Part shown: positions 1 to 64,000 of the stretch, piece by piece
Layout: each line of letters opens with the position of its first letter
Position numbering within the stretch: position 1 is the first letter of the stretch
From: an uncultured virus (IMG/VR IMGVR_UViG_3300025357_000001)
Taxonomy: Duplodnaviria; Heunggongvirae; Uroviricota; Caudoviricetes
Length of the DNA: 64,000 nt
IMG/VR virus record: IMGVR_UViG_3300025357_000001
Reading direction: 5' to 3' (one strand)
Program-made: the position numbers and the translations under genes
Notes under the pieces: model-generated
What the model saw: the letters and a program-made list of their open reading frames with translations, nothing else
What the model was told of the DNA's origin: nothing
The model's database searches: none

Positions 1-30
1 AAGGTGTAAACCATCTTTTGAGTATTCCAT
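1..30 (-). CDS. 5' start of probable endolysin (lysozyme), truncated by window edge
   Basis: ATG at 30 overlapping the spanin stop; reads MEYSKDGLHL, resembling N-termini of GH24 phage lysozymes; lysis-cassette context. Confidence 0.55.
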   Translation of the reverse strand, partial: MEYSKDGLHL

Positions 31-467
31 TATTTAGTCCTTAGTGCGTTATATTTTTGTATAACATCGTTACGTTCTATTTCTGAGACGGAGCATTGCT
101 TTGCAAGCTCGACAAGAACTTCGACATCTGGTTCAAGTAGTCGGAGTCCTTGACTTGGTATGGCAGCGGCGGTATTTCCGTCTGCTGATACACCGGAGTG
201 GTGCACCCCGCGATACATATCGACAAGAGTATCGTAGCGATTTTGTAGTTCATCTTTGTCTTTCTGGGTTTGTTGGGATATGGTGCCCTGTGCCTCAATC
301 ACACTATTTTCATGCTCAATTGCTTGGGTGTTGACCTTAGCAATCTTAGCCTCGTAATAGTCAGAGGTGGCAAACCAGCCACCATAGCCGCCAAGGAGCA
401 ACGCTCCGGCTACTAGGTAGGCGGTGGTTGAGCCGCCGGTAAAGAGGGACAGGATGTTGCCGAACAT
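30..467 (-). CDS. Rz-like inner-membrane spanin
   Basis: N-terminal TM segment (AYLVAGALLLGGYGGWF), coiled-coil periplasmic region, embedded lipoprotein ORF. Confidence 0.75.
   Translation of the reverse strand: MFGNILSLFTGGSTTAYLVAGALLLGGYGGWFATSDYYEAKIAKVNTQAIEHENSVIEAQGTISQQTQKDKDELQNRYDTLVDMYRGVHHSGVSADGNTAAAIPSQGLRLLEPDVEVLVELAKQCSVSEIERNDVIQKYNALRTK
77..253 (-). CDS. Rz1-like outer-membrane lipoprotein spanin embedded in Rz
   Basis: From internal Met: MNYKIATILLSICIAGC (signal peptide with lipobox), Pro-containing mature part, alternative frame inside Rz. Confidence 0.75.
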   Translation of the reverse strand: MNYKIATILLSICIAGCTTPVYQQTEIPPLPYQVKDSDYLNQMSKFLSSLQSNAPSQK

Positions 468-718
468 TATACCTTAGGTGGTGTGGTGGGTGGGGTTTGT
501 TGTGTGGCCGCTTTGCCAGCGATCACCGCACCACCGCCCGTTAGTGTGGCAGCTAGGCCGATGCCCAACTGGTTAAGGTCTAGCGTTGGGTTATTATAGA
601 CGTGGATAATGGCGCAGATGGCAAACGTTAAGAGTGCCAAGAACGCCATCACTCTGGCGATGCAAAACATTTCGCCACAGTCTTCTGTAAAGATGTCTTT
701 AAAAAATTTACTTACCAT
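467..718 (-). CDS. probable holin
   Basis: 83 aa, two hydrophobic helices, next to spanins and endolysin. Confidence 0.6.
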   Translation of the reverse strand: MVSKFFKDIFTEDCGEMFCIARVMAFLALLTFAICAIIHVYNNPTLDLNQLGIGLAATLTGGGAVIAGKAATQQTPPTTPPKV

Positions 719-1164
719 TTATATCCCCACGTTGCATACCACGCAATAATTGCCGCCACAATAAAACAATATAGCTGCACCTTGCGCACTTCTTTTAAAT
801 CATGCTGGAACGCTTCATTTTCTTTGCGTTCCATGTTTTCAATCTCTAGCTTAATTCGCAATACCGCGTCCCACTCCTTGGCGCCATACTTTTTTATAAA
901 GTCTATCTTTAGTTTGGCCTCCTCGTCGGAGATCTGCTTCTTGTGCTTCCAATCCTCCAACGCCTTGATGATTGCTGTGGCTTTTCTATGTTCAGCTTCA
1001 CGTCTGGCACGGATGCGTTCTTGAGCTTTTTGTTGTGCTACAGCCAAGCCATCTTGCTGTAGGTGTTCGATGTTTTTACCTAGCTGTTTACCAGCTTCTC
1101 TGGATGCGTTTAATGTTCCGCTAAGGGTCTTAGCGCCCTCTGTGATTCCAAATGGATCGGCCAT
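712..1164 (-). CDS. coiled-coil protein with C-terminal TM anchor
   Basis: ORF with C-terminal hydrophobic segment, lysis region. Confidence 0.6.
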   Translation of the reverse strand: MADPFGITEGAKTLSGTLNASREAGKQLGKNIEHLQQDGLAVAQQKAQERIRARREAEHRKATAIIKALEDWKHKKQISDEEAKLKIDFIKKYGAKEWDAVLRIKLEIENMERKENEAFQHDLKEVRKVQLYCFIVAAIIAWYATWGYKW

Positions 1165-1168
1165 ATAT

Positions 1169-1387
1169 TCATGGCTTGGCGATAAAGTAGTGGCTCAAGA
1201 ACCCAATGAAGGAACTGAACGCAGACACAACCATCATGCCCGCCCACATGCCACCCTTGGATTTATTGGCGAGCTCACATAGGAGCTCTACCGATTGTTC
1301 AAGTTTGTCGATCTTCTTTTCAAGTGCGTCAACCGTTGCAACTAGCTGTCCGTACTTAAACATGTCGACGTGATTTTCGTCAGACAT
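1169..1387 (-). CDS. small membrane protein (XhlA/holin-like)
   Basis: coiled coil followed by GG-W and a single TM helix. Confidence 0.5.
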   Translation of the reverse strand: MSDENHVDMFKYGQLVATVDALEKKIDKLEQSVELLCELANKSKGGMWAGMMVVSAFSSFIGFLSHYFIAKP

Positions 1388-1662
1388 TAGTTACTCGCTG
1401 GTGTAGATGCGTCAGGTGTTGTCTCTGGCTCTGGTGCTGGCTCTGGTGCTGGCTCAGGCTCAGGTGCGGGTTCCGGTGTTGGCTCTGGGTCTGTGCCTAC
1501 CACGTTCTGTGCGTGTGCATGACGCGCGGCAGCTTGGTCGATCGCCATCTGGATGATTGGGTTGACGTGTGCCTTTACTTCCTGAACAACAGCGGCAACT
1601 TCTTGCTCTACTACCTCTACAGCCTCGATAGCTTCATCTTTAATTTTGTCAAATAGTTTCAT
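1387..1662 (-). CDS. hypothetical protein with PEPAPE repeats
   Basis: ORF coupled to the next gene; low-complexity Pro/Glu tail. Confidence 0.6.
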   Translation of the reverse strand: MKLFDKIKDEAIEAVEVVEQEVAAVVQEVKAHVNPIIQMAIDQAAARHAHAQNVVGTDPEPTPEPAPEPEPAPEPAPEPETTPDASTPASN

Positions 1663-1668
1663 GTTATA

Positions 1669-1881
1669 TTATCCTAATAGTGCGTTAATTTCAGTTTGGG
1701 TTAGTCCGAGTGCAGTTAGTTTAGCTAGTGCAGAAGCCTTTGCAGTTGCTTGTGCTTGTTCTGCGGCTTGTTGTGCGGCATCAATAGCTTGACCAGCAGT
1801 TATTTCTTCGGCAGTAAATGGTCTTGATGTTTGGCTAGTTTTACCACTAATAACATCTACACTTATTTCAATTTTTTCCAT
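1669..1881 (-). CDS. small tail-fibre chaperone-like protein
   Basis: ends ASALAKLTALGLTQTEINALLG, paralogous to the end of 5122..5364; follows a fibre gene. Confidence 0.55.
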   Translation of the reverse strand: MEKIEISVDVISGKTSQTSRPFTAEEITAGQAIDAAQQAAEQAQATAKASALAKLTALGLTQTEINALLG

Positions 1882-1884
1882 AAT

Positions 1885-2400
1885 TTACTCGTAAATAATA
1901 TTTATTGTTCCAGCAGAAAATGTAGCACTTCCACTTAAGGAGGTAACAACTACTCTATCTAATGCACCGCTTAATGTTGGACTCACACCAGCATTCATTG
2001 ACATACTTGCTCCTGAATTAGTGCCAATTAAACCAATTCCTGACCATGTATTAGAGCTAACTAATGTTAATATTATTGCGCCTGAAACTTGGCTTGATAA
2101 ATTTGTTACAAATCCTGATGTTGAACCTGTATTTCCTGTTCCGCCACTATTAGCGCCAACAGCCGCACATAAATAACCGCTTGTAGAAACTGAACCAGAA
2201 CCAACTTGAACTTGCAAATTTCCACTACTTAAACTTACATTGTTTAATACAACAGTTACTCTTTTTACCCAATTTGGTATGTTTGTAAAAGTAACCGATG
2301 TTCCTGAAGTTGGAGATACAGGAGTTCCAACTTGCAAACCATTGTAAATAGCACCGCTTGGAGCAGTAAATCCTAAAGAACCATCAACGACAGCAGTCAT
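1885..2400 (-). CDS. tail fibre / receptor-binding module
   Basis: Ser/Gly/Thr-rich beta-type sequence in the fibre cluster. Confidence 0.6.
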   Translation of the reverse strand: MTAVVDGSLGFTAPSGAIYNGLQVGTPVSPTSGTSVTFTNIPNWVKRVTVVLNNVSLSSGNLQVQVGSGSVSTSGYLCAAVGANSGGTGNTGSTSGFVTNLSSQVSGAIILTLVSSNTWSGIGLIGTNSGASMSMNAGVSPTLSGALDRVVVTSLSGSATFSAGTINIIYE

Positions 2401-2409
2401 AATATGTCC

Positions 2410-2802
2410 TTAAATAGCCACTAATTCGGCAGTAGTTGTTGCACTAGCAATAGAAGCACGACCAGCAGATAAACTAGCTGTAAAGTCTGCATCGCTAACA
2501 GCATTAGGAATACCAGCTAAAGTATTGAGTTGTCGCTTTTGGGCTTCTTCTACAGCTTTAGCATTAAATTGTGCGAGTTTGATTGCTTTAGCTTTTTCAA
2601 AGTTTACTGATACTGTAGAGCCTGACAATTCCCAAGCATCAAAAAAAGACGAATCTGCACCTTGTGGCAGAGTAGAAGCATCAACAATAATTGCACCAGC
2701 AGGACAATCTTTTGCTAATACTTCATTGATAGGCAATTCGCCTGTTGGAACTGTTACAGATACTCCACCATTGAAGTTTGCATGAATGATTACTTGTGAC
2801 AT
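2410..2802 (-). CDS. tail fibre assembly chaperone-like protein
   Basis: KDCPAG..IVD...LP...FFDAW pattern typical of fibre-associated chaperones. Confidence 0.55.
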   Translation of the reverse strand: MSQVIIHANFNGGVSVTVPTGELPINEVLAKDCPAGAIIVDASTLPQGADSSFFDAWELSGSTVSVNFEKAKAIKLAQFNAKAVEEAQKRQLNTLAGIPNAVSDADFTASLSAGRASIASATTTAELVAI

Positions 2803-2817
2803 TATTTTTCCTTTAAA

Positions 2818-3186
2818 TTATCTAAATACAGATGCAAATACTTGTGGAAGGTTAATTTGTGCTCCATTGGAATCATTTGCTGCAATAAAAAAAGCTGAAG
2901 TTGTTGATGTTGCACAACCTATCCATCTATTTTCACCTGTGCTTGTAGATTGGCAACCACTAACAACAACACTATAATTTGTATTTGCCATTGCATTGGT
3001 CATATTTACTGTATATCTTCCTGTTCCTGTTGCAGTAATACTAGAAACATTGTAAGAGCCATTTATTGTTGAAGTTGAGCCATTAAAATTTACCCAAGCC
3101 TTTGCACTACCATAAATGGCATTATCCATTGCTGTGCTATTACCAGCACCATCTTGTAGAGTATCTGCGACTATTGTTCCTGCCAT
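2818..3186 (-). CDS. short tail fibre / receptor-binding protein
   Basis: AKAWVNFNG...NVSSIT..GTGRYTVN motif; paralog of 3196..3573. Confidence 0.6.
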   Translation of the reverse strand: MAGTIVADTLQDGAGNSTAMDNAIYGSAKAWVNFNGSTSTINGSYNVSSITATGTGRYTVNMTNAMANTNYSVVVSGCQSTSTGENRWIGCATSTTSAFFIAANDSNGAQINLPQVFASVFR

Positions 3187-3195
3187 GATTTATCC

Positions 3196-3573
3196 TTATG
3201 AACTGTGAAACACAAACGAGTTGTAAGTGTTGTCTAACTGGGTGTAAGCGTAGTTTGAAATGTACAATCTAGCACTGTTTACATTGGGAGCAGTTGTCCA
3301 AGGGTATCCCCATGCGCCAACAGTTCCTGTTGTTGTATTTGTTTGTCCAGAAACTGTGTAATAAACATTAGGCATTGCGGTAGTAAAGTTAATTGTGTAG
3401 TCACCTGTAGCGTTACGAGTTACAGAACTCACATTAAACGAGCTATTAACTGTTGCGCCACCGCTTGAACCAGTAAAATTTACCCATGCTTTAGCAATAC
3501 CGCTATAAGCATTATTAGTGCTAAATAGACCTGTATCGGTGTTAATTGTGTTTGCGACTAGAGTGCCAGCCAT
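3196..3573 (-). CDS. short tail fibre / receptor-binding protein
   Basis: AKAWVNF...NVSSVTRNATGDYTINF motif; paralog of 2818..3186. Confidence 0.6.
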   Translation of the reverse strand: MAGTLVANTINTDTGLFSTNNAYSGIAKAWVNFTGSSGGATVNSSFNVSSVTRNATGDYTINFTTAMPNVYYTVSGQTNTTTGTVGAWGYPWTTAPNVNSARLYISNYAYTQLDNTYNSFVFHSS

Positions 3574-3582
3574 AATTTATCC

Positions 3583-3834
3583 TTAAACGATTACCCAGCG
3601 TGAGCCGGTGGGTATAGTGACAACGACACCTGTTGCGACGGTGACCGGTCCGGCAGACATTGCGTTCTGGCCAGAGGTGATGGTGTAGTTGGAGCTAACT
3701 GTCTGCGAGTTCTGGTAAAACACGCCAGAAAGTGCACCTGCTGCGGCCCACGTGCCGTCGCCACGTAGGAAGTTAGATGATGATGGTGTGCCGGTGGCGT
3801 TAAGTAGCCCGACCTGTACTTGGGTGAGTGCCAT
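3583..3834 (-). CDS. small fibre adaptor protein
   Basis: FLRGDGTW and NAMSAGPVTV...GSRWVIV motifs typical of phage fibre clusters. Confidence 0.55.
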   Translation of the reverse strand: MALTQVQVGLLNATGTPSSSNFLRGDGTWAAAGALSGVFYQNSQTVSSNYTITSGQNAMSAGPVTVATGVVVTIPTGSRWVIV

Positions 3835-4025
3835 TATACGTTTCCTTCATCTGCGGGTAGTGGTGTGTTGCCAGCCTCGACCCATTTGAGGTATTGTTGG
3901 TAGTCTGTGTTGTTGGGGTCTGCAGGGATTGCCATATCAGAACCATCAGCATTAATTTTTAAAACACCGCCAAGAATTTTAGTGTTTGTTTTTTCATCTA
4001 AACGATTAATTAATTTATATTGCAT
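3834..4025 (-). CDS. tail fibre assembly chaperone-like protein
   Basis: IPADPNNTDYQQYLKWVEAGNTPLPAD motif. Confidence 0.6.
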   Translation of the reverse strand: MQYKLINRLDEKTNTKILGGVLKINADGSDMAIPADPNNTDYQQYLKWVEAGNTPLPADEGNV

Positions 4026-5125
4026 TATAGCTCCGCACTAAAATTAAAGTTTCCTGCTGGACTCCACATAATTGCCATTCCAGCAGTTGAACCAGTTAAT
4101 GTAATTCCAGAAATAGCACCTTGATAATTTAAATTAAGGTTAAAGTTTCCACTAGCATCATACACAACTATTGGACTTACACCGCCTAAAGTAGTGCTAT
4201 TTGCAGAACTATTTACTTCTGTTCCAGCAAAAGTAACCCTTGTAGTGCCACCATTTGTTATTGAATAAGAAGGCGTTGCTCGCATAGCACAACAAAGTGG
4301 CACATTGAAAAAGGCATTATTAACCGACCTTGTGTTGCCACTAAAACTCATTGCATTTGAAGTTAAACCGCAAGTTTGATAATAGCGTTGGCAAAGGCTC
4401 AATTCGGTACCAATAGAACGGAAGTCGAAGTTTGTTGCTGTGGTGCCAACCTCGAGCTGGACTCCTGTGATGTAGAAGGTTGCGCCGGATGTGCCGACTA
4501 CGGATGTTGCACCTGTGGCTGAAAAATAGTTATTTGCCGACCAACTACCAGCAGTTCCGCTAAATGAAGAACCACACCCTAAACCAAACGCTACTTGAAC
4601 TCCTGTGCCATTATTTGTTACCCATGTTCCGCTTGTTGGGCCAGCAATAGTTATTGAAATTTGCGTCCAAGTGTTTGCTGAAGAAATGGTGTAAGTGAAG
4701 GGATATGCATAAGAAGAACCTTGACCATTATTTAATGCACCACCAAAAATTCCTGTTAATGAAGATTGCACCCAAAATGACAAAGTAACTGTTTTTGCAT
4801 TAGCAGTTCCCCACCCTAAATCTGCAATATTTAATCCTTCAATTCCTTGATAAAACAAAAAGTAATCACCACTTCCTACAGAATATGCAGAAGAAGAAGT
4901 AAAACTTAATGAATTAACAAATCCTGCTGGTGCAGTAGATGATTGATTGGCGGTTCCTTTTGATGATTGTGATGCAGTATAAGACCATCTATCAACGCTA
5001 TATCCACTAGAAGTTACACTTGCACCACGCTGAAAAATTGTCATCGCACCATTAATAATGCGATTCTTGAAGCCTGTCGTGGTGCCGGGGGAGCCTGATG
5101 CGGCTAATATTGCTGCAGTGGTCAT
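4025..5125 (-). CDS. tail fibre protein with carbohydrate-binding-like domain
   Basis: KNRIINGAM..FQRG ... GVQLEVGTTATNF ... ELSLCQRYY hallmark motifs. Confidence 0.7.
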   Translation of the reverse strand: MTTAAILAASGSPGTTTGFKNRIINGAMTIFQRGASVTSSGYSVDRWSYTASQSSKGTANQSSTAPAGFVNSLSFTSSSAYSVGSGDYFLFYQGIEGLNIADLGWGTANAKTVTLSFWVQSSLTGIFGGALNNGQGSSYAYPFTYTISSANTWTQISITIAGPTSGTWVTNNGTGVQVAFGLGCGSSFSGTAGSWSANNYFSATGATSVVGTSGATFYITGVQLEVGTTATNFDFRSIGTELSLCQRYYQTCGLTSNAMSFSGNTRSVNNAFFNVPLCCAMRATPSYSITNGGTTRVTFAGTEVNSSANSTTLGGVSPIVVYDASGNFNLNLNYQGAISGITLTGSTAGMAIMWSPAGNFNFSAEL

Positions 5126-5364
5126 AGGGTGCCTTTCAATGCACTGATTTCGTCATCAGTTAAACCGAGTGTTTTTAACTTAGATAGAGCGGAAGCTAAA
5201 CTTGTTTGTTGTGCTGTTTGCTCTGATTCAAACTCAGCTTCAATAGCGGCTAAATCATATTGAACAACATCTCCGTTCTCGTCGTACGCCACATCGCCAT
5301 TTGTGGTTTTAACTTGTGGGTATAGTTTAAATATCAAGCGAGATAAATTTTTAGGGCTAATCAT
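5122..5364 (-). CDS. small tail-fibre chaperone-like protein
   Basis: ends SALSKLKTLGLTDDEISAL; coupled to a fibre gene. Confidence 0.55.
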   Translation of the reverse strand: MISPKNLSRLIFKLYPQVKTTNGDVAYDENGDVVQYDLAAIEAEFESEQTAQQTSLASALSKLKTLGLTDDEISALKGTL

Positions 5365-6371
5365 CCTGCAATCTCCATTAAAATTATCGTTGATTGTGCA
5401 TTATTTGAAGAAACATAAGTATTGCCACTTGAAGCATATATTTGCAGAGTATATGTACAAGCTGAAGTTGTGGCAGGAGAATCTAAATAGTTTAAGTTAA
5501 TCATGTTATTTATTTCTACTACACTAGCTCCGTTAGCTTGCACATACTCAATTTGAGTAGTAGAGCTATTCCAAGCAATAGCACTTCCGTTTCTAGTTAT
5601 TCTATAGTTACCGCCAGCGCTTGAACCACTACCATTGTAAATAGAACCAGAAGTACAAATTAAAACTAAAATTTTACTTGTGCTTAATTTTGGAGTAATT
5701 GTGCCTGTAAGATTGCTATCTGACCATGCCGCAGAACTTGTAGCATATTGTGTTGAATTTGTGTTTTGAACAACTTGAATAACTGTGCCTGTTGGTGCCC
5801 ATGTTCCGTTAGAACCCATGTTAGCGGCTAAGACAGCACCAGTTGCCAAGTAGGTGTTGTTCACTGCACCAGCGGTTGCTGGTATGGCGTTAATCACTGA
5901 GCTGACTTGGAACGATACTGTGGTAACAATATCGCCGGCAGTTGCTGCAGAGGTTAACGTGACTGTGGTGCCGTTGGTAGCGGTAAAGTCGGCTGCTGCC
6001 AGCTTTACACCATTACGATACACGTCCAGAAAACCAGCCACGTATGATGGTGGTGTGAAGACTGTCTGACCTGCCGTAGCGGTGAACTCGGTAACTGTGC
6101 GGTATGCTGTGGTGGTTACACCAGAGGCAGGGATGCCAAGGTAGCGAACAGAGATGTTACCAGTGCCAGAGGGAGGCGCTGCACTGAAGGTCAGTGTTGT
6201 GCCGTTGACCGAGTAGGTGCTGGGGTCTTGCAAGACACCTGAGACGGCCACGATGGCTGCCGCACCGTTGGCTGGGCTAACTGACATAGTGTAGACCGTC
6301 TGTGAGCCAGTGCCGCTGAACTGGTCAGTGACAAAGGCTGCGGTGATTAGTGGATTGCCGATGTAGCTCAT
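5361..6371 (-). CDS. tail fibre protein
   Basis: MSYIGN N-terminus shared with 7005..8498; GTVIQVV...IILMEIA C-terminal module. Confidence 0.7.
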   Translation of the reverse strand: MSYIGNPLITAAFVTDQFSGTGSQTVYTMSVSPANGAAAIVAVSGVLQDPSTYSVNGTTLTFSAAPPSGTGNISVRYLGIPASGVTTTAYRTVTEFTATAGQTVFTPPSYVAGFLDVYRNGVKLAAADFTATNGTTVTLTSAATAGDIVTTVSFQVSSVINAIPATAGAVNNTYLATGAVLAANMGSNGTWAPTGTVIQVVQNTNSTQYATSSAAWSDSNLTGTITPKLSTSKILVLICTSGSIYNGSGSSAGGNYRITRNGSAIAWNSSTTQIEYVQANGASVVEINNMINLNYLDSPATTSACTYTLQIYASSGNTYVSSNNAQSTIILMEIAG

Positions 6372-6529
6372 TTAAGTTGATCCTCTGTGGGTCTGGCTAA
6401 TGTAGGGTGTTCCCATTTAGCAATGTAATCGCCTTTGCCGTCTGAATCGTTTTGCAAAGTAATAACAGTCATAAAATCTTTATCTTCAAGACTTGGGTAA
6501 ATTGCTTTGATTTTGTCGTATAAAGTCAT
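6368..6529 (-). CDS. XkdW-like fibre chaperone
   Basis: LQNDSDGKGDYIAKWEHPTLARPT motif; likely start at the Met coupled to the upstream stop (6529). Confidence 0.55.
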   Translation of the reverse strand: MTLYDKIKAIYPSLEDKDFMTVITLQNDSDGKGDYIAKWEHPTLARPTEDQLK

Positions 6530-7005
6530 TATGCTGTCCTTATCATTGCGGCTTGAAAATAACATTGATTTGCAGCATTTGACAATGTTTGAGTTGAACC
6601 TGATGCTTGAAGTCCATAAGATTCAATGTAATCAGTTGAACCATTTAGATAAATTAAAGTAGAAATAACTACTTGCCCCAATGATGTTGAACCGCCTTGA
6701 ACTCCTCTTTTAAATTCAGAACCATTTTTGTAAATTGAAACAATAATTGGAGTATTTGCAGAACAAGAAAAAGCAGAACTTACTTGATAATATCCAGCAA
6801 TAGTTGGCTGAAAACGGTAATTTGTTGTTGCATCATAAGCCGAATTTGTATCAAACTCTTTTATATTACAAGTTAATTTAACCCAAGTGCTATTTGGTAG
6901 GCTTGTTGCAACAGATGGGTAAGCACTAAACGCTGGCATATTACCGCTAACCATTACTGTGCCAGTTTGGCCGGTTGATGCGGCGTTGATTTGACTAATA
7001 GCCAT
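6529..7005 (-). CDS. C1q-like domain fibre protein
   Basis: PAFSAY...EFDTNSAYD...RFQPTIAGYYQV...LNGSTDYIE C1q-type pattern. Confidence 0.65.
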   Translation of the reverse strand: MAISQINAASTGQTGTVMVSGNMPAFSAYPSVATSLPNSTWVKLTCNIKEFDTNSAYDATTNYRFQPTIAGYYQVSSAFSCSANTPIIVSIYKNGSEFKRGVQGGSTSLGQVVISTLIYLNGSTDYIESYGLQASGSTQTLSNAANQCYFQAAMIRTA

Positions 7006-8498
7006 TATTTAGCCTCCAGTGCTGCGATGCGTGATTGTAGGGATGTGATGATGGCTTGTTGCTCTTGGATTGCTTTGACAAGAGTTGGAAGAATATCACC
7101 CATTTTTAAGTTCTTTTTATGAATTTCGTTGCCTTCTTCATCTTTTGAATACAGGCAATCCATAACTAACTCAGGTAATACTTCTTCTACTTCTTGAGCA
7201 ATAAATCCAGCTACATTAGTAGCGTCGCCATTAACCCAATCAAATCTGCGTGGCTTTAATGCCATTACTTGTGTAAGACCTGTTTCCAAATCTTTTACAT
7301 TAGTTTTAAGACTTGCATCAGAAATAGCAGAAATAGATGTGGATGTTGAGTGGACTACTCCGTCACAGTTTACATAAAACCTAAAAGAGCTAGTGCCTGT
7401 TGAATATAGACCAATACCAAAATTTGAACCTGATGAAGATGGGCTTACTACAGAAACATATGGTCCTGAGTTATTACCAGCAAGTTTTACACCATTTCCA
7501 GAAGAGTTTGCAGAATCATTTGTACCAACTAATAAATTCCCAAGGCTATCAATACGCATAGCTTCAGTTAAAGAACTTGAAGTTGTTGTATAAAAGCGCA
7601 TAAAAGAAGAGGTCGCATTAGCAGCTTCTGTATTAATTCTTCCCCATACTCCGGCAACGGAGTTTAGTTTTAAGTTCCAAGAAATGGCAGAACCATATCC
7701 ACTGGTATCACTATTAGTAAGGGTTAAACCTCCAGTACTATTAGAATTACTAGAACGAGTTACATCAAGAACATCTGCTGGACTAGTTGTTGCAATACCA
7801 ACATTACCGCTACCTTTAATAACCATTGAAGCAGCATTCTTAGCCTTTGTAAAGCCGTTGGTGTAAAACTGGATGTCGTTAGCTGATCCTGTTGCGTCTG
7901 TGGCGATAACCAAGTTACCAGTACCGGAGCCAGACACGCCAGAGCCGAACAAATAAGCCTCGTTAGGACCAGTGACAGAGTACGCAGCTTGGCTAAACGA
8001 TGGGCCGGTCATACCCATATCCGCCCAACCAGCAGCGTCAGTACCGTTTGATGGGTATGCTGTAAAGTCAGCAGATGAGTTAGCGCCGTTGGTTAGGTTC
8101 TGTACATAAGTCTGCACGTAGTTGTTTGCAGAGCCAGAGGTTCCCAGAATTGGGTTAGTCGCACCACCTAAGGCAGTAGCGTTGTTAATGCTAACATACT
8201 GTGGACCTTGGGTTACAGTGTTCGGACCCAACGCCATGGTTTGTGATGTTGTGGTCAGATAGCGCACATAGATGTTACCAGTACCAGCGGATGGTGCTGA
8301 GGTAAACGTGATCGTATTACCACTGATGTTGTACGCAGTGTTGGGCTGTTGCTCAACGTTATTGATGACTGCCTCAACGTCGTTTACGGAGTTGACTCTG
8401 CGTGATAAGGTAAACGCAGTAGTTGTTCCGTCGCCGTTGAAGTAGTCAGTACCAGAGATAAACGTCTGGGTTTGCGGGTTTGCACCTATATAGGACAT
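7005..8498 (-). CDS. tail fibre/spike with C-terminal intramolecular chaperone (peptidase S74) domain
   Basis: SDASLKTNV ... GFIAQEVEEVLPELV ... LVKAIQE plus terminal coiled coil. Confidence 0.8.
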   Translation of the reverse strand: MSYIGANPQTQTFISGTDYFNGDGTTTAFTLSRRVNSVNDVEAVINNVEQQPNTAYNISGNTITFTSAPSAGTGNIYVRYLTTTSQTMALGPNTVTQGPQYVSINNATALGGATNPILGTSGSANNYVQTYVQNLTNGANSSADFTAYPSNGTDAAGWADMGMTGPSFSQAAYSVTGPNEAYLFGSGVSGSGTGNLVIATDATGSANDIQFYTNGFTKAKNAASMVIKGSGNVGIATTSPADVLDVTRSSNSNSTGGLTLTNSDTSGYGSAISWNLKLNSVAGVWGRINTEAANATSSFMRFYTTTSSSLTEAMRIDSLGNLLVGTNDSANSSGNGVKLAGNNSGPYVSVVSPSSSGSNFGIGLYSTGTSSFRFYVNCDGVVHSTSTSISAISDASLKTNVKDLETGLTQVMALKPRRFDWVNGDATNVAGFIAQEVEEVLPELVMDCLYSKDEEGNEIHKKNLKMGDILPTLVKAIQEQQAIITSLQSRIAALEAK

Positions 8499-8506
8499 GT
8501 TAATCC

Positions 8507-8836
8507 TTAGCTAATTTGTAGGCAAGATAAAATTGCGTCTGCAGAGGTAGCTGCAGAAGATACCACGGTGAATGCGTCACCTGTGTTCAAAACAATCTTA
8601 CCGTCTGCACCAAACAAAGCCAACGAGCCACCGACAGGAACTGTAGCGTTGTTAACAACGTAGTAGTTAGTTGCGGAGGCTGTGATGTATGCGCTCACAG
8701 TGATCGGGCTAGATGTTGTGTTAGCCAGTGTCAAACCGATAACGGTTGTCTGTGTTGCAGAAGCAGCAGTAACGAGAACTACTGGTGTAGTGCCAACGTT
8801 CTTTGCTACGTATCGTGTAAATGTATTAGTTGCCAT
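8507..8836 (-). CDS. virion structural protein (fibre adaptor)
   Basis: beta-rich 109 aa protein in fibre cluster. Confidence 0.55.
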   Translation of the reverse strand: MATNTFTRYVAKNVGTTPVVLVTAASATQTTVIGLTLANTTSSPITVSAYITASATNYYVVNNATVPVGGSLALFGADGKIVLNTGDAFTVVSSAATSADAILSCLQIS

Positions 8837-8845
8837 TTGGGTTCC

Positions 8846-9142
8846 TTATCCTAATGCGATTGCCATTGCCACCGCAGTACCTGCAGGGTCAACTTGTAAA
8901 TTTGTCTGTGCGCCACTAACTGTAGTAGCTCCTGTACCACCTTGTGCGATTGTTACTGGCAGTGAGATTACTGAAGATTTTGATGCAATAACCTGAACAG
9001 TGCCAGTGTTGTCTTTGTAGTATAGCTTACCGTCGGTAATGTTGATCGCCAACTCACCGTTAACTAAGTTACCAGCTGTTGGTGTATTACTGGCTGTTGA
9101 GCTGTAATACAGCGAGATTGGTGTATATCCTGAAGCTGCCAT
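8846..9142 (-). CDS. short fibre adaptor with Mtd-N-like domain
   Basis: GELAINITDGKLYYKD; ends AVAMAIALG. Confidence 0.6.
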   Translation of the reverse strand: MAASGYTPISLYYSSTASNTPTAGNLVNGELAINITDGKLYYKDNTGTVQVIASKSSVISLPVTIAQGGTGATTVSGAQTNLQVDPAGTAVAMAIALG

Positions 9143-10500
9143 TAGAATGTTCCTCCAGCAATGCCGCCGGTGATTGCGTTAGTAGATGAGTTGTAAGTCA
9201 AGTTGCTATTTGTCAATACAGGCAAGTTACCGGTGGTTGCTGTTACAAAGGTTAAGTAGTTAGTTGTTGCCGCACCAGTTGTAATTGCTACGTTACTTGC
9301 GTTAGTCGCTGTCGTGGCGGTTGCTGCGTTACCACCGATAGACAAGCCAGCCGCTGTACCGGTGATGTTAGTACCAACCAACGCACTTGGTGTGCCTAAG
9401 TTAGGAGTTACTAACGTTGGGCTGGTTGCCAGTACTACGTTACCAGAGCCGGTAGTAGATGTGCTTGATGCTGCAGTCAGTTGACCCTGAGCGTTAACTG
9501 TAAAGTTGCCCAGTGTGTAGCTACCAGCGCTAACTGCTGTGTTGGTAATGCTAAATGTGTTGCCTGTTAAAGTTAAACCTGTGCCGGCTGTGTATGTGCC
9601 TGCACCAGAGAACTGCACAAAAGTAACGGCTGTAACGCCCAGTGTGCCGCCCGGATCGACCGTACATACCCAGCCAGTGTCAGCTTGAGTATTACCTTCT
9701 TCCACAAACACAAACGCTGAAACCAAAGAGTTCCAAGTGTTTGCGTCAGAAGCACGACTCCATGCGCCAGAAGATGATACGTAAATACCGTTATTGGCTT
9801 GAGTTGTTTGGTTCTTAACCAAGACACGGCTAGATGATGTAGTAATACCATCAATCGTCTGCTCACCAGATAGTGTAATGTTTGCTGTAGTTGCAACCAA
9901 TACTGGGGCTTTAGGGGACAGGCCGGTTGCTACAGAGTCAACGTACTGTTTGGTTGCTAACTGTAATGCGCTAACTGGATCTTGTGTTACTGTAACGCTG
10001 GTCAGGCCAGCTAGTGTTAATGATGTAGCGCCAAGAGAGATACCAGTGGTACCAATTGTTACTGAACTATTTGCCAACTGACCGTTACTAATCGTACCAC
10101 TCAAAGCACTCGTAGGAATCGTTGTAGAGGCCGTAGCGGCGCCTGCACCGTTGCCGTATAGGTAACCAGTCAGACCAGTAACAGACAGGCTGTTAAGGGT
10201 TGCTAAACCGCTAGAAGATAGTGTAGTAAACGCACCGGCTGCTGGAGTTGATCCGCCGATTGCTGTGCCGTTGATTGTACCGCCAGTGATTGTTACCGAG
10301 CTAAATGTACCAGATGCGGCACCTTTAGAGGCAATAACTTGTACTGCGTTGGTATTGTCTTTGTAATACAGCTTGCCATCAGTAACGTTAATCGCCAGCT
10401 CAGAACCGGAGGAGCTATTGGTAAGGTTAGCCGCAGACGGCGCATTAGACGCTGTCGTGGAGCTGTATATTAGTATGGGGGTATAGCCTGACTGTGCCAT
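9142..10500 (-). CDS. tail fibre protein with Mtd-N-like N-terminus
   Basis: ELAINVTDGKLYYKD; ATKQYVD; RVLVKNQT...NGIYV...WSRASDA; ends GGTF. Confidence 0.7.
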   Translation of the reverse strand: MAQSGYTPILIYSSTTASNAPSAANLTNSSSGSELAINVTDGKLYYKDNTNAVQVIASKGAASGTFSSVTITGGTINGTAIGGSTPAAGAFTTLSSSGLATLNSLSVTGLTGYLYGNGAGAATASTTIPTSALSGTISNGQLANSSVTIGTTGISLGATSLTLAGLTSVTVTQDPVSALQLATKQYVDSVATGLSPKAPVLVATTANITLSGEQTIDGITTSSSRVLVKNQTTQANNGIYVSSSGAWSRASDANTWNSLVSAFVFVEEGNTQADTGWVCTVDPGGTLGVTAVTFVQFSGAGTYTAGTGLTLTGNTFSITNTAVSAGSYTLGNFTVNAQGQLTAASSTSTTGSGNVVLATSPTLVTPNLGTPSALVGTNITGTAAGLSIGGNAATATTATNASNVAITTGAATTNYLTFVTATTGNLPVLTNSNLTYNSSTNAITGGIAGGTF

Positions 10501-10509
10501 GTATGTACC

Positions 10510-11073
10510 TTAAAATATTCCGCCGCCGATACCGGTGGTGGCTGTAACGATTGGAGTTGTTAACGTACCAGCTCCGGGGTTAAACTGTAATTGGGTTGAT
10601 GCTACGTACTCTGTTGTGGGTGTGCCACTGGTTAAATCTGTAAACAACGGAAAACGAGTAGCATTGGTGCTGTTATCGTTTGTAATTGTCAAACTGGCGC
10701 CTGCGGGGCCCGGCGGTCCTACAGGACCTTGTGGGCCTGTTGGGCCCTGTGGACCTTGAGGCCCAATAACGTTACCACAATCGGTAGTAGCACCCGTGGT
10801 GCTGGTTAAAATTAAATGACCGGCACCGTTAATTGTTGCAGACACATAGCCGGGTATTGGTCCGACGGTAGAGGTTGTGCCATCGCTGTAATAAAATACT
10901 AAATCATTTGCGTAATTTAATATTACGTTGGTAATTAATTTACCGGGCGATATAGCATTAGCAATCTGCGATACAGATGTCTGCTTGGTAACTCCATTTT
11001 GTACAACTACCGTTTGCTCTGCACCGGTGATGGTGGTTGCTACGGGCAGTTGTGTTATCGACCGATCTGCCAT
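10510..11073 (-). CDS. collagen-repeat virion fibre protein
   Basis: (Gly-Pro-X) repeats GPQGPQGPTGPQGPVGPPGP; ends GGIF. Confidence 0.7.
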   Translation of the reverse strand: MADRSITQLPVATTITGAEQTVVVQNGVTKQTSVSQIANAISPGKLITNVILNYANDLVFYYSDGTTSTVGPIPGYVSATINGAGHLILTSTTGATTDCGNVIGPQGPQGPTGPQGPVGPPGPAGASLTITNDNSTNATRFPLFTDLTSGTPTTEYVASTQLQFNPGAGTLTTPIVTATTGIGGGIF

Positions 11074-11082
11074 GTTCTATTC

Positions 11083-11700
11083 TTAAGTGTAGGTAAACGC
11101 ACCGTGTGCGGTGGCATTGCCAAACGGAGAAATTACAGTAATGTCTACAATACCAGTAACGGCATACGCTGGAGTTACTGCAGTAAGTTGTGTGGAGTTT
11201 ACCAATGTAAACGTTGCAATTACGCCACCAAACTTAACAGTATTAACGTCTGTAAAGTTTTCACCATTAATCACTACTGGTGTGCCACCAGCTTGTGGTC
11301 CTGTGTTTGGTGTTACTGTTCCAACATATGGGAACAATGTCATCGGTGAATATGGCTGGCTACTCATGGTATTTAAGTCACCCTGAGTGCTAGCCGCTGG
11401 AGCACCTTGAATAAATATTGAGTTTTGGTTTTGGAAACCGTTCTCAGTTAAAATCTCATTACCACCAATTGGCCCAGTAGCAATATCTGTATCTGGGCGC
11501 GGGAATCTTAATGCAATGTTTTCTGTTTGTAACGCAGGAAGACGCCATGGATCAAAGTTATCCAAGTCATCCTTACATACACGCATACCCGGAAAGTTTG
11601 GGTCGGGCATTAGATCCACGTAGGCAAACTTCCTGCTGCAACGATCACAGATCGCTACAGACAGGACTGAATTACCAAGTGTATCAATATAGACAGGCAT
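11083..11700 (-). CDS. virion protein with N-terminal CxxC region and C-terminal IPT/TIG Ig-like domain
   Basis: AICDRC...RVC; VTPNTGPQAGGTPVVINGENF...VKFGG...AFTY. Confidence 0.7.
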   Translation of the reverse strand: MPVYIDTLGNSVLSVAICDRCSRKFAYVDLMPDPNFPGMRVCKDDLDNFDPWRLPALQTENIALRFPRPDTDIATGPIGGNEILTENGFQNQNSIFIQGAPAASTQGDLNTMSSQPYSPMTLFPYVGTVTPNTGPQAGGTPVVINGENFTDVNTVKFGGVIATFTLVNSTQLTAVTPAYAVTGIVDITVISPFGNATAHGAFTYT

Positions 11701-11709
11701 TTAACTGCC

Positions 11710-12504
11710 TTACGCTGACTGACCGTCGTTCTTAATCAATACACCAATAAGGTTTTGAGAACAAATCAACGGACCACCAACGCTTGCCTTATACAAGTAT
11801 TGAATGTCAGTTTTTTCTGTAATCTTACGTGGCATTGAATTATAGTCAATTTCAATCTGCTGAACAAAAGTTTGCTCTTGAACAATTTTTTGAGCGCCAG
11901 TAACGTTGTCATTAAACTGAACTTCAAAGTTAATCCAAGCACTGCTTGTGAAACCAATGTTAGCTGTCTTGTACGATCTTAAAATGTACAAAGTATAACC
12001 AGCTGGAACGGTGTAAATACTTGCTTGGTTAACACCTAAACCGGGGTTAATCTGGGCAAGCAAAGTTGTCCCTTGCTTAAACGTAATAGTACCTACGTTA
12101 ACACCATTAGTAACACCAACGTTGTTAATACGCAAGTAAGAGTTTACTGAAGTAACGTTGGTTGTTCCGTTAAGTGCAATAGTTTCGCTAATTGGTTTAA
12201 AATTTGCATCTAAACCTTGAATTTGTATACTTAATGCGGATGTATCAGAAGTAGACGAGCTAACGATTGTTAACTGGGCTGCTGAAGCTGGGAATGGATA
12301 CAAACCACCGCTCTGAGTTAAACCTTCCCAAAGTGGGCCAAATGCTGTGTTAGATACTGCAGCAGAATAACCATAAAGCAAGAATGGGCTATGTCCTGCA
12401 ATTTGACTACGAGCAACTTGAAGGTTAAATGGCTCATAACGCCCAACCTTAGTTACTGATTCAAACGGAGATGGATTTTGCTGTAAATTTGTTACGAGTG
12501 CCAT
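11710..12504 (-). CDS. virion structural protein
   Basis: ORF 11710..12552; likely start at MALVTN after an AAGGA RBS. Confidence 0.6.
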   Translation of the reverse strand: MALVTNLQQNPSPFESVTKVGRYEPFNLQVARSQIAGHSPFLLYGYSAAVSNTAFGPLWEGLTQSGGLYPFPASAAQLTIVSSSTSDTSALSIQIQGLDANFKPISETIALNGTTNVTSVNSYLRINNVGVTNGVNVGTITFKQGTTLLAQINPGLGVNQASIYTVPAGYTLYILRSYKTANIGFTSSAWINFEVQFNDNVTGAQKIVQEQTFVQQIEIDYNSMPRKITEKTDIQYLYKASVGGPLICSQNLIGVLIKNDGQSA

Positions 12505-12556
12505 AATTAATTTCCTTAAAGTTAAAGTAGGGGACCGAAGCCCCCTAGGCAATTAA

Positions 12557-13123
12557 TTATTGATTTGTTAAACCAGCACCGTAAGGAGTGATGGAACCGT
12601 CAACGTTACGTGCTACGTAGTCAACCTTCAAAGAACCTGCCAAGTTGCCAGTGATTGTTGCACCAGAAGCAAATGCGTAGGTAATAGAAGCGTCTAATGT
12701 GCCAACGTTGTTGAGCAATGTTGCAACAGCTGCAGTATTAGTAAACGCGATCTGGATCTGACCACCAGTTGTAGTTGGGGTGATTGTACCAATTGCTGTG
12801 GTAGTAACCGCACCAGTTGTTGGGTTAGTTACGTTGATGTATGCAGTGATTACGCCGTTGGTAAGTGCTGAAGGAGCTGTGTACTCGTACAATGTAATAT
12901 TGTCGATGATAGAACCAGCTGGAACTACGCAGTTAGATGCGGTAGTAGAGCCAACGTTGTACACAGTAACTGCAGTTGTAGAAGCTACAGTACCAGTGAT
13001 GTTGTTGAAGTATTGGATTTGGCTAACTTGTGCTGCGCCAGTGTTGTCTGGAGCGATTACGCCGTTGTTTGTTGGGTTGTTACGCTTAAAAATGCGTAAT
13101 GGGCCTGTGAATGTACTAGACAT
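12557..13123 (-). CDS. virion structural protein (decoration-like)
   Basis: begins STFTGP; first gene after the capsid terminator with its own promoter. Confidence 0.55.
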   Translation of the reverse strand: MSSTFTGPLRIFKRNNPTNNGVIAPDNTGAAQVSQIQYFNNITGTVASTTAVTVYNVGSTTASNCVVPAGSIIDNITLYEYTAPSALTNGVITAYINVTNPTTGAVTTTAIGTITPTTTGGQIQIAFTNTAAVATLLNNVGTLDASITYAFASGATITGNLAGSLKVDYVARNVDGSITPYGAGLTNQ

Positions 13124-13213
13124 GTGTATTCCTTAATCTCAGTGGGTATCCCAAGCTGTCTCTGAGTCGTCACTGCCGGGAAGGATCGGCGGTCAGAATG
13201 GGACAAATCTTCC

Positions 13214-13250
13214 TATACATATTAATGCAAATATAAGACTAAAAGCGCCC
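13214..13250 (-). promoter_or_regulatory. phage late-class promoter GGGCG-N16-TGCATTAnTAT
   Basis: GGGCG at 13250-13246, TGCATTA at 13229-13223; same geometry at five other loci. Confidence 0.75.
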
Positions 13251-13258
13251 CAAAATGC

Positions 13259-13287
13259 AAAAAAGCCACCTTGTGGGTGGCTTTTTT
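13259..13287. terminator. intrinsic terminator (bidirectional form) after the major capsid gene
   Basis: AAAAAAGCCACC-ttgtg-GGTGGCTTTTTT hairpin with A and T tracts. Confidence 0.85.
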
Positions 13288-13307
13288 GTTGCTGCTAGAG
13301 GTTTGGA

Positions 13308-14225
13308 TTACAAACCAGCTGTACCGTAGATGTTACGTGCATCATGCCAGCCTGTAGCGTAACGCTCAGTGGCCTTGTAGCGCATAGAATCAGTTTCGAA
13401 ATCGCCTTCCATGGATTTCTCCATTGGACGACGCATTACGAGCATGAGACCATTTTCGGCATCGGTCTGGATCCACCAAGCCTTGGAAGAAGACAAACGT
13501 GTCACAACGTGAGCACCTTTTGGCAACATACCAGTGGACTTAATTGGGTTCAGATCGTTGTCAGCTGTACCAGAACGGAGAACAGACTTCAGAATTACTT
13601 CTGCTTGGAACTCGAGTGCTGGTGGAACAACTAACTGTTCTGCTTTCAAACGGATACGCTTACCGTTGTTGTCAACTGCAGAGCGAATCTGAATGAGCAA
13701 CTGCTCAACAGAAGTTTGGCTCAAAGAAGCAGCTGTAGACAACTGGTTAGAGTAAGAACCGCCGTTAGCGATTGGGTGAGCGGTATTGATCAATGTAACG
13801 CCATCACCACCAACGTAGCCGCTTGTGAACGCGAAGTTCAACAAGTTAGCGCAGAGGGTTTCCTTAGTTTCAATCATAGACTGAGCCAAGTGTTTAGCGA
13901 AAGTGCTACCGATACGGATGTGATCGCCGTCTTCCATCAAAACTTTGGTCAAAGCATATGCCAAGCCATAGATTTGGTAGATGAAACGGGTGATGTACAA
14001 AGTACCGCCTTGATCGTAGCTAACTGGAGTGCCATCAGGCATCGCAGGAGCTGCGTTCATACCATAAAGCATTACTTCTTCATGGTAGTTACGTGGAATA
14101 CCTTGGATCTGTTCTACAAATCCTTTCCACTCGTCGTCGCGTTGTTCATAAACGCCATCAAAGACTTCGTTGATAATCGGTTCGACTACCGCACGAAAGT
14201 CTGTACTACGCATTGGGGTTGCCAT
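13308..14225 (-). CDS. major capsid protein
   Basis: 305 aa; LVVPPAL and DFETDSMRYKATERY..GW.D.R..YG motifs; downstream of scaffold, followed by terminator. Confidence 0.85.
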   Translation of the reverse strand: MATPMRSTDFRAVVEPIINEVFDGVYEQRDDEWKGFVEQIQGIPRNYHEEVMLYGMNAAPAMPDGTPVSYDQGGTLYITRFIYQIYGLAYALTKVLMEDGDHIRIGSTFAKHLAQSMIETKETLCANLLNFAFTSGYVGGDGVTLINTAHPIANGGSYSNQLSTAASLSQTSVEQLLIQIRSAVDNNGKRIRLKAEQLVVPPALEFQAEVILKSVLRSGTADNDLNPIKSTGMLPKGAHVVTRLSSSKAWWIQTDAENGLMLVMRRPMEKSMEGDFETDSMRYKATERYATGWHDARNIYGTAGL

Positions 14226-14245
14226 TGCTAATTCCTTTCGTTAAA

Positions 14246-14917
14246 TTAGATCGAGACCGAAGCGGCTGCAAACATGTTGTTTGCGATCTGTACTTGAACA
14301 ATCGTGTAAGCATCACCCCATTGGTTTGTATTACCAGCTGGGTAAGCTGCTTCACGGCCTAAACCTACAACACGTACTTGACCTTGTGCACCAGCAGCAA
14401 CAGGAGTTGCCAATAGAGCTGTGGTCGAGAAACCAGCGCCGCCTGTGCCGATGACATAGCCATCAGTTACAGTTGAGCCAGAAGTTGTGTCGAAGTTGTA
14501 CTGAGTACCGATTGCTGCGGTAGTTGCAGAACCGTTAACTTGGATTTCATAAACCAATGATGGGTCTTGGAAAATCCAAAAAACGATTGAAGAGGCTGCG
14601 TCTAAAGTTGTCTTAGAAGCATTTTTGCCCAAAGTGCGGCGGCCTTCTGCGGTTGTATACTCAACGCCATCAAATACACCATAAACACGACCAACGGTTG
14701 TGTTTGCAGCTGCTTGAGCAGCGATTGTCAATTGACCTGAAGCGGTCAACGCTACTGGTTGGAACTGGTAAAAAGACTGACCAGAGCTCAACGAGTAAGG
14801 AGCAGTATAAGAAGATCCGGGTGTGTATGTGTTTGTGCCAACGAATGGAACAGCACGATCAAGACCACTAGGATGGTATACTGGCTTCAGACCAAAGGGT
14901 TGAAATGTTGCGGACAT
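14246..14917 (-). CDS. minor capsid / head decoration protein
   Basis: PFGLKPV...GVFDGVEY...DP..VYEIQ pattern, directly upstream of the capsid gene. Confidence 0.6.
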   Translation of the reverse strand: MSATFQPFGLKPVYHPSGLDRAVPFVGTNTYTPGSSYTAPYSLSSGQSFYQFQPVALTASGQLTIAAQAAANTTVGRVYGVFDGVEYTTAEGRRTLGKNASKTTLDAASSIVFWIFQDPSLVYEIQVNGSATTAAIGTQYNFDTTSGSTVTDGYVIGTGGAGFSTTALLATPVAAGAQGQVRVVGLGREAAYPAGNTNQWGDAYTIVQVQIANNMFAAASVSI

Positions 14918-14945
14918 TTAATTTCCTTTGTTTATTTTGAAGTTA

Positions 14946-15500
14946 TTATTGAAAACGAATATTGCTATTCGCCTTTTGTGTTTCTTTTTCCATTTCCAAA
15001 AGTCCGCCTTCCAAGAGTGAACGTCCGCCCTTACTTTCGCCAGCAGCACCACGGACTTGAGCCGTAATGTTTTTCTGGTGCTCGAGAGGATCCTCGAGGT
15101 GGAGCATACGCATAACTTCTTGGTAGATGTCCTCTGGTAACTTGAAAAGAATCATCTCATTACAAGATACACAGCCTTCAAACTTGCCCGAGCTCATTTT
15201 ACCTAGCGATCCAAAGCCATTGCCCAACTCTACGGCTTTCACTGGTTCATAACCCAACGCGATACGTTTGTCGATACTGTCATATGTGTTGGTTGTTGAC
15301 AACCAGCACAAGTGGTACCCGGGGATAGTTCCCGCGGGAATGTCGGGCAGCGCACTATTTGCCCACTTGTCTCTAAACGCATCAAGGCGTTCACGACGTG
15401 CTAAATCTTCAGGATTCGCATTACTTGTGCGATCTTTTACTTCTTGCGCTCTTTCGGCCAAACGGTCATCTAAATCGCGCTTAATTCTTGTATTTGCCAT
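14946..15500 (-). CDS. head morphogenesis protein
   Basis: LPDIP...GYHLCW...GYEPV; between scaffold and capsid genes. Confidence 0.55.
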   Translation of the reverse strand: MANTRIKRDLDDRLAERAQEVKDRTSNANPEDLARRERLDAFRDKWANSALPDIPAGTIPGYHLCWLSTTNTYDSIDKRIALGYEPVKAVELGNGFGSLGKMSSGKFEGCVSCNEMILFKLPEDIYQEVMRMLHLEDPLEHQKNITAQVRGAAGESKGGRSLLEGGLLEMEKETQKANSNIRFQ

Positions 15501-15505
15501 GATAA

Positions 15506-16492
15506 TTAACCTTTATTTTGACGATCATATTGAGCATAGGCTCTGATCATTTTGTTTCGTCTTTCTACATCGTCCCATGCTCCAGCGTCTTTAATTGCCT
15601 GTACACGGTCCCTAGAGAGGGTAATCGTGCCGGGTTTGGCGCTTGAAGTGTTTGCTACTCGGCTAGAAGCCGTTGGGCCTGCTCTACGAGCGGGTTTTTC
15701 GCCCTTTGCTACATAGCGGTGGGGCAAACGTGCAGATAAACGATTATCGAGTTCTTCCCAGTAGTCTGAATCACTTGGATCCCAACCTTCACTGGATAGC
15801 TCTTCGTCAATTACCTTGGCAATTCTACTATCTGTGTCTCGAGCCTGTGGATCATACCAAGAATTCTTCTTTAGCCACTTAGTTGCGTTGGCTTGAACCT
15901 CTGTACTGATCTCTGTTGGCACATTTTGCTGCTTTGGTGCCTTAACTTGCTCGATTTGTTGTTTTTTGAAGTGTTGCATCTGTTGCAAACGCTGTTTTGC
16001 GTCTGTCAACTGCTCCAAATACTCAACTTGAGCTGCTGCATCGCCTGTTTGGGCTGCTTGCAACATTTTCATCTTAGCATATTCAACTTTTGTGACTTCA
16101 TCTTCGATATTTCTATCGAGTTGAGCCAATCTGAACGATGCTGCACCATTTTCGAGCTGTGCCAAGCGTTTGGCTAGCTCTTCATTGCGGCGCTCAAGTG
16201 AACTAATCTTGTTTTTTGAGGAAAGTTCGCGTTGTCTTTTGAGCTCTTTCTTTAATTTGCGTTCTTCACGCCGAGCTTCACGAATTTTCTCACGTTCTTC
16301 GTCAGATTCTGCATTTTCGTCGTCTTGCGCATCTTCTTCGGCATGATCTTCGTCTTCAGAATCGTCTGCGGCTTCTACTTTGCCGCCTTCTTCCAGTTCC
16401 TCTTCGGTAATTTCCTCTGGAACTTCTACTTTGGCAATTACACTGCCATCATCCCGTTCTTTAATTGGGACATCTTTTTCATTTTCACTCAT
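15506..16492 (-). CDS. probable scaffolding protein
   Basis: acidic N-terminus, long coiled coil, position between portal and capsid. Confidence 0.65.
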   Translation of the reverse strand: MSENEKDVPIKERDDGSVIAKVEVPEEITEEELEEGGKVEAADDSEDEDHAEEDAQDDENAESDEEREKIREARREERKLKKELKRQRELSSKNKISSLERRNEELAKRLAQLENGAASFRLAQLDRNIEDEVTKVEYAKMKMLQAAQTGDAAAQVEYLEQLTDAKQRLQQMQHFKKQQIEQVKAPKQQNVPTEISTEVQANATKWLKKNSWYDPQARDTDSRIAKVIDEELSSEGWDPSDSDYWEELDNRLSARLPHRYVAKGEKPARRAGPTASSRVANTSSAKPGTITLSRDRVQAIKDAGAWDDVERRNKMIRAYAQYDRQNKG

Positions 16493-16507
16493 AATTTTCT
16501 TCCAAAA

Positions 16508-16951
16508 TTAGTCCACAAACGCTTTCATCTTCTGCGCATGCTCAAAACTCTTGATGCGAGAGATAATTTCACGTGCCTGAATGGTGATAAACACTACTGG
16601 AGCGCCATCATCATCTGGATTAACAACAAATCGGTCACCACCGTACTTAATTGTCCTAACCAAATCACCTTCTTTACACCAAGGGCCTTCAATCCAAGGC
16701 TCTAATGTGTCCGGTGACTTATATGCTAAAGGTCCAATTTGGATTACTTTGGCTACAGTCTCGTTGTAACGTAACGTTTGTTTGGTTTCATCCACAAGGA
16801 TGATTCCACCTTTACTGGTTGTTTTTTCGCGTCTTAACTGCACAAGCACACGATCACCAGCTACTTCTACACCGGGATCAACGTCTGGAAAACACTCAGC
16901 TTCTGAGCGCAAATCCGGTTCGTCTTTCTGGTTGATATCAAATGCTGCCAT
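16508..16951 (-). CDS. GroES/Cpn10-like co-chaperonin
   Basis: GDRVLV...TSKGGIIL...AKVIQIGP...KEGDLV...KYGG Cpn10 signature. Confidence 0.85.
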   Translation of the reverse strand: MAAFDINQKDEPDLRSEAECFPDVDPGVEVAGDRVLVQLRREKTTSKGGIILVDETKQTLRYNETVAKVIQIGPLAYKSPDTLEPWIEGPWCKEGDLVRTIKYGGDRFVVNPDDDGAPVVFITIQAREIISRIKSFEHAQKMKAFVD

Positions 16952-16971
16952 ACGGCAACTCTCCTTAAGTC

Positions 16972-17163
16972 TTACGACTCTTCTTCGTCTTCCCTCAAAA
17001 TGTCATCAATAATGTCCAAAGCTTCCTTTAGACCTTCATGTCTGCCAACTAAACGTTGATAATCTTCGTATGAGTTAACATTGCTACCAGCGGTGAGGGT
17101 TTCCGCTAATTTTTTCTGCTCATCGCGTACGCGACGAATGATTTCTGAAATAAAGTCCTTCAT
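16972..17163 (-). CDS. small head-region protein, probably leaderless mRNA
   Basis: YEDYQRLVG..GL motif; ATG falls at predicted +1 of the upstream promoter. Confidence 0.65.
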   Translation of the reverse strand: MKDFISEIIRRVRDEQKKLAETLTAGSNVNSYEDYQRLVGRHEGLKEALDIIDDILREDEEES

Positions 17164-17199
17164 AAATATAGTAATGCAACTTTATGAAGGATTCCGCCC
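17163..17199 (-). promoter_or_regulatory. phage late-class promoter
   Basis: GGGCG 17199-17195, N16, TGCATTA 17178-17172, then CTAT. Confidence 0.75.
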
Positions 17200-17205
17200 C
17201 AAAAA

Positions 17206-17418
17206 TTAATAAAAGTTGCCGCCGCCGATTTCGTTCAGGTTCTTATCTGGACCAACTTTCTGGGATTTAGCCATCTTAGATTGGCTAGCACCGATTTTCC
17301 AGTTGTTGTCGCGATGTGAGCCAGAAGCACCATTATCGACTTTTTGATCAGGGCCACCAGCGTAGCCGGGGGTACCTGTCATTTTGTAGGCTTTTTTGTA
17401 GCCAAGTTCTTTTTCCAT
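17206..17418 (-). CDS. hypothetical protein
   Basis: ORF coupled to the portal stop. Confidence 0.55.
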   Translation of the reverse strand: MEKELGYKKAYKMTGTPGYAGGPDQKVDNGASGSHRDNNWKIGASQSKMAKSQKVGPDKNLNEIGGGNFY

Positions 17419-20279
17419 TATTGTTCCTCAGTGGGTGGTTGTTGTTGTTGTTGTTGCTGCTGTTGTGCTGCTTGTTGTTGCTGAACCATTTGCTGTCCGT
17501 GTTGCTGGGCAGCTTGTTGCATTTGTTGTGCATGTTGCTGCTGTGCTAAACGGGCTTGTTGTTGCGCTTGAAGTTGAGACTGCACTTGTTGTGCTTGTTG
17601 CTCAAATGCTTGCTGTTCTACTGCGATGCCATGCTGGCGAATATCTTGTTCGGAAGCTTGGATAGCTTGGAACGCGCTCATGTCTTGCTCATGTTCCAAC
17701 GCAGCTTGCTGTTGATCAAAAGCAGCGCCAGCGGTGATTTGTGCAACACGCTCTCTTGCAGCATTGTTGATGTTAGCCATCGCAATTTGAGTTGCATTAC
17801 GTTGGTTATCAATGTTGGTTTGAGTCTGGTATTTAGCCTGTAACTCTTGAACTTTTTGTTGCAATTCAGCAATCTTGATCTGATAATTCTGTTTATCTTG
17901 TTGCGCTTCCAGCTGCATACGGGCTTGTGATTCTGCCTGTTTGCGTTGTGTCTCAGCCAATTGTGTTTTAAGTAATACCTGAGCAGTTGGATCGTTAGAA
18001 GCAATTTGCTGTTGTTGTGCTTGTTGGGCTTGTGCCACTTTTTGTGCCAACATCTGGATTTGTTGTACATATGGCTGCATCGTCATTTGAGAGTCTTGAT
18101 CGACTAATTGAGATGCCAATGCCAAAGCTTGTTGGGCTTCGAGATTTAGTGGTTTTTCTTGGTGCAGATCAAGTACATCTTTTCCACCAGATGCTTGCGC
18201 CACGTATGAACGCATAGATTGCAAATAGTGTAGTGTTAAGTGTTGCTTGATATGCTCTAAAGCATGAGGTGCAAAAGCAGGGCCAATAACAGGGTTGCCG
18301 CCGTAAGCTGGATTATTCGCATACTCTAAGTGAACTTTGATGTGAGCAATATGGTCTTGATCTGGGTAGGCAGCGGCTGGGCGACCCATAGTCATCGCCA
18401 CGTTCTCCAACGCTGGGTTGGATTCTGCCGCGCCTAGAGGATTAGGCAATACTTCATCAATTGCTGGCACTTTCATTTGCTGCATGACACGGCGATAGAT
18501 TGCGCGCATGTCAAACATACCGGGAGGGGCGCCAGCTGCCATTTGTAACAACGCTTGGTTTTGTGCCAAACGTTGTGTTTCAGAAAAGATGTTAGGATCG
18601 GATACAGGGCGAATATCTGAGTTATACGCAAAGTCGCGTACCTCAATCTCTTCACCAGATTCGTTGTCCATTTCATCTAAGTACCAATGATTTATACGAG
18701 AAATAATGGCCAGTGATTTGGCTTGGCTACGATGTAGGCGAGCGTGGATGCTAGAGAATACTTTAGCGCCTTGCTCGATCAGAGCTTGGGTTGTGCCAAC
18801 TGGTGTGTTGGCATTAGCGTCAGCAATCTTTTCTTCTGATGTGGTGACTACGCCTTTTGCTTCATTGGTTAACCAGCCTAGTAATTCCATCAACACGCCA
18901 GAGGGCGCGTTAAATGGCATCGGCATAGCAATCTTACGTACATCATCGACGCCCGGAGCGCCTTCAATTTCAATTACTTGAGTGGGTTCAATTCTGTCGC
19001 TTTGGCCACCAATTCGTCCACCTTTGAGCTTAAGCATCGTCTGGCTGTTGTTGATATGAGCAGCGTCCAACAAAGCCCGTAGAGCACCAGTGAGAGCAGC
19101 AGCGAGGCCGCCAATAAGATGGGGAAGGCCAATAGCATAAGCACCCCGCCAAGGAATGAACTTGAACTCAACATACCAATCCAATTTTTCGAGCTTCTCA
19201 TCATTCGCTTCCCAGTTGCGATATAGTGCCAATACTTTACTTGTTGTTTCATCAATAGTTAGAATGTATGGTGCCCTACGACCATCGGTCAAAGGATCAT
19301 CTTCTAAACGGATAAAGCAAGTAATCTCATAAATACGACGCAAGCCATCAATGTTCTTCGATGGCATATCTTTGCCTTCGATCTTATTGTTGGCTTTTTC
19401 AGAACGGGTCTGATCGTTTAGTGGTGCATCTGAAGAATACTGCGAATTAATATCGATGTAAATACCCTGCTCGACACGTTGCAAAAATGTATCTTCGGTG
19501 ATGTCTTGCACCTCGGTTACGCGAGATGCTGTATAGAAATTGGTTGATGAGTACGGCAACAAAATGTTGTCGATTGGTACCCATTCGCATGTTGGGCGAC
19601 GTTGTTCTGCGTCATAGCGCCATTTGAGGAACTGTGAACCGCCTAGTGGTAGTTGGGTGAGCAGCTGCTCCATTTCATCACGAAACTCTGGCACTTGCTC
19701 AGTGAGCTGCCAGTTCATGAAGTTGACTTTACGCTCGGCTGCGTTTTCTTTTACTTGATCAGCTTGGCCCTTAATGTTAGACTTAACGATGCCTTCTGGT
19801 GGTAGTAATTCTTTAGATGAGGATGCTGCAAAGTCAACGCAAGCTTCTGCCATGACAGGGTGCACCACTTTAGAGGCGCCATCAAACGTGGCACCACCGG
19901 GCGCGTCTTTACCTAAGCCAGTGCGGCGTAGTCCTTCTTCATACTGTTTGTCACGCTGGGCGCGAGACTCACGGTCCACATCAATGTAATCCAAAAACTC
20001 AATGGCCAATGCGTCCAATGTGCCTTCATCAAACACCTCTGCCAAGTTCTGGTAAAACTCAGGATCTTCTTGCGGACCTTTGGTTTCCTTCAAATTAATG
20101 ACAACGGAACCATCATCCAATTCAATCACTTCTTGTTCAGCGGACTCTGGATCTAAATCAAACTCTTCCTCAAATCCTTCGAGTTGATCATTTTGATCTG
20201 ACATCTGATCAATTTCGTTTTCTTTATCCAAGGCCGGAAGATTACCGCCAGCTTGAATTGGAATCTGTGGTTGTGCCAT
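17418..20279 (-). CDS. portal protein with Gln-rich C-terminal extension
   Basis: 953 aa downstream of terL; VVHPVMAEACVDF and NTPVGTTQALIEQG motifs; poly-Q tail. Confidence 0.8.
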   Translation of the reverse strand: MAQPQIPIQAGGNLPALDKENEIDQMSDQNDQLEGFEEEFDLDPESAEQEVIELDDGSVVINLKETKGPQEDPEFYQNLAEVFDEGTLDALAIEFLDYIDVDRESRAQRDKQYEEGLRRTGLGKDAPGGATFDGASKVVHPVMAEACVDFAASSSKELLPPEGIVKSNIKGQADQVKENAAERKVNFMNWQLTEQVPEFRDEMEQLLTQLPLGGSQFLKWRYDAEQRRPTCEWVPIDNILLPYSSTNFYTASRVTEVQDITEDTFLQRVEQGIYIDINSQYSSDAPLNDQTRSEKANNKIEGKDMPSKNIDGLRRIYEITCFIRLEDDPLTDGRRAPYILTIDETTSKVLALYRNWEANDEKLEKLDWYVEFKFIPWRGAYAIGLPHLIGGLAAALTGALRALLDAAHINNSQTMLKLKGGRIGGQSDRIEPTQVIEIEGAPGVDDVRKIAMPMPFNAPSGVLMELLGWLTNEAKGVVTTSEEKIADANANTPVGTTQALIEQGAKVFSSIHARLHRSQAKSLAIISRINHWYLDEMDNESGEEIEVRDFAYNSDIRPVSDPNIFSETQRLAQNQALLQMAAGAPPGMFDMRAIYRRVMQQMKVPAIDEVLPNPLGAAESNPALENVAMTMGRPAAAYPDQDHIAHIKVHLEYANNPAYGGNPVIGPAFAPHALEHIKQHLTLHYLQSMRSYVAQASGGKDVLDLHQEKPLNLEAQQALALASQLVDQDSQMTMQPYVQQIQMLAQKVAQAQQAQQQQIASNDPTAQVLLKTQLAETQRKQAESQARMQLEAQQDKQNYQIKIAELQQKVQELQAKYQTQTNIDNQRNATQIAMANINNAARERVAQITAGAAFDQQQAALEHEQDMSAFQAIQASEQDIRQHGIAVEQQAFEQQAQQVQSQLQAQQQARLAQQQHAQQMQQAAQQHGQQMVQQQQAAQQQQQQQQQPPTEEQ

Positions 20280-20575
20280 TATTCGCTATCGCTTTGCTTG
20301 TTTTTGAAATGCTCATGTGCTACCCGTGCGCCTTCGCACATGGCCAAAATAATCTTTTCGTGATGCTGCTGTTTGTCTGGGCTAGTGTGCTCTTCAATCA
20401 ACGCGCGCATCATCTTTGGTGTCATCTTTTTGCCCTTACCACCTTTTGCCAAATGCGGCACCATACCCGCGTTTTGCAACATTGCTTGACGGGGAGTTTT
20501 TACCATGCCGGGAGTAGCTGGCAGTGCGCCAGCTTTCTCAAGCACCATTTGACGGGGAGTTTTGATAAGGTTCAT
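20279..20575 (-). CDS. hypothetical virion-associated protein
   Basis: internal duplication KTPRQ(M/A); HLAKGG motif; follows a late promoter. Confidence 0.55.
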   Translation of the reverse strand: MNLIKTPRQMVLEKAGALPATPGMVKTPRQAMLQNAGMVPHLAKGGKGKKMTPKMMRALIEEHTSPDKQQHHEKIILAMCEGARVAHEHFKNKQSDSE

Positions 20576-20576
20576 C

Positions 20577-20613
20577 TATTTATACTAATGCACAAAGGTT
20601 ATATTTTTCGCCC
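20577..20613 (-). promoter_or_regulatory. phage late-class promoter
   Basis: GGGCG 20613-20609, N16, TGCATTA 20592-20586, then GTAT. Confidence 0.75.
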
Positions 20614-22058
20614 TACTGCATGTAGGGGTTGACGAATTTTTTGCCGTAGATATCATCCACGTAGCTATAGTCGCGTGGTGGCAGTGGGTCTAGTTGCAAC
20701 CAGCCGGAGTCTCGCAAAACGCGTAATGCTTGAGACAAAGAGTCCACGTAATCATCATGCCCACCCGCTTCAGGAAACGAACACACTTGACGTAAAAACC
20801 GTTTTGTCCAATCTGCAAAGTCGCCTTTTTGTTTAGGATCTTCTGGGATCCACACTTTGCCCTTAGACACCAGAGGTGCCACGATGTTTAGGCGCTGCAC
20901 TTTGTCCGCGCGCCCGGGGTTATATCCACGTACCGGTACACCAGCACCTTGGAGTTCTTGGATCAGGGAAATACCAGCGGACTTATCTTCCATAAGTAAC
21001 AGGTCCGCTTTTCGTCCTTTACCAAAATCGTTGTCCGCACCGTACACCACCTCTTTAAAGTCGTCGATTACTTTGCGTCGCAATTCTGGATAGGACAGAT
21101 GTGCATCCCAAGAGTCTAGCAGTATGACCGCGGTGCCGGCGTCTTCTTGTTCAAACACGCCCCATACTGTACAAGCAGTGGGGTCGTTCATGGTCTTTTC
21201 GCTGGTAGCCGGATCGTAACTGGCAATCACGTATTCAAGGTTTGGCGTAGGTTTAGATGCAGGCCACATGCGAAACTGTTTGCGTTTGATGATACCAGCT
21301 GACTCTGGGTCAAGGATCTCACCATAGATCTCTTGCCTGCCAATGTCGGTGCCATCGTAAGTCTCAAGCTGTTTGAAGAACGTGGCTGATAAGTTTTCTT
21401 TATTATCGTACGAGCTGGCATTAACCACGTACACATCGCCACCAACTTTACCTTCGTTAAGGTCTACAATTAATTCTTTTGGCTTGGGGGTGGTGGTAAT
21501 GATTTGCTGGACTCGCGGGATTCGCGGGTCTTTAAGGCGCAACGTGAACTGGACGCCATCGTATGCCTCGTCGAGGTACTCGAAGGCGCACAGCTCATCA
21601 AACCACGCCCCGTGGTATTGCTTACCGCGGTACCGTTCTGGCTCTGAGGCTGGGATGCCTTGGATGATGGAGCCATTGGTAAGGGTAATTTCGAAGAGGG
21701 ATTTGTTGTAGTCCCGGATAAGGCTGGGTGGGATGATATTAAGGAGTCCTGAATCGCCTTCGAAGCAGGTGGCTCGGATGTCGTTTGACGTAGGAGCTGT
21801 GACAAGCCAGCGGGTTCCGCCGTAGACCCAAGCCCTAATACCAATCCAGTGACTAGCAGTGTGCGTCTTGCCAGACCCGCGGCCTGCAAGCATAAGGAAC
21901 GTATCATATTCTCCATCTTCTGGTTCTCGTTGATGTGGTAGTGCTTGGAGGGACCATTTGATTCTCCATAGCGCCGCTTCAAGTTCGGCTTTAGGCCAGT
22001 GGGCCCGAGCTGCGGCAAACTTCTTTAAAGTCTGCTCTTGGTGTGGTGTTAAAGGCAT
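20613..22058 (-). CDS. terL: terminase large subunit
   Basis: Walker A AGRGSGKT, Walker B AWFDE, TTTP coupling motif, RNase H-like SYDPA...HDDYVD. Confidence 0.93.
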   Translation of the reverse strand: MPLTPHQEQTLKKFAAARAHWPKAELEAALWRIKWSLQALPHQREPEDGEYDTFLMLAGRGSGKTHTASHWIGIRAWVYGGTRWLVTAPTSNDIRATCFEGDSGLLNIIPPSLIRDYNKSLFEITLTNGSIIQGIPASEPERYRGKQYHGAWFDELCAFEYLDEAYDGVQFTLRLKDPRIPRVQQIITTTPKPKELIVDLNEGKVGGDVYVVNASSYDNKENLSATFFKQLETYDGTDIGRQEIYGEILDPESAGIIKRKQFRMWPASKPTPNLEYVIASYDPATSEKTMNDPTACTVWGVFEQEDAGTAVILLDSWDAHLSYPELRRKVIDDFKEVVYGADNDFGKGRKADLLLMEDKSAGISLIQELQGAGVPVRGYNPGRADKVQRLNIVAPLVSKGKVWIPEDPKQKGDFADWTKRFLRQVCSFPEAGGHDDYVDSLSQALRVLRDSGWLQLDPLPPRDYSYVDDIYGKKFVNPYMQ

Positions 22059-23032
22059 GAGATAAATCCTTCTCCAACAAGGATCGTATTGTCTTTATTT
22101 TCGGTCTCAATATGGATGCACAGTTGCGGTGCAATCTTTTCAATTGATTTAATGAAACGTCTGGCTTGGTGAACCTTTACAGGAGGCGAGACTTGGTTTC
22201 CAATCAATTTGAGCCGGCTTCTAAAATATAATGTGTAGTATTTGTAGTGGTTGTCATAATAGACTTTACTACGCATTCCCAAAGATTCCACCAATTGCTG
22301 GAGCTGTGAGATATTACTACGATTATAATCGGTAATTCGAAATGTGTCTTTGCTCACCGAATACTGCCTAGATTTGGCGTGGATAACTCCAGACAAAAAT
22401 TCCAAGCGTTGTTCAGCCGAGGAGAGCAAATAGTTGGTGGGGATGTTGGGCGCCAAAATTTGGGAATGAATTGCTGGCTCAACTTGAAACGGACGATCCC
22501 CTCTGGTATTCTTTTTAAAATCAATAATCTTGTAGCCGTGGTCTTTGAACTTGGCCCGAATGATTTCTGATAGCCCTTTTGGCTCGACCATGGTTCTGTG
22601 TTTGCCTTTGTTAAAATACCAAAAACCAAACAAGAACGGCGGTACCGGTAAATCTTGGTGGGGGAACTCCAAGGGTTTTGATGTTGGCACAGAAAACTCT
22701 AAGCGGTCGTATTTGCCAATTAAGGGGTGGGACTCCAAGGTTTCCACACGCATCGGCTTTAGCGGCCTTCTGAACTTTTTCTTGCCTTTGTATTCGTGGG
22801 TTCTTTTTCGGTACTTAGGCGTCTCTACTGGAAACCCAAGCTTACCATCGCCAGATACGGCTAAGTTGTCATTAAAGATGACGGTGTTGCATTTAGCGGG
22901 AAAGTATTCTTGAATTAGCTTAATGCGGACAGGTTTGCCTTCCCTGTCAAATACGTAGTCGCCAACACGCAATTGGTTGGCGCTTTTCCAATAATCAAGT
23001 GTTAATACTTTTTCTTTTGCTAGTATAGCCAT
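22049..23032 (-). CDS. free-standing degenerate intein-like protein (Hint plus LAGLIDADG folds)
   Basis: block-A-like start (W...QLRVGDYVFDREGKPVRI), two LAGLIDADG-position helices (LPVPPFLFGFWY; RLEFLSGVIH), intein-type C-terminus (LCIHIE...ILVGEGFISCL); no exteins. Confidence 0.7.
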   Translation of the reverse strand: MAILAKEKVLTLDYWKSANQLRVGDYVFDREGKPVRIKLIQEYFPAKCNTVIFNDNLAVSGDGKLGFPVETPKYRKRTHEYKGKKKFRRPLKPMRVETLESHPLIGKYDRLEFSVPTSKPLEFPHQDLPVPPFLFGFWYFNKGKHRTMVEPKGLSEIIRAKFKDHGYKIIDFKKNTRGDRPFQVEPAIHSQILAPNIPTNYLLSSAEQRLEFLSGVIHAKSRQYSVSKDTFRITDYNRSNISQLQQLVESLGMRSKVYYDNHYKYYTLYFRSRLKLIGNQVSPPVKVHQARRFIKSIEKIAPQLCIHIETENKDNTILVGEGFISCL

Positions 23033-23300
23033 AAAAGTTTTCGAGGACCCATTGGTCCAACCAGCGCCCTAACGGCGCCCGAATACGGTTTTCAATTTTG
23101 TGTGGGAGTTTGCGAATGTCGACCACTTCTGACACTTTTAAGCGAAACTCCAGATATTTTGCGGTTTCATGGTCCAGCACTTCGGCTGGCACATCTACGC
23201 AATCCATATGATTTGCATCACATACAATAACACGCAAACCAAGAAAATTCCTAGCCGAGTCTTCCAAGGCTCCTTTGATTTGGTATGCGTAATTACTCAT
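22995..23300 (-). CDS. hypothetical protein, probably leaderless mRNA
   Basis: likely start MSNYAY at 23300, the predicted +1 of the upstream promoter. Confidence 0.6.
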   Translation of the reverse strand: MSNYAYQIKGALEDSARNFLGLRVIVCDANHMDCVDVPAEVLDHETAKYLEFRLKVSEVVDIRKLPHKIENRIRAPLGRWLDQWVLENFYGYTSKRKSINT

Positions 23301-23336
23301 AACTATACTAATGCACAAATTCCAATATAAGAGCCC
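23300..23336 (-). promoter_or_regulatory. phage late-class promoter (GGGCT variant)
   Basis: GGGCT 23336-23332, N16, TGCATTA 23315-23309, then GTAT. Confidence 0.7.
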
Positions 23337-23349
23337 ATTTACGAAAAAT

Positions 23350-23558
23350 TGACAGGGTTGACAGGGTTGACAGGGTCTATTCCAGTTTACCCCCCGATGT
23401 AAACATATTTTTTTTAAAAGTTTTTTTAAAAAGAAGAATAAAGGGTGACTACCCTGTCAATCCTGTCAATCAAGGACTTACGAGCGATACCTCAACGAAC
23501 AATCAAGGACTTACGAGCGATACTTAAGAAAAAAATTGACAGGGTTGACAGGGTACGA
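23350..23558. repeat. iteron-type origin-like element, copy 1
   Basis: tandem TGACAGGGT repeats, AT-rich tract, inverted CCCTGTCA/TCCTGTCA repeats, then more TGACAGGGT; near-duplicate at 30300. Confidence 0.7.
23468..23523 (+). promoter_or_regulatory. direct repeat carrying two IHF consensus sites
   Basis: AATCAAGGACTTACGAGCGATAC twice (23468, 23501); AATCAAGGACTTA matches WATCAANNNNTTR. Confidence 0.65.
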
Positions 23559-23725
23559 TTTTTTACTGAGACAAAAACCTGCAAAATTCTAAAAAAAAAT
23601 TTTAGAAATTGACTTTTTTTAAGAAACAGGGGGTGTATAAAAAACTTGAGCTTTGTGGGGCCCCCCACCTCGCACCCTCCCAGAGTGTCTTAAAAGGGGG
23701 ATGCCTCTCAATCAAAATGCCCCTA

Positions 23726-23913
23726 TGCACCACATTGGTGCATTAAGTGAGTGTCTGCTCACCTATTAGGTAAGTAAGCATTCACTCACATCGCGCAGTT
23801 GGACAATGCACCACATTGGTGCATAGGTGAAGTAAGCACTCACTCACTTAGGCAGACAGGCAGACAGACGATGCACCACATTGGTGCATTGGGGCGCGCA
23901 CCATGTTGGTGCA
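23726..23913. promoter_or_regulatory. cluster of four NtrC-like boxes interleaved with SlmA-like sites
   Basis: TGCACCACATTGGTGCA at 23726, 23807, 23872; CGCACCATGTTGGTGCA at 23897; GTAAGCATTCAC 23774; GTAAGCACTCAC 23832. Confidence 0.65.
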
Positions 23914-24087
23914 TTGGCAGACTGATAGATGAGCCTATGAGATGCGCGATCATCGTGGCATCGTGGCGCATCAACTCATCAACGATCGCTCAATGTGGCG
24001 CGATCTGATAAGCCTATGAGCCAATGCGCGCGCGAATGTAGGTGTGGCGATGTGGCGATATCAAAGCACAATATCGGAAAACACAAT

Positions 24088-24122
24088 CCCCACGATCCCC
24101 ACAATCTCCCACGATCTCCCAC
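24088..24122 (-). repeat. GTGGG direct repeats (MraZ-box-like)
   Basis: CCCAC on + strand at 24089, 24098, 24108, 24118 (9/10/10 bp spacing). Confidence 0.5.
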
Positions 24123-24253
24123 AATGCGCGATCCAATTAAATGCGCCATATTAGGGTATATCCCTATATAGATTAGTGAAATTTTGCTTTATTTGAGTTT
24201 AAGATCGTGAGTGATGGCATTGTGCCATCAATTACTTATTGAAAGGAATTACC

Positions 24254-24373
24254 ATGAATTATCCAATAGTCACGATGCTTAAATACGATGGATTGATCCT
24301 CCAATATCTTAGGAATGGCGATCAACTCATGCTCATCAAAAAGCCTTATAAATCAATCAACTTGGAGGCATAA
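24254..24373 (+). CDS. small early protein (39 aa)
   Basis: GAAAGGA RBS; reads MNYPIVTMLKYDG...; not in ORF track. Confidence 0.45.
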   Translation: MNYPIVTMLKYDGLILQYLRNGDQLMLIKKPYKSINLEA

Positions 24374-24377
24374 CACC

Positions 24378-25793
24378 ATGACAATCAATGCACCATTATT
24401 GCAGTATTGGAACTCAATCCTCCCTGACTCATCAGGATCAAAGGCAATCCAATTCAGATTACATTTAAAAGATCAATATTCCCCATCAGCAAGGCGCGAT
24501 CGTCTTAATAATATGTATCGCACGATCCCATCATCTTTTGGCTCAACTCGCGCAGAAGTGAAAGCAACTCTTAAATTGATTGGCGCTAAATTGGCAGAGT
24601 TTAAGAGCGCTGGCGATGATGATGGCGCGATGGAATGGGTAAACACTTACCAGACTAAATGGCGCGATCATTTTGATAGTGCTGAGATTTTTGAGATGCT
24701 TTTCAATCGTTATTATTTTATATGCAACGATTGTAATGCACTTGAAGATCAGGATCGTGGAGGCACTTGCTATGATGACTATCAAGTGTGCGAATCATGC
24801 CTTAATGATGGATATCGTTGGAGCGATAATCGTGACACCTATATCACTCACGATGATTGGCATGAAGAAAATGATGACTATGAGGATGATGAGGAAGGCG
24901 ATTCATTCATTGGCTCATATCACTCAAGCAAAAAGCAATTAGGCAAAATTCCATCATCATTCGATCACCATAAAAAGCCTATTTATTTAGGCTTAGAATT
25001 AGAGATGGAGATAAAAGATGACTATTCTAGGAATGATAAGGCAGAGCAGTTATTGGATGCTTTAGGTGTCGCGCAGATTGATGGCAAAAATTATCAATAT
25101 GCTTTATGCGAAGGCGATGGATCATTGAATTATGGATTCGAGATGGTGACAGGATATACAGGCTTAGATACTCATGCCAAGCAACTCGAATTTTTTAAGA
25201 CACCATTTAGAGGCGCAAAAAGCCATGACACTCGCACTTGTGGTCTTCATGTGCATATCTGCAAAAGTGATATGACTATGCTCCATTGTGCCAAAATGAT
25301 CCTTTTTATCAATGAATCTGCCAATCAAAAATTGATCAGGGCAATAGCGCGCAGAGATGGACAACACTATGCCAAAATTCACAATAAAAAGGCATCTTAT
25401 GAATGGCTCAAAAATGCAAAAGATGGCTCTAAAGCATCTAGGATTCAGAGATTAAATAGTGATCGCTATGAGGCATTGAATTTTCAAAATGAGAAAACCA
25501 TTGAATTTAGGATTTTTAAGGGAACTCTGAAATATGAATCCATCATGGCATCCCTTGAGTTTACCTATGCGACATGGCACTTTTGCAGGGATACAGGCAC
25601 GAATGATCTCACCATCGAGAAATTTTTAGAATTTATCTCGATGGCAGAGAATAAAAAGCACACTCGCTTTTTGCGCCAATATCTCAAGGAAAAGGGTTTT
25701 AATCTGCCAAAAATGGGGATTGTGAAAACCAATCCACGAATCGAAAATGCCTCCATTCAATCAATGGATCAACTCGCAACATTTGAAATTTAA
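24378..25793 (+). CDS. amidoligase (COOH-NH2 ligase, Amidoligase_2-like)
   Basis: LGLELEME, DGSL...GFEMVT, TCGLHVHI, RYEALN...TIEFRIFKGTL; start after GGAGG RBS at 24378; N-terminal CxxC pairs. Confidence 0.85.
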   Translation: MTINAPLLQYWNSILPDSSGSKAIQFRLHLKDQYSPSARRDRLNNMYRTIPSSFGSTRAEVKATLKLIGAKLAEFKSAGDDDGAMEWVNTYQTKWRDHFDSAEIFEMLFNRYYFICNDCNALEDQDRGGTCYDDYQVCESCLNDGYRWSDNRDTYITHDDWHEENDDYEDDEEGDSFIGSYHSSKKQLGKIPSSFDHHKKPIYLGLELEMEIKDDYSRNDKAEQLLDALGVAQIDGKNYQYALCEGDGSLNYGFEMVTGYTGLDTHAKQLEFFKTPFRGAKSHDTRTCGLHVHICKSDMTMLHCAKMILFINESANQKLIRAIARRDGQHYAKIHNKKASYEWLKNAKDGSKASRIQRLNSDRYEALNFQNEKTIEFRIFKGTLKYESIMASLEFTYATWHFCRDTGTNDLTIEKFLEFISMAENKKHTRFLRQYLKEKGFNLPKMGIVKTNPRIENASIQSMDQLATFEI

Positions 25794-25808
25794 AAAGGAA
25801 AATTTATC

Positions 25809-26867
25809 ATGTGTTTATTAGTCACTCAGTCATCTACATCGCCAGTTTTATCTAATGATTGGCTCATGGATTTTTATTCATCAAATAGCGATGGTGTTGG
25901 TGTTATGAGCGCGATCAATGGCGATCTCATCATCCAAAAGATTTTGCCTAAATCTGCTCAAGATTTTATTGATTTTTATCATGCCAATATCAAAGGCAAA
26001 AATTGTGCTTTTCACTTACGAATGAAGACTCATGGCGATATTGATTTAGAGAATTGTCATCCCTATGAAGTATTGAATAAGGCAGATCATGGCATGGATT
26101 TATGGCTCATGCACAATGGCATTTTATCAACAGGCAATAAGGCAGATATCAGCAAGAGCGATACTTGGCACTACATTAGAGATTTTTTGAGGCCCATTTT
26201 AAGCAATAATCCTGATTATGCTTTCCATCCGTCTTTTGCTGAGATCATTGGAAAACATATCGGATCAACTAATAAATTCGTGCTAATGGATCACGATGGC
26301 AGGATCGCCACGATCAACCAATCTGCTGGGGTTTATTGGGCAGGATTATGGCTATCTAACACTTATGCTTGGAGCGCATCTAAGAGCGCGAGTGATGTGC
26401 CATGCCAAAGTGCTAAACAAGCAAAAGCACAAGCAAAAGAAAAGCCTCAAAAATATATCCCATTGGCATCGCATCCCCATGCTTACTATGATTCGCGAGT
26501 AGATGATTATTATGATGGCGAATATCGTGGAGCATCATCTTATCAATGGATTGATGGTGATGAGAATGATGGCTTTACCTATGATCAAAAATCATTTTTT
26601 GAGGATGATTTTTATTGTGCCATTGATGATCTTGAGCGCGCTCAACTCTATAAAGCATCAACACTATCATTCAGACAGGCTCAACGATTCGCCAATCAAT
26701 TCGATCAGGCATCCTTTTTTGATATTGCCTATGCTTGTGTTGATGGTGAGATTGATGAGGATCATTTTTATAGGTGCATCCATGATTTTGCTTTTGCTAG
26801 AGAGTGTTTTCCTTTTCTCAATCGCCTCTCTGATCTGTCTTATGCCAATGATGGGGAGATCGCTTAA
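25809..26867 (+). CDS. class II (Ntn) glutamine amidotransferase
   Basis: Cys2 nucleophile (MCLL), NSDGVG, HLRMKTHG, NCHPY, MHNGIL, SDT. Confidence 0.88.
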   Translation: MCLLVTQSSTSPVLSNDWLMDFYSSNSDGVGVMSAINGDLIIQKILPKSAQDFIDFYHANIKGKNCAFHLRMKTHGDIDLENCHPYEVLNKADHGMDLWLMHNGILSTGNKADISKSDTWHYIRDFLRPILSNNPDYAFHPSFAEIIGKHIGSTNKFVLMDHDGRIATINQSAGVYWAGLWLSNTYAWSASKSASDVPCQSAKQAKAQAKEKPQKYIPLASHPHAYYDSRVDDYYDGEYRGASSYQWIDGDENDGFTYDQKSFFEDDFYCAIDDLERAQLYKASTLSFRQAQRFANQFDQASFFDIAYACVDGEIDEDHFYRCIHDFAFARECFPFLNRLSDLSYANDGEIA

Positions 26868-26976
26868 TGACTGATACATCTCTAAAGTGCCCTATCTGCT
26901 CAAGGAATAAGCGATGGGGAAATAACATTATCTGCGCGAATTGTCGCTCATTTAATTAAGCATTAAAGCATCAAGC

Positions 26977-27006
26977 AAAAAAGGCGATCTCTAGGGATCG
27001 CCTTTT
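26977..27006 (+). terminator. intrinsic terminator
   Basis: AAAAAAGGCGATC-loop-GATCGCCTTTT. Confidence 0.75.
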
Positions 27007-27022
27007 CTATTTGATCGCTTTG

Positions 27023-27054
27023 AGCCTCTCTGATACCAATCAGAGAGGCTTTTT
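27023..27054 (+). terminator. second tandem intrinsic terminator
   Basis: AGCCTCTCTGAT-acca-ATCAGAGAGGCT-TTTT. Confidence 0.75.
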
Positions 27055-27183
27055 GCTTATCTGCTCTTTCACAATTAGGCTTTATTAGAGGCTCACCATT
27101 GATTTTAAATTGATGCTGATATATCAGCATATCAAAAATAATTTAATGCTCTCAGAGCCTCTAAAAAGTGCCTTAAAATTGAT

Positions 27184-27293
27184 GTGCCTATTTTTTAGGC
27201 ACTTCAAGTTAAGTGAGTAAGCACTTACTATTTTAAATTGTGAGTGAGTGCTTACTTACATCAAAATTTTGCTATGTTGCCATGCAATATAGC
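27184..27293. promoter_or_regulatory. second cluster of host-regulator-like palindromes (Fis-like, two SlmA-like, PhaR-like)
   Basis: GCCTATTTTTTAGGC 27186; GTAAGCACTTAC 27217; GTGAGTGAGTGCTTACTTAC 27240; GCTATGTTGCCATGCAATATAGC 27271. Confidence 0.6.
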
Positions 27294-27299
27294 AGGATA

Positions 27300-27393
27300 G
27301 GGGTGGGGTGTTTTAATCAATTTTTGAAACCCATCAAACTTTTGGCTCGCGAAGGGGTGGGGTGTTTCGATCCCATTTTCGAGTTGATCAAAA
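27300..27393 (+). repeat. two copies of a ~44 bp G-box repeat (third copy at 30256)
   Basis: GGGGTGGGGTGTTT..ATC..TTT.GA....TCAAA at 27300 and 27354. Confidence 0.65.
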
Positions 27394-27470
27394 TATTAGG
27401 GTAAATCCTAATATGGTAGTGTGTTTTTATTTGCGATACTGTGATTGTTGTTTACTAAAAAGGAGTTGTT

Positions 27471-27644
27471 ATGACTGATATGGAAAAACTTAAACAGGCT
27501 CAAAGCCTACTATCTGATGTCTACCATAAGTATGGTGAGTTGTGGAGTTACGATAGTGTAGTGAGTAGAAATATGTCCGTAGCTGATAGCTGTATCATTG
27601 AGGCGATGGATTCTTTAGATCAATTTGTAAAGGAGATTGTATGA
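27471..27644 (+). CDS. small early protein (57 aa)
   Basis: AAGGAG RBS, open frame MTDMEKLKQAQ... Confidence 0.55.
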   Translation: MTDMEKLKQAQSLLSDVYHKYGELWSYDSVVSRNMSVADSCIIEAMDSLDQFVKEIV

Positions 27645-27799
27645 AATACAAAATCAATTTAGCTAGAACAGAATACTATTACCAAGTGGTTGAAGTCGAT
27701 GCAGATACCGAAGAACAAGCCATTGACAAGGCATGGGATCAATCAGGTAAATGGTTGTTTGCAGATGCGGAAGAATTTACCAATGGGTGTGAAGTATGA
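27641..27799 (+). CDS. small early protein (52 aa)
   Basis: AGGAG RBS; VEVDADTEEQAIDKA motif similar to 28140..28322. Confidence 0.55.
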   Translation: MKYKINLARTEYYYQVVEVDADTEEQAIDKAWDQSGKWLFADAEEFTNGCEV

Positions 27800-27904
27800 C
27801 ACATAAGATTGAATTTAAGAACGTCAACGAGATGATTTTATGGCTTGTTGATAACAACATTGACAACATGAAGGTAGATTTAGTAATCCACTTGGAGAAA
27901 TAAT

Positions 27905-28138
27905 ATGACTGAAGTTATTAAGATTGATCGTGACACTATGATTAGCCATTTAGTTGGATCGGACATGGATCACATAGCCATGATGTCTTTTGATGATTTG
28001 ATGGAATGGCTTGAATACACTCTTACCAATGGCTTTAAAGGTTTAAAAGATCGCACCGATCAGGAATTGTTAGTGATGTATAAAAACTATGTTAGTGAAG
28101 ATGACCAAGCCGAAGTTGTTATTGAAATGGAGAGTTGA
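27905..28138 (+). CDS. small early protein
   Basis: GGAG RBS, acidic ORF in early operon. Confidence 0.6.
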   Translation: MTEVIKIDRDTMISHLVGSDMDHIAMMSFDDLMEWLEYTLTNGFKGLKDRTDQELLVMYKNYVSEDDQAEVVIEMES

Positions 28139-28139
28139 T

Positions 28140-28322
28140 ATGAAATACCAATTTGATTTGTATACCAAGTTTACAGTCCGCGTTACCATTGAGGCTGATA
28201 GCAAAGAAGATGCTGAGGAAATGGTGTGGGATATGTATAACCAAGAGCTGTTAGATCCAATGGGTGCTAACGACATCGAAACCAATACAGAATATTTAGG
28301 AGAAGTGGTATGCAACAGTTAA
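28140..28322 (+). CDS. small early protein
   Basis: start MKYQFD after GGAG RBS; VTIEADSKEDAEE motif. Confidence 0.55.
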   Translation: MKYQFDLYTKFTVRVTIEADSKEDAEEMVWDMYNQELLDPMGANDIETNTEYLGEVVCNS

Positions 28323-28546
28323 TTACGATATACGGCTTTTACAACGACACCAAAGAAAGCATTAAAAAGTTGTGCATGGTTGATAGTCGGATGAATCCAC
28401 ATCATAAGGATCATAATGCATTCATTAAAAGCCTTGAAAGCGATGATAGTGAGATTTTTTATTACTATGAACCTGATGAGCACATTTTGGGTGACAAGGG
28501 GGATTTTCATGTCTATAAATTTACGATTGAAGGAATCAAGCCATGA
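28310..28546 (+). CDS. small early protein
   Basis: AGGAG RBS, overlapping neighbours. Confidence 0.55.
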   Translation: MQQLITIYGFYNDTKESIKKLCMVDSRMNPHHKDHNAFIKSLESDDSEIFYYYEPDEHILGDKGDFHVYKFTIEGIKP

Positions 28547-28676
28547 ATGATTTTGATGGAGTTGATTTTCTAGGATTAGCCCTACTGATAGTAGTGTTAT
28601 TGTTGTGGTCAATCGGTTGCACTACCATTGGCTTTTTGATTGCTAACTTTCTTTTTTAAAAAGGTTGAATTTCACA

Positions 28677-28949
28677 ATGCGAAATGATATAATTGATGAA
28701 CTAGGTGTAATTAACAAAACAATTGCAGAACTTGAGGCAGTTGCAAGAAAGCTAAAAGCTGAGTTGATTGCTAGGGGTGTGGGTGAGTATGAGGGGTTGG
28801 CGTTCTATGCGACAGTAACCCATTATGATCGAGCCACCATTAGCCCGACACTTGTTAGGCAGTATTCCAATGAGGATTTTGTGTCATTGGTCACAGAGAT
28901 CAAACAAGTGGATTCGGTTAGTGTCAAACCCATAGAAAGGACTCTATGA
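28677..28949 (+). CDS. small early protein
   Basis: IDELG.I...IAELE...LK pattern common in phage early genes; start uncertain. Confidence 0.5.
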   Translation: MRNDIIDELGVINKTIAELEAVARKLKAELIARGVGEYEGLAFYATVTHYDRATISPTLVRQYSNEDFVSLVTEIKQVDSVSVKPIERTL

Positions 28950-29127
28950 TCAGCTTTTTTGGATGTATCCTCAGTTTCTTAGCCTTTATGGGTCTATCCC
29001 ATCAATTCAGTTTAGAGGGGTTGATGTGGTTTCTCATAGGGGTGGCGATGATAGGGCATAGGGTTGTTGGTTCGTTGTTAATTGCCGAAGGTAAAAAGGA
29101 GATCAACAACGATAAATAGGAGACGAG

Positions 29128-29703
29128 TTGAGCAATACCAACAACGACATAAAAACCGACTACATTCAAGGGTTATTCAAATACCCTCCTCTCAAAACAG
29201 AAGAAGAGCATCACCTTGCCAAGTTAATTGCGCAAGGTGATGAATCTGCACTCGAAAAATTAGTTACTCACAATCTGCCATTCGTTGTCCATTTAGTAAG
29301 TAGGATGACGGCATGGCATCATGGCAAGTTACCAATGGAAGATTTGATAGCCATTGGTAATGAGTGCCTACTTATTTCTGCAAAGCGATGGAAACCCATT
29401 GGCGATGCAGGATTCTCATCCTATGCTCGCTCCTTTATCGAAAAGGGGGTGCGTAGAGAGCTAGATAACACCTCCAATATGATCCGCTTGCCTGTCAATA
29501 TCATGCAAGCCATCCGCAAGATGAGTTACAACGAGCGCGCCTTATCACAAAGCTTAGGCCGAGAGCCGACAGTAGCCGAATTGGCCGATGCGATGGATGT
29601 GACAATCGCGCGCATCTACCAATTAAAAGGCTACATCAACCGCGAGCCGATCTCATTGGATTTGATGAATAACGAAAAACATGCAGAAGAGAAGGAAGAA
29701 TGA
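29128..29703 (+). CDS. sigma70-family sigma factor with regions 1.2, 2 and 3 but no region 4
   Basis: YPPLKTEEE..LA, KLVTHNLPFVV, EDLIAIGNECL...FSSYA, NMIRLPVN, LGREPTVAELA, PISLD then stop. Confidence 0.88.
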   Translation: MSNTNNDIKTDYIQGLFKYPPLKTEEEHHLAKLIAQGDESALEKLVTHNLPFVVHLVSRMTAWHHGKLPMEDLIAIGNECLLISAKRWKPIGDAGFSSYARSFIEKGVRRELDNTSNMIRLPVNIMQAIRKMSYNERALSQSLGREPTVAELADAMDVTIARIYQLKGYINREPISLDLMNNEKHAEEKEE

Positions 29704-30038
29704 TGGAATTTACCGCAGAACAAAAGAAAGCCTATGCCAGATACCAAAAAGCGATGGAAAACGCAGGGATCGGGCAGTATCGCCTTAAAACCAAAAAGGC
29801 ATGGATACCCCAATCGGATTATTACTGTGTGGAGGTGACGGGTTTAAACCACCCTATGTATGCAATCAATGAGCCGTATCAGGAATATAAGGAGGCATTT
29901 TCAGCATGGTTAAAAGTAGCCCCTGAGCATACCAAAACAAGGATGTCCATGATTCGTGGAGATTATGACACCCAAGACAGTTGGGAGGAGAAAAACGCTC
30001 CCATTACTAGCATTATGGCTAAATTTGAAAAGGAATGA
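29700..30038 (+). CDS. hypothetical protein
   Basis: ORF coupled to the sigma gene stop. Confidence 0.6.
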   Translation: MMEFTAEQKKAYARYQKAMENAGIGQYRLKTKKAWIPQSDYYCVEVTGLNHPMYAINEPYQEYKEAFSAWLKVAPEHTKTRMSMIRGDYDTQDSWEEKNAPITSIMAKFEKE

Positions 30039-30244
30039 TGATGGAAAACGGAAAAGCAATACCAGTAGATGTTTATGACAAAGACGGCAATTTACTTCGA
30101 ATTGACTTTAACAACGAATTAGGAGACTTTTTAATCCAAGCAGTATGGGATGAGCGAGATGAGCAAACCAGTAAAAACAGGGAGTATTTTCGCAAGTGGG
30201 CATACACGATGGTAAAAAGACTAGGATTTGAGGTACCCAGCTAA
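30035..30244 (+). CDS. hypothetical protein
   Basis: coupled ORF with AAGGA RBS. Confidence 0.6.
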   Translation: MMMENGKAIPVDVYDKDGNLLRIDFNNELGDFLIQAVWDERDEQTSKNREYFRKWAYTMVKRLGFEVPS

Positions 30245-30255
30245 AACAGGGGGTA

Positions 30256-30299
30256 GGGGTGGGGTGTTTTAATCCAATTTCGAAATCACTCAAACTTTT
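30256..30299 (+). repeat. third G-box repeat
   Basis: GGGGTGGGGTGTTTTAATCCAATTTCGAAATCACTCAAACTTTT. Confidence 0.65.
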
Positions 30300-30517
30300 T
30301 GACAGGATTGACAGGGTTGACAGGGTCTATTCCACTTTATCCCAGATAAATCTATTTCTTTTTTAAAAAAATTTAAAAAAATATAAAATATACCCTGTCT
30401 ACCCTGTCAACCCCGGATATTTTACTGTACTGTAGCTATCTGTAGCTAACTACACAGCTTCTGTAGCTATCTTTCAATATCGTGAGACGGGGTTGTGACA
30501 GGATTGACAGGGTACGA
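30300..30517. repeat. iteron-type replication origin, copy 2
   Basis: TGACAGG(A/G)T x3, AT-rich tract, inverted CCCTGTC x2, further TGACAGG repeats; directly upstream of the primase-helicase. Confidence 0.72.
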
Positions 30518-30556
30518 AATTTATTTTTAGCAATTTGCTAGCCAAACCAGAAATTT

Positions 30557-30572
30557 TGCATTATTATAGGTG
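30557..30572 (+). promoter_or_regulatory. middle-class promoter (TGCATTAnTAT, no GGGCG)
   Basis: TTTTGCATTATTATA upstream of primase; -35 position reads TGCTA. Confidence 0.65.
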
Positions 30573-30592
30573 GGAAATTAGAAAGGAAAGTA

Positions 30593-32902
30593 ATGACAAA
30601 ACCCGCCGCACTCCCAGTTCAGTTCAGTAATATTCCCGTAGAATTAAAGAAAATCCCACGTTGGGTGCTCTGGAAATTTGTAGAAGTAGGCGACGAGCAC
30701 AACAAACGCTGGTCTAAACTGCCATTTCAGCACAATGGGCAGTATGCCTCCTCCACAGACCCAAACACATGGTCTGATTTTGTGACAGTAGAGCATGCCT
30801 ACGAATCAAACCCAGACCAGTTCTCAGGCATCGGCTTCGTATTTACCACAGAGGACAATCTAGTAGGCATCGACTTAGATGACTGCTACGATGAAGAATT
30901 GGGCGGTTTCACAAATGCTGCAATGCAGCATATTGCAGATTCAGTCAACGGTTATATGGAGATCTCGCCATCAGGTACTGGGGTGAAGATTTTCACACGC
31001 ACCGAGGCTAGCACATCCCACGTAGATCACGATAAAGGTTTTGAGTTTTATCCACAGGGGCGGTATTTTACGGTGACAGGACACCGGCTCTCTGGTTCGA
31101 TTCCGGTAGATAGCCAAGATATCTCCGCGATCATCCCACAGCGCACGATCCAGCGCACTGGTGATGAGTTTGCGGACTACACACCGCCAGTTGAGGGCTA
31201 CGACATCCATCGAGTAGAGACCGAGATCCTCGCTAAGTTAGACCCCGACATGCACTACGCACAGTGGCTTAAAGTGGGCGCTATTTTGCACCACCAGTTC
31301 CAAGGTGATATTGAGGCGTGTGAGGCATGGGATCGCTGGTCACAACAAAGCGAGAAATACACATCGTCTGGTGATTACTCTTGCGAGGCCAAGTGGAAGA
31401 CATTTAAGGGATCTGGAGCCACCCTACGCTCACTCATATTTCAGATTGGTCAAAAGGAGCGCACGGATGCGCTAGCGAGAGGGGAGATTGTCCTTGATGC
31501 TGGTGCGATGAACCATGCGCGTACTTTTTTGGACTCGAAATACTCCTGCGAGGAGGGGTATGAGTTAGTGCACTACGCACAGGACTTTTACACCTATTGT
31601 GGCACTCACTACGAGATCATCGAAGAGGCCACCATTCGCTCTGAATTGTACACCCTGCTGGACAAATGCAAAAAGCCATCCAAGGGTGGGGCACTTGCGC
31701 CCTTCAACCCGAGCCCAGCTAGTGTATCCGCTGCGATGGATGCGACAAAGTCGATTGTGCACTTGCCAAACCACGCGCACACCAAACCACCGATCTGGTT
31801 AGAGTCCTATCGTGCCAACAAGCCCGATGCCTCTAAATTGATCTCACTTAAAAACGGATTGTTTCATTTAGAAGATCAGACATTGCTACCACACTCACTC
31901 GGTTTGTACACACAAAATTCGTTGCCGTTTGAGTACGACCAACAAGCACAGTGCCCTACGTGGCACCAGTTCTTAGAGTCTATTTGGGGTGATGATCAGG
32001 AGTCGATTGACTGCTTACAAGAGATGTTTGGTTACATTTTGTCAGGCGATACTCGCCAGCAGAAATTCTTCAACATCATTGGCCCACGTCGTTCCGGTAA
32101 GGGAACGATTAACAAGGTGCTAGTTGCCCTCCTAGGTCAACACAACACAGTAGCACCAGAATTAGGAGAACTCTGTGATACTTTTGGTCTGCAACCTTGG
32201 CTTGGCAAGCTCCTTGCTTCTTTTACTGATGCTCGGGCCCCTGAACGCAATCGTTCTGCTGTTGTGTCTCAGCTTCTTCGTATTGTGGGCGGTGACACTA
32301 TCACTGTTAATCGTAAGAATAAAGAGGCATGGAACGGCTATCTTCCTACACGGATAGTGATCTACTCCAACGAGGTGTTGCAGTTGACAGAGAACAGTAA
32401 TGCGCTCACTGGTCGTATGGTGGTGCTTAAAATGACACGTTCGTTCTTTGACAAGGAAGATGCAGACCTTGCGCACAAATTGGAAAAAGAGCTGTCTGGT
32501 ATTTTCAACTGGGCGATGGATGGACTCAAACGCAGGATTGCGCGCGGTGGTCACTTCTTACAACCACAGTCAGGCAAAGAGTTGCTTAAACTGATGGCTG
32601 AGTTGGGTAATCCAATCCAAAGCTTTGTGGAAGATGCGTTGATCTTTGACCCAGAAGGCACTGCACCAAAAGATGATGTGTTTGCTTGCTATCGTCACTG
32701 GGCGCTTAAAAAATCAATGAGCCCCGGAACAGAGTTGGCATTTAAACGTCGATTCTTAGCTGCGACTCAAGAATATCGCGTTGAGTCTGGTGAGGATAGA
32801 ACCAAAGGCAATCGCATCCATATCTATCGCGGCATACGCTTAAATGAAAAGGCACAAAAGCATATTGACAACAACATTTCGTTTGATGAAGAGGTATTTT
32901 GA
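30593..32902 (+). CDS. primase-helicase (AEP-like primase, PriCT-2, D5-N, SF3 helicase)
   Basis: VGIDLD, EISPSGTG, W..VG.ILH...WDRWS, Walker A GPRRSGKGT, SNE sensor. Confidence 0.9.
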   Translation: MTKPAALPVQFSNIPVELKKIPRWVLWKFVEVGDEHNKRWSKLPFQHNGQYASSTDPNTWSDFVTVEHAYESNPDQFSGIGFVFTTEDNLVGIDLDDCYDEELGGFTNAAMQHIADSVNGYMEISPSGTGVKIFTRTEASTSHVDHDKGFEFYPQGRYFTVTGHRLSGSIPVDSQDISAIIPQRTIQRTGDEFADYTPPVEGYDIHRVETEILAKLDPDMHYAQWLKVGAILHHQFQGDIEACEAWDRWSQQSEKYTSSGDYSCEAKWKTFKGSGATLRSLIFQIGQKERTDALARGEIVLDAGAMNHARTFLDSKYSCEEGYELVHYAQDFYTYCGTHYEIIEEATIRSELYTLLDKCKKPSKGGALAPFNPSPASVSAAMDATKSIVHLPNHAHTKPPIWLESYRANKPDASKLISLKNGLFHLEDQTLLPHSLGLYTQNSLPFEYDQQAQCPTWHQFLESIWGDDQESIDCLQEMFGYILSGDTRQQKFFNIIGPRRSGKGTINKVLVALLGQHNTVAPELGELCDTFGLQPWLGKLLASFTDARAPERNRSAVVSQLLRIVGGDTITVNRKNKEAWNGYLPTRIVIYSNEVLQLTENSNALTGRMVVLKMTRSFFDKEDADLAHKLEKELSGIFNWAMDGLKRRIARGGHFLQPQSGKELLKLMAELGNPIQSFVEDALIFDPEGTAPKDDVFACYRHWALKKSMSPGTELAFKRRFLAATQEYRVESGEDRTKGNRIHIYRGIRLNEKAQKHIDNNISFDEEVF

Positions 32903-33396
32903 TGTTTAATTCGGCACAAGAGTTTAGACAATGGTGGATCAAGAACGGCAGGCCCATCAAGCCGCCGTTCAAAAACGCCATCCATACAACAGACATCGCC
33001 TACGCGCTGTGTTTGTTTAGGAAATTAAACTGTCAGGTGGAGCTGTACATTTGCAAACCGAACACCGAAAGCCCAGTGCATAGACATCCGGGGGTGCAGT
33101 CCATCTCGGTGTATTTGACAGGCAATTTGTGTTTTGCTGGCGAAGATGGTATGTTTAAAGATGTGAGTGAATTCCAAACACCCACAGAGGAAGGCACACA
33201 CCGCTTACTTGGCACATCTATCGAGGCAAATGATGGCAAACCCCATGCACTAAGAGTGGGACCAGAGGGCGGCGCATTTTTAATATTTGAGCGTTGGGAT
33301 AATGGCGATCCAGTTTCTGTTACAATGAACTGGGAAGGCGAATTGGTCGGTGAAAAACACGCCATAACGAAAGGTGATTATGTGGCAAACAGTTGA
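32902..33396 (+). CDS. cupin-fold protein, paralog 1
   Basis: PVHRHPGVQSISVYLTG ... PHALRVGPEGGAFL. Confidence 0.6.
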   Translation: MFNSAQEFRQWWIKNGRPIKPPFKNAIHTTDIAYALCLFRKLNCQVELYICKPNTESPVHRHPGVQSISVYLTGNLCFAGEDGMFKDVSEFQTPTEEGTHRLLGTSIEANDGKPHALRVGPEGGAFLIFERWDNGDPVSVTMNWEGELVGEKHAITKGDYVANS

Positions 33397-33874
33397 AGAG
33401 TTTAGAGATTGGTATTGCGCTGCAGGTATGCCAATTCGTCCTCCATTTTTAAACCCTGTGTTTCATACAGATAACGCAATGTCTTTGTGTTTATTTCGCA
33501 AAGGTAAGTTTCAAGTAGAGCTGTATATTGCTGAACCAAACAGCACATCGCCTCCTCATACACATCCGGGGGTAGAGTCTGCATTCGTGTATTTGACCGG
33601 TAATATTCAGTTTAACCTTGAAGGCAGGGATAACCCAGACGTACAACAGTGGCAAAAACCTCAGCAAGACGGCACACACATGCTGTTTAAATCAAGAGTC
33701 AGTTCGCCAGATGGTATACCGCATTGGTTAGGCATTGGGCCCGAAGGTGGCGCGTTTCTATCGTTTGAGTATTGGAAAGACAAAGAGCCTGTGTCTGTGA
33801 CAGTGAACTGGGATGGTGAGTTGGTAGGCGACGAACACGCTAAGACTTTACAAAGCGCGAATGAAAAACTTTAG
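33380..33874 (+). CDS. cupin-fold protein, paralog 2
   Basis: PPHTHPGVESAFVYLTG ... PHWLGIGPEGGAFL. Confidence 0.6.
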   Translation: MWQTVEEFRDWYCAAGMPIRPPFLNPVFHTDNAMSLCLFRKGKFQVELYIAEPNSTSPPHTHPGVESAFVYLTGNIQFNLEGRDNPDVQQWQKPQQDGTHMLFKSRVSSPDGIPHWLGIGPEGGAFLSFEYWKDKEPVSVTVNWDGELVGDEHAKTLQSANEKL

Positions 33875-34139
33875 ATTCAGAAAGATAATCAAGCGCAACA
33901 ACTTCACCAAAATCTTTGGTGGTATTGGCCAGCGTCGGTTTGTTTCTGCGTATATCAAACGCGGTAGAATGGAGCGCATTTTAGAGCGCCTGTGTTTTAA
34001 CAAAACACCACGCACCAAGATGCAAAAGACTCGCCGCGCCCACCAAGGTTGGCGTAACAAAACATTTGGTAGTATGCAGGCGATCAAAATTAGATTAAAA
34101 TACGGTAGGCGCAAACCAACAGGAAACTTTAGACGATGA
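33861..34139 (+). CDS. Arg/Lys-rich hypothetical protein
   Basis: coupled ORF, very basic. Confidence 0.45.
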   Translation: MKNFRFRKIIKRNNFTKIFGGIGQRRFVSAYIKRGRMERILERLCFNKTPRTKMQKTRRAHQGWRNKTFGSMQAIKIRLKYGRRKPTGNFRR

Positions 34140-34435
34140 GATTTTGGGTATATGATGGCGACTATCTGTTACGTCGATTTGCACGTTTGGAAGAGGCACA
34201 GCACTTTTGCAAATATACTAACTTTTTAATTGTTAAAAAGCCACGCGAAGTAAAGCGTGTTGACTTATCACAGTTTGAGGAGGCTTTATTTTGAAAGATA
34301 GAGATGGTGGAAAAGGTGATAGCCGTCGCCCATTAAATGTTCCAAAAGAGCAATTCGAGTCAAACTGGGATCGCATATTTAAAAAGATACCAACATTAGA
34401 AGAGTTGGAAGAGCAAAGAGAAGAGGCGCTACAAA

Positions 34436-34831
34436 ATGAACGCAAATGAACTAGCTGATGCACTTCAGGAAACCGAACCGTACTACTCAACGGACTATAA
34501 GTTATTTGACCAAGCAGCAACCATGCTACGCCAGCAACAAGCTGAAATTGATACCTATAAGTTACAAAATAGCAATCAAATTGATACCCATAGGTATGAA
34601 CCAGTAGCGTGGATGATGGAAAACCCTCAAAATACGAGTGCATATTTGACTTTTGAAAAACCCACAAGAGAAATGAAAATTAGTCATCAAGCTATCCCAC
34701 TCTACACCCATCCCAGCAAAGACCTAACAGATGAGGAAATAATTGAAGTTTGGTGTAGAATGGAAACTGACACAGGCGAACAAAACATTGCGTTTGCTAG
34801 AGCAATACTAAGAAAGGCACAAGAGAAATGA
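34436..34831 (+). CDS. hypothetical mosaic phage protein
   Basis: EPVAW...PLY and LTDEEI...FARAI modules common in phage accessory genes. Confidence 0.6.
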   Translation: MNANELADALQETEPYYSTDYKLFDQAATMLRQQQAEIDTYKLQNSNQIDTHRYEPVAWMMENPQNTSAYLTFEKPTREMKISHQAIPLYTHPSKDLTDEEIIEVWCRMETDTGEQNIAFARAILRKAQEK

Positions 34832-35025
34832 ATGCAAAACAAATAGCTGATGAATTGGAAAACATTTATTGGATACAGGGCGATGGAAAAGGCAAACCAT
34901 TTCAGCAATATGCAGACTTTGTACGCCAGCAACAAGCTGAAATAGAGGCGTTGAAAAAGCGTCCAGCAATTAACAAAGCAGACGGATTGGTTTGCGCTAA
35001 ATGTTACGAAAGGATTGGAGAATGA
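34828..35025 (+). CDS. hypothetical protein
   Basis: partial paralog of 34436..34831 (ADEL...RQQQAEI). Confidence 0.55.
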   Translation: MNAKQIADELENIYWIQGDGKGKPFQQYADFVRQQQAEIEALKKRPAINKADGLVCAKCYERIGE

Positions 35026-35375
35026 CCACCTTCACCACACAAGACCGGCAAGATGCCGAACGAGACGGAAAATGCCAACACTGCGAAAACGGGTGTATTG
35101 CCTGTGACGCTAGAGTTTTATTAACTCAAGAAGTGTTACGCATCGGTGACGCATTGGGCTTGAAGACAACCAGCTCCGACTACAACGCCTTCAAGGTAAT
35201 GGAAGTTATCAAGCAACTTATTGATGCCAGTCGACTTGCCAGCAAGCCAATGAAAAAGCGCCCGTTGACTGATGAGGAGATTAAAGATATTTGGATGGTG
35301 CGACCAGCCAATACATCAGAGGCGGTTATTGCGTTCGCCCGTGCCATCGAGCGAGCCCACGGAATAGGAGAATAG
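35022..35375 (+). CDS. hypothetical protein
   Basis: likely start MTTFTT after GGAG; Cys cluster; LTDEEI...FARAIE module. Confidence 0.55.
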   Translation: MTTFTTQDRQDAERDGKCQHCENGCIACDARVLLTQEVLRIGDALGLKTTSSDYNAFKVMEVIKQLIDASRLASKPMKKRPLTDEEIKDIWMVRPANTSEAVIAFARAIERAHGIGE

Positions 35376-35376
35376 G

Positions 35377-35562
35377 ATGATTGAAGTTAAGAAAGTCAAA
35401 GGGCAAAACGCAATTAAACCAATTCGGTTGAGCCAAGGTCAATATATGGCTCTTGTAAATATGGGCGAAGATCCAACCAAATTTATAAACAAATTAGTTG
35501 CCAAAGTAGCCAAGAAAAGACGCTGGACTTGGTGGTTTGCCAAACAGGCAAATAAATTATGA
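35377..35562 (+). CDS. hypothetical protein
   Basis: AGGAG RBS, ORF in gene-dense operon. Confidence 0.5.
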   Translation: MIEVKKVKGQNAIKPIRLSQGQYMALVNMGEDPTKFINKLVAKVAKKRRWTWWFAKQANKL

Positions 35563-35803
35563 GCTTCACCATCTACCAGCACGACGGCCTCAAAGTCATC
35601 CAGTGGTTTTGGACAACCGATGAGCTCATTGCCAGTATGTTAAAACATCCACACGATAGGTACCACAGAAATGACTGAAGACGAACTGGAATACAATAGG
35701 CTGTTAGACAATTTAGCAAAGACCATTCGAGAAGGTAACTCTAAGTTAAGCGAAGCATTTAGAAAAGCTGTAGAAGAATCAAGACTAAAAAGGGAAAAAG
35801 AAA

Positions 35804-36061
35804 ATGAAAAGCATATTTAAAGCAAAACAAAAAGAAGAGAAGATCACAACCACCAAGTACGTGGTGTACTTCAACAAGCCAAAAGAAATGCTTGACGATG
35901 TAAGCTATTTCCTGCACTCACAATGGCAAGCAACCGAGTTTGGCACACTGCATAAGGCGAGGGAATTTGCAAAGAACCAAGCACGTTACTTTGAGTGCTA
36001 CGTTGCGGAGATCACACCACTCTTTAAATACAGCAACGAAACCAAAGAGGAAGAGCTATGA
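35804..36061 (+). CDS. hypothetical protein
   Basis: ORF in operon orientation. Confidence 0.5.
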   Translation: MKSIFKAKQKEEKITTTKYVVYFNKPKEMLDDVSYFLHSQWQATEFGTLHKAREFAKNQARYFECYVAEITPLFKYSNETKEEEL

Positions 36062-36230
36062 TGGACTTAAAAGAAATCAAGCTAAAATTTGAATGCGACA
36101 TAGCAACATGGCACCAACAACAAGTTAAAGATTTGGATTTACACAAAGCAATTTGTGAAGCGATTAATAAAGAACTAAATTTGTGGGGGCTAGCTGGTAA
36201 TCAAACACTTAGTCTTAGAGGTGAAATAGG

Positions 36231-36416
36231 ATGATTGACATCGGAATAGCGCTGTTGATTGGCTTTATGGTCGGCCTTTACATCAAACCAAAAGACAAAG
36301 ACCTTGTAGAGCAACAAAAAATATACGACGAAAAAGTAAAACAGTTTGAGCAAGATATTATTTATTATAAAAACCTGTGCAAATGGCACGCAGAAAGGAA
36401 ACAGAATGGCAATTAA
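36231..36416 (+). CDS. small membrane-anchored protein
   Basis: N-terminal TM helix. Confidence 0.5.
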   Translation: MIDIGIALLIGFMVGLYIKPKDKDLVEQQKIYDEKVKQFEQDIIYYKNLCKWHAERKQNGN

Positions 36417-36696
36417 AAAAGAAACCGTAAAGGTCCCAGCAATTAAAGAAAAAAGCGGTAAGGTAATTCCAGCACCATCCATCGCCTACTCACACGAAGA
36501 GATTGAAAAGAAAGCTGGACGCAAAAAGAATGAAGACAAGCGCGGATTCTTGTTATCAAGCGGTGAGTTTGCTGGCCGCAAAAAAGCAGCCAAAGTAGCA
36601 GAGAAGGCTGGGGAGGTGCCAAAGAAAGTGGGAAAAAAGTTGCACTCCCACGATCTGCGAGAAGCGATGGGAGTAGCGAAAAAGAAGCTGAAATAA
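36406..36696 (+). CDS. basic hypothetical protein
   Basis: likely start MAIKKE after AAGGA; GFLLSSGEF.GRK.A motif. Confidence 0.5.
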   Translation: MAIKKETVKVPAIKEKSGKVIPAPSIAYSHEEIEKKAGRKKNEDKRGFLLSSGEFAGRKKAAKVAEKAGEVPKKVGKKLHSHDLREAMGVAKKKLK

Positions 36697-36707
36697 GGAG
36701 AGGCAAT

Positions 36708-36911
36708 ATGGTTCCATACGACAACGGTAAGGTGAAGATTGGTATCTACTATCAGCCACCAAAATACGTGGAGTATGATAGCGATATGTTACGTTTGCAA
36801 TCATTCCTAATTGGTGACCCAGACAGGCTTCGTCGTGAATACTGGTATAATGTTGCCTATAAATTAATCATATTGCTTTGTTTAATCATCATCATTCTTG
36901 TTAATAAATGA
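36708..36911 (+). CDS. hypothetical protein with C-terminal TM
   Basis: AAGGAG RBS; PYDNGKVKIG..YQPP. Confidence 0.55.
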   Translation: MVPYDNGKVKIGIYYQPPKYVEYDSDMLRLQSFLIGDPDRLRREYWYNVAYKLIILLCLIIIILVNK

Positions 36912-37732
36912 CACCTAATTTTGTAGCCGTATCAGGACTGCCAAGAGCTGGCTCAACACTACTGTGCCAGCTTCTTAGTATGCACCCAGAGATCCATTCC
37001 GAAGGGCGCTCTTCGCCTTTGCTTAACGGCATGGCGGCTATGCGCAAACAAATATCGGGCGATACGTTCTTGTTGTCGCAAATGGATAATAATTTTGGTG
37101 ATACCTACGCGCATCTTAAAAGCGCAATGACAGGATACTTGCGTTCTTGGTATCACAACAGCGGTGACAAGAAGGTAGTGATTGATAAGAACCGGGGATG
37201 GTTACAAGCCATCGAGCTTTTGACCCATCTTGCCCCCGAGGCCAAAGTGTTGGTGTGCACCAGAGAGTTAACGCAGATCATTGGTTCAATCGAGGCCCAA
37301 CACCAAAAAACTATTGCGCTTGATATGACTGAGACTGTGCCGCATAACGACAGAGTGAACAGGGCAATCGCGTGGATGGATAAGAAGGGAGTTGTCGGGA
37401 ACGCATTGATGTCAATTGATGCGCTCAGTGATTTACCTAATGAGGTCCGCGACCGAGTGTTAATTGTGCGGTTTGAGGATTTGTTAGGCGGCCCACAAAT
37501 AACCATGAGCTACATTTTTAAATGGCTTGGGTTAGATGAATATGTGATTGATGTAAATAATTTGCCAGTGATGTCTAGTGAGAGCGATAGCCACTATCGG
37601 ATGAAGTACTCGCACAAAACATCCACCGCAATCACCGCGCCCAAGTTGCACATTGTTTCAGATAGATTAAGGAAGCAGTTACGAGATAACAACGATTGGT
37701 ACTATCAACTCTACTATAAAGAATTTTTATGA
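36908..37732 (+). CDS. PAPS-dependent sulfotransferase
   Basis: 5'-PSB loop SGLPRAGSTLL, IDKNR, 3'-PB-like CTRELTQIIGS, VRFEDL. Confidence 0.85.
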   Translation: MTPNFVAVSGLPRAGSTLLCQLLSMHPEIHSEGRSSPLLNGMAAMRKQISGDTFLLSQMDNNFGDTYAHLKSAMTGYLRSWYHNSGDKKVVIDKNRGWLQAIELLTHLAPEAKVLVCTRELTQIIGSIEAQHQKTIALDMTETVPHNDRVNRAIAWMDKKGVVGNALMSIDALSDLPNEVRDRVLIVRFEDLLGGPQITMSYIFKWLGLDEYVIDVNNLPVMSSESDSHYRMKYSHKTSTAITAPKLHIVSDRLRKQLRDNNDWYYQLYYKEFL

Positions 37733-38280
37733 AAAAATATAACTACTACAAGTTAGACACAGGATTTTTTAACGCACCAGTAAAGTTGTGCTTTGGTGTA
37801 TCTGCGTTTCAAGAAGTGTTGCATGATGCCGGATTACGCATCAAAGAGATGCCACTAAACGATGGTATTGCAGAGACGCACTTCATTGATGATGATCCAA
37901 AGAATTCGTTAATCATTGTTATTTTTGATTTAAACGACTGCAACGTAGATGAAGAAGAGCAATATCTTTTAGGAGTAATTGCGCATGAGTCTGTGCACGT
38001 AGTAGAAAGAGTATTTCAGTACGTTGGAGATGCAGATGAGGCGGGGGAGGAGACACGCGCCTATTTAACAGAACATATTTTTAAACAGATCTATAAAGGC
38101 GTTAAAGATGAATTTGGAAAAAGAAATAGAAAGGCGATTAAACTCCTTAGTAAAATCAAACCGGGGCTTGACATACAAGTGGATATCAACAGTGACGGGA
38201 GTACCGGATCGAATAATAATCCTGAACCAAAAACTGTACCTAGTGGAATTAAAAACAGCTACCGGAAAAATATCCGCTAG
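37729..38280 (+). CDS. HExxH metallopeptidase-like protein
   Basis: IAHESVH...EETRAY; 3' end overlaps the VRR-NUC gene. Confidence 0.55.
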   Translation: MKKYNYYKLDTGFFNAPVKLCFGVSAFQEVLHDAGLRIKEMPLNDGIAETHFIDDDPKNSLIIVIFDLNDCNVDEEEQYLLGVIAHESVHVVERVFQYVGDADEAGEETRAYLTEHIFKQIYKGVKDEFGKRNRKAIKLLSKIKPGLDIQVDINSDGSTGSNNNPEPKTVPSGIKNSYRKNIR

Positions 38281-38383
38281 ACAAAGTGTAGTTTTTGACG
38301 AGCTGGGTGAGGCAGGTTTTCCAGTTCATGTACTTCGGTCTATTGATGATGTAGAGGATTTTATTTGTGATGCACTCCGCTAA
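38108..38383 (+). CDS. VRR-NUC domain nuclease
   Basis: EKEIE...GVPDRI...VELKT..G.IS..Q. Confidence 0.85.
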   Translation: MNLEKEIERRLNSLVKSNRGLTYKWISTVTGVPDRIIILNQKLYLVELKTATGKISARQSVVFDELGEAGFPVHVLRSIDDVEDFICDALR

Positions 38384-38846
38384 AAGAAAACACATTGGTT
38401 CTTATTTAAACAACGCAAAATCAAGAGCCAAAAGAGACAACGTACCATTTGATTTAACTATTGATTATTTAGAATCTATTTCAACTGATGAGTGTCCAGT
38501 ATTTCACACACCGTTTGATTGGGGCGCCTCTGGTTTGGGTAAAGGCCAAGCCAAAGAGTTTGGGCCAACATTAGATAGAATTGAACCAGAGAAAGGATAT
38601 GTGGAAGGCAACGTGGCGTTCATATCATACAAAGCCAACCGCATAAAAGACAATGGTACAATGCAAGATCATTACGACATAGCCGATTGGATTTGGAACC
38701 ACATACATGCTAAAGAGAAGTCAGCTTCATCCGTATCAACAAAACTTGATAGCCATAGCCAAGCAGACGCCAAACGTCGGGCTGTTCTTGCCGCCCGGCT
38801 TGGGGAAGACCGCGACAACTCTAACCATCATTGCGGAACAGTTTAA
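38370..38846 (+). CDS. free-standing His-Me finger (HNH-like) endonuclease
   Basis: AKSRAK...FDLT...CPVF...PTLDRIEPEKGYVEGNVAFIS..AN..K. Confidence 0.75.
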   Translation: MHSAKRKHIGSYLNNAKSRAKRDNVPFDLTIDYLESISTDECPVFHTPFDWGASGLGKGQAKEFGPTLDRIEPEKGYVEGNVAFISYKANRIKDNGTMQDHYDIADWIWNHIHAKEKSASSVSTKLDSHSQADAKRRAVLAARLGEDRDNSNHHCGTV

Positions 38847-40044
38847 AGGCTCAACATTAATCATAGCGCCTAAAAGGGTAGCTGAAACAGTATGGGAAAC
38901 GGAAACACAAAAATGGGAACATCTGAAACATTTAAAAGTAGCCAAAATACTTGGAACACCACAGCAACGGATGTCAGCGCTAACCAGCTCCTCGGACATT
39001 TATTTAGTGAATTTGGAAAATGTTTCGTGGCTAACGGAACAGGCTCAGATGAAGCAGTTCAAGAATCTAGTGATAGACGAGAGTAGTCGATTCAAGGACC
39101 CAAGCACAAAAAGATTTAAAGCTTTAAAGAAATGGTTAAAAGGCTTTCAGAGACGTATTATTCTCACAGGTACACCTACCCCTCAGGGACTACCTGATCT
39201 CTGGTCTCAGGTGGGTATATTGGACTTAGGAGAGCGTTTGGAAACTAGTTTAACTAAGTTCAGGGATAAATACCTACAACCAGATCAAATGAATCGGCAT
39301 ACACATGTTATTTACAGTTGGAAATTAAAAAGTGGTGCGGATAAAGATATTAACGATAAGATTGCGGATATTTGTTTTAGTCTTAAAGCTGAGGATTATT
39401 TGCAGCTGCCTAGCTGCACTTCGCTTTATCACAAAATTGAAATAGACAAGAACGTAAAGGACAAATATGACCAACTTAGAAAAGACATGGTCGTTGAGCT
39501 CAAGCAGGAGCGTATCACAGCTCCGACAGCGGCGACATTGGCGGGCAAGTTACTCCAATTCACCAGCGGCGCAATTTATGGCCAAGATGGAGAAACACAG
39601 GAAATACACCGTTCTAAGTTGGAATACCTTGAGTCGATCATGGAGGAATCTTCCTCGCCAACGCTGGTCTTCTACCACTTTAAACATTCGCTCCAAAGAC
39701 TGCGTCTCATGTTCCCGCAAGCTGTGGTCTTGGACGACAACAACATTGAGGCGTGGCGTAACGGCAAGATTCGTATGCTCCTCGCCCATCCCCAGTCTGG
39801 GGGAATCGGGCTTAATTTACAGTGCAACGTTGGTGACACAGCACAAACGGTCTGGTTCGATTTACCATGGAGCTCAGAGAACTACATCCAAGCCAACGCA
39901 CGTATTTACCGCCAAGGGCAAGAAAAGCCGGTTATTATACACCATCTAACGGTGTCTAATAGTATCGACGAACATGTAGTAAAAGTATTAGAAGGAAAAA
40001 TTTCTCAACAAGATGCACTCTTAAATGCACTAGATATTTCGTAA
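38707..40044 (+). CDS. SNF2-family helicase
   Basis: LHPYQ, PGLGKT, VIDESS, LTGTP, GIGLNLQ, QANARIYRQGQ. Confidence 0.92.
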   Translation: MLKRSQLHPYQQNLIAIAKQTPNVGLFLPPGLGKTATTLTIIAEQFKGSTLIIAPKRVAETVWETETQKWEHLKHLKVAKILGTPQQRMSALTSSSDIYLVNLENVSWLTEQAQMKQFKNLVIDESSRFKDPSTKRFKALKKWLKGFQRRIILTGTPTPQGLPDLWSQVGILDLGERLETSLTKFRDKYLQPDQMNRHTHVIYSWKLKSGADKDINDKIADICFSLKAEDYLQLPSCTSLYHKIEIDKNVKDKYDQLRKDMVVELKQERITAPTAATLAGKLLQFTSGAIYGQDGETQEIHRSKLEYLESIMEESSSPTLVFYHFKHSLQRLRLMFPQAVVLDDNNIEAWRNGKIRMLLAHPQSGGIGLNLQCNVGDTAQTVWFDLPWSSENYIQANARIYRQGQEKPVIIHHLTVSNSIDEHVVKVLEGKISQQDALLNALDIS

Positions 40045-40045
40045 A

Positions 40046-40345
40046 ATGGCACACAAAATAAACGCAGTTTCTCCCCGCTTATCTGATGAAGACATTGATC
40101 CGATTGAACAAGACGATCCTGAGCATCAGAATACTTTTCCAATTGACGATTGGATGCCTTGGAACACAGAAGATATTGAAGACATTCGTAAAATAATTAA
40201 CGACAAGATGCCTTCAAAATCTAAATTTGTGTTAGAATCGTTTTTAAATGGGCTCACGTTTTTTGACGTTGGAGTGACAGAAAAATACTGGAGATACCAT
40301 TTTAATAAAGGTGTTGAATACATTAAATTGGAACTTAAACTATGA
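40046..40345 (+). CDS. stand-alone sigma region-4-like protein
   Basis: IRKIINDKMPSKSKFVL...NGLT..DVGVT...RYHFNKGVEYIK follows the sigma-4 helix pattern with a shortened HTH. Confidence 0.5.
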   Translation: MAHKINAVSPRLSDEDIDPIEQDDPEHQNTFPIDDWMPWNTEDIEDIRKIINDKMPSKSKFVLESFLNGLTFFDVGVTEKYWRYHFNKGVEYIKLELKL

Positions 40346-40527
40346 GCACATTTGTAATAGAACACGTATACAAAGGCTATCCACTGTTTGAAACAATCAC
40401 AGGGGTAGAAGATGTGGATTTATCCATGTATGAAAAACTGTTGAGCCTTTGGGTTTGTGAAACACCGGAAGAAATTGAAGCTGTAGAAAATGAATTGAGA
40501 AGAAAACATGCACGATCCAGTAAATAG
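40342..40527 (+). CDS. hypothetical protein
   Basis: coupled ORF. Confidence 0.5.
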   Translation: MSTFVIEHVYKGYPLFETITGVEDVDLSMYEKLLSLWVCETPEEIEAVENELRRKHARSSK

Positions 40528-40741
40528 TCCACGACATTACACAGCACACCCGAGTGGAATTGAGTGCATTGATGTTACCAGACACATGAATTTTAACCTT
40601 GGCAACGCAATTAAATATATCTGGCGCGCAGACCTCAAGCACGATGCTGTGGAGGATCTGCGTAAAGCTGTTTGGTATTTGCAAGACGAATTGAAAAAGC
40701 GCACAAAGATTTCTAGTGCGGATCCGGAGTGCGGAAAATGA
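40508..40741 (+). CDS. DUF3310 / T7 gp1.7-like nucleotide kinase
   Basis: DPVNSPRHY...IECID...FNLGNAIKYIWRA..K...EDLRKAVWYL. Confidence 0.85.
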   Translation: MHDPVNSPRHYTAHPSGIECIDVTRHMNFNLGNAIKYIWRADLKHDAVEDLRKAVWYLQDELKKRTKISSADPECGK

Positions 40742-40926
40742 TTGAGTTTATTTTTGTAAGCCTTATTTGTGTAGGCCCTAAGTGCGATTTTGTGGTTAGT
40801 AATCAACCAGTTACGCAAGAAAAGTGCATGAAATTTAAAGAAGAATTCCTGCAAGTAGCAGCTCAACCCAACGTAACCTTTGCTGCAACGCAATGCGTTC
40901 CTACAAAACAAAAGGATATGATATGA
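40738..40926 (+). CDS. small Cys-containing protein
   Basis: hydrophobic N-terminus, four Cys. Confidence 0.45.
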   Translation: MIEFIFVSLICVGPKCDFVVSNQPVTQEKCMKFKEEFLQVAAQPNVTFAATQCVPTKQKDMI

Positions 40927-41141
40927 AAATTGAATTAGATCCGGATATGTGTGATAAAATTGTTGCGGCAACTTTAGTTGCTACATACAAATCACTAAAG
41001 AACGATATTAAGAAAGCCAAAAAGAATCCCAACCATTACGCTCCAGAAGATTTGGAAATGTACGAGTCTGTGATTGAGGGTTTAAAGCTAGTTGGTCCTT
41101 GGTATGTTTTTGATTGGGAAGGTAAGATAAAAAGCAAATGA
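40923..41141 (+). CDS. hypothetical protein
   Basis: likely start MKIELD. Confidence 0.5.
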   Translation: MKIELDPDMCDKIVAATLVATYKSLKNDIKKAKKNPNHYAPEDLEMYESVIEGLKLVGPWYVFDWEGKIKSK

Positions 41142-41452
41142 AACTATTTTCACAGTATGACCGTTTTGAATTAGAGCAAGACATCATGAAAGCGTGGAGT
41201 GTTGTCGAAATGATTGATGAATTGGTTCGCCAACATTTAGATCGTCCACAAGGCGCTTTTACTGAAGACGAATTAGCTAATCGGTTGGAAGGCATCAAGT
41301 ACGTCACTGAAATGAATTTTCAGCGTTTGTGGGATGGTTTTGAGGTGATGCTTAAAAACGGCCAGTTTGCAAGAATTGGTGAGGCAGTACCAATTACCGA
41401 TGACGATAAACTATTTGAAATTTTAACCAAAAAGAAAGGCAGTAAAAAATGA
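41138..41452 (+). CDS. hypothetical protein
   Basis: DRFELEQDIMKAW motif seen in phage proteins. Confidence 0.55.
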   Translation: MKLFSQYDRFELEQDIMKAWSVVEMIDELVRQHLDRPQGAFTEDELANRLEGIKYVTEMNFQRLWDGFEVMLKNGQFARIGEAVPITDDDKLFEILTKKKGSKK

Positions 41453-41661
41453 CAGATACAGTAGATACACAAGTAAACCCCTTAGATGACAAAATTTTAA
41501 CTTTGCAGTTTACTGTTAAAGATATCAACGCTATCTTAGGTTTGTTGGGTAATTTGCCATTTGTTCAGTCTGTTGGCTTGATTAACGCAATCCAAGCACA
41601 ATGCACTCCACAAGTACAGGCACTCCAAGCCAATAGTGAAGAGACATCAGCAAATGGATAA
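41449..41661 (+). CDS. hypothetical protein
   Basis: INAIL..LG.LPF...LI..IQ.Q pattern. Confidence 0.55.
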   Translation: MTDTVDTQVNPLDDKILTLQFTVKDINAILGLLGNLPFVQSVGLINAIQAQCTPQVQALQANSEETSANG

Positions 41662-41896
41662 CTTCATGAGGCAGTTTCTAAAGCATAGAGGCTTTAGTAA
41701 CGACATGATTAAAGCTGTAGAGGAAAAGACAAAGCGTACCAGCCAAGAAAAGGAAATGGAAGATCGCCTTGTAGCCGAAGCTATGGCCAAAAACATGATC
41801 AACGAAATGATGCCAATGTTCAGAAAGCATCTTGCAGAGCAGCAAAAGGCTAAAGAAAAGCCAGTTAAGAAAATTATTGTTCCAGACGACAAATAG
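41654..41896 (+). CDS. hypothetical protein
   Basis: ORF, likely start MDNFMR. Confidence 0.5.
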   Translation: MDNFMRQFLKHRGFSNDMIKAVEEKTKRTSQEKEMEDRLVAEAMAKNMINEMMPMFRKHLAEQQKAKEKPVKKIIVPDDK

Positions 41897-41932
41897 GGCG
41901 GTTTTTAGGTGGTTTGTGCATTAGTATAAATA
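41896..41932 (+). promoter_or_regulatory. phage late-class promoter driving the terS-containing operon
   Basis: GGGCG 41896-41900, N16, TGCATTA 41917-41923, then GTAT. Confidence 0.75.
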
Positions 41933-41997
41933 GGGAGTACAACTCGTCGTGAGACGCTTGGAAACCCATTTACACACTATACACACAGGAGAATCAC

Positions 41998-42255
41998 ATG
42001 AACCCATTTGAATTACGCTTTTCTATTTTCAACACAGCCAAAGACATCCTAATTAAGCAACATGAAGCTAATTTAGCGGCTTGGGAACTGCTCAACAAGG
42101 GTGCCAAAAAGGCAGAAGAACTAGCCCCTAAGTTTCCAACAGTCGAAGAAATTGTAGATAAGGCTATTGAAATCAATAAATTTATCAGCGAGTCCAGCGT
42201 TAACGAGTTTACCAAAGTGGCTAAACGTTTAACTGGCACTACTGTAATATTCTAA
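41998..42255 (+). CDS. hypothetical protein
   Basis: AGGAG RBS; NPFELR...AKD ... FPTVEEIV.KA.EIN.FI. Confidence 0.65.
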   Translation: MNPFELRFSIFNTAKDILIKQHEANLAAWELLNKGAKKAEELAPKFPTVEEIVDKAIEINKFISESSVNEFTKVAKRLTGTTVIF

Positions 42256-42310
42256 ACTTTACAATCATGGGCGGTTAACTTTACAATCGCCCATTTTTAA
42301 CTTTACAATT

Positions 42311-42460
42311 ATGGCAACTAAACCCGGACTATACGCAAACATCCACGCTAAACAGGAACGCATCAAAGCTGGCTCAGGCGAGAAGATGCGCAAGCCGGGT
42401 GCCAAAGGTGCCCCAACCGCTAAAGCATTCAAACAATCTGCTAAGACAGCAAAGAAATGA
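42311..42460 (+). CDS. small basic protein (49 aa)
   Basis: MATKPGLYANIHAKQERIKAGSGEKMRKPGAKGAPT...; not in ORF track. Confidence 0.65.
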   Translation: MATKPGLYANIHAKQERIKAGSGEKMRKPGAKGAPTAKAFKQSAKTAKK

Positions 42461-42771
42461 AAGACTTTAAGACATTACCTAAGATGGCATCTGGCGGTTC
42501 TGCTAAACATGACAAGCCAATTGCAAAGACAACAACTGGTAAAGGTCGTCACTATCTAAGTACCAGCGAAGGCGCTGGTATGACAGAGGCTGGTCGTAAG
42601 GCATATAACGCCAAAAACGGCAGTCATCTAAAGGCACCACAGCCTGAAGGTGGATCACGCAAAGATTCATTTTGTGCCCGTATGAGCGGCGTTAAAGGTC
42701 CAATGAAGGACGAAAATGGCAAACCAACAAGAAAAGCAGCAGCACTAAAAAGGTGGAAATGTGGTAGCTAA
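42457..42771 (+). CDS. basic protein (DUF6321-like)
   Basis: GMTEAGRKAYN...LKAP...RKDSFCARM...ALKRWKC. Confidence 0.65.
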   Translation: MKDFKTLPKMASGGSAKHDKPIAKTTTGKGRHYLSTSEGAGMTEAGRKAYNAKNGSHLKAPQPEGGSRKDSFCARMSGVKGPMKDENGKPTRKAAALKRWKCGS

Positions 42772-43156
42772 AAGGTCATCCCCAAAGAAAAAACTGTTTA
42801 CAGAGGAAATGGCAAACGTCATTTTGGAACTCGGTAAGCAGGGTGCATCCCAAAAAACGATGTATGCAGCTATTAACATCAGCAAAGCGACAGCGGCAAA
42901 ATGGAAGAAAGAAGACCCATTTTTTGCTGAAACAATGGATTTGGCCACAACTTACGGTCAAAGCTATTGGGAGATGATGATGTTAGCTAACGTCGAAAAC
43001 AAAGCTTTTAACAGCCGTATTGCCGAAATTGCCCTTCGCGGACAATACCCAGACGACTACAAAGATAACCGCGAAATCAAAGCGGAGATCAAACAAGAAA
43101 CCAAAATCGACTTTAACAAAGAAATTGCTGATTTAATTTCCGCCCTAAAAGTCTAA
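42761..43156 (+). CDS. probable terminase small subunit (HTH, P22/Sf6-like)
   Basis: VILELGKQGAS...INISKATAAKWKKEDPFFAE...YWE; under a late promoter. Confidence 0.6.
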   Translation: MVAKRSSPKKKLFTEEMANVILELGKQGASQKTMYAAINISKATAAKWKKEDPFFAETMDLATTYGQSYWEMMMLANVENKAFNSRIAEIALRGQYPDDYKDNREIKAEIKQETKIDFNKEIADLISALKV

Positions 43157-43182
43157 TTATTTATTTTTTCAGTTTTACCTAA

Positions 43183-43210
43183 AAGGGGGCCTTGCGCCCC
43201 CTTCGTTTTT
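43183..43210 (+). terminator. intrinsic terminator after the terS-like gene
   Basis: AAGGGGGC-cttgc-GCCCCCTT followed by CGTTTTT. Confidence 0.65.
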
Positions 43211-43225
43211 GCATTATTATATATA
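43210..43225 (+). promoter_or_regulatory. middle-class promoter (TGCATTAnTAT, no GGGCG)
   Basis: TTTTGCATTATTATA upstream of the nuclease-SSB operon; -35 position reads GCCTT. Confidence 0.65.
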
Positions 43226-43250
43226 GACTAAAACGAATTGAAAGAATAAG

Positions 43251-44384
43251 ATGACTGCACACGCATTACTCTCAGCTTCAGGCTCTAAACGGTGGTTAAC
43301 ATGCACCCCTAGCGCCAGACTCGAAGCGACACTCCCAGAACCCAAAAAAGCACCCGGATCGTTTGATTTTTCCCTAGAGGGCACAACTGCCCATACACTA
43401 GGTGAAATTAAGCTTCGTCAGTATTTTGGCCAGATCAGCACAGAGGAATTTGAAAGTGAATACCAAGCAATTAAACAATCACCCTTTTACGATGACGATT
43501 TCGAGGCTAACGTCGATAATTATGTTCTGTACGTTCGTTCTCAAATTGGTGAAGGCGATACTCCACTATTTGAACAACGCGTGGACTTCTCTGATTGGGT
43601 ACCTGACGGTTTTGGTACAGCCGATGTGGTTATACTTTCTAAACATTCCATTCGCGTCATCGACCTTAAGTTTGGAAAAGGAGTTCCAATCTCTGCAATC
43701 GACAACACGCAACTCCGCCTCTACGCGCTCGGTGCGTGGAGCAAGTTCAAAGAAGAATACCCAGAAATCAAAGAAGTCAGTTACACAATCCATCAGCCAA
43801 GGCTCGACTCAATCAGCACCGATGGCACCAGCATCAATAAACTCGTCGATTGGGCTAACTATTTCGTCAAACCAAAAGCCAAGAAAGCGTGGGCAGGCTC
43901 AGGCGAGTTCCTCCCCGGAGACCACTGCCAATTCTGCCGCGCCAAAGCGCAGTGCAGGGCGCGGTCGGACTTCAACACAGAGCTAGCACGTATTGAGTTC
44001 CGTCAACCAGCCTTGCTGACAGACGAAGAGTTTGAACAAGTATTAAGCAAAGCACAAAACTTACGCACTTGGGTTAATGATGTTGAAGAGTACGCTTTGG
44101 AGCAAGCAATTGAGCACAACAAAATTCCCCAAGGTTACAAGCTAGCCACATCAGTAACGCATCGCAAGATTTCTGACCACGCGTTAGCTGCAACGGTTTT
44201 AGTAGAAAAGGGTATGGATGAACAGGCAATCTGGGAGCCACGCAAACTAAAATCCATCGCCTCATTGGAAAAGCTAGGACCCAAAGGCCAAGTAACTGCT
44301 TGGTTAGGTGACTTGGTATTACGTCCAGAAGGCCAGCCAAAATTGGTACGAGCTAAAGAAACAGCTCAGGAAGATTTTAAATGA
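43251..44384 (+). CDS. DUF2800 / Cas4-like PD-(D/E)XK exonuclease
   Basis: HALLSASGSKRWL.C, EGT.AH, GFGTAD, IDLKFG, QLRLYALG, HCQFCRA...C. Confidence 0.85.
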   Translation: MTAHALLSASGSKRWLTCTPSARLEATLPEPKKAPGSFDFSLEGTTAHTLGEIKLRQYFGQISTEEFESEYQAIKQSPFYDDDFEANVDNYVLYVRSQIGEGDTPLFEQRVDFSDWVPDGFGTADVVILSKHSIRVIDLKFGKGVPISAIDNTQLRLYALGAWSKFKEEYPEIKEVSYTIHQPRLDSISTDGTSINKLVDWANYFVKPKAKKAWAGSGEFLPGDHCQFCRAKAQCRARSDFNTELARIEFRQPALLTDEEFEQVLSKAQNLRTWVNDVEEYALEQAIEHNKIPQGYKLATSVTHRKISDHALAATVLVEKGMDEQAIWEPRKLKSIASLEKLGPKGQVTAWLGDLVLRPEGQPKLVRAKETAQEDFK

Positions 44385-44632
44385 ACCGAAAAGACATTTC
44401 GGAACACTATCCTGAGTTGTTAGTACTAGATCCCGAATACTTTGATAAAGCCATCGTTGGAGTTGTAAACCGCATCAATACCGTTGCAGTTTGCTATAGT
44501 GAATCTAAAGTCATTGAGATACTAATGAACGAAGATGGTATGGATTACGAAGAGGCTGTTGAGTACTACCACTACAACATTCTTGGTAGTTGGAATGGCG
44601 AACATACACCAGTCTTTTTGGAGGAATTATGA
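44381..44632 (+). CDS. hypothetical protein
   Basis: FDKAIVG...EEAVEY..YNILG...TPVF conserved phage pattern. Confidence 0.65.
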   Translation: MNRKDISEHYPELLVLDPEYFDKAIVGVVNRINTVAVCYSESKVIEILMNEDGMDYEEAVEYYHYNILGSWNGEHTPVFLEEL

Positions 44633-44772
44633 GCACATGGTTAGTTGCAGCAATGGGTTTGGTTTATTTTGTAGTGGCGATAGACCAAGTCATCAAAGGA
44701 GCCCCTTGGTTTGGTGTCATGTTTTTAGGATATGCTATCGGTAACTTAGGCTTAACAATGCAGGTAAAATAA
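44629..44772 (+). CDS. small two-TM membrane protein
   Basis: start MSTWL after GGAGG; GYAIGNLGL. Confidence 0.55.
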   Translation: MSTWLVAAMGLVYFVVAIDQVIKGAPWFGVMFLGYAIGNLGLTMQVK

Positions 44773-44786
44773 TAAGAAAGCCCATA

Positions 44787-45044
44787 ATGGAAATAGATTG
44801 TCATGGTATAACTTTTGATGTTCCAGAAATATTAATAGAGAAGTATGCAAGCGATTTTGAAGGTTTGGTTGGAGGGGATCATCGGGAGTCTGTCATGCAG
44901 CTCCGCGACTCATCGGCTGAAATAATTAATTTGATTGCAGAAAATCCAGATTTGCTGCATAATGTGTACAACCAAGCAGATTTCATTAAAAGTTTGGCAA
45001 TTCGAACAGCACTATCAAAACATGGTATACTGTTTGATGCGTAG
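44787..45044 (+). CDS. hypothetical protein
   Basis: ORF in operon orientation. Confidence 0.5.
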   Translation: MEIDCHGITFDVPEILIEKYASDFEGLVGGDHRESVMQLRDSSAEIINLIAENPDLLHNVYNQADFIKSLAIRTALSKHGILFDA

Positions 45045-45107
45045 TAAGGGTAGACGAACTGGCCCCTATTGAAGTCCAGTTCTTATGTTAAAAAGGTAAT
45101 ATTTATT

Positions 45108-45629
45108 ATGGCAACAGCTAGCACAAAAGTAAAAGTAGTAACTGGTAAAGTACGTTTCTCTTATGCCAATGTTTTCCAACCAAAAGCATCGGTCGAAGGT
45201 GGCGTTCCTAAGTACTCCGTATCTATCATCATTCCTAAGTCTGATAAAGATACAGTTGCTCGTTTACAAAAAGCATTTGAAGAAACCAAAACTGCCAATG
45301 CAGCTTTCTTCGGTGGTTCAGTACCTAAGAACCTCAAAGGCGGTTTGCGTGATGGCGATGCAGAGAAGGATGATCCAGTATATGCTGGTTGCTACTTCAT
45401 TAACGCAAACTCTGCTCAGAAGCCCGGTGTTGTTGATTCTGAAATGAATCCAATCATCGACTCTGATGAGTTTTACAGCGGTTGCTATGGTCGTGCTTCA
45501 GTAACATTCTACCCATACAATGCACAAGGTTCTAAGGGTATTGCATGCGGTTTGAATAACCTACAGAAGATGGAAGATGGAGAGAAATTGGGCGGCGGCA
45601 CAACTGCTGCAGCTGATTTCGCGGTGTAA
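45108..45629 (+). CDS. single-stranded DNA-binding protein (DUF2815, T7 gp2.5-like)
   Basis: VRFSYANVF, KYSVSIIIPK, LRDGD, FYSGCYGRA, GIACGLNN, ends ADFAV; start after AAAGGT. Confidence 0.88.
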   Translation: MATASTKVKVVTGKVRFSYANVFQPKASVEGGVPKYSVSIIIPKSDKDTVARLQKAFEETKTANAAFFGGSVPKNLKGGLRDGDAEKDDPVYAGCYFINANSAQKPGVVDSEMNPIIDSDEFYSGCYGRASVTFYPYNAQGSKGIACGLNNLQKMEDGEKLGGGTTAAADFAV

Positions 45630-45787
45630 TCATGGAACAGTTTAAAGCCCAATTACTCGCATTTTTGACCAAAGTTCTTGGTCCAAAATATCCAGCTTTT
45701 CCAGTAAAAAGAGCAGCACGGAAACCAGCAGTAAAGAAGTCGGTTTCTAAGAAAGTAGCAAAGAAGTAAATCCTTTCATTGTAGTAC

Positions 45788-45824
45788 AAGGGAGTGTCCG
45801 TAGAAACTGCGGCCTCCCTTTTTT
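45788..45824 (+). terminator. intrinsic terminator
   Basis: AAGGGAG...CTCCCTT followed by T tract. Confidence 0.6.
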
Positions 45825-45838
45825 ACCCTTAGAACACT

Positions 45839-46672
45839 ATGCCAAAAATTCTCATTATGGGTTTGCCCGGTTCTGGTAAGACAACACTAGCTGGCGAACT
45901 TAAAAAATATCTCGAGCAAAACGGTTCCATCAATTACAATCGTGCACTTATGGAGCCCTTTGATTCAAACGTACAAGTAAATTGGTTTAATGCTGATGAT
46001 GTGCGTCGTAAATATAACGACTGGGACTTCAGTAAAGAAGGCCGTATTCGCCAAAGTTTACGCATGTTGCAGTTTGCTATGGAATCTGGTGGCGATTATG
46101 TGATCTGTGACTTCGTAGCGCCTTTGGTTGAGCAACGCAATAACTTTAAAGCCGATTGGACTATCTGGATGGATACCATTCGTGAAGGTCGATACGCAGA
46201 TACCAACGCAGCATTTGTGGAACCAGAGGTTTACGATTTTAGAATCACAGAACAAAATGCAGTAAAGTGGGCTGAGTTCATTGGCGAGCATATTATTGCA
46301 AACCGCAGACGACCAACGTTTGATTGGAAAAAAGAAACAGTCCAGATGTTAGGTCGTTGGCAACCTTGGCACGATGGCCATCGTGCTTTGTTTGATCGAG
46401 CTATCAGCAAGACAGGGCAAGTTGTTATTCAGATCCGCGACTGTCAGGGCTGGCAAGGTAGCAATCCTTTTGCTATCGAGCAAGTTAAGAGTTTTATTCG
46501 TAGAGATTTGGATCCGCTGTATCAAGGTCAATACGAAATTCAAATCGTACCAAATATTGTTAACATCACTTATGGTCGTGATGTCGGTTATAAAATTGAG
46601 AAGGAGGAGTTTGATAAAACAGTAACAGATATTAGCGCAACCAAAATTAGAAAGAATTTAGGAATTGCCTAA
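45839..46672 (+). CDS. adenylyl-sulfate kinase-like P-loop domain fused to a HxGH nucleotidyltransferase domain
   Basis: GLPGSGKTT, NADDVR...DFSKEGR, ICDFVAP; LGRWQPWHDGH ... ISATKIR. Confidence 0.75.
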   Translation: MPKILIMGLPGSGKTTLAGELKKYLEQNGSINYNRALMEPFDSNVQVNWFNADDVRRKYNDWDFSKEGRIRQSLRMLQFAMESGGDYVICDFVAPLVEQRNNFKADWTIWMDTIREGRYADTNAAFVEPEVYDFRITEQNAVKWAEFIGEHIIANRRRPTFDWKKETVQMLGRWQPWHDGHRALFDRAISKTGQVVIQIRDCQGWQGSNPFAIEQVKSFIRRDLDPLYQGQYEIQIVPNIVNITYGRDVGYKIEKEEFDKTVTDISATKIRKNLGIA

Positions 46673-46856
46673 GATATTGATTAAAACGCTGACTTGGCGT
46701 TTAGTGGGATCTCTTTCTACTTTTTCAATATCTTACGTTATTACTGGACAGATGCTTATGTCCAGTAATATAGCAATAACCCAAATGGCAGTAAACACCG
46801 TTTTATACTATCTGCACGAAACTGTGTGGGTAAAATTTAATCAACCATATAACTAG
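46665..46856 (+). CDS. DUF2061-like small membrane protein
   Basis: KTLTWR...LYYLHE.VW. Confidence 0.7.
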   Translation: MPKILIKTLTWRLVGSLSTFSISYVITGQMLMSSNIAITQMAVNTVLYYLHETVWVKFNQPYN

Positions 46857-46865
46857 AAAGACACC

Positions 46866-48740
46866 ATGGATCAGTACAGAGAATACATTGCAGCCAGCCG
46901 TTATGCCCGTTACATTGACGAAAAAGGTCAACGTGAAAACTGGGGAGAAACAGTTGACCGCTTTGTTGACTACATTTTTAGTCGTACACCAGCCCTAGCT
47001 GAAAAAGCAGAATTGAAAACCGAAATTCGTAGTGCTATTTTTAACCATGAAGTTATGCCGTCCATGCGCGCCATGATGACGGCAGGAAAGAGTGCCGATC
47101 GTGATAACACCTGTGTCTATAATTGCTCGTATCTCCCAGTGGATGACCCCAAAAGCTTTGACGAAGCGATGTTCATTTTGCTTTGCGGAACTGGTGTTGG
47201 ATTCTCAGTTGAATCCAAGTACATTAACCGTTTGCCCGAAGTGCCAGAAAACTTGTTTGATTCAGAGCACACCATCGTCGTACACGACAGCAAAGAAGGA
47301 TGGGCAAAAAGCCTACGTTTACTTCTCGCGCATTTGTGGGCAGGAGAAATTCCAAGATGGGATGTATCTGCTGTCAGACCTGCCGGAGCACGACTCAAAA
47401 CATTTGGTGGAAGAGCTTCCGGGCCAGAACCATTAGTAGATTTATTTAACTTTACTGTTAACACTTTTAAACATGCACAAGGTCGCAAGCTAAACAGCTT
47501 AGAGTGTCACGACTTGATGTGCAAAATTGGTGAGGTAGTTGTGGTCGGTGGTGTACGCCGCTCTGCAATGATCTCGTTATCTGATCTTGATGATGAAAGG
47601 ATTCGTCATGCTAAAGCTGGACCATGGTGGGAAACAGCACCTCATCGTGCACTCGCCAACAACAGTGCGGTTTATAATGAGACTCCTACGGTGGGGAAAT
47701 TTATGGAAGAGTGGCTCTCGCTATATAACTCCCACTCTGGTGAACGGGGAATATTTAATCGTGAAGCCGCTAAAAAAACCGTGGAGAAATACGGACACCG
47801 TGATCCTAATTTCGAATTTGGAACAAATCCGTGCTCTGAAATCATTCTTCGACCTTATCAATTTTGCAATTTAACAGAAGCGGTGGTAAGACATGACGAT
47901 ACTAAAGAGACCCTTTTGTCTAAAGTACGCGTGGCCACGATACTCGGAACAATACAATCAACTTTTACCAAATTCCCTTATTTGCGTAAACTGTGGCAAA
48001 GAAATACGGAAGAGGAAAGATTACTCGGTGTGTCGCTTACAGGAATCTTTGATAGCACAAGACTATGTACTCAAGGAGAAAAACTAGATGAATTACTCAA
48101 CGAATTACGCGAAGTTGCAAGAGCAACAAATAAAGAATGGGCTGCAATTTTACAAATCCCTGAAAGCGCAGCCATCACTTGCGTCAAACCAAGCGGAACA
48201 GTATCTCAGCTCGTTGACAGCGCTAGTGGAATCCATCCAAGACATTCTAAATACTATATCCGTAGAGTGCGTGGAGACAAAAAAGATCCCCTCAGCCAAT
48301 TCTTGGTCGCCCAAGGAGTGCCAGCCGAAGACTGCGTTTACAAGCCAACACAAACAACAGTTTTTAGCTTCCCTCAAAAAGCACCTGATGGACTTACAAG
48401 AGAAGACGTTACGCCAATCAGCCACCTTGAACTCTGGCTTACCTATCAAAGACAATGGTGTGAGCACAAACCCTCAGTCACCATCTCTGTCGAAGAAAAG
48501 GATTGGCCGGCGGTTGGAGCGTGGGTTTGGGAACACTTCGACGAGATCTCTGGAGTTTCGTTCCTACCGTATGACGGTGGAACTTATAGACAGGCTCCGT
48601 ATGAAGAGTGCACCCAAGAACAATACGAAGAGTTAAAGGCCAAAATGCCTGTAATTAATTGGTCTGCATTTAAAGAAGAAACAGACAACGTAGAGGGCGC
48701 GCAGATGTTAGCATGTTCTGCCGGTGTCTGTGAGATCTGA
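46866..48740 (+). CDS. nrdJ: class II (adenosylcobalamin-dependent) ribonucleotide reductase
   Basis: PSMRAM, YNC, GTGVGFS, GGVRRSA, TNPCSEI, TCVKPSGT, C-terminal CxxxxC; no small subunit nearby. Confidence 0.88.
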   Translation: MDQYREYIAASRYARYIDEKGQRENWGETVDRFVDYIFSRTPALAEKAELKTEIRSAIFNHEVMPSMRAMMTAGKSADRDNTCVYNCSYLPVDDPKSFDEAMFILLCGTGVGFSVESKYINRLPEVPENLFDSEHTIVVHDSKEGWAKSLRLLLAHLWAGEIPRWDVSAVRPAGARLKTFGGRASGPEPLVDLFNFTVNTFKHAQGRKLNSLECHDLMCKIGEVVVVGGVRRSAMISLSDLDDERIRHAKAGPWWETAPHRALANNSAVYNETPTVGKFMEEWLSLYNSHSGERGIFNREAAKKTVEKYGHRDPNFEFGTNPCSEIILRPYQFCNLTEAVVRHDDTKETLLSKVRVATILGTIQSTFTKFPYLRKLWQRNTEEERLLGVSLTGIFDSTRLCTQGEKLDELLNELREVARATNKEWAAILQIPESAAITCVKPSGTVSQLVDSASGIHPRHSKYYIRRVRGDKKDPLSQFLVAQGVPAEDCVYKPTQTTVFSFPQKAPDGLTREDVTPISHLELWLTYQRQWCEHKPSVTISVEEKDWPAVGAWVWEHFDEISGVSFLPYDGGTYRQAPYEECTQEQYEELKAKMPVINWSAFKEETDNVEGAQMLACSAGVCEI

Positions 48741-48743
48741 CCC

Positions 48744-48938
48744 ATGGGCTTGTCCCCCATTAAACCTTATGAATTGGAACCTAGCTTGGATGTGGAAGTC
48801 AAATCTCCCTGCAACGGTATCTGTCGCCTCGACTTTTTTGACATATGTAAAGGATGCAAACGAACCCGGGCGGAGATTTCTAAATGGTATGCTATGTCCA
48901 ACGATGAGAAAAACGCAGTAATCAACAGACTTAAATAG
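48744..48938 (+). CDS. DUF1289-like Cys-rich protein
   Basis: SPCNGIC...CKGCKRT..EI..W. Confidence 0.75.
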   Translation: MGLSPIKPYELEPSLDVEVKSPCNGICRLDFFDICKGCKRTRAEISKWYAMSNDEKNAVINRLK

Positions 48939-48956
48939 ATGACATGGTGGTGACTT

Positions 48957-48984
48957 GGGGCGGCTTGTACAGCGCCCCTTTTTT
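48957..48984 (+). terminator. intrinsic terminator
   Basis: GGGGCG...CGCCCC followed by T6. Confidence 0.7.
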
Positions 48985-49034
48985 ATGCTACACTACCTGT
49001 TCCGCCGATACGTCGGCTTGCCATAGGAGCACTT

Positions 49035-50966
49035 ATGATTTACAGCATTGACTTTGAGACCCGCAGTAAGGCCAACCTACCCGATGTAGGCTTGGACATC
49101 TACGCCAACGACCCCACAACAGAAGTGTTGTGTATTGCGTTCGGCACCCAACCTGACGATGTGTTAGTAACCGACAAAGTTAATAACCCACACTACGGGC
49201 ATTTTTTATCTAAATTATTAGACCATGTTGCCAACGGTGGCAAAATCCAAGCATGGAACGCCATGTTCGAGTACGCCATCTGGAACTGCGTCTGTGTGCC
49301 TAAGTACGGTTGGCCGCCACTAAAGCTCGAGCAGGTGATTGACTCGATGGCCATAGCAGCAGCCAACAACGTGCCACAGTCTCTTGATGAGGCCGGTACC
49401 TTTATGGATGCCGCCCATAAAAAAGACGCCATAGGCGCCCGTTTGATTCAAAAGTTATGTAAACCCAATAGGAAAGGAGAGTATGAAGATGATCCAGAGT
49501 TACTCGCCCAGTTATTTAAGTACTGTGCCCAAGACGTTAGAACTGAAATGGCAATCGTCAGGCTCCTGCGTCCCCTTGCAGCCTCTGAGCAGAATGTATG
49601 GGAGCTTACACAACGGATTAACCTGCGTGGTGTGCCAGTGGATCCAAACGAGCTCCAGAACGCCGTAAAAGCAGTCGGTGAGGCTCAGGCCTTAATTGAT
49701 GAGGAATGCGTCTCCTTGACCGGTTTTAAGCCGTCTGAGAGGGCTAAATTGTTGAGTTGGTTAAATCAATATCTAACAGAGCCACTAGATGATTTGACCG
49801 CAGAGACCGTTGAAAAAATGCTGCAACGCAGCAATTTAAAGCAACCCATAAAGCGTGTGTTAGAGTTAAGACAAGAAGGAAGCCAGACTAGCGTGGCTAA
49901 GTACGCTAAGATGATGGAGATACAACGAGATGGTCGTATTAGAAATACTTTGGTTTATCACGGTGCGAGTACTGGTCGCTGGGCTTCTCGCGGTGGACTT
50001 AATCTTCAGAACATTGCACGACCTACTTTGGGCGATGAACAAATTGCACTTGCGATACCTAAAGTTTTTGGGGAAGGTGTTGGTACGATGGACGAGTTAT
50101 CCAGCTTGGTGCGTTCCGCTATTAGTGCGCCAGATGGACAAACCTTCGTGGACGTCGATTTTTCATCCATCGAGAATAGGGTCGGCGTTTGGCTTGCGGG
50201 ACAAAAAGACAAAGTCGAGTTGTTCCGGAAAGGATTAGATGAGTATAAAGTCTTCGCTTCAGAAAGCTTATATCAAGTCGATTATGATCAAGTCACGAAG
50301 GATCAACGTCAGGTATCAAAATCAGCTGTCCTCGGTGCGATGTTTGGTCAAGGTGCTAAAGGTCTTGTTAGGTATGCTGAAGGGATGGGTGTCAAACTTA
50401 GTGAAGAGCAAGCCCAAGACGCGGTAAGTAATTACCGAAAGTCCTATGCCAAAGTAAAGAATCTTTGGTATGAGTGTGAGGCTGCTGCAATTGAGGCAGT
50501 ACGTAATGAAGGTACTGCGTTTGAGGCGGGGAAAAGATTGCGGATTAAGTGCGCCAAGAAGGTGCTACACATGACATTACCGAGCGGTAGGATTATCCGT
50601 TGGCAAGAGCCCAAGGTCGATTTGTTCCCAACTCCATGGGGTGAAGAGAAACTTGGCATCAGTGTCAGGAGTCAAAACACTTTCACTCGGCAGTGGACTA
50701 ATAACCAGCTTATTGGTAGTAGCATCTTCCAATCCGCTGTTCAGGGTACGGCTCGCGATTTCTTGGCGTTTGCTATGATAGAGCTCGAGCGAGCTGGCTA
50801 TGAGATTATTAACTGCATCCATGACGAGGTGCTGCTCCTAGTGGAAGAACAAAACGGGCAGTCCGCGCTAGATAATGTAGTTACAATAATGACTACACCA
50901 CCAGCATGGGCTGCCGATTTTCCTCTTGCTGCCGAGGGGTGGCATGGAAAACGTTACAGGAAGTGA
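49035..50966 (+). CDS. polA: family A DNA polymerase
   Basis: 3'-5' exo IDFET, TGRW, motif A DFSSIE, motif B K...LG..FG, motif C IHDE. Confidence 0.92.
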   Translation: MIYSIDFETRSKANLPDVGLDIYANDPTTEVLCIAFGTQPDDVLVTDKVNNPHYGHFLSKLLDHVANGGKIQAWNAMFEYAIWNCVCVPKYGWPPLKLEQVIDSMAIAAANNVPQSLDEAGTFMDAAHKKDAIGARLIQKLCKPNRKGEYEDDPELLAQLFKYCAQDVRTEMAIVRLLRPLAASEQNVWELTQRINLRGVPVDPNELQNAVKAVGEAQALIDEECVSLTGFKPSERAKLLSWLNQYLTEPLDDLTAETVEKMLQRSNLKQPIKRVLELRQEGSQTSVAKYAKMMEIQRDGRIRNTLVYHGASTGRWASRGGLNLQNIARPTLGDEQIALAIPKVFGEGVGTMDELSSLVRSAISAPDGQTFVDVDFSSIENRVGVWLAGQKDKVELFRKGLDEYKVFASESLYQVDYDQVTKDQRQVSKSAVLGAMFGQGAKGLVRYAEGMGVKLSEEQAQDAVSNYRKSYAKVKNLWYECEAAAIEAVRNEGTAFEAGKRLRIKCAKKVLHMTLPSGRIIRWQEPKVDLFPTPWGEEKLGISVRSQNTFTRQWTNNQLIGSSIFQSAVQGTARDFLAFAMIELERAGYEIINCIHDEVLLLVEEQNGQSALDNVVTIMTTPPAWAADFPLAAEGWHGKRYRK

Positions 50967-52853
50967 TTACTTCTCAAACAAAGTTTTTAATATGTCCAAT
51001 GCAGAGTTTGCATAGCTTTGGTCGGAGTGTTTGTTAACCTCAGCAGCATCACGCATCTTTTGCATAGCTTTTAAAAAACCAGACCGTTTGTCTTCATCTT
51101 GAGCCATCATTTTAGGTTCAAGGGGGCGAACAGTTTGGTGGTAGTAATTTAATTGCTCTGGGGTTTGTAATACTGCTTTACCAACTTTGGTATCAGCAAA
51201 ACGCTGACCACGTGGCAATGCAGCCTCAACACCAGCAAAGTCAGCAAAGCGCTCATCAGAAGGAACATGGCGGCTATTAGCATATCCACCTAAATCACTA
51301 GAGTATTTACTTTCGCGATCAACACCCTGCATAAACTTTTGGAAGTTTTCTTCTATTGCTTTTCTAGTATCACTAGCGCCAGCACCAGCTGACTGTCTTT
51401 CTAAAGCTTGCAAAAAAGAATCATTTTTAGAATCGTTGCGTTTGGCAATATCAGCATCGTGTTCTTGACTATGCTGGGCTTCGTGACCCAACACTTGAGC
51501 ACCTTGATGTGGGCCTGTCATGTATGGAGCAACATAAACTTTTGATGGTTCTTGCCAACGATATAAACCTAAAGCACCTTCACCGACATCTGGCATAGAT
51601 GCATTAATTTCTTTTACACCTTTAGTGTAATTAGGATCGCTAAGGTTAATACCTTTTGCCAAAGCTTGGTCTAGGTTATTTTTAACATCCCAAACAGCAT
51701 TTTCGCTACCAGTGATTTCTGGCAAATCAGATGTGCTTTTGCCACCAGCTAGATGAGCTAGACCACCTTTGCGTAAATGAACAAACTTGGCAAACTTTGG
51801 ATGAGACTTGGCAAACTCATCTAAATAAGAGTTTGCCACAGGAGCTGCAATACCAGCAGCGCCGCCAATAATCATGGCTTGTGGGATGCGTGTCATAGAA
51901 GCAACATCACCAGCAGCACCAAGGCCAGAAATCAAACCACGAATGTACTGACCTTGCTTTGCACGTTGGTAGGCATCATGTGCCCCTACGCCGGCTCCAA
52001 AGCCTCCTACAGCGCGTAATGCGAGGTTAGCATAGGGTAGCCCTGTCACACCTTTTGCAACCTTACCAGCGGCCTCTACAGCAGGCGAGGAGGCTAATTG
52101 TCCAAGCTTAGATTCTGCAATGGCTTGTTTGATTGCATTGATTGGGGTATCTTTTAAACTAGCAGCTTTTGCTAATCTTTCTGCGCGAGTTGCACCAGCA
52201 GCTGCGCCAGCTTCTTGAGCACCAACAGCAGCTTCTCTGGCGGCATCTCTAGCAGCACGTTTCATAGCCCATTCTTGTTCAGCTTGTTTAGCTGCTTGAT
52301 CTTTGGCGGTTTGATTAGCTACATCGGTAGGTTGCAAAATCAAACTGTTGCCCGGAGCAGTAAAACCTTTGGTCTCTAAAGCCGCTTGGTCAACTGCATT
52401 TTTAAGAATCTGATCTACGTTATGAGTTGCATTTTTAACCGCGCCCTGACCAGCACCATAAGGACTAAAATATTCACCAGCTTGTGGTGCAATGGTTGGG
52501 TTTACTGGCGGGGCAGTTGGAGCAGTAGGTTTAATATCTTGTGCTGCAGACATTAAATTCTGAGTTACACGATCACCAACCACCTCTGGTGTGGCAAATG
52601 TTTTAGCAGGGTTTGGTGTAAAAGCTTCTGCAATCTTAGGAGCGTTTGCTTCTAATGCTTTGCCGCCACCAAAAGTAGCCGCACCACTTCCAATTAAGCC
52701 CGGAATAAAACTGCTAGTTGGCTGATAAGGCTTTTCCGCTGGCGCATGTTTTGGCATGGTGTCCAAGTAGGAACGAAGCCTATTAACGGACTCAGTATCA
52801 CCAGCAGCATCAGCTTGCCTTATGGCTTCATAAATTTCGTTATTGTCGGCCAT
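50967..52853 (-). CDS. internal virion / ejection protein with C-terminal HExxH domain
   Basis: Ala/Gly-rich; VLGHEAQH; last gene of the ejection cluster. Confidence 0.55.
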   Translation of the reverse strand: MADNNEIYEAIRQADAAGDTESVNRLRSYLDTMPKHAPAEKPYQPTSSFIPGLIGSGAATFGGGKALEANAPKIAEAFTPNPAKTFATPEVVGDRVTQNLMSAAQDIKPTAPTAPPVNPTIAPQAGEYFSPYGAGQGAVKNATHNVDQILKNAVDQAALETKGFTAPGNSLILQPTDVANQTAKDQAAKQAEQEWAMKRAARDAAREAAVGAQEAGAAAGATRAERLAKAASLKDTPINAIKQAIAESKLGQLASSPAVEAAGKVAKGVTGLPYANLALRAVGGFGAGVGAHDAYQRAKQGQYIRGLISGLGAAGDVASMTRIPQAMIIGGAAGIAAPVANSYLDEFAKSHPKFAKFVHLRKGGLAHLAGGKSTSDLPEITGSENAVWDVKNNLDQALAKGINLSDPNYTKGVKEINASMPDVGEGALGLYRWQEPSKVYVAPYMTGPHQGAQVLGHEAQHSQEHDADIAKRNDSKNDSFLQALERQSAGAGASDTRKAIEENFQKFMQGVDRESKYSSDLGGYANSRHVPSDERFADFAGVEAALPRGQRFADTKVGKAVLQTPEQLNYYHQTVRPLEPKMMAQDEDKRSGFLKAMQKMRDAAEVNKHSDQSYANSALDILKTLFEK

Positions 52854-54793
52854 TATTGGGCTTTCTTATACTTGTTCAATATTTTCTGAATATCTTCTGG
52901 GTGCTCAACTTTTTCGGATTTAGGTGAGCGATCCAATTTGTAGTCAGTTTCTTTAATAGCGGCAATATCTTTTTCGTAACGAGCCACAGCATCGTTAAAT
53001 GCTTGACCACGTTCAAACTGTCTGAAGTTTTTATACTTGCTACCATCACCGTACAGAGAACTAAGCTCTTTATCCAAATCAGCACGACGCTCAAGTTGTT
53101 TAGCGCGTTTGTAAATGTTTTCTGATGGATCAGAAATGCCAGTTGAAGTGTCACGTAAAATTTGACGTTCGCTATTAGAAATAGTACCTTGACCTTTAAT
53201 CAAAGCAGCAGAGTCTAATTCCATACGAGCCAAGTAGCTAGCTAACTCATGACGCTTGGCAATACTTTGGTCGGTAGTTTCTGGTAGTGTTTGGAAAATA
53301 GCATCTTCCAAAGCTGGTAAACTGATTTGACCTTTAGGTGTTGTAACACCTTCTTTAATAAACTTACCGATTGCGTTAGCGTAGCCTTTGCTTGCTAAAA
53401 CACCAGCAATAGAAGGATCTGACGCCAATAGGCTTTGAATCCTTGTGTAAGAGGTCTTACGATCTGCAATGTCAATTGGGCGTGTAGAGTCTTCAAAAGC
53501 AGCACGTTGTGCTTCTGAACTCTTAGCAGACTGTTGACCAGCTTCAATTTGTGCTGCTTTATCTGCTTCTTGAGCTGCTTTAGCTTCGACCAATGTTGGT
53601 CTTGGTACGTTAACAGTTTGTCCAGCAGGGGGAGTAACAACTTGAGCTGGCGCAGTAGCCAATCCAGCTTTTTGTTTAGCTTGTTCAATATATTCTCCAA
53701 CAGAAGGAGCATTGGGGTTCTTTGGGTCTTTAAGACCACGATTAATAGTACCATCAGCATTAATGGCGCCCGGGCCAGCATAGTATGCAGCATAGGTTTT
53801 ATCAATGTCTCCGTCGTATTTTTTGTAGTAAGAAGCAATTAATGCTTTACCAGCGGCCATGTTTTGTTGCGGATCGTTGATATCAGCATTAGGTGGTATC
53901 AGACCTTGCTTCTTCATGGTATCAAATGTATCTTGGGTAATCTGCATTGGGCCAACAGCGCCAGCATAGTTTGGTTTAGATGTATCCGCTTTACCAAAAT
54001 TACTTTCTTGACCGTAAATGCCGTTTACTGCTGCGTCCAAAGTACCAGAGTGAGTCGCTGGTGCACCTTGGGCGTTGTTAATTGCAGCTTGACCTTGTGG
54101 CGTTAAGTTGTAACGCTCTGGGTGCATGCGGTATTCGCGTGGTGATACCACATCTGGGCGACCGTCTGGTAATAAAACATCAACAGTCTTCTTATCCATT
54201 TCTGGGCTAGCATATACTTCAGCAGCTTTTTTAAGTGTTGAATCGTATAGTGCTTCAGCTTCAGTAATTCGACCCAAACCGCGCAGACGTTTTACTTCTG
54301 CCATAACTTGTGGGTCAACAATAGAGAAGTTACCAGCTTGCGTTGTGGTAGATGGCATACCAGCACCACCAGCATTTGGACCGCCACCACCAAGGATTTG
54401 GTCTAATGAATTTGCTGCGTTTTGCTGTTGTGCTTGAGCAGCTTTGAACGCAGCCATCTGGGTCTGCATATCAAAAATCTCTTTAGCTTTTTGTTCTTTT
54501 TGCTTATCTATTGCGCTTAGTGCATTGAACTGAGAATTATCTACAGTTGGTAACAACCAAGCCATTGCCTCACGCAAGTTATCTTGTGTACCAGATGCTT
54601 TACGTTGGTCGATCATATCCTGCATATTTTTCAGGATTTCATCAGTTTGTTTTGTTCCTAATAAAACGTTGCCGGGAATAGACAAGCCACTCTTAGAGGG
54701 AGCCATTTTGGTAGGAACGCCCGCTGGCAATGCACCACCAGAGGTTTGAGATTGATCTACGGCGTCTAAACCGCTTTGTACATCATCAGCCAT
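52853..54793 (-). CDS. internal virion protein with lytic transglycosylase domain
   Basis: IYGQES...GAVGPMQI...T...AAYYAGPG SLT motifs; start likely MADDVQ coupled to the upstream stop. Confidence 0.8.
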   Translation of the reverse strand: MADDVQSGLDAVDQSQTSGGALPAGVPTKMAPSKSGLSIPGNVLLGTKQTDEILKNMQDMIDQRKASGTQDNLREAMAWLLPTVDNSQFNALSAIDKQKEQKAKEIFDMQTQMAAFKAAQAQQQNAANSLDQILGGGGPNAGGAGMPSTTTQAGNFSIVDPQVMAEVKRLRGLGRITEAEALYDSTLKKAAEVYASPEMDKKTVDVLLPDGRPDVVSPREYRMHPERYNLTPQGQAAINNAQGAPATHSGTLDAAVNGIYGQESNFGKADTSKPNYAGAVGPMQITQDTFDTMKKQGLIPPNADINDPQQNMAAGKALIASYYKKYDGDIDKTYAAYYAGPGAINADGTINRGLKDPKNPNAPSVGEYIEQAKQKAGLATAPAQVVTPPAGQTVNVPRPTLVEAKAAQEADKAAQIEAGQQSAKSSEAQRAAFEDSTRPIDIADRKTSYTRIQSLLASDPSIAGVLASKGYANAIGKFIKEGVTTPKGQISLPALEDAIFQTLPETTDQSIAKRHELASYLARMELDSAALIKGQGTISNSERQILRDTSTGISDPSENIYKRAKQLERRADLDKELSSLYGDGSKYKNFRQFERGQAFNDAVARYEKDIAAIKETDYKLDRSPKSEKVEHPEDIQKILNKYKKAQ

Positions 54794-55788
54794 TAAATGC
54801 TCCATCCTGCATTTGAGTTATAAAGAGTACTATAGTTATAGCCACTTAAATCAGGATTATTTATAGTTGGTGTATTGGTTGGATAGTTACCACTAATATC
54901 CGGGGAACTACTAATATAACCGCCGGGTGTAGTCGTTGGGGTACTTCCATTTGGTGTATTGCCGCCAAGACCTAAAGCACTAGATAAACTATTGGATAAC
55001 CAATTGTTTACGTTTGTGCCAATTGAACCAATTGTTCCACCAAGTGCGCCACCAGTTGCGCTATTGAGCGCGCCCAACAATGCTAATGGTGAGGTATTGA
55101 CAGAACTGGTGACTGTGGTTGGAGCTTGGATAGTATTTAAAATCTGTGCTAAGTCGGCAGTAGAGGTTAATGGTGCTGCCTGTTGGGCTTGACCTAATGT
55201 AGTTTCTGTAGCAGTACCTTGTGCGCCAACGTTTCCTAATGCGGTAGCAGCGTTAACACCGGTTTGTTGGCCTGTTAATGCGGCTTGCATCTGTTGTGCT
55301 AGCAAATTAGCTTGTGCATTAGCACCAGCGGCTTGCTGTGCTGTTTGACCACGCAGGCTACCAAACTGACCAGCGGCTGTTCCAGCGGCTCCGGTCTGTG
55401 CTTGAATCTGTGGTAGTAGTGTATTGAGTTCTTGGTTTTGTGCTTGGAACAAACCACCTAATGCTGTGTTGGTATTTGGTGTTACATTACCAGAAGCATC
55501 AGTCATCCAAGGATTAGCAGCTCCAGTAGCAATTGTATTTAATGTGCCTTGAGCTTGGGTGAATGGGTTATTTTGACCACTAAGGTTATTAATAGCTTGG
55601 CCAGCAACGGTATTTTGCAGCGCAGGAATATTGGCTGAACCTTGAGTTGCTTGATTAACAATTTGTTGCTGTGCTTGGTCATACCAAGACGGCATTGTCG
55701 TGGTTTGAGACTTGGTGTTTTGAGCTAAACTACCAAGTTGGTTTGCAGTAGAATTTAAACTACCTACGATGTCTGAAAGTCCAGCCAT
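54793..55788 (-). CDS. DNA ejection (pilot) protein
   Basis: Gln/Ala/Gly-rich, AGQFGSLRG motif, hydrophobic Gly-rich segment. Confidence 0.6.
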   Translation of the reverse strand: MAGLSDIVGSLNSTANQLGSLAQNTKSQTTTMPSWYDQAQQQIVNQATQGSANIPALQNTVAGQAINNLSGQNNPFTQAQGTLNTIATGAANPWMTDASGNVTPNTNTALGGLFQAQNQELNTLLPQIQAQTGAAGTAAGQFGSLRGQTAQQAAGANAQANLLAQQMQAALTGQQTGVNAATALGNVGAQGTATETTLGQAQQAAPLTSTADLAQILNTIQAPTTVTSSVNTSPLALLGALNSATGGALGGTIGSIGTNVNNWLSNSLSSALGLGGNTPNGSTPTTTPGGYISSSPDISGNYPTNTPTINNPDLSGYNYSTLYNSNAGWSI

Positions 55789-55789
55789 T

Positions 55790-56755
55790 TTATTTCTTTA
55801 CCTTTTTGTGAGCCTCAGATAGATAAGTTAAAACACCTTTACTATCTGGCGGCAAATGTTTCGCATCATGCTTTTGTTTGTGCGCACGAACTGTTTCCAA
55901 GAAATTGTCTAATACTTTAGAACCACTATCGTTACTGCCGTTACCTAAAGAAGACACAACATCAGCTGGAATAACAAACTCACCATTAGCTAACATTGCT
56001 GGCACATCATCGCTAGTGCCATCGCCTTTACCTTTCACATAGCGGTGTTTTAAACCACCTTCGCTATAAAACTCAGGCACATGAACATCACCACCCTCGC
56101 TACGATAAGTAACTTGTGGTGTGTTTAGTGCTTGGCTTTGGAAATGTGGGTGCAGAGATAACGCGCCCATTGGTCGGCCATGGGTTGTTCTAGCTTCATA
56201 TCCAAAAGTTGGGCTGCTAGTAGGGATTTGCTCAACACTACTGCCTTCATCAAAACTTTGTACAGGACCACCAGTTGCTAACAGTGCTTCTGTACCGGGA
56301 TCAGCTTGGAATGTTGGAGAGGATACATTGGCATTAAATGCACCAGATGAGCCGAAAGAAGGTTGATCTAAATTAATGGAGCCGCTTGATCTTGTCAATC
56401 CGGGACTTAAGTTAGACATATCCACGGTAGGACTTAAAGAAGATAATGGGTTAGATGCAGCCGGTGTTGTTGTCGGTGTACTAGGTGTTGACGGAGAAGG
56501 CAGCGGTGTCGGTAAACCAGTAGACGGCGTTTTTGTTACAGGCGTAGTTGGCGTCTTAGGTAAAGACGGAGTTTTTGGTGTAGATGGATTACTAGGGGTC
56601 GTAGGCTGAGTATAATCCGATGGAGGAGTATAGTCAGATGGAGGAGAATAAGGAGTATAAGGGGTATAGGCATTATATGCGTTATACGCATTATAGGCGT
56701 TGTATGCGTTATACGCATTGTACGCATCATATCCACCGTAAACAACACCACCCAT
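55790..56755 (-). CDS. internal virion protein with repeats and a GDGTSDD..AML.NGEFVIPADVV domain
   Basis: (YNA)n and Pro/Thr-rich N-half; conserved C-terminal domain. Confidence 0.6.
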   Translation of the reverse strand: MGGVVYGGYDAYNAYNAYNAYNAYNAYNAYTPYTPYSPPSDYTPPSDYTQPTTPSNPSTPKTPSLPKTPTTPVTKTPSTGLPTPLPSPSTPSTPTTTPAASNPLSSLSPTVDMSNLSPGLTRSSGSINLDQPSFGSSGAFNANVSSPTFQADPGTEALLATGGPVQSFDEGSSVEQIPTSSPTFGYEARTTHGRPMGALSLHPHFQSQALNTPQVTYRSEGGDVHVPEFYSEGGLKHRYVKGKGDGTSDDVPAMLANGEFVIPADVVSSLGNGSNDSGSKVLDNFLETVRAHKQKHDAKHLPPDSKGVLTYLSEAHKKVKK

Positions 56756-56757
56756 AA

Positions 56758-57207
56758 TTACTCCATTACAATCGAATAAACTTTTTCAAAATAATTAGCT
56801 CCAAGTCTTTCCAACAAATGCCCGTAATCTAAAAAGGGCTTGACATGGAACATAATCCTCTGTGGATTACGCTTTTTAATTTCTTCCGTAGTCCACTTAA
56901 TAAACCTATAACCCAACATTCCCTTTCGGTGTGTTGGCGCTATGTACAAAACATCAGACGATGCAGTAAAACTGTCTTTATAGTGGATGTGTTGCCTTAA
57001 CATCCAAATACTATAACCTACTAGTTTACCATCATCCCTAATGGTATGAATCTCTAAACTGTCATTGTTTTCCAATTGATTATAAGCATCAAAATTGGGG
57101 TTTAATTTAATGACATCGGTGCGTTCTGCAATCTCATCATAGTGATCTTCGAACAGTTTTTGCGCTTCTTTAGCAAAGCGCGAGTCTTCCTTTTGGAACG
57201 TAATCAT
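56758..57207 (-). CDS. GNAT-fold protein
   Basis: LVGY...DVLYIAPTHRKG..G motif A; position preceding ejection genes as in podoviruses. Confidence 0.7.
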   Translation of the reverse strand: MITFQKEDSRFAKEAQKLFEDHYDEIAERTDVIKLNPNFDAYNQLENNDSLEIHTIRDDGKLVGYSIWMLRQHIHYKDSFTASSDVLYIAPTHRKGMLGYRFIKWTTEEIKKRNPQRIMFHVKPFLDYGHLLERLGANYFEKVYSIVME

Positions 57208-57228
57208 TGAGTTTTTCCACTATGTTGC

Positions 57229-57265
57229 TACCTATATTAATGCAAAAAAGAGCCTTTTTACGCCC
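57229..57265 (-). promoter_or_regulatory. phage late-class promoter
   Basis: GGGCG 57265-57261, N16, TGCATTA 57244-57238, then ATAT. Confidence 0.75.
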
Positions 57266-57519
57266 TAGTTTTTGCCGCTAACATGTAGTATAAACTCATG
57301 AGCCCAATCTTGCCAAGTACCAAAGGTATCTGGATTTGGTAAAAGATACTGGTTTAGCTTTGGGTTTTGAGTCAAAGCAAAAGCCGTTTCTTGCCAGTTT
57401 TCTTCCATATTATATGGAACTTGTTCCTGACTGTAATACAGGATCAGATTGCCATTAAAGTCTTCCCAAGTCGTATGATGCGGGGAATATGGGAATGACT
57501 GCTGTAATTTAACCGTCAT
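57265..57519 (-). CDS. small tail-associated protein
   Basis: WQETA...PNP..F..WQDWA. Confidence 0.55.
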   Translation of the reverse strand: MTVKLQQSFPYSPHHTTWEDFNGNLILYYSQEQVPYNMEENWQETAFALTQNPKLNQYLLPNPDTFGTWQDWAHEFILHVSGKN

Positions 57520-59681
57520 GGGCGCTCGTCACCGGGCTCAACGGTCAGCATAATCTTGCCCATCTCAAAATTGCCATCAATTGTATTAGATTCAAACAAG
57601 AACCTATTTTCACGATTTTCAACCCGCATATCTATCTTTTCAGTAGTTGGGTCAAAGGTAAAAGTCTCTGAAGCGGTTTCGGTACTGGCGGCAAATTTCT
57701 TGCCCAATACTGTTAAAGTCATCTCACCGTTTTGTACAAAGTCCGGCTCAACACGGCGAATGTGGGTTCTTCTGTTAATTCCGGGAGAAGACTTTTGTGA
57801 TGGGTTACCTGCAACCCAACTCAAATCGCATGTTGTGAAATTGGATTGAACTGCGGTCTCGCCAAAAAATGATACATTGTTAAGACCATATTCATGTTGC
57901 CACAAAGCATATCCGCCGTTGATATAGTAAACCAACTCATTGACGTTTGCCGCTGGGCTAAAGTTGTTCGTACAAGTTACTAAAGTAACGCCTTTAGGAT
58001 ACAAAGCTTTTATCGTAGAGTTAAAGGTAAACACGCTTGTTGATACAACATAGGTTGTATCCTCTGGAATTGTGGAGAATGATAAACTATCTCCGGGACT
58101 AAACGTTCCAGTAACGTCTCCAGCGATATAAAACTGATTGCCATTTGGGGCTGGCAAACTGGCTGGATGGGCCACAATAGTAAACGGCTGGCTATAGGAT
58201 GCTTGATAGTTCCAATCAGCCCAAATTGGATATGGCAACACTTCTGTGGTATAACCACAAGATCTTTGTGCGCCTACCGCTTGTCCAGCATCGTACCAAA
58301 TTTGATCTTTGACGTTGTAGATAATTGCGTCAGTACATTCAGTATTTTGGCCACGGGGATAAAAGAACCAAATCTCATTGAAACGGGGTACTTTGGTTGC
58401 CCATACTTTTTGGCGTTGTTCATAATTTATATTATTAAACAGCCAGTTTACATTCTTATCATTAGGCAGTACTTTAACGACACCGTTATATACATAGAAA
58501 CGGTCTACACCCATCCAGTAATACAGGCCATCCATCTCAACAACTGCGTTAGATGACATGATAGAGATTTGGCTGGAAACAATATTATAGTTCCAATAAT
58601 ACGGAGCAGTTCCAGTAAATGAAACGCTGATCAAACTGTCAGTTGCCCAAAACAATCCAGATGGTGAGTTAGTACCACCACGAACAGGCAAACCCTTAAC
58701 AATTTTAGAGGACGCCATGTTTACTTGGTTGGCAGTTGCTCCGTTCCAATCTAAAAGATTTTGCTGGGTGTATGTTGTGCTGACGTTATTATTAGCAATA
58801 TACCCATCATTACCATACACAAATACATATGGATACAATACCACCACACCACCCGATACGCTGATCGGATTAAATGTTGGAAACTGACCACCACTATCTG
58901 ACAATCCTTGGAGTTGCCATTGCTGATTAGAGTTTGGCAACACGCTACCATATTGAATCTGCGTATTTACTGCATTATCAATATTATATAAATTTTGGCC
59001 CGGATGCGCCAATAAGTTTAATGCGCCACCAATTGGGTTGTATTGCAAATCAAACTGCCAAGAGTTATTGACGTTTGGTGCAAACTGCACATTGTCAACC
59101 CAGACATTGGTAATACCAGATGTGGAACTTAATGCTGGTGTAAAGTTTACCGTAGTGGTTGGTGTGGCAAAAGTTGAACTAGAAACTGTATAAGTTGTCG
59201 GAGTTCCATTTTGCGTAAAGATAATCTTTGTACCAGCGGGGAAACACTTAGTGTAATCTACTATCGGTGTGGCAGTGCTAGTTACCGTAAACTGTGAAGT
59301 AGTTGGAAACGATGCAATAGTTTCTTTATTGTAGCCGGGAATAAATTGGGCTGAAAACGGACCACTACCTACAGAATATGTTGTGCCTGTAGTAAATACA
59401 TCAATACCGTTTTGATTACCAGCAAAAACATAGTTAACGCCGTTATAGGCGTTGGTAATCATACCACGCGGTACGCCATTAAACGTACTGAAAATTTGAC
59501 GGTAGCCGCCCATTTTCTTCGGCACTTTACGTTGGAAACGGCACCATGTACCATCGGTACATTCAGTCGATTCAAACACCGTACCATCGCGCTTAATACC
59601 AGCAGCAACTCCTAAAGCGTAAACTTCGCTATATTGTGGAGGTAACTGAGCTGGCGGCGTATTCTCTTTGCCGTCAGCCAT
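57516..59681 (-). CDS. tail nozzle / tubular protein (P22 gp10-like)
   Basis: GIKRDGT...RF...KMGG; YWMG..RFYVYNG; FNEIWFFYP. Confidence 0.7.
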   Translation of the reverse strand: MADGKENTPPAQLPPQYSEVYALGVAAGIKRDGTVFESTECTDGTWCRFQRKVPKKMGGYRQIFSTFNGVPRGMITNAYNGVNYVFAGNQNGIDVFTTGTTYSVGSGPFSAQFIPGYNKETIASFPTTSQFTVTSTATPIVDYTKCFPAGTKIIFTQNGTPTTYTVSSSTFATPTTTVNFTPALSSTSGITNVWVDNVQFAPNVNNSWQFDLQYNPIGGALNLLAHPGQNLYNIDNAVNTQIQYGSVLPNSNQQWQLQGLSDSGGQFPTFNPISVSGGVVVLYPYVFVYGNDGYIANNNVSTTYTQQNLLDWNGATANQVNMASSKIVKGLPVRGGTNSPSGLFWATDSLISVSFTGTAPYYWNYNIVSSQISIMSSNAVVEMDGLYYWMGVDRFYVYNGVVKVLPNDKNVNWLFNNINYEQRQKVWATKVPRFNEIWFFYPRGQNTECTDAIIYNVKDQIWYDAGQAVGAQRSCGYTTEVLPYPIWADWNYQASYSQPFTIVAHPASLPAPNGNQFYIAGDVTGTFSPGDSLSFSTIPEDTTYVVSTSVFTFNSTIKALYPKGVTLVTCTNNFSPAANVNELVYYINGGYALWQHEYGLNNVSFFGETAVQSNFTTCDLSWVAGNPSQKSSPGINRRTHIRRVEPDFVQNGEMTLTVLGKKFAASTETASETFTFDPTTEKIDMRVENRENRFLFESNTIDGNFEMGKIMLTVEPGDERP

Positions 59682-60946
59682 TAGAACGTTCCGCCGGGGA
59701 TTAAGCCAGCATTAAATGTAGCTGGTGTAGAAATCTGTGGTGATAGTGAATTGGTATTATCAATGCGCAACATATTGGTGGCATTTGCTGAGAAGCCCAA
59801 AACGCTAGTACCAATTAAATACATACCAGTGATGTGGTCTGAATTAAATGAATACGCTGGTGCTCCGGCAGTTCCGTTGTTAGCATAGAAAATACCGGTA
59901 GTTGATTGCGTTAAAGCAAACAGCGTATTGCCATCGCTTAATACCGTAGCAACTTGGCCAGCACTTAATACAATTGCAGCAGTTGAACTACCAGCCACGT
60001 TAAAGCTAATCGTATATGCGCCAGATGTTGTATCGTTTACCAATACATAAATTTGGGTAATATTTGGTAGTGTTACTGATAGGTTAGCAGTACGAGTGCC
60101 AGACAGCGCAACGTAAGTTTGAATAATTGGCGCATAGGAAATTAAGCTTAGTGTGTTCCCAATAATGCTGTCCACATCGTAAGTTGCTGATGTGAAGGTT
60201 ACGTTTGATGGAACTGCCCAACCCACTGTAAAGAAGTTTCCAGTTGATGCCTCATAAATAATAGAACCAGAATCGCCCGGATTGGTAGAGATAGTTACTT
60301 GGCCGTTGATTAACGATGGGCTAGTTGGCGTAATAGACAATGTGCCAGTGCCGTTGTTCCTAAAGTTAATCCACCAACCACCAGACAAACCTGAAGACGC
60401 TGGCAAATTAAAGTTGCCGTTACCAGAAGTCCATACAAAAGTAGCAGCACGGCTAGAGTCATTAATGATTGGAGTTGCAGATACTTCTACAATGTTTCCA
60501 GTTACTGCCAATTGACCGGCTACTGTGGTTAAACCAGCGCCTTGCAAAGTTGATGCGTCAGCAGCAGATGTGCCAGTACCAAAAGTAATGTTTTGCCAAA
60601 CACCGCCAGTAGATGTGTTATCTGACAAATAGAAATAGTGTGTCACACCGGGCGCAACGGTAACGGTTTCACCGCCAGCAAAATCATCCACTACAAAGCT
60701 ATATGCGCCTTTGTTGCGAATAAAAATGTCAGTGCCAAGGGAGCCTTGAGTGGCGTCAGGTAGGGTAATTGTTAGACCGGCACCAGCGGGGGTGCAATCC
60801 ATAATACGCGCCGCCGGAACCTGTGTAGGATTAACTACTTGAGGCCAGTATAGTTGAGTATTGGTACTAAAACTAAGAGCGTAATAGGATACGTCCGTTG
60901 GTTCAACAACGGTACCGGTAAAGGGTGATACAAAAGATTGTGACAT
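59681..60946 (-). CDS. tail structural protein
   Basis: beta-rich, TITLP repeats, ends GGTF. Confidence 0.6.
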   Translation of the reverse strand: MSQSFVSPFTGTVVEPTDVSYYALSFSTNTQLYWPQVVNPTQVPAARIMDCTPAGAGLTITLPDATQGSLGTDIFIRNKGAYSFVVDDFAGGETVTVAPGVTHYFYLSDNTSTGGVWQNITFGTGTSAADASTLQGAGLTTVAGQLAVTGNIVEVSATPIINDSSRAATFVWTSGNGNFNLPASSGLSGGWWINFRNNGTGTLSITPTSPSLINGQVTISTNPGDSGSIIYEASTGNFFTVGWAVPSNVTFTSATYDVDSIIGNTLSLISYAPIIQTYVALSGTRTANLSVTLPNITQIYVLVNDTTSGAYTISFNVAGSSTAAIVLSAGQVATVLSDGNTLFALTQSTTGIFYANNGTAGAPAYSFNSDHITGMYLIGTSVLGFSANATNMLRIDNTNSLSPQISTPATFNAGLIPGGTF

Positions 60947-60949
60947 ATA

Positions 60950-61570
60950 TTAAGGTTCCTGAACCGAGACGTTTCTGTCCACACGACGAGCGTTGTCTTC
61001 TTTTTTGAGCGCTGCCAAAGAATCTGTATAGTAAGACTTCCAGATAGGCAGTTTATCTAAAGCTTTTAAGTAGCCCTGTGCTTGTAACAATGTACCAAAC
61101 AACATCGCTTGTGGGCACTCGCGGGTGAACAAGTTTTGTTGATTTTGTGAATCCAATGGTTGGATTTCGCTGTAGTACGTAATTTCAATTGGGTAGCTTG
61201 TATCTGGTTTTGGTGCAATCGCCCAATTGTTATAATCATAATCAGCATAATACAAAGGCTGACCAGTAGAAGATTCAGATTGATACATCGCAACATAATC
61301 TTGGCTACGTAATAAAATTGGCTGACCATTTGTTTTCATGGAGATAGTTTTTCTCCAACGAGCAGGTTTTGTTACAATTACCTGATTGGCTGCTAGAGTT
61401 GTCTCCACTACAGTTAACTGTAGAAAGGTTTTTAACTCTGCAGCAATAGCAGATTCAGCCAAACCAATCAAGCTTGGTATCTGGGCAACAAACTGCGCAT
61501 CGTTACGTTCCATGTAATTTTGAACGTCAGATACCAGATTGTCATAGGTCATTACATATGCGCTGGTCAT
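60950..61570 (-). CDS. head-tail adaptor protein
   Basis: MTYDNL..VQNY...IP..I.LAE; GQP.YYA; AP.PD..Y. Confidence 0.65.
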   Translation of the reverse strand: MTSAYVMTYDNLVSDVQNYMERNDAQFVAQIPSLIGLAESAIAAELKTFLQLTVVETTLAANQVIVTKPARWRKTISMKTNGQPILLRSQDYVAMYQSESSTGQPLYYADYDYNNWAIAPKPDTSYPIEITYYSEIQPLDSQNQQNLFTRECPQAMLFGTLLQAQGYLKALDKLPIWKSYYTDSLAALKKEDNARRVDRNVSVQEP

Positions 61571-62640
61571 CGTGTGTAGTAACTAAAATTAGGTTGGAAG
61601 TAAATTGGCGACTTATCGCGATCTTCTTCTTCGGCTTGGGTTCTGAAGTCTAATGACCGTTTTTCCAAATAAGTAATTCGATTGGCATCAACTCCGGGCA
61701 ACTGCAAAGATAATTCATGCGACAATGCTGCTTGAATGTAAGGTATCCAACGATTTGGCAAATAGAGTTGATTGGTCAACGCGCCAACATCCATCATTTG
61801 TTTTTCAATAATTAATTGAAATATTTGGAAGTCGTTAGATGGCACAGGCCATAAATACATCTCTGGGTCAATCTGGCGATTAAACCAGTATTGCAAAGAA
61901 CGTACGGATGGAAACTGTTTGTTCGGTAAGTTCCAGTAATCATCACGGTTTAGGCGAGCTAAGGGGATGATTTGCTGTGACTGAGCAAACACAATCTGGC
62001 GACAAGAAAACGGTGTGCCAGAAGTAGAACGAACACGGTGGAAGTAGTACGGAATGGTGATGCTATTGCTAGTGTAGTACCAAGTACGGTCTTGCAATGT
62101 CAGCGGTGATGGGAATGTAATTTGTGTTTCCCAAGTAATACCATCATTACTGGTTTCGTATACTAAATCAGTATAAGTTACTTCACCAAAGTTTGGAGCG
62201 TATGCGTTGATGCCAATGTAGTACACGCTAGTCTGTGTGCTGTACTGCGCGCCAAACCAATTCTCGCCAACAGTGGTAGTACCGTAGTTACTCAGGTTGT
62301 TATCAAATACGGTTGGTGATGTTGGATTGTCCGCTGGTAATGCAGTCTCAATTTGCGGTGTTTGAACATAGACCCAGTTAGCCTCGCGCACATCAATAGT
62401 GCCCTCTGGCATTGTGAGGATCTGCTGGTTACTTTGCGCACCCAGAATAATGTTTTCCAACAACCATAAATTAACGCCGCGATTAGACGTATTCTGCAAA
62501 ATGTAAAATAGCGCCTGCTTTGCGGCAGTAATATACTCTGGTGTAATTTCTTCAGATTGTTTGCCTGCCGCACGAAATGCGTAGGAAATTAACTGATCAA
62601 CATTAACCTTTGTCTGGTTGTATGTATTTGAATAAGCCAC
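61567..62640 (-). CDS. head-tail adaptor / connector protein with insertion
   Basis: NRGVNLW; LNRDDYWNLPNK...QYWFNR...YLWPVP. Confidence 0.65.
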   Translation of the reverse strand: MAYSNTYNQTKVNVDQLISYAFRAAGKQSEEITPEYITAAKQALFYILQNTSNRGVNLWLLENIILGAQSNQQILTMPEGTIDVREANWVYVQTPQIETALPADNPTSPTVFDNNLSNYGTTTVGENWFGAQYSTQTSVYYIGINAYAPNFGEVTYTDLVYETSNDGITWETQITFPSPLTLQDRTWYYTSNSITIPYYFHRVRSTSGTPFSCRQIVFAQSQQIIPLARLNRDDYWNLPNKQFPSVRSLQYWFNRQIDPEMYLWPVPSNDFQIFQLIIEKQMMDVGALTNQLYLPNRWIPYIQAALSHELSLQLPGVDANRITYLEKRSLDFRTQAEEEDRDKSPIYFQPNFSYYTR

Positions 62641-62643
62641 GGT

Positions 62644-62832
62644 TTACTTCTTCCGTTTTGCCATACCACCGCATTTTAACTTAGACAAATCTGTATGCTT
62701 TTTCTCATGCAATTGATCATCGTGCATTTTAAATGCCTTTTTGATCATCTGCTTGTCTTGAGCAACATCTCCGCCCTCTTTATAATGACTGCCTTCGCAC
62801 ATCATTTTAGGGTTTTGTTTAAAGTCTTTCAT
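62644..62832 (-). CDS. small virion-associated protein
   Basis: YKEGGDVAQDKQMIKKAF..HD..LH. Confidence 0.6.
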   Translation of the reverse strand: MKDFKQNPKMMCEGSHYKEGGDVAQDKQMIKKAFKMHDDQLHEKKHTDLSKLKCGGMAKRKK

Positions 62833-62999
62833 TAGCGTCCTCGTCCGGCGGCTTTCTTCATTACTTTTTGTGGCAAGTTTGGTTTGGCTTTACCAGCCTT
62901 GACAAACTCTTTGCCAACTTTTTTAGGGATGCCTATTGTGGATTTACCAGCGGCAGCCGCATACATCGCGGCTTGCTGGTCTTTAGATTTGATTGGCAT
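62832..62999 (-). CDS. small basic protein (55 aa)
   Basis: [17 protein letters not shown]...[13 protein letters not shown]; coupled on both sides; not in ORF track. Confidence 0.6.
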
Positions 63000-63961
63000 T
63001 ATCTAACTTTTCCGCCACGTTTTTGGCCAATTAATGCTAGATTGTTAAAGTCATTCATGTACTTTTTAACACTAGGTTTAGCCAATACGTCGGAAATAAA
63101 TTTAGGCAATCCAGAAGACTTTGATTTAGGTGCAACATAGCTGCCAGATCCGGGAATAGATTTATTAAATGCTACTTGATCTGGAGTTACATTACCCCAT
63201 GAGCTTTCATCATCAATACTACCGCCAGTTTCGCCCATGTCACGGTTATCCATCGCTGAATCATCGTTAGGGATGTATGAACCAGAAGCTGGAGTTGTAC
63301 CTAGAGCATCGTGCATACGAGCAAGGATAAATGGATCAGTACGATCTGCACCGCCCAACCAAGCTTCTTGTTCTGGGGTAAAGTCAGATGAGCCAGTGGA
63401 AGAACCATCGGCCATCTTCTTAGGCTTTTTTGCTGCACCGCCTTTTTTGTATTTGTTAGGACCACCTTTAGCGCCAGATGGAGCTGCTGCAGCTTTACCA
63501 GACTGTTTGCTCTTGATAGTTTTTACTGCATCGCCAGCTGGTTTGCTCTTTTCTTTTTCTACGTCAGAAGCACGAAATGTTGGCTTGACGGCTGCTTTAG
63601 AAGGTGCCTTTGCTTTTGCTGGTTTGATTTCTTTGGTCTTGCGGATGTTGTCTTTGTCACCAGCAGATTTCTTGGCTTCATAAACATTTTGTACGCCACC
63701 ACCAGTTTTGTATTTTTTAACTGTGCCAGTAGCTTTTTTGGAACGACCACCTTTTTTCATGGTCAATGTTGTTTTGTCTTCAACGTCTGGTGTTGTGCCT
63801 TTTAAACCAGCAGCTGGTGCTGATTTAGGGCCAGCATCTTTTTTAGATACGGCTGGTACGCCATGCTTGGCCTTACCGCCTTTTTTCATTACGTTTACTG
63901 TACCAACACTGCCGCCTTCTTTGAAGTGCGCCATTTTAGGTAGTGTTTTGAAGCCTTCCAT
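62999..63961 (-). CDS. Lys-rich virion-associated protein with repeated xxxGG motifs
   Basis: GAGG RBS; FKEGG, MKKGG x2, YKTGG, YKKGG, QKRGG. Confidence 0.6.
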
Positions 63962-64000
63962 TTTGTTTCCTCGAGGTTAATAGGTTGAAAAGGATGATCA

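Follow-up and report, generated by a model that had tools for sequence, protein, structure and literature searches.

A predicted sigma-dependent promoter family with two classes in an uncultured tailed phage and its relatives

That phages encode sigma factors and use temporal classes of promoters is textbook knowledge; as far as we are aware, few phage sigmas have been characterised in detail, nearly all from cultured coliphages and Bacillus phages. A 64,000-nt stretch of DNA from an uncultured member of the Caudoviricetes (IMG/VR record IMGVR_UViG_3300025357_000001; the whole stretch is referred to below as the window) raises the question of whether one promoter motif, with or without a second element upstream, sorts phage genes by function, and of what would read the two elements. 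Such a sorting had been proposed in a sequence-only reading of this DNA. Megablast against deposited phages identified no close relatives of the window, and conservation was examined in 243 related metagenomic phage loci, belonging to a widespread uncultured clade for which sequence alone suffices to draw the whole predicted transcription map.

The motif, its upstream element and their distribution

The motif TGCATTA-N-TAT-N3-T-R (TGCATTANTATNNNTR) occurs eight times in the window, compared to 0.07 matches expected, at exactly the positions proposed by the sequence-only reading (Table 1), and none of 100 dinucleotide-preserving shuffles contained at least eight matches. Since the heptamer TGCATTA on its own shows no enrichment (22 matches in the window vs. 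16.9 expected), the signal resides in the extended motif. The word of the upstream element by itself is not enriched either (8 vs. 7.9 expected), and the combination GGGCG-N16-TGCAT was found 5 times vs. 0.09 expected. At the sixth site (23300, minus strand) GGGCT replaces GGGCG with the identical 16-nt spacing, and neither word precedes the sites at 30557 and 43210 (plus strand), all as originally described. The final base of the motif is A in seven sites and G in one (30572), which places the proposed T/purine step at the same position in all eight. In a position-weight scan of the window, using a matrix built on exact-core matches that penalises core variants, the eight sites scored 19.5–31.6 bits and the next-best site 6.9 bits; thus, no further sites appear to be hidden in the window.

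The coding fraction of the window is approximately 95% (crude ORF caller), and the eight sites are intergenic. All eight face the next gene, with motif position 16 lying 0–91 nt upstream of its start codon. This placement, together with the frequent location of the sites just past terminators and their conservation in relatives, supports their prediction as promoters.

Table 1. Predicted promoters, structured leaders and genes discussed in the text (coordinates of the window).
Feature	Position	Strand	Motif match	Details
Late-class promoter	13214..13250	-	13214-13229	GGGCG 13246-13250, N16, TGCATTAATATGTATA; proposed +1 = 13214
Late-class promoter	17163..17199	-	17163-17178	GGGCG 17195-17199, N16, TGCATTACTATATTTA; heads head module
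Late-class promoter	20577..20613	-	20577-20592	GGGCG 20609-20613, N16, TGCATTAGTATAAATA; heads 98-aa ORF and portal gene
Terminase-operon promoter	23300..23336	-	23300-23315	GGGCT 23332-23336, N16, TGCATTAGTATAGTTA
Late-class promoter	57229..57265	-	57229-57244	GGGCG 57261-57265, N16, TGCATTAATATAGGTA
Late-class promoter within replication block	41896..41932	+	41917-41932	GGGCG 41896-41900, N16, TGCATTAGTATAAATA
Replication-class promoter, no GGGCG	30557..30572	+	30557-30572	TGCATTATTATAGGTG; 21 nt upstream of primase gene
Replication-class promoter, no GGGCG at 16 nt	43210..43225	+	43210-43225	TGCATTATTATATATA; 26 nt upstream of DUF2800 exonuclease gene
Structured 5′ leader, ~91 nt	13124..13214	-		12 predicted pairs, 4 with compensatory changes
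Structured 5′ leader	41932..41997	+		10 predicted pairs, 8 with compensatory changes
Phage sigma factor, 191 aa	29128..29703	+		regions 1.2, 2, 3; ends at start of region 3.2; no sigma-4
Two small genes coupled to sigma gene	29700..30244	+		112 aa at 29700-30038; 69 aa at 30035-30244
Helix-turn-helix protein, 131 aa, Sf6-type small-terminase-like	42761..43156	+		best fold matches all Sf6 small terminase

The promoter at 13214, whose TGCATTA (13223, minus strand) is directly preceded by a hairpin and T-run as read from the site context, heads the gene at 12557–13123 and the tail/fibre operon via the leader listed in Table 1. The head module under promoter 17163 encodes a Cpn10-like protein and the major capsid protein, and the promoter at 57229 heads an acetyltransferase-like gene and internal virion proteins (among them a 650-aa protein with an SLT domain). 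With the portal and terminase operons, five of the six sites carrying GGGC(G/T) therefore head clearly structural genes. The sixth (41917, plus strand) heads an 85-aa ORF, the gene of a DUF6321 protein and the 131-aa gene; the claim that all six serve virion or packaging genes holds here insofar as the last of these is small-terminase-like by fold. Both GGGCG-less sites head replication operons, namely primase-helicase and exonuclease-SSB-RNR-polymerase, the latter promoter (43210) directly following a terminator hairpin (43183–43203).

In the relatives (related loci: portal 281, exonuclease 228, primase 103), 421 core matches, representing 273 unique 60-mers, were obtained across the 243 loci, and the class split proved to be conserved. 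GGGCG is located at 16 nt in 119 of 125 unique sites of virion/packaging orthologues (at 15 nt in five more), and no GGGCG was found within 40 nt in 100 of 103 unique replication sites; these counts, like all those across relatives, come from related, non-independent sequences. The word is kept in 16/17 unique orthologous sites of promoter 13214, 34/34 of the portal-operon promoter and 33/33 of the promoter at 41917, and it is absent from 21/21 unique primase sites and 27/28 exonuclease sites (one has a single-mismatch version). In two diverged relatives, G003 and G004, the exonuclease promoter is preceded by GGGCA at the same spacing, inside a terminator stem. The sorting by gene function holds for both classes as a whole, with this and two further departures: 2 of the 103 replication-class sites carry GGGCG, and the terminase operon is mixed (14 unique sites: GGGCG at 16 nt in three, at 15 nt in one, absent in ten). 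An explanation of GGGCG as the mere half of a terminator stem was rejected at most sites, where the complementary arm is absent; it is true for a few.

Motif positions 15–16, the step proposed for the start, are T-A in 122/125 late sites, and T-A in 66/103 and C-A in 21/103 replication sites. The sequence TTTTGCATTATTATA, proposed as common to both GGGCG-less sites, is indeed shared by them in the window, but the T at its N position is not class-specific in relatives: the base was G in 53, T in 24 and A in 24 of 101 replication sites, and G in 82, T in 24, A in 13 and C in one of 120 late sites. This T was consequently rejected as a class mark. In two relatives of 51% GC, with a sigma factor approximately 50% identical, the core has drifted to TGCAT[AT][AG]GT; these genomes nonetheless keep TGCAT and its 16-nt spacing from the upstream element, as well as the T-A step and the leaderless ATG described below.

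Predicted start site and promoter geometry

The transcription start most likely corresponds to motif position 16 (T-1/A+1), as predicted from leaderless start codons and 5′ stems. Two gene families keep their ATG exactly at this position. At promoter 17163, the ATG of a 63-aa ORF has its first base on position 16, an arrangement preserved in 34 of 36 unique orthologous sites and likewise in G001, G003 and G004. At promoter 23300 it is the A of the ATG of a 101-aa ORF, the first of the terminase operon, whose start codon is at the same position in G001 and G003 (8 of the 14 unique sites have an ATG at positions 16–18). At promoter 20577 the ATG lies 2 nt past position 16. The leader at 41932 has a covarying outer stem beginning at +2, an inner hairpin with a GNRA-like loop and a ribosome-binding site preceded by a CA-rich tract; the leader at 13214 has AGGAAG as its first six bases, counted from the proposed +1.

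With +1 at position 16, TG occupies -15/-14, a T lies at -7 and GGCGGA spans -35 to -30, leaving a 17-bp spacer between GGCGGA and ATTAnT. The distance between GGGCG and TGCAT (16 nt in the 119 late sites mentioned above) agrees with the 16–18 bp typical of bipartite promoters, and TG at -15/-14 is the arrangement of an extended -10 element, TG being invariant by selection and its register depending on the inferred +1. TGCAT is also kept in the diverged G003 and G004. The hexamer does not conform to TAnnnT, being ATTAnT, ATAAGT or ATAGGT, and in the favoured register -12/-11 is A-T rather than the near-universal T-A, so this register may be mistaken. With TAnTAT as the alternative, the start would move approximately 2 nt downstream, at the expense of the leaderless ATGs.

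Some late-class spacers can fold into a hairpin followed by a T-run (57266–57249 in the window, and sites in G001 and G004).

The phage sigma factor and the reading of the two elements

The same genome encodes a sigma factor (PHROG sigma factor family, E 1.6e-27) that the sequence-only reading had missed. Its presence changes how the motif is interpreted: no longer as an abstract “code”, but as a sigma-dependent promoter family to which a -35-position element is added. Pfam detected only regions 1.2, 2 and 3 in this protein, which aligns with solved primary SigA from region 1.2 through the start of region 3.2. All 37 aligned orthologues terminate in REPxSLD and an acidic tail, and among 429 homologues all 120 listed are 184–205 aa long and lack a region-4 domain. 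Each of four complete relatives contains exactly one sigma gene, ruling out a second one there, and six-frame searches of four relatives with the sigma-4 families PF04545 and PF08281 yielded nothing above the cut-off: PF04545 gave only sub-threshold matches within the region-3 helix-turn-helix of the sigma gene itself, and PF08281 gave no match. When compared with solved sigmas, the helix contacting -10/-12 is changed from YATWWIRQAITR to YARSFIEKGVRR, and the region-3 helix differs as well, changes that fit a different specificity. Based on its co-occurrence with the motif in one clade and on the promoter geometry, the phage sigma is predicted to be what probably reads the motif.

We put at roughly 70% the probability that the eight sites are promoters of the host RNA polymerase core carrying the phage sigma, and that the virion/packaging promoters add a separately read -35-position element that makes them a separately controlled class. 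The host core enzyme would carry to these sites a cut-down primary-type sigma, composed of regions 1.2, 2 and 3.0/3.1 and a short acidic tail. TG at -15/-14 would fall where sigma region 3 reads the extended -10 motif, and ATTAnT would span -12 to -7 with its invariant T at -7. This -10-side module, common to all the promoters, could in principle be used alone by a sigma lacking sigma-4, and the replication-class promoters would consist of nothing else. The virion/packaging promoters would add TAGGGCGGA at -36 to -30, i.e. at the canonical -35 position with a 17-bp spacer. A bipartite promoter read by a single sigma requires a region-4 helix-turn-helix, which the phage protein lacks; a -35-position element combined with such a sigma is a paradox. 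Since no sigma domain reaches this element, something else must read it, and we infer a trans-acting reader of GGGCG, most likely a factor of the phage that either substitutes for sigma-4 or serves as a class-specific activator. The outcome would be a separately controlled transcription class, probably later and stronger than the other.

In a more specific form of this proposal, recognition would be split: the sigma, devoid of the finger-distal linker and sigma-4, would read only TGCATnnnT, and a separate phage protein of no known family, placed where sigma-4 would be, would read GGGCGG at -35, its supply switching transcription from replication to virion genes. We offer this version tentatively, as an unlikely one; if true, it would represent a two-piece sigma occurring in nature, with -35 recognition entrusted to a subunit that can be detached and timed. 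An answer to the puzzle of a canonically spaced element without a -35-reading domain might bring to light a sigma-4 surrogate or activator of a new kind. Of practical value would be an orthogonal sigma and its promoters, forming a compact pair with a two-level design built in, and a rule for predicting which genes are middle and which late in this clade's metagenomic phage contigs.

Candidates for the reader were sought among the window proteins. None of the 91 proteins scanned against Pfam matched a DNA-binding family. The only clear helix-turn-helix protein of the set, the 131-aa protein, was filed as TerS because the Sf6 small terminase is its nearest match by fold; a second role is possible. 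The 112-aa protein encoded next to sigma was rejected as a sigma-4-like partner or anti-sigma: its gene was not found by tblastn in G002–G004, and its AlphaFold model (26 sequences, pLDDT 72) gave nothing at E ≤ 0.001 in Foldseek against the PDB, a best Z of 5.1 to generic helical hairpins in a VIA wide search and no usable match in the ESM Atlas. A complex prediction for sigma and the 112-aa protein gave no verdict (score 0.00, uncontrolled) and weighs neither way on binding. Members of the 69-aa family occur in each of the five genomes. A cofactor role is unsupported for both small proteins; for the 69-aa protein, structural neighbours in the Atlas were uninformative, and a profile against PDB sequences gave nothing significant (best E 0.021, a collagen adhesin).

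This outcome bears on the possibility that, with the same promoters and the same sigma, the classes differ in strength rather than timing. GGGCGG would then be an affinity-boosting upstream element, read by some factor or through DNA shape, that raises virion-gene output with no middle-to-late switch. Virion genes require far more product, the core is common to both classes, no candidate late activator was found in the searches, and the drift of the terminase-operon promoter between classes in relatives is easier to reconcile with a quantitative role than with a strict switch. However, the rigid spacing in the late sites and the near-absence of the word from replication sites look like discrete recognition, and the conservation in all five genomes of a late-class promoter within the replication block suggests separate control. 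We regard a difference in strength alone as possible, if somewhat doubtful.

Reading of the motif by the host primary sigma, possibly after modification of the polymerase by the phage, with another role for the phage sigma, appears improbable. The core does carry TG as in an extended -10, and T at -7. At the DNA-polymerase gene, moreover, the place taken by a replication-class site in other relatives is occupied in the window and G001 by TGCTACA(C/A)T, an extended -10 of host type, which shows that either promoter type can stand in this position. Against this, the core lacks T-A at -12/-11, the phage sigma is altered in both helices described above, and the core drifts together with the phage clade across genomes of 39–51% GC. 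Perfect TTGACA-17/18-TATAAT sequences are present upstream of the sigma gene in relatives (3/36 loci, 12/12 matches), suggesting that hosts use canonical promoters for early genes. A scan of the window with the host-type promoter consensus gave 20 matches in the early region vs. 24.2 expected and no enrichment elsewhere; its best match (28665–28693, TTGAAT-17-TATAAT with TG) was distrusted as it lies inside conserved N-terminal codons of an ORF.

Several sites adjoin hairpins, as RNA-processing sites, protein operators or packaging signals might, but a non-promoter element of this kind is very improbable given the co-orientation of all eight sites with the downstream gene, the exact coincidence of the start codon with position 16 in two gene families, the structured leaders that start at positions 16–17 and a bipartite geometry that agrees with promoter spacing. 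Least probable of all is a phage RNA polymerase of unrecognised type reading the 16-nt core: large proteins without assigned function exist (628, 421, 357 and 320 aa), but the window proteins contain neither a PHROGs or Pfam match to such an enzyme nor a DxDGD motif, the sigma gene is present and conserved, and the -35/-10 spacing is typical of sigma-dependent holoenzymes.

Relation to known phage transcription systems

A literature search on region-4-less phage sigmas and the motif word TTGCATTA found nothing on this system. In T4 late transcription, the gp55 sigma acts with gp33 and the gp45 clamp at TATAAATA promoters, and gp33 (112 aa) occupies the sigma-4 site on the polymerase. The predicted promoters resemble this system in combining a small sigma lacking sigma-4 with a -10-only core promoter, and differ from it in their -35-position element, absent from T4 late promoters. 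No gp55, gp33 or gp45 family was found in PHROG/Pfam searches of the window, and TATAAATA is present in two of the eight window sites and is not conserved (positions 11–16 are TAAATA in 22 of 120 late sites). T4 middle promoters have a MotA box at -30 that is used with AsiA-remodelled sigma-70; the proposed replacement of sigma-4 recognition at the -35 position by a phage factor, creating a new temporal class, would be similar, except that sigma-4 is remodelled in T4 and absent here. MotA and AsiA families had no match in the window family searches. Extended -10 (TGnTATAAT) promoters of the primary sigma function without -35 contacts. The present core likewise has TG placed 3 nt ahead of a hexamer whose last base is T, and the proposed start lies 7 nt past this hexamer, which would explain how the replication-class sites could serve a sigma that lacks sigma-4; the hexamer of the core, unlike TAnnnT, is ATTAnT.

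Two further phage sigmas are described in PMC8948821. Phage 7-11 gp47 has region 4, and its late promoters (GTAAtg-(16)-aCTA) are bipartite with a 16-nt spacer (PMC8948821). The promoters predicted here are likewise bipartite with a 16-nt spacer and lie upstream of late genes; unlike the sigma of the window, gp47 as portrayed in that source includes a homologue of region 4, by which the upstream element can be read. In the same account, gp36 of phiEco32 has no homology to region 4 and uses single-element middle/late promoters located 6–8 bp before the start, with the consensus tAATGTAtA and a -35 element said to be lacking (PMC8948821). As far as that account goes, the window resembles this podovirus in having a sigma without region 4 and a short, highly conserved element a few bp before the start that heads non-early genes; it differs in the core sequence (TGCATTAnTA) and in the upstream element at six of the eight sites. 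The sigma also differs, being a truncated primary-type protein by its Pfam regions (1.2, 2 and 3), and no phiEco32-like record was present among the 30 listed of 116 tblastn records (best identity there ~37%). The adaptor protein of the window matches a Pfam family named for the phiEco32-like phage SU10.

Two classes of probable promoters in the window and its relatives

Pattern searching of the window with TGCATTA-N-TAT-NNN-T-R revealed 8 matches against 0.07 expected, a number reached by 0/100 dinucleotide-preserving shuffles. All eight sites claimed in the sequence-only reading were thus found, with coordinates exactly as given there, and the GGGC(G/T) word described 16 nt upstream of six of them was likewise seen (GGGCG exactly at five sites, GGGCT at the sixth). 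The bare heptamer TGCATTA is not enriched in the window (22 versus 16.9 expected); the upstream word is relevant only when coupled to the core, since alone it is not enriched either (8 versus 7.9 expected), while GGGCG-N16-TGCAT gives 5 matches against 0.09 expected. In a weight-matrix scan of the window the eight sites scored 19.5–31.6 bits and all other positions ≤6.9 bits, the matrix having been built from exact-core matches, so that core variants are penalised. All eight sites are oriented toward the next gene, whose start codon lies 0–91 nt further. The motif scan of the window identified no promoter site for the 63961–57265 operon; in the four complete relatives (G001–G004) a promoter precedes the orthologue of the 62644 gene.

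Features of the window, with genes assigned from PHROGs and Pfam
Feature	Coordinates	Strand	Remark
Proposed start sites with GGGC(G/T)	13214, 17163, 20577, 23300, 57229	-	motif position 16
Proposed start site with GGGC(G/T)	41932	+	core at 41917, within replication block
Proposed start sites without GGGC(G/T)	30572, 43225	+	motif position 16
Tail fibres, major capsid protein, Cpn10-like protein, portal, large terminase	30-23318	-	PHROGs/Pfam
Leader RNA	13124-13214	-	12 pairs, 4 with compensatory changes
Major capsid protein	13308-14225	-
Cpn10/GroES-like protein	16508-16951		within head module
Portal	17418-20279	-
Large terminase	20613-22058	-
327-aa protein	22049-23032		adjoins large terminase upstream
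Look-alike noncoding structures	23319-23491, 30245-30592		either side of small-ORF region
Small ORFs and amidoligase/GATase pair	about 23.4-30.3 kb		PHROGs/Pfam
Palindrome array	23720-23925		four copies in about 200 bp
Called ORF	23799-24008		probably spurious
Amidoligase_2 protein (492 aa), then 352-aa protein	24315-26867		early region
Sigma factor, 191 aa	29128-29703	+	PHROG sigma family, E 1.6e-27
Primase, SNF2 helicase, DUF2800 exonuclease, Enc34-type SSB, ribonucleotide reductase, DNA polymerase	30593-50966	+
Sulfotransferase-family protein and APS-kinase/KTI12-like P-loop kinase	36908-37729, 45839-46672		replication block
Leader RNA	41932-41997	+	10 predicted pairs, 8 with compensatory changes
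Conserved stretch (minus-frame ORF)	42265-42432	-	includes 10-pair hairpin, 42267-42294
DUF2815 RNA motif (Rfam)	45047-45110	+	80.5 bits (gathering score 41.2)
Terminator hairpin, then TGCTACACT	about 48957-48994	+	before DNA polymerase gene
Internal virion proteins including SLT-domain protein, SU10-type adaptor	50967-63961	-
Adaptor protein	60950-61570		SU10 (phiEco32-like podovirus) family

Relatives were drawn from a large IMG/VR clade (281 loci for portal, 228 for exonuclease, 103 for primase and, from a close-relative search, 3 for sigma). The comparison set comprised 243 loci (2.03 Mb) and the four complete genomes (68.1, 66.2, 64.8 and 64.1 kb for G001–G004; GC 39–51%; terminal repeats in two). 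TGCATTA.TA gave 421 usable matches in the 243 loci, corresponding to 273 unique 60-mers. Each site was labelled with the window protein best matching the first coding region downstream, and GGGCG was scored at −21 to −17 from the core.

The claim that the two classes sort by gene function held in these relatives. GGGCG was present before orthologues of the 12557 gene (16/17 unique sites), the 63-aa gene at 16972 (31/36), the portal operon (34/34) and the 41998 gene (33/33). It was absent before those of primase (21/21), the 40046 gene (22/22), exonuclease (27/28), SSB (23/23) and DNA polymerase (6/7). When the sites were pooled, as related and not independent sequences, the word stood at 16 nt in 119 of 125 unique late-class sites (15 nt, 5; 28 nt, 1; none within 40 nt, 1) and in 2 of 103 unique replication-class sites (15 nt, 0; 4 nt, 1; none within 40 nt, 100). 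Terminase-operon sites were mixed (14 unique; 16 nt, 3; 15 nt, 1; none within 40 nt, 10), as were sites without a protein match (30 unique; 17, 1 and 12, respectively), and one more unique site is located within a head gene. Both classes are made up of four or five distinct promoter positions apiece, and every position is conserved among genomes of widely differing composition. The late-class consensus is TaGGGCGGAtt...ttTGCATTAgTAt..aTAgGAa, and that of the replication class is tTTTGCATTA.TATa..tA. T at the N position, a feature described for both replication sites of the window, proved not to be class-specific in the relatives.

The exonuclease promoter always lies 3′ of a GC-rich terminator, the 5′ arm of which is close to −35. 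This arm reads GGGCA at the exact late-class spacing in G003 and G004, and the absence of the element from the replication class is therefore not absolute. Some late-class spacers (in the window and at G001 and G004 sites) contain a potential hairpin and a T-run.

The late site within the replication block heads an 85-aa ORF followed by genes for a DUF6321 protein and for a protein of 131 aa, and a GGGCG-class (or one-mismatch) promoter lies upstream of this cluster in all five genomes. The 131-aa protein weakly matches three small-terminase PHROGs (best E 9.3e-7). Its AlphaFold model (54 sequences, pLDDT 81.7) retrieved the Sf6 small terminase in all top six Foldseek rows, with probabilities of 0.94–1.00 and TM 0.46–0.51 over 100 columns, at E-values of only 0.095–0.47. 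The predicted Sf6-small-terminase-like fold supports the "virion or packaging" label that all six GGGC sites had been given. Between the 85-aa and DUF6321 genes, the conserved stretch (66–80% protein identity of its minus-frame ORF in all four complete relatives) may represent either an RNA element or a short gene.

Proposed start sites and leaders

Three indirect lines of sequence evidence point to motif position 16 as the transcription start. Firstly, positions 15–16 are T-A in 122/125 late-class sites, and T-A (66/103) or C-A (21/103) in the replication class. Secondly, the 5′ end of a leaderless mRNA is necessarily at or adjoining its AUG, and the ATG of the 63-aa gene coincides with position 16 in 34/36 unique sites, also in the diverged G003 and G004 despite differing intervening bases; in G002 this gene has instead a leader of 31 nt that includes a ribosome-binding site. 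Likewise, the window, G001 and G003 place the ATG of the first terminase-operon ORF at position 16, and ATG occupies positions 16–18 in 8/14 unique sites of this operon. Thirdly, the two long leaders are structured RNAs starting at about position 16. In the plus-strand leader the outer stem starts from +2, and a GNRA-like hairpin is followed by a CA-rich tract and the ribosome-binding site. Both conserved leaders may be RNA elements that stabilise or regulate late transcripts.

A phage sigma factor without region 4

The window encodes a sigma factor that the sequence-only reading had overlooked. Its Pfam domains are region 1.2 (residues 18–39), region 2 (45–112) and region 3 (129–179), and no Pfam match to region 4 was found in the protein. 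In alignments with solved structures, its match to primary SigA extends from region 1.2 only just into region 3.2 (e.g. residues 123–291 of a 390-residue SigA), and 37/37 aligned orthologues have the same C-terminal end, a short acidic tail after REPxSLD. Of 429 homologues in the protein database, the 120 listed are uniformly 184–205 aa long and lack a region-4 domain, which makes the truncation a family trait rather than an artefact. Each of the four complete relatives contains exactly one such gene, and no sigma-4 family scored above cut-off in any of their frames, weak matches falling only inside the sigma's own region-3 helix-turn-helix. Among deposited phages, no sigma more than about 37% identical was found in the best 30 of 116 records.

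In three of 36 relatives (L174, L172 and L169) a perfect TTGACA-17/18-TATAAT site lies 190–760 nt upstream of the sigma gene, which suggests that the early operon containing it is driven by canonical host promoters.

Taking position 16 as +1 places T-G at −15/−14, ATTAnT at −12 to −7 and GGCGGA at −35 to −30, with a 17-bp spacer. This layout is that of a canonical sigma-70-family promoter with an extended −10, except for A-T in place of T-A at −12/−11; the −10 register could be shifted. The T at −7 is invariant and is retained even by the TGCAT[AT][AG]GT core of G003 and G004. In the sigma alignment, the primary-sigma consensus YATWWIRQAITR of the helix contacting −12/−11 is changed to YARSFIEKGVRR, and that of the region-3 helix, RIPVHMVETINK, to RLPVNIMQAIRK. 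Both differences would fit an altered promoter specificity, given the residue-to-base contacts assigned to these helices. The sites are probably the promoter family of this sigma-4-less sigma, a link drawn from co-occurrence and geometry only. The sequence-only interpretation is supported in part, and in a narrower form.

Extended −10 promoters work without sigma-4, and a sigma lacking it is therefore plausibly enough for the replication-class sites, which it would serve unaided. The late sites, judged by their conservation, are a second promoter class marked by the −35-position element. They present a paradox, as this element is rigidly spaced and sequence-specific, yet the sigma has no domain to read −35. 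A separate putative reader that substitutes for sigma-4 or activates this class specifically would account for this; a repressor is a further possible option.

The nearest functional analogies for sigma-4 replacement are T4 gp55/gp33/gp45 and T4 MotA/AsiA, homologues of which were not found among the window proteins with PHROGs and Pfam. Open-access papers and bioRxiv preprints yielded nothing on this system when queried by region-4-less phage sigma or motif word. phiEco32 gp36 is reported to lack region-4 homology and to use a single element, tAATGTAtA, 6–8 bp before the start, and phage 7-11 gp47 to have a region-4 homologue and a bipartite promoter, GTAAtg-(16)-aCTA (PMC8948821). The present case combines, at late genes, a sigma of the gp36 kind with a bipartite promoter of the gp47 kind.

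Gene map and neighbouring elements

The window (43% GC) has no close relative among deposited phages, and no tRNA genes were found in it. The Cpn10-like protein and the SU10-family adaptor hint that its structural proteins may be remotely related to those of phiEco32-like phages. The 327-aa protein next to the complete large terminase gives weak large-terminase PHROG matches (E 7.9e-10) and no Pfam match; the small-terminase-like gene lies 20 kb away. In the early region, the 352-aa protein weakly matches class-II glutamine amidotransferases. The sulfotransferase and APS-kinase/KTI12-like genes may serve sulfation-related auxiliary metabolism, or DNA/protein modification.

The small-ORF (probably early) region is bordered by the two noncoding structures, each with three direct TTGACAGG(G/A) repeats, an AT-rich stretch and two inverted copies (CCCTGTCAA). 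One adjoins the promoter at 23300 (−) and the other that at 30572 (+). The window has 11 occurrences of the word TTGACAGGG/CCCTGTCAA, and the structures resemble origins or operator arrays. The array nearby consists of the 19-bp perfect palindrome ATGCACCACATTGGTGCAT, and units resembling it occur toward the left end of G001. Possible interpretations are an operator array or a location close to the genome ends.

The DUF2815 RNA motif overlaps the 5′ end of the Enc34-type SSB gene and, in relatives, is immediately preceded by a promoter of the replication class (23/23 sites); no such promoter was found there in the window. Before the DNA polymerase gene, the terminator hairpin (GGGGCGGC...GCGCCCC and a T-run) is followed by TGCTACACT, by its sequence a host-type extended −10. 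G001 has TGCTACAAT at the same position, and other relatives have a replication-class TGCATTA site, a pattern suggestive of an exchange between promoters of host type and phage type.

What the first reader, a model, noticed from the sequence alone, without database searches (positions are those of the whole stretch)
23700..27420. Arrays of host-regulator binding sites bracketing the probable first-injected segment
Seen: two non-coding zones (23.7-24.2 kb and 27.1-27.4 kb) are packed with different palindromes and repeats. Compared from memory with known consensus sites they match NtrC, SlmA, MraZ, Fis and PhaR, with an additional TAGGG-N4/5-(C/T)CCTA dyad at 24152 and 27397. This is more regulatory DNA than a short operon needs, and the factors have unrelated functions. 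Inference: a protein-free cis system in which abundant host DNA-binding proteins load on the entering genome end, to ratchet DNA in, shield it from nucleases, titrate host regulators, or sense host state. PhaR- plus SlmA-like sites would point to a betaproteobacterial host.
Basis: partly seen in the sequence, partly recalled or inferred. Interest (0 to 1): 0.85.

Follow-up and report, generated by a model that had tools for sequence, protein, structure and literature searches.

The report
Host-regulator docking sites in phage
The gene-free stretch between the early and late genes of this freshwater phage holds clusters of DNA sites identical to the known landing sites of the host's nitrogen regulator and other host regulators, so the phage probably reads or disturbs the state of its host through host proteins.

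Summary
The window is a virulent-looking phage. The region 23.3-24.25 kb is its single divergent non-coding region, between the terminase/late genes and the early genes. The repeats are real and non-random. Four palindromes fit the published NtrC consensus TGCACCAnnnTGGTGCA (5 matches against 0.38 expected). Three sites fit the measured SlmA degeneracy GTRAGYRCTYAC (3 against 0.06). A run of four GTGGG repeats at 9-10 bp resembles MraZ boxes. The PhaR match fails a published pattern, and Fis is untestable.

The main new evidence comes from relatives. In 33 dereplicated related phages, NtrC-type sites lie only in this zone (53 sites in 23 phages, none in 403 kb outside). The core never changes while the flanks diverge. 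Relatives add Fur boxes, sigma-54-like motifs and PhaR-type palindromes in varying combinations. In contrast, an iteron/AT-rich module (23.34-23.56 kb, repeated at 30.3 kb before the primase gene) differs between lineages, so a phage protein probably binds it.

Best reading: a phage control region where host global regulators dock. This resembles the Spo0A sites of phage phi29. Nothing shows that the segment is injected first. A betaproteobacterial host gets weak support.

The parts
23303..23315 (-). Promoter-like box TGCATTAGTATAG directly before the first late gene (start codon read at about 23300)
   Evidence: One of 8 matches with at most 1 mismatch (14 matches at up to 2 mismatches against 8.42 expected). 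By my comparison with the ORF list, these 8 lie before genes and on the strand of the neighbouring genes
23349..23375 (+). Three tandem iterons TTGACAGGG
   Evidence: the same arrangement recurs at 30299-30325
23401..23440 (.). AT-rich tract between the iteron sets
   Evidence: A/T-run words are present in 29-33 of 33 related zones
23452..23469 (-). Two inverted iterons
23468..23513 (+). Two copies of AATCAAGGACTTA inside a 33-bp direct repeat. They fit the IHF consensus WATCAANNNNTTR, which is recalled
   Evidence: the window count is not significant: 8 against 4.65; the motif is present in 20 of 33 related zones
23536..23553 (+). Two further iterons closing the module
23609..23641 (+). TTGACT, 21 nt, then a TATAAA box. 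It is conserved in relatives, but the spacing is not canonical for sigma-70
   Evidence: the promoter scan does not report it
23644..23722 (+). Conserved block ACTTGAG..TGGGGCCCC..AAAAGGGGGAT..GCCCC, function unknown
   Evidence: Alignment of 16 relatives with no compensatory pairs; GGGGCCCC occurs in 21 of 33 zones
23726..23913 (.). Four NtrC-type palindromes (23726-42, 23807-23, 23872-88, 23897-913)
   Evidence: conserved in relatives
23747..23843 (.). SlmA-type site GTAAGCACTCAC at 23832-43, plus looser relatives at 23747-62 and 23774-89
24089..24122 (-). Four GTGGG direct repeats at 9-10 bp (MraZ-box-like)
   Evidence: arrays in 8 of 33 related zones and none outside
24151..24166 (+). Dyad TTAGGGTATATCCCTA before the first early operon
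   Evidence: in the betaproteobacterial bin the dyad is found only on a phage contig
24254..26960 (+). Cassette of a small ORF, Amidoligase_2 protein, class-II amidotransferase-like protein and another small ORF; variable among relatives
26979..27051 (+). Two terminator-like hairpins ending the cassette
27217..27255 (.). Inverted pair of SlmA-type sites GTAAGCACTTAC and GTGAGTGCTTAC
27272..27296 (.). Palindrome TGCTATGTTGC-CAT-GCAATATAGCA, one position off the published PhaR pattern
27299..27397 (+). Two copies of a 45-nt G-rich repeat (GGGGTGGGGTG...), with a third copy at about 30254
27396..27410 (+). Second dyad TTAGGGTAAATCCTA before the next operon
30299..30512 (+). Second iteron/AT-rich module, directly before the primase-helicase gene (30593-32902)
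   Evidence: same placement and co-varying iterons in relatives

Best explanation
The stretch 23.3-24.25 kb is the phage's main control region. It is the only divergent gene-free zone, lying between the late (terminase/structural) operon and the early genes. It has two kinds of parts.

(1) A phage-specific module: iterons, an AT-rich tract and IHF-type sites. It is repeated before the primase-helicase gene. It is probably an origin-type element bound by a phage protein.

(2) An array of operator-like sites of fixed sequence that equal the known sites of host global regulators. These are four NtrC sites, SlmA-type sites and MraZ-box-like repeats here. Relatives also carry Fur boxes, PhaR-type palindromes and sigma-54-like motifs.

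The inferred mechanism is that host regulators dock on the phage DNA between the origin-like module and the early genes. There they couple early transcription and/or replication to host state (nitrogen first of all), as Spo0A does on phage phi29. I put docking of host proteins at about 0.55. Given docking, gating is about twice as likely as pure titration.

Shown: the sites, their excess over chance, their confinement to non-coding DNA, and their conservation. Inferred: which proteins bind and what follows from binding.
For: Exact NtrC consensus, four times, found only here in 64 kb. The published consensus was seen in a passage.

Of 46 related loci with at least 2600 bp upstream of the terminase gene, 36 carry at least one site 1000-2600 bp upstream. 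In 33 dereplicated relatives, 23 have 53 sites in the zone and there are 0 in 403 kb outside it.

There are 65 distinct site variants. At positions my search did not fix, A appears in 63 of 65 and T in 58 of 65, as in the published consensus. The three central bases and the flanks vary.

Sites are near-perfect or absent. Eight of 33 lineages have none even at 3 mismatches.

The iterons change between lineages while the NtrC-type sites do not.

Sigma-54-like motifs, from the partner system of NtrC, occur in the same zone in 9 of 33 relatives.

Five variants (7 loci) place the palindrome directly against the conserved TATA box.

No Fis-, TetR-, MraZ-, Fur- or PhaR-type domain was found in 104 of the 105 ORFs of at least 45 aa that were scanned.

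Clusters of the same palindrome occur in viral contigs that show no similarity to this clade's control zones and lack its terS-like and 327-aa proteins. They sit beside a terminase, head genes or an endolysin.

The betaproteobacterial bin holding three related phage contigs has glnA-ntrB-ntrC with TGCACTATAATGGTGCA about 90 bp before glnA. Its mraZ is preceded by AAAGTGGGAG/AAAGTGTGAA/AAAGTGGGG.

For scale, E. coli K-12 has 12 core NtrC-type palindromes and 5 GTRAGYRCTYAC sites in 4.64 Mb. This phage has 4 and 3 in 64 kb.
Against: No binding was tested.

The window has no sigma-54 promoter in the zone (no match of 8 of 11 or better with GG/GC), so NtrC could not act in its classical way here. 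In relatives the sigma-54-like motifs often form halves of long palindromes or abut NtrC sites, which is not normal promoter geometry.

The bin's chromosome shows no excess of SlmA-type sites (2 in 3.1 Mb). E. coli shows that this test has little power.

The phage's MraZ-like units differ from the bin's own boxes at 2 of 10 positions.

The PhaR match fails here. The IHF count is not significant in the window.

Several conserved motifs (the dyad, the GGGGCCCC block, CACAATGTGGAATG) match no regulator I know. I looked for matches after seeing the repeats, which inflates coincidence.

Many small phage ORFs have no known fold, and one (42761-43156) has weak HTH hits (E 0.04-0.06).

The host is unknown.
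Confidence: 0.5

Rival explanations
1. Regulator sponge. The same host proteins bind, but the purpose is titration. Replicating phage DNA, carrying sites stronger than the host's own, drains NtrC, SlmA, MraZ (and Fur or PhaR in relatives) and so re-sets host regulons without a phage protein.
For: Sites are at or nearer the consensus than the glnA site of the candidate host bin. They come in multiple copies, up to 7 in one relative (L190), and as tandem runs of a PhaR-type unit (L061, L030). The geometry ignores promoter rules. The site families vary in mix between lineages. Decoy arrays of transcription-factor sites that sequester a factor are described in yeast (PMC3322331; title and start of abstract only).
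Against: There are only 4 NtrC-type and 3 SlmA-type sites per genome. No copy-number or expression data exist. In some relatives the site sits exactly against a conserved TATA box, which looks like an operator.
Confidence: 0.2
2. Phage-encoded (or unknown) proteins bind these palindromes. The likeness to host consensus sites is coincidence or mimicry.
For: About 60 small ORFs have no family. The dyad is found only on phage DNA in the candidate host bin. The iterons clearly belong to a phage factor. The motif matches were sought after the fact.
Against: The sequence stays invariant across lineages whose phage-specific sites diverge. No early-gene cluster goes with the NtrC sites in 20 loci, although the test has low power and kinship is a confounder. 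The same palindrome clusters occur in viral contigs that share no detected similarity with this clade. Several independent perfect matches (NtrC here; sigma-54 motifs and Fur boxes in relatives; SlmA under its measured degeneracy) make a joint coincidence unlikely.
Confidence: 0.22
3. One reading: host proteins load on the first-entering genome end to ratchet DNA in or shield it.
For: The zone adjoins the terminase genes, where genome ends often lie. One contig of the same phage ends inside the GGGGCCCC block (L002). Earlier notes of this scan report Fur-box arrays near the ends of coliphages (unchecked).
Against: No terminus was mapped. Contig ends are scattered and about 11 of 28 fall in repeats. 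The window and L003 read straight through. The cassette between zones A and B is not conserved.
Confidence: 0.06
4. Packaging signal: the palindromes or iterons are pac/cos recognition sites of the small terminase.
For: The position is upstream of the terminase genes. The layout of iterons, IHF site and inverted iterons recalls lambda cosB (recalled).
Against: Eight of 33 lineages lack the palindromes but keep the terminase genes. The identity of the 101-aa first late protein does not follow iteron type (same type 62.6% against different type 55.9%; window against L053, same iteron, 54%). A second full module lies before the primase gene.
Confidence: 0.05

Closest known systems
Spo0A boxes of Bacillus phages phi29 and Nf (PMC2731898; abstract read)
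   Same: A lytic phage carries sites for a host global regulator at its early promoters and origins. Binding represses transcription and replication initiation. The number and place of sites differ between related phages.
   Different: Here several regulators appear to be involved (NtrC, SlmA-type, MraZ-like; Fur, PhaR and sigma-54 motifs in relatives), packed into one ~1-kb zone. The host is Gram-negative and binding is untested.
NtrC upstream sites of sigma-54 promoters such as glnAp2 (consensus from a PMC8743547 passage)
   Same: The same 17-bp dyad, in clusters.
   Different: The window has no sigma-54 promoter in range. Centre-to-centre spacings of 81, 65 and 25 bp differ from the 32 bp of glnAp2 (recalled).
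SlmA-binding sequences of the E. coli chromosome (PMC3020112; passages)
   Same: All three sites satisfy G, T, purine, A, G, pyrimidine and its mirror.
   Different: They lie on phage DNA at about 40 times the density seen in E. coli K-12. The consequence is unknown.
MraZ boxes before mraZ (PMC8475190; passages)
   Same: A series of direct repeats with a GTG[G/T] core at about 10 bp. The candidate host bin has three such boxes before mraZ.
   Different: The phage units read ATT/ATC-GTGGG rather than AAAGTGGG, and they are not before a dcw gene.
Iteron origins next to primase-helicase genes (SaPI ori; P4 ori and crr) - recalled, not looked up
   Same: Two iteron sets flank an AT-rich tract. There is a copy next to the primase-helicase gene and a second copy kilobases away. 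The iteron sequence is lineage-specific.
   Different: The binder is unidentified and replication function is untested.
Injection-stop region of phage T5 with repeats and host-protein boxes - recalled; also notes e1-191369 and e1-307908 of this scan (unchecked)
   Same: Gene-free, repeat-rich DNA with sites resembling host regulator sites.
   Different: No evidence here that the zone is terminal or stops injection.

Membership tests
NtrC (NR-I) binding sites | 17-bp dyad TGCACCA-N3-TGGTGCA | tested here: met
   3 perfect and 1 one-mismatch site; 0 of 100 shuffles reach the count; consensus from PMC8743547
NtrC (NR-I) binding sites | Two or more sites close together, allowing oligomer formation | tested here: met
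   Four sites within 188 bp; 1-4 per zone in relatives
NtrC (NR-I) binding sites | A sigma-54 promoter (GG-N10-GC) within reach | tested here: not met
   No match of 8 of 11 or better in 23300-24300 on either strand; present in 9 of 33 relatives
NtrC (NR-I) binding sites | Bound by NtrC | not testable with these tools
   Needs EMSA, footprinting or ChIP
SlmA-binding sequence | 12-bp palindrome GTRAGY-RCTYAC (measured tolerance) | tested here: met
   3 sites against 0.06 expected; specificity from PMC3020112
SlmA-binding sequence | Host encodes SlmA and uses such sites | tested here: inconclusive
   The candidate bin has SlmA (277 bits, cut-off 120) but only 2 sites in 3.1 Mb. E. coli K-12 itself has only 5
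MraZ boxes | Three or more direct repeats with a GTG[G/T] core at about 10 bp | tested here: met
   Four repeats at 9-10 bp
MraZ boxes | Full box as in the host's own mraZ operator | tested here: inconclusive
   8 of 10 positions shared with the bin's AAAGTGGGAG; that this bin is the host is unproven
PhaR operators | YGCR-N-YGCR with AT-rich arms (PMC12542648) | tested here: not met
   0 hits in zones A and B; 11 sites in the zones of 10 of 33 relatives, a 9-fold excess
Fis sites | Degenerate 15-bp consensus | not testable with these tools
   Too degenerate; no matrix at hand
Iteron-type replication origin | Iteron sets flanking an AT-rich tract, next to an initiator gene, with lineage-specific sequence | tested here: met
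Iteron-type replication origin | Supports replication and is bound by the initiator | not testable with these tools
   Needs plasmid or 2D-gel assays
Terminal or first-injected control DNA (T5-like) | Lies at a physical genome end | tested here: inconclusive
   Only contigs of runs are held; contig ends are scattered

The most novel reading that the evidence does not exclude
A widespread clade of freshwater phages carries a modular, exchangeable 'docking platform' of consensus sites for half a dozen host global regulators (nitrogen, iron, carbon storage, division). As the DNA replicates, the platform soaks these regulators up and re-programs host metabolism and division without any phage protein.
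Probability: 0.15. Interest if true: 0.85.

Novelty: new variant of a known kind. Interest (0 to 1): 0.62.

Why it matters
Host-regulator sites on lytic phage DNA are known for single factors, such as Spo0A on phi29. Here a whole clade shows an interchangeable set of perfect sites for several unrelated host regulators in one ~1-kb zone. The clade has at least 575 related stretches in the viral collection.

If binding is real, these uncultured phages read, or blunt, the nitrogen, iron, storage-carbon and division signals of abundant freshwater bacteria. The site repertoire would become a sequence-only clue to host identity and to the conditions that favour infection. It is directly testable with purified regulators and synthetic DNA.

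My literature searches (listings only) showed no description of NtrC-site arrays on phage genomes.

Tried and rejected
- Nucleotide search of the phage collection with 22000-29900: no match.
- Rfam at E up to 1: nothing near any gathering score. No tRNA genes.
- RNA-hairpin reading of the palindromes and of the conserved block: no compensatory pairs in 16 relatives. Near-variants of the palindrome (2-3 mismatches) are few, and the core itself was fixed by my search.
- Sigma-54 promoter in the window's zone: none.
- Sigma-70 scan: 12 sites against 15.5 expected, with none in front of the early operon.
- SlmA as the bare 12-mer at up to 2 mismatches: not significant.
- IHF count in the window: not significant.
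- PhaR pattern: no hit in the zones.
- Cognate phage regulator sought by Pfam in 104 of the 105 ORFs: only the sigma factor and weak HTH hits in 42761-43156.
- Association of early-gene clusters with motifs in 20 loci: nothing for NtrC. The other hits follow kinship.
- Small-terminase/pac reading: rejected.
- Fixed terminus from contig ends: rejected, because the ends are scattered.
- Distant relative MW202545.1: none of the motifs in the 17 kb examined.
- Sequencing runs: 22 DNA holders, all kept as contigs; no RNA holder listed.
- Whole genome of the window: none held.
- Earlier notes of this scan by place and by sequence: nothing.


Full report
**What the window is.** The 64-kb window is a tailed phage. 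A large terminase (20613-22058), a portal-like protein (17418-20279) and a capsid protein lie on the minus strand. So do the tail and adaptor genes at 50967-63961. A sigma-70-family factor (29128-29703), a D5/PriCT primase-helicase (30593-32902), a ribonucleotide reductase and a family A polymerase lie on the plus strand. No integrase or repressor family was detected. The late genes run leftward from about 23300 and the early genes rightward from 24254. The stretch 23319-24253 is therefore the only divergent gene-free zone. No nucleotide match exists in the phage collection. The terminase is 54% identical to that of an uncultured phage and about 43% to Caulobacter phages. The viral collection holds at least 575 stretches encoding a relative of this terminase. 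The 80 kept are 86-100% identical to it.

- Four palindromes at 23726, 23807, 23872 and 23897 fit TGCACCAnnnTGGTGCA, quoted as the NtrC consensus in PMC8743547 (passage). There are 5 matches at up to 2 mismatches against 0.38 expected, and 0 of 100 shuffles reach that count. The core GCACC-N5-GGTGC occurs nowhere else in the window.
- The SlmA claim is not significant against the bare 12-mer (3 against 1.86). PMC3020112 (passages) reports that position 3 takes any purine and position 6 any pyrimidine. The resulting pattern GTRAGYRCTYAC gives 3 sites (23832, 27217, 27244) against 0.06 expected.
- Four GTGGG repeats at 9-10 bp on the minus strand of 24089-24122 are unmatched in shuffles.
- The dyad at 24151 and 27396 is real.
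- The published PhaR pattern (PMC12542648) hits neither zone.
- Fis cannot be tested.

**What relatives show.** I oriented 80 related loci on the terminase gene. Of 46 with at least 2600 bp upstream, 36 carry at least one NtrC-type core 1000-2600 bp upstream. No such core was found anywhere else in any locus. After dereplication to 33 zones (window included), 23 hold 53 sites, against 0 in 403 kb outside the zone.

The 106 sites fall into 65 distinct 31-mers. At the two positions my search did not fix, A occurs in 63 of 65 and T in 58 of 65, as the published consensus requires. The three central bases and the flanks vary freely. Sites are either within one mismatch of the consensus or absent. 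Eight of 33 lineages have none even at three mismatches.

Other families are also concentrated in the zone:

| Family | Zones with it (of 33) | Sites in zones | Sites outside |
|---|---|---|---|
| GTRAGYRCTYAC (SlmA-type) | 14 | 27 | 5 |
| Three or more GTGGG repeats (MraZ-like) | 8 | 10 | 0 |
| Dyad | 19 | 34 | 14 |
| AATCAAnnACTTA (fits the recalled IHF consensus) | 20 | 31 | 14 |

Relatives also carry families the window lacks:
- Fur boxes of the 7-1-7 form, in 10 zones. The classical box and the 7-1-7 model are described in PMC7536154.
- Sigma-54-like TGGCAY-N5-YTGC motifs, in 9 zones.
- PhaR-pattern palindromes, 11 sites in 10 zones, a 9-fold excess over the outside.

The combinations differ from lineage to lineage (table).

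**Two classes of site.** Next to the late operon lies a module of three direct iterons (TTGACAGGG), an AT-rich tract, two inverted iterons, two IHF-type sites and two more iterons (23344-23555). The same module recurs at 30299-30512, directly before the primase-helicase gene. Relatives keep this architecture and both positions, but the iteron sequence changes between lineages, and it changes in both modules together. That is the signature of a phage-encoded binder.

Identity of the 101-aa first late protein does not follow iteron type. I therefore favour an origin-type element served by another protein, perhaps the primase-helicase. This is inference.

The NtrC-type sites behave in the opposite way. 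Their sequence is constant across the same lineages, as expected if the binder is a host protein of fixed specificity. The dyad is conserved too, but in the candidate host bin it occurs only on a phage contig. It is probably a phage-factor site.

**Phage or host binder?**
- Pfam scans of 104 of the 105 ORFs of at least 45 aa found no Fis-type, TetR, MraZ, Fur or PhaR domain. Only the sigma factor and weak HTH hits in 42761-43156 turned up.
- No early-gene cluster goes with the NtrC sites in 20 loci, though the power of that test is low.
- A scan of the viral collection for the 17-mer stopped at 120 stretches. Besides this clade it returned clusters in contigs that show no similarity to the clade's control zones and lack its terS-like and 327-aa proteins. 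They lie beside a terminase (L191), between head genes (L125) and beside an endolysin (L184).

A shared host factor explains this more simply than a shared phage factor.

**Candidate host.** Three related phage contigs lie in one bin titled 'uncultured beta proteobacterium'. Eight of the bin's 11 core palindromes are on those contigs. The rest of the bin encodes:
- RpoN.
- SlmA, above the curated cut-off.
- PhaR.
- MraZ.
- A glnA-ntrB-ntrC operon, with TGCACTATAATGGTGCA about 90 bp before glnA.
- Three AAAGTG[G/T] boxes at 10 bp before mraZ. This is the form described for MraZ in PMC8475190.

Co-binning is weak evidence for a host. The bin has only 2 SlmA-type sites, but E. coli K-12 has only 5, so that test has little power. 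For scale, E. coli K-12 has 12 NtrC-type cores in 4.64 Mb.

**How it probably works.** Host regulators dock on the DNA between the origin-like module and the early genes. In seven relatives (five variants) the NtrC-type palindrome lies directly against the conserved TATA box, like an operator. The window has no sigma-54 promoter in the zone. Any NtrC effect here would therefore be repression, a roadblock, looping or titration.

NtrC proteins acting at sigma-70 promoters are reported (passages of bioRxiv 10.1101/2023.06.06.543975). The closest precedent is phi29, where host Spo0A sites repress early promoters and replication, and where related phages differ in their sites (PMC2731898 abstract).

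Titration is the main alternative. Consensus-strength sites, multiple copies and disregard for promoter geometry fit it.

**What is not supported.** Nothing places a genome end here. Runs are held only as contigs. The 28 related contigs that end 1200-2800 bp upstream of the terminase gene stop at scattered places, about 11 of them inside repeats. Zone B follows an amidoligase/amidotransferase cassette with its own terminators. Only a few relatives carry that cassette, so the 'bracket' is a cassette insertion with a repeated dyad.

**Verdict.** The finding is a new variant of a known kind. Earlier unchecked notes of this scan describe Fur-box and marbox arrays in coliphages, which suggests the theme is wider.

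Noticed in passing
window 23344-23555 and 30299-30512: Duplicated iteron/AT-rich module. One copy lies beside the first late gene and one directly before the primase-helicase gene. The iteron sequence is lineage-specific and co-varies between the two copies in relatives. Probably an origin-type element.
   Followed up: partly
window 13217, 17166, 20580, 23303, 57232 (minus strand); 30557, 41917, 43210 (plus strand): Box TGCATTAnTATA(G/A/T) at eight places, on the strand of the local genes; by my comparison with the ORF list they lie before genes. It may be the promoter type of the phage's own sigma factor.
   Followed up: partly
window 23644-23722: Conserved block with GGGGCCCC after a TATAAA box, present in 21 of 33 relatives. 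There is no RNA covariation. One contig of the same phage ends inside it (L002). Function unknown.
   Followed up: partly
window 22049-23032 (minus strand): 327-aa ORF overlapping the start of the large terminase gene. It hits a terminase PHROG (E 8e-10) and has weak homing-endonuclease domain hits (E 0.026). It diverges far more among relatives (44-59%) than the terminase (86-91%).
   Followed up: no
window 29128-30038: The sigma factor ORF shows regions 1.2, 2 and 3 only. No region 4 was detected. The next ORF (112 aa, conserved in relatives) has only a weak Crl-like hit (E 0.011).
   Followed up: no
window 24315-26867: Amidoligase_2 protein plus a class-II glutamine-amidotransferase-like protein form a terminated cassette right after the NtrC-type sites. 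The cassette is present in only a few relatives.
   Followed up: partly
window 36908-37732 and 45839-46672: A sulfotransferase-family gene and an APS-kinase/KTI12-like P-loop gene in the replication arm.
   Followed up: no
window 27299-27397 and about 30254-30298: Three copies of a 45-nt G-rich repeat (GGGGTGGGGTG...AAACTTTT), all reading toward early genes. A shorter relative precedes the TATAAA box at 23629.
   Followed up: no
related loci, e.g. L074, L058, L013 (Fur boxes); L013, L037, L079, L081 (sigma-54-like motifs): Relatives carry perfect 7-1-7 Fur boxes and perfect TGGCACG-N4-TTGC motifs in the same zone. The latter are often paired head to head as a 33-bp palindrome or abut an NtrC-type site.
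   Followed up: partly
L125, L184, L191 (viral contigs): Clusters of two NtrC-type palindromes in viral contigs that lack this clade's zone sequences and marker proteins: between head genes, beside an endolysin, and 550 bp before a terminase gene.
   Followed up: partly
L061 and L030 (contig ends): Tandem runs of a 16-bp unit GGTGCGGTGCAACAAT, which contains a PhaR-type core, next to NtrC-type sites.
   Followed up: no
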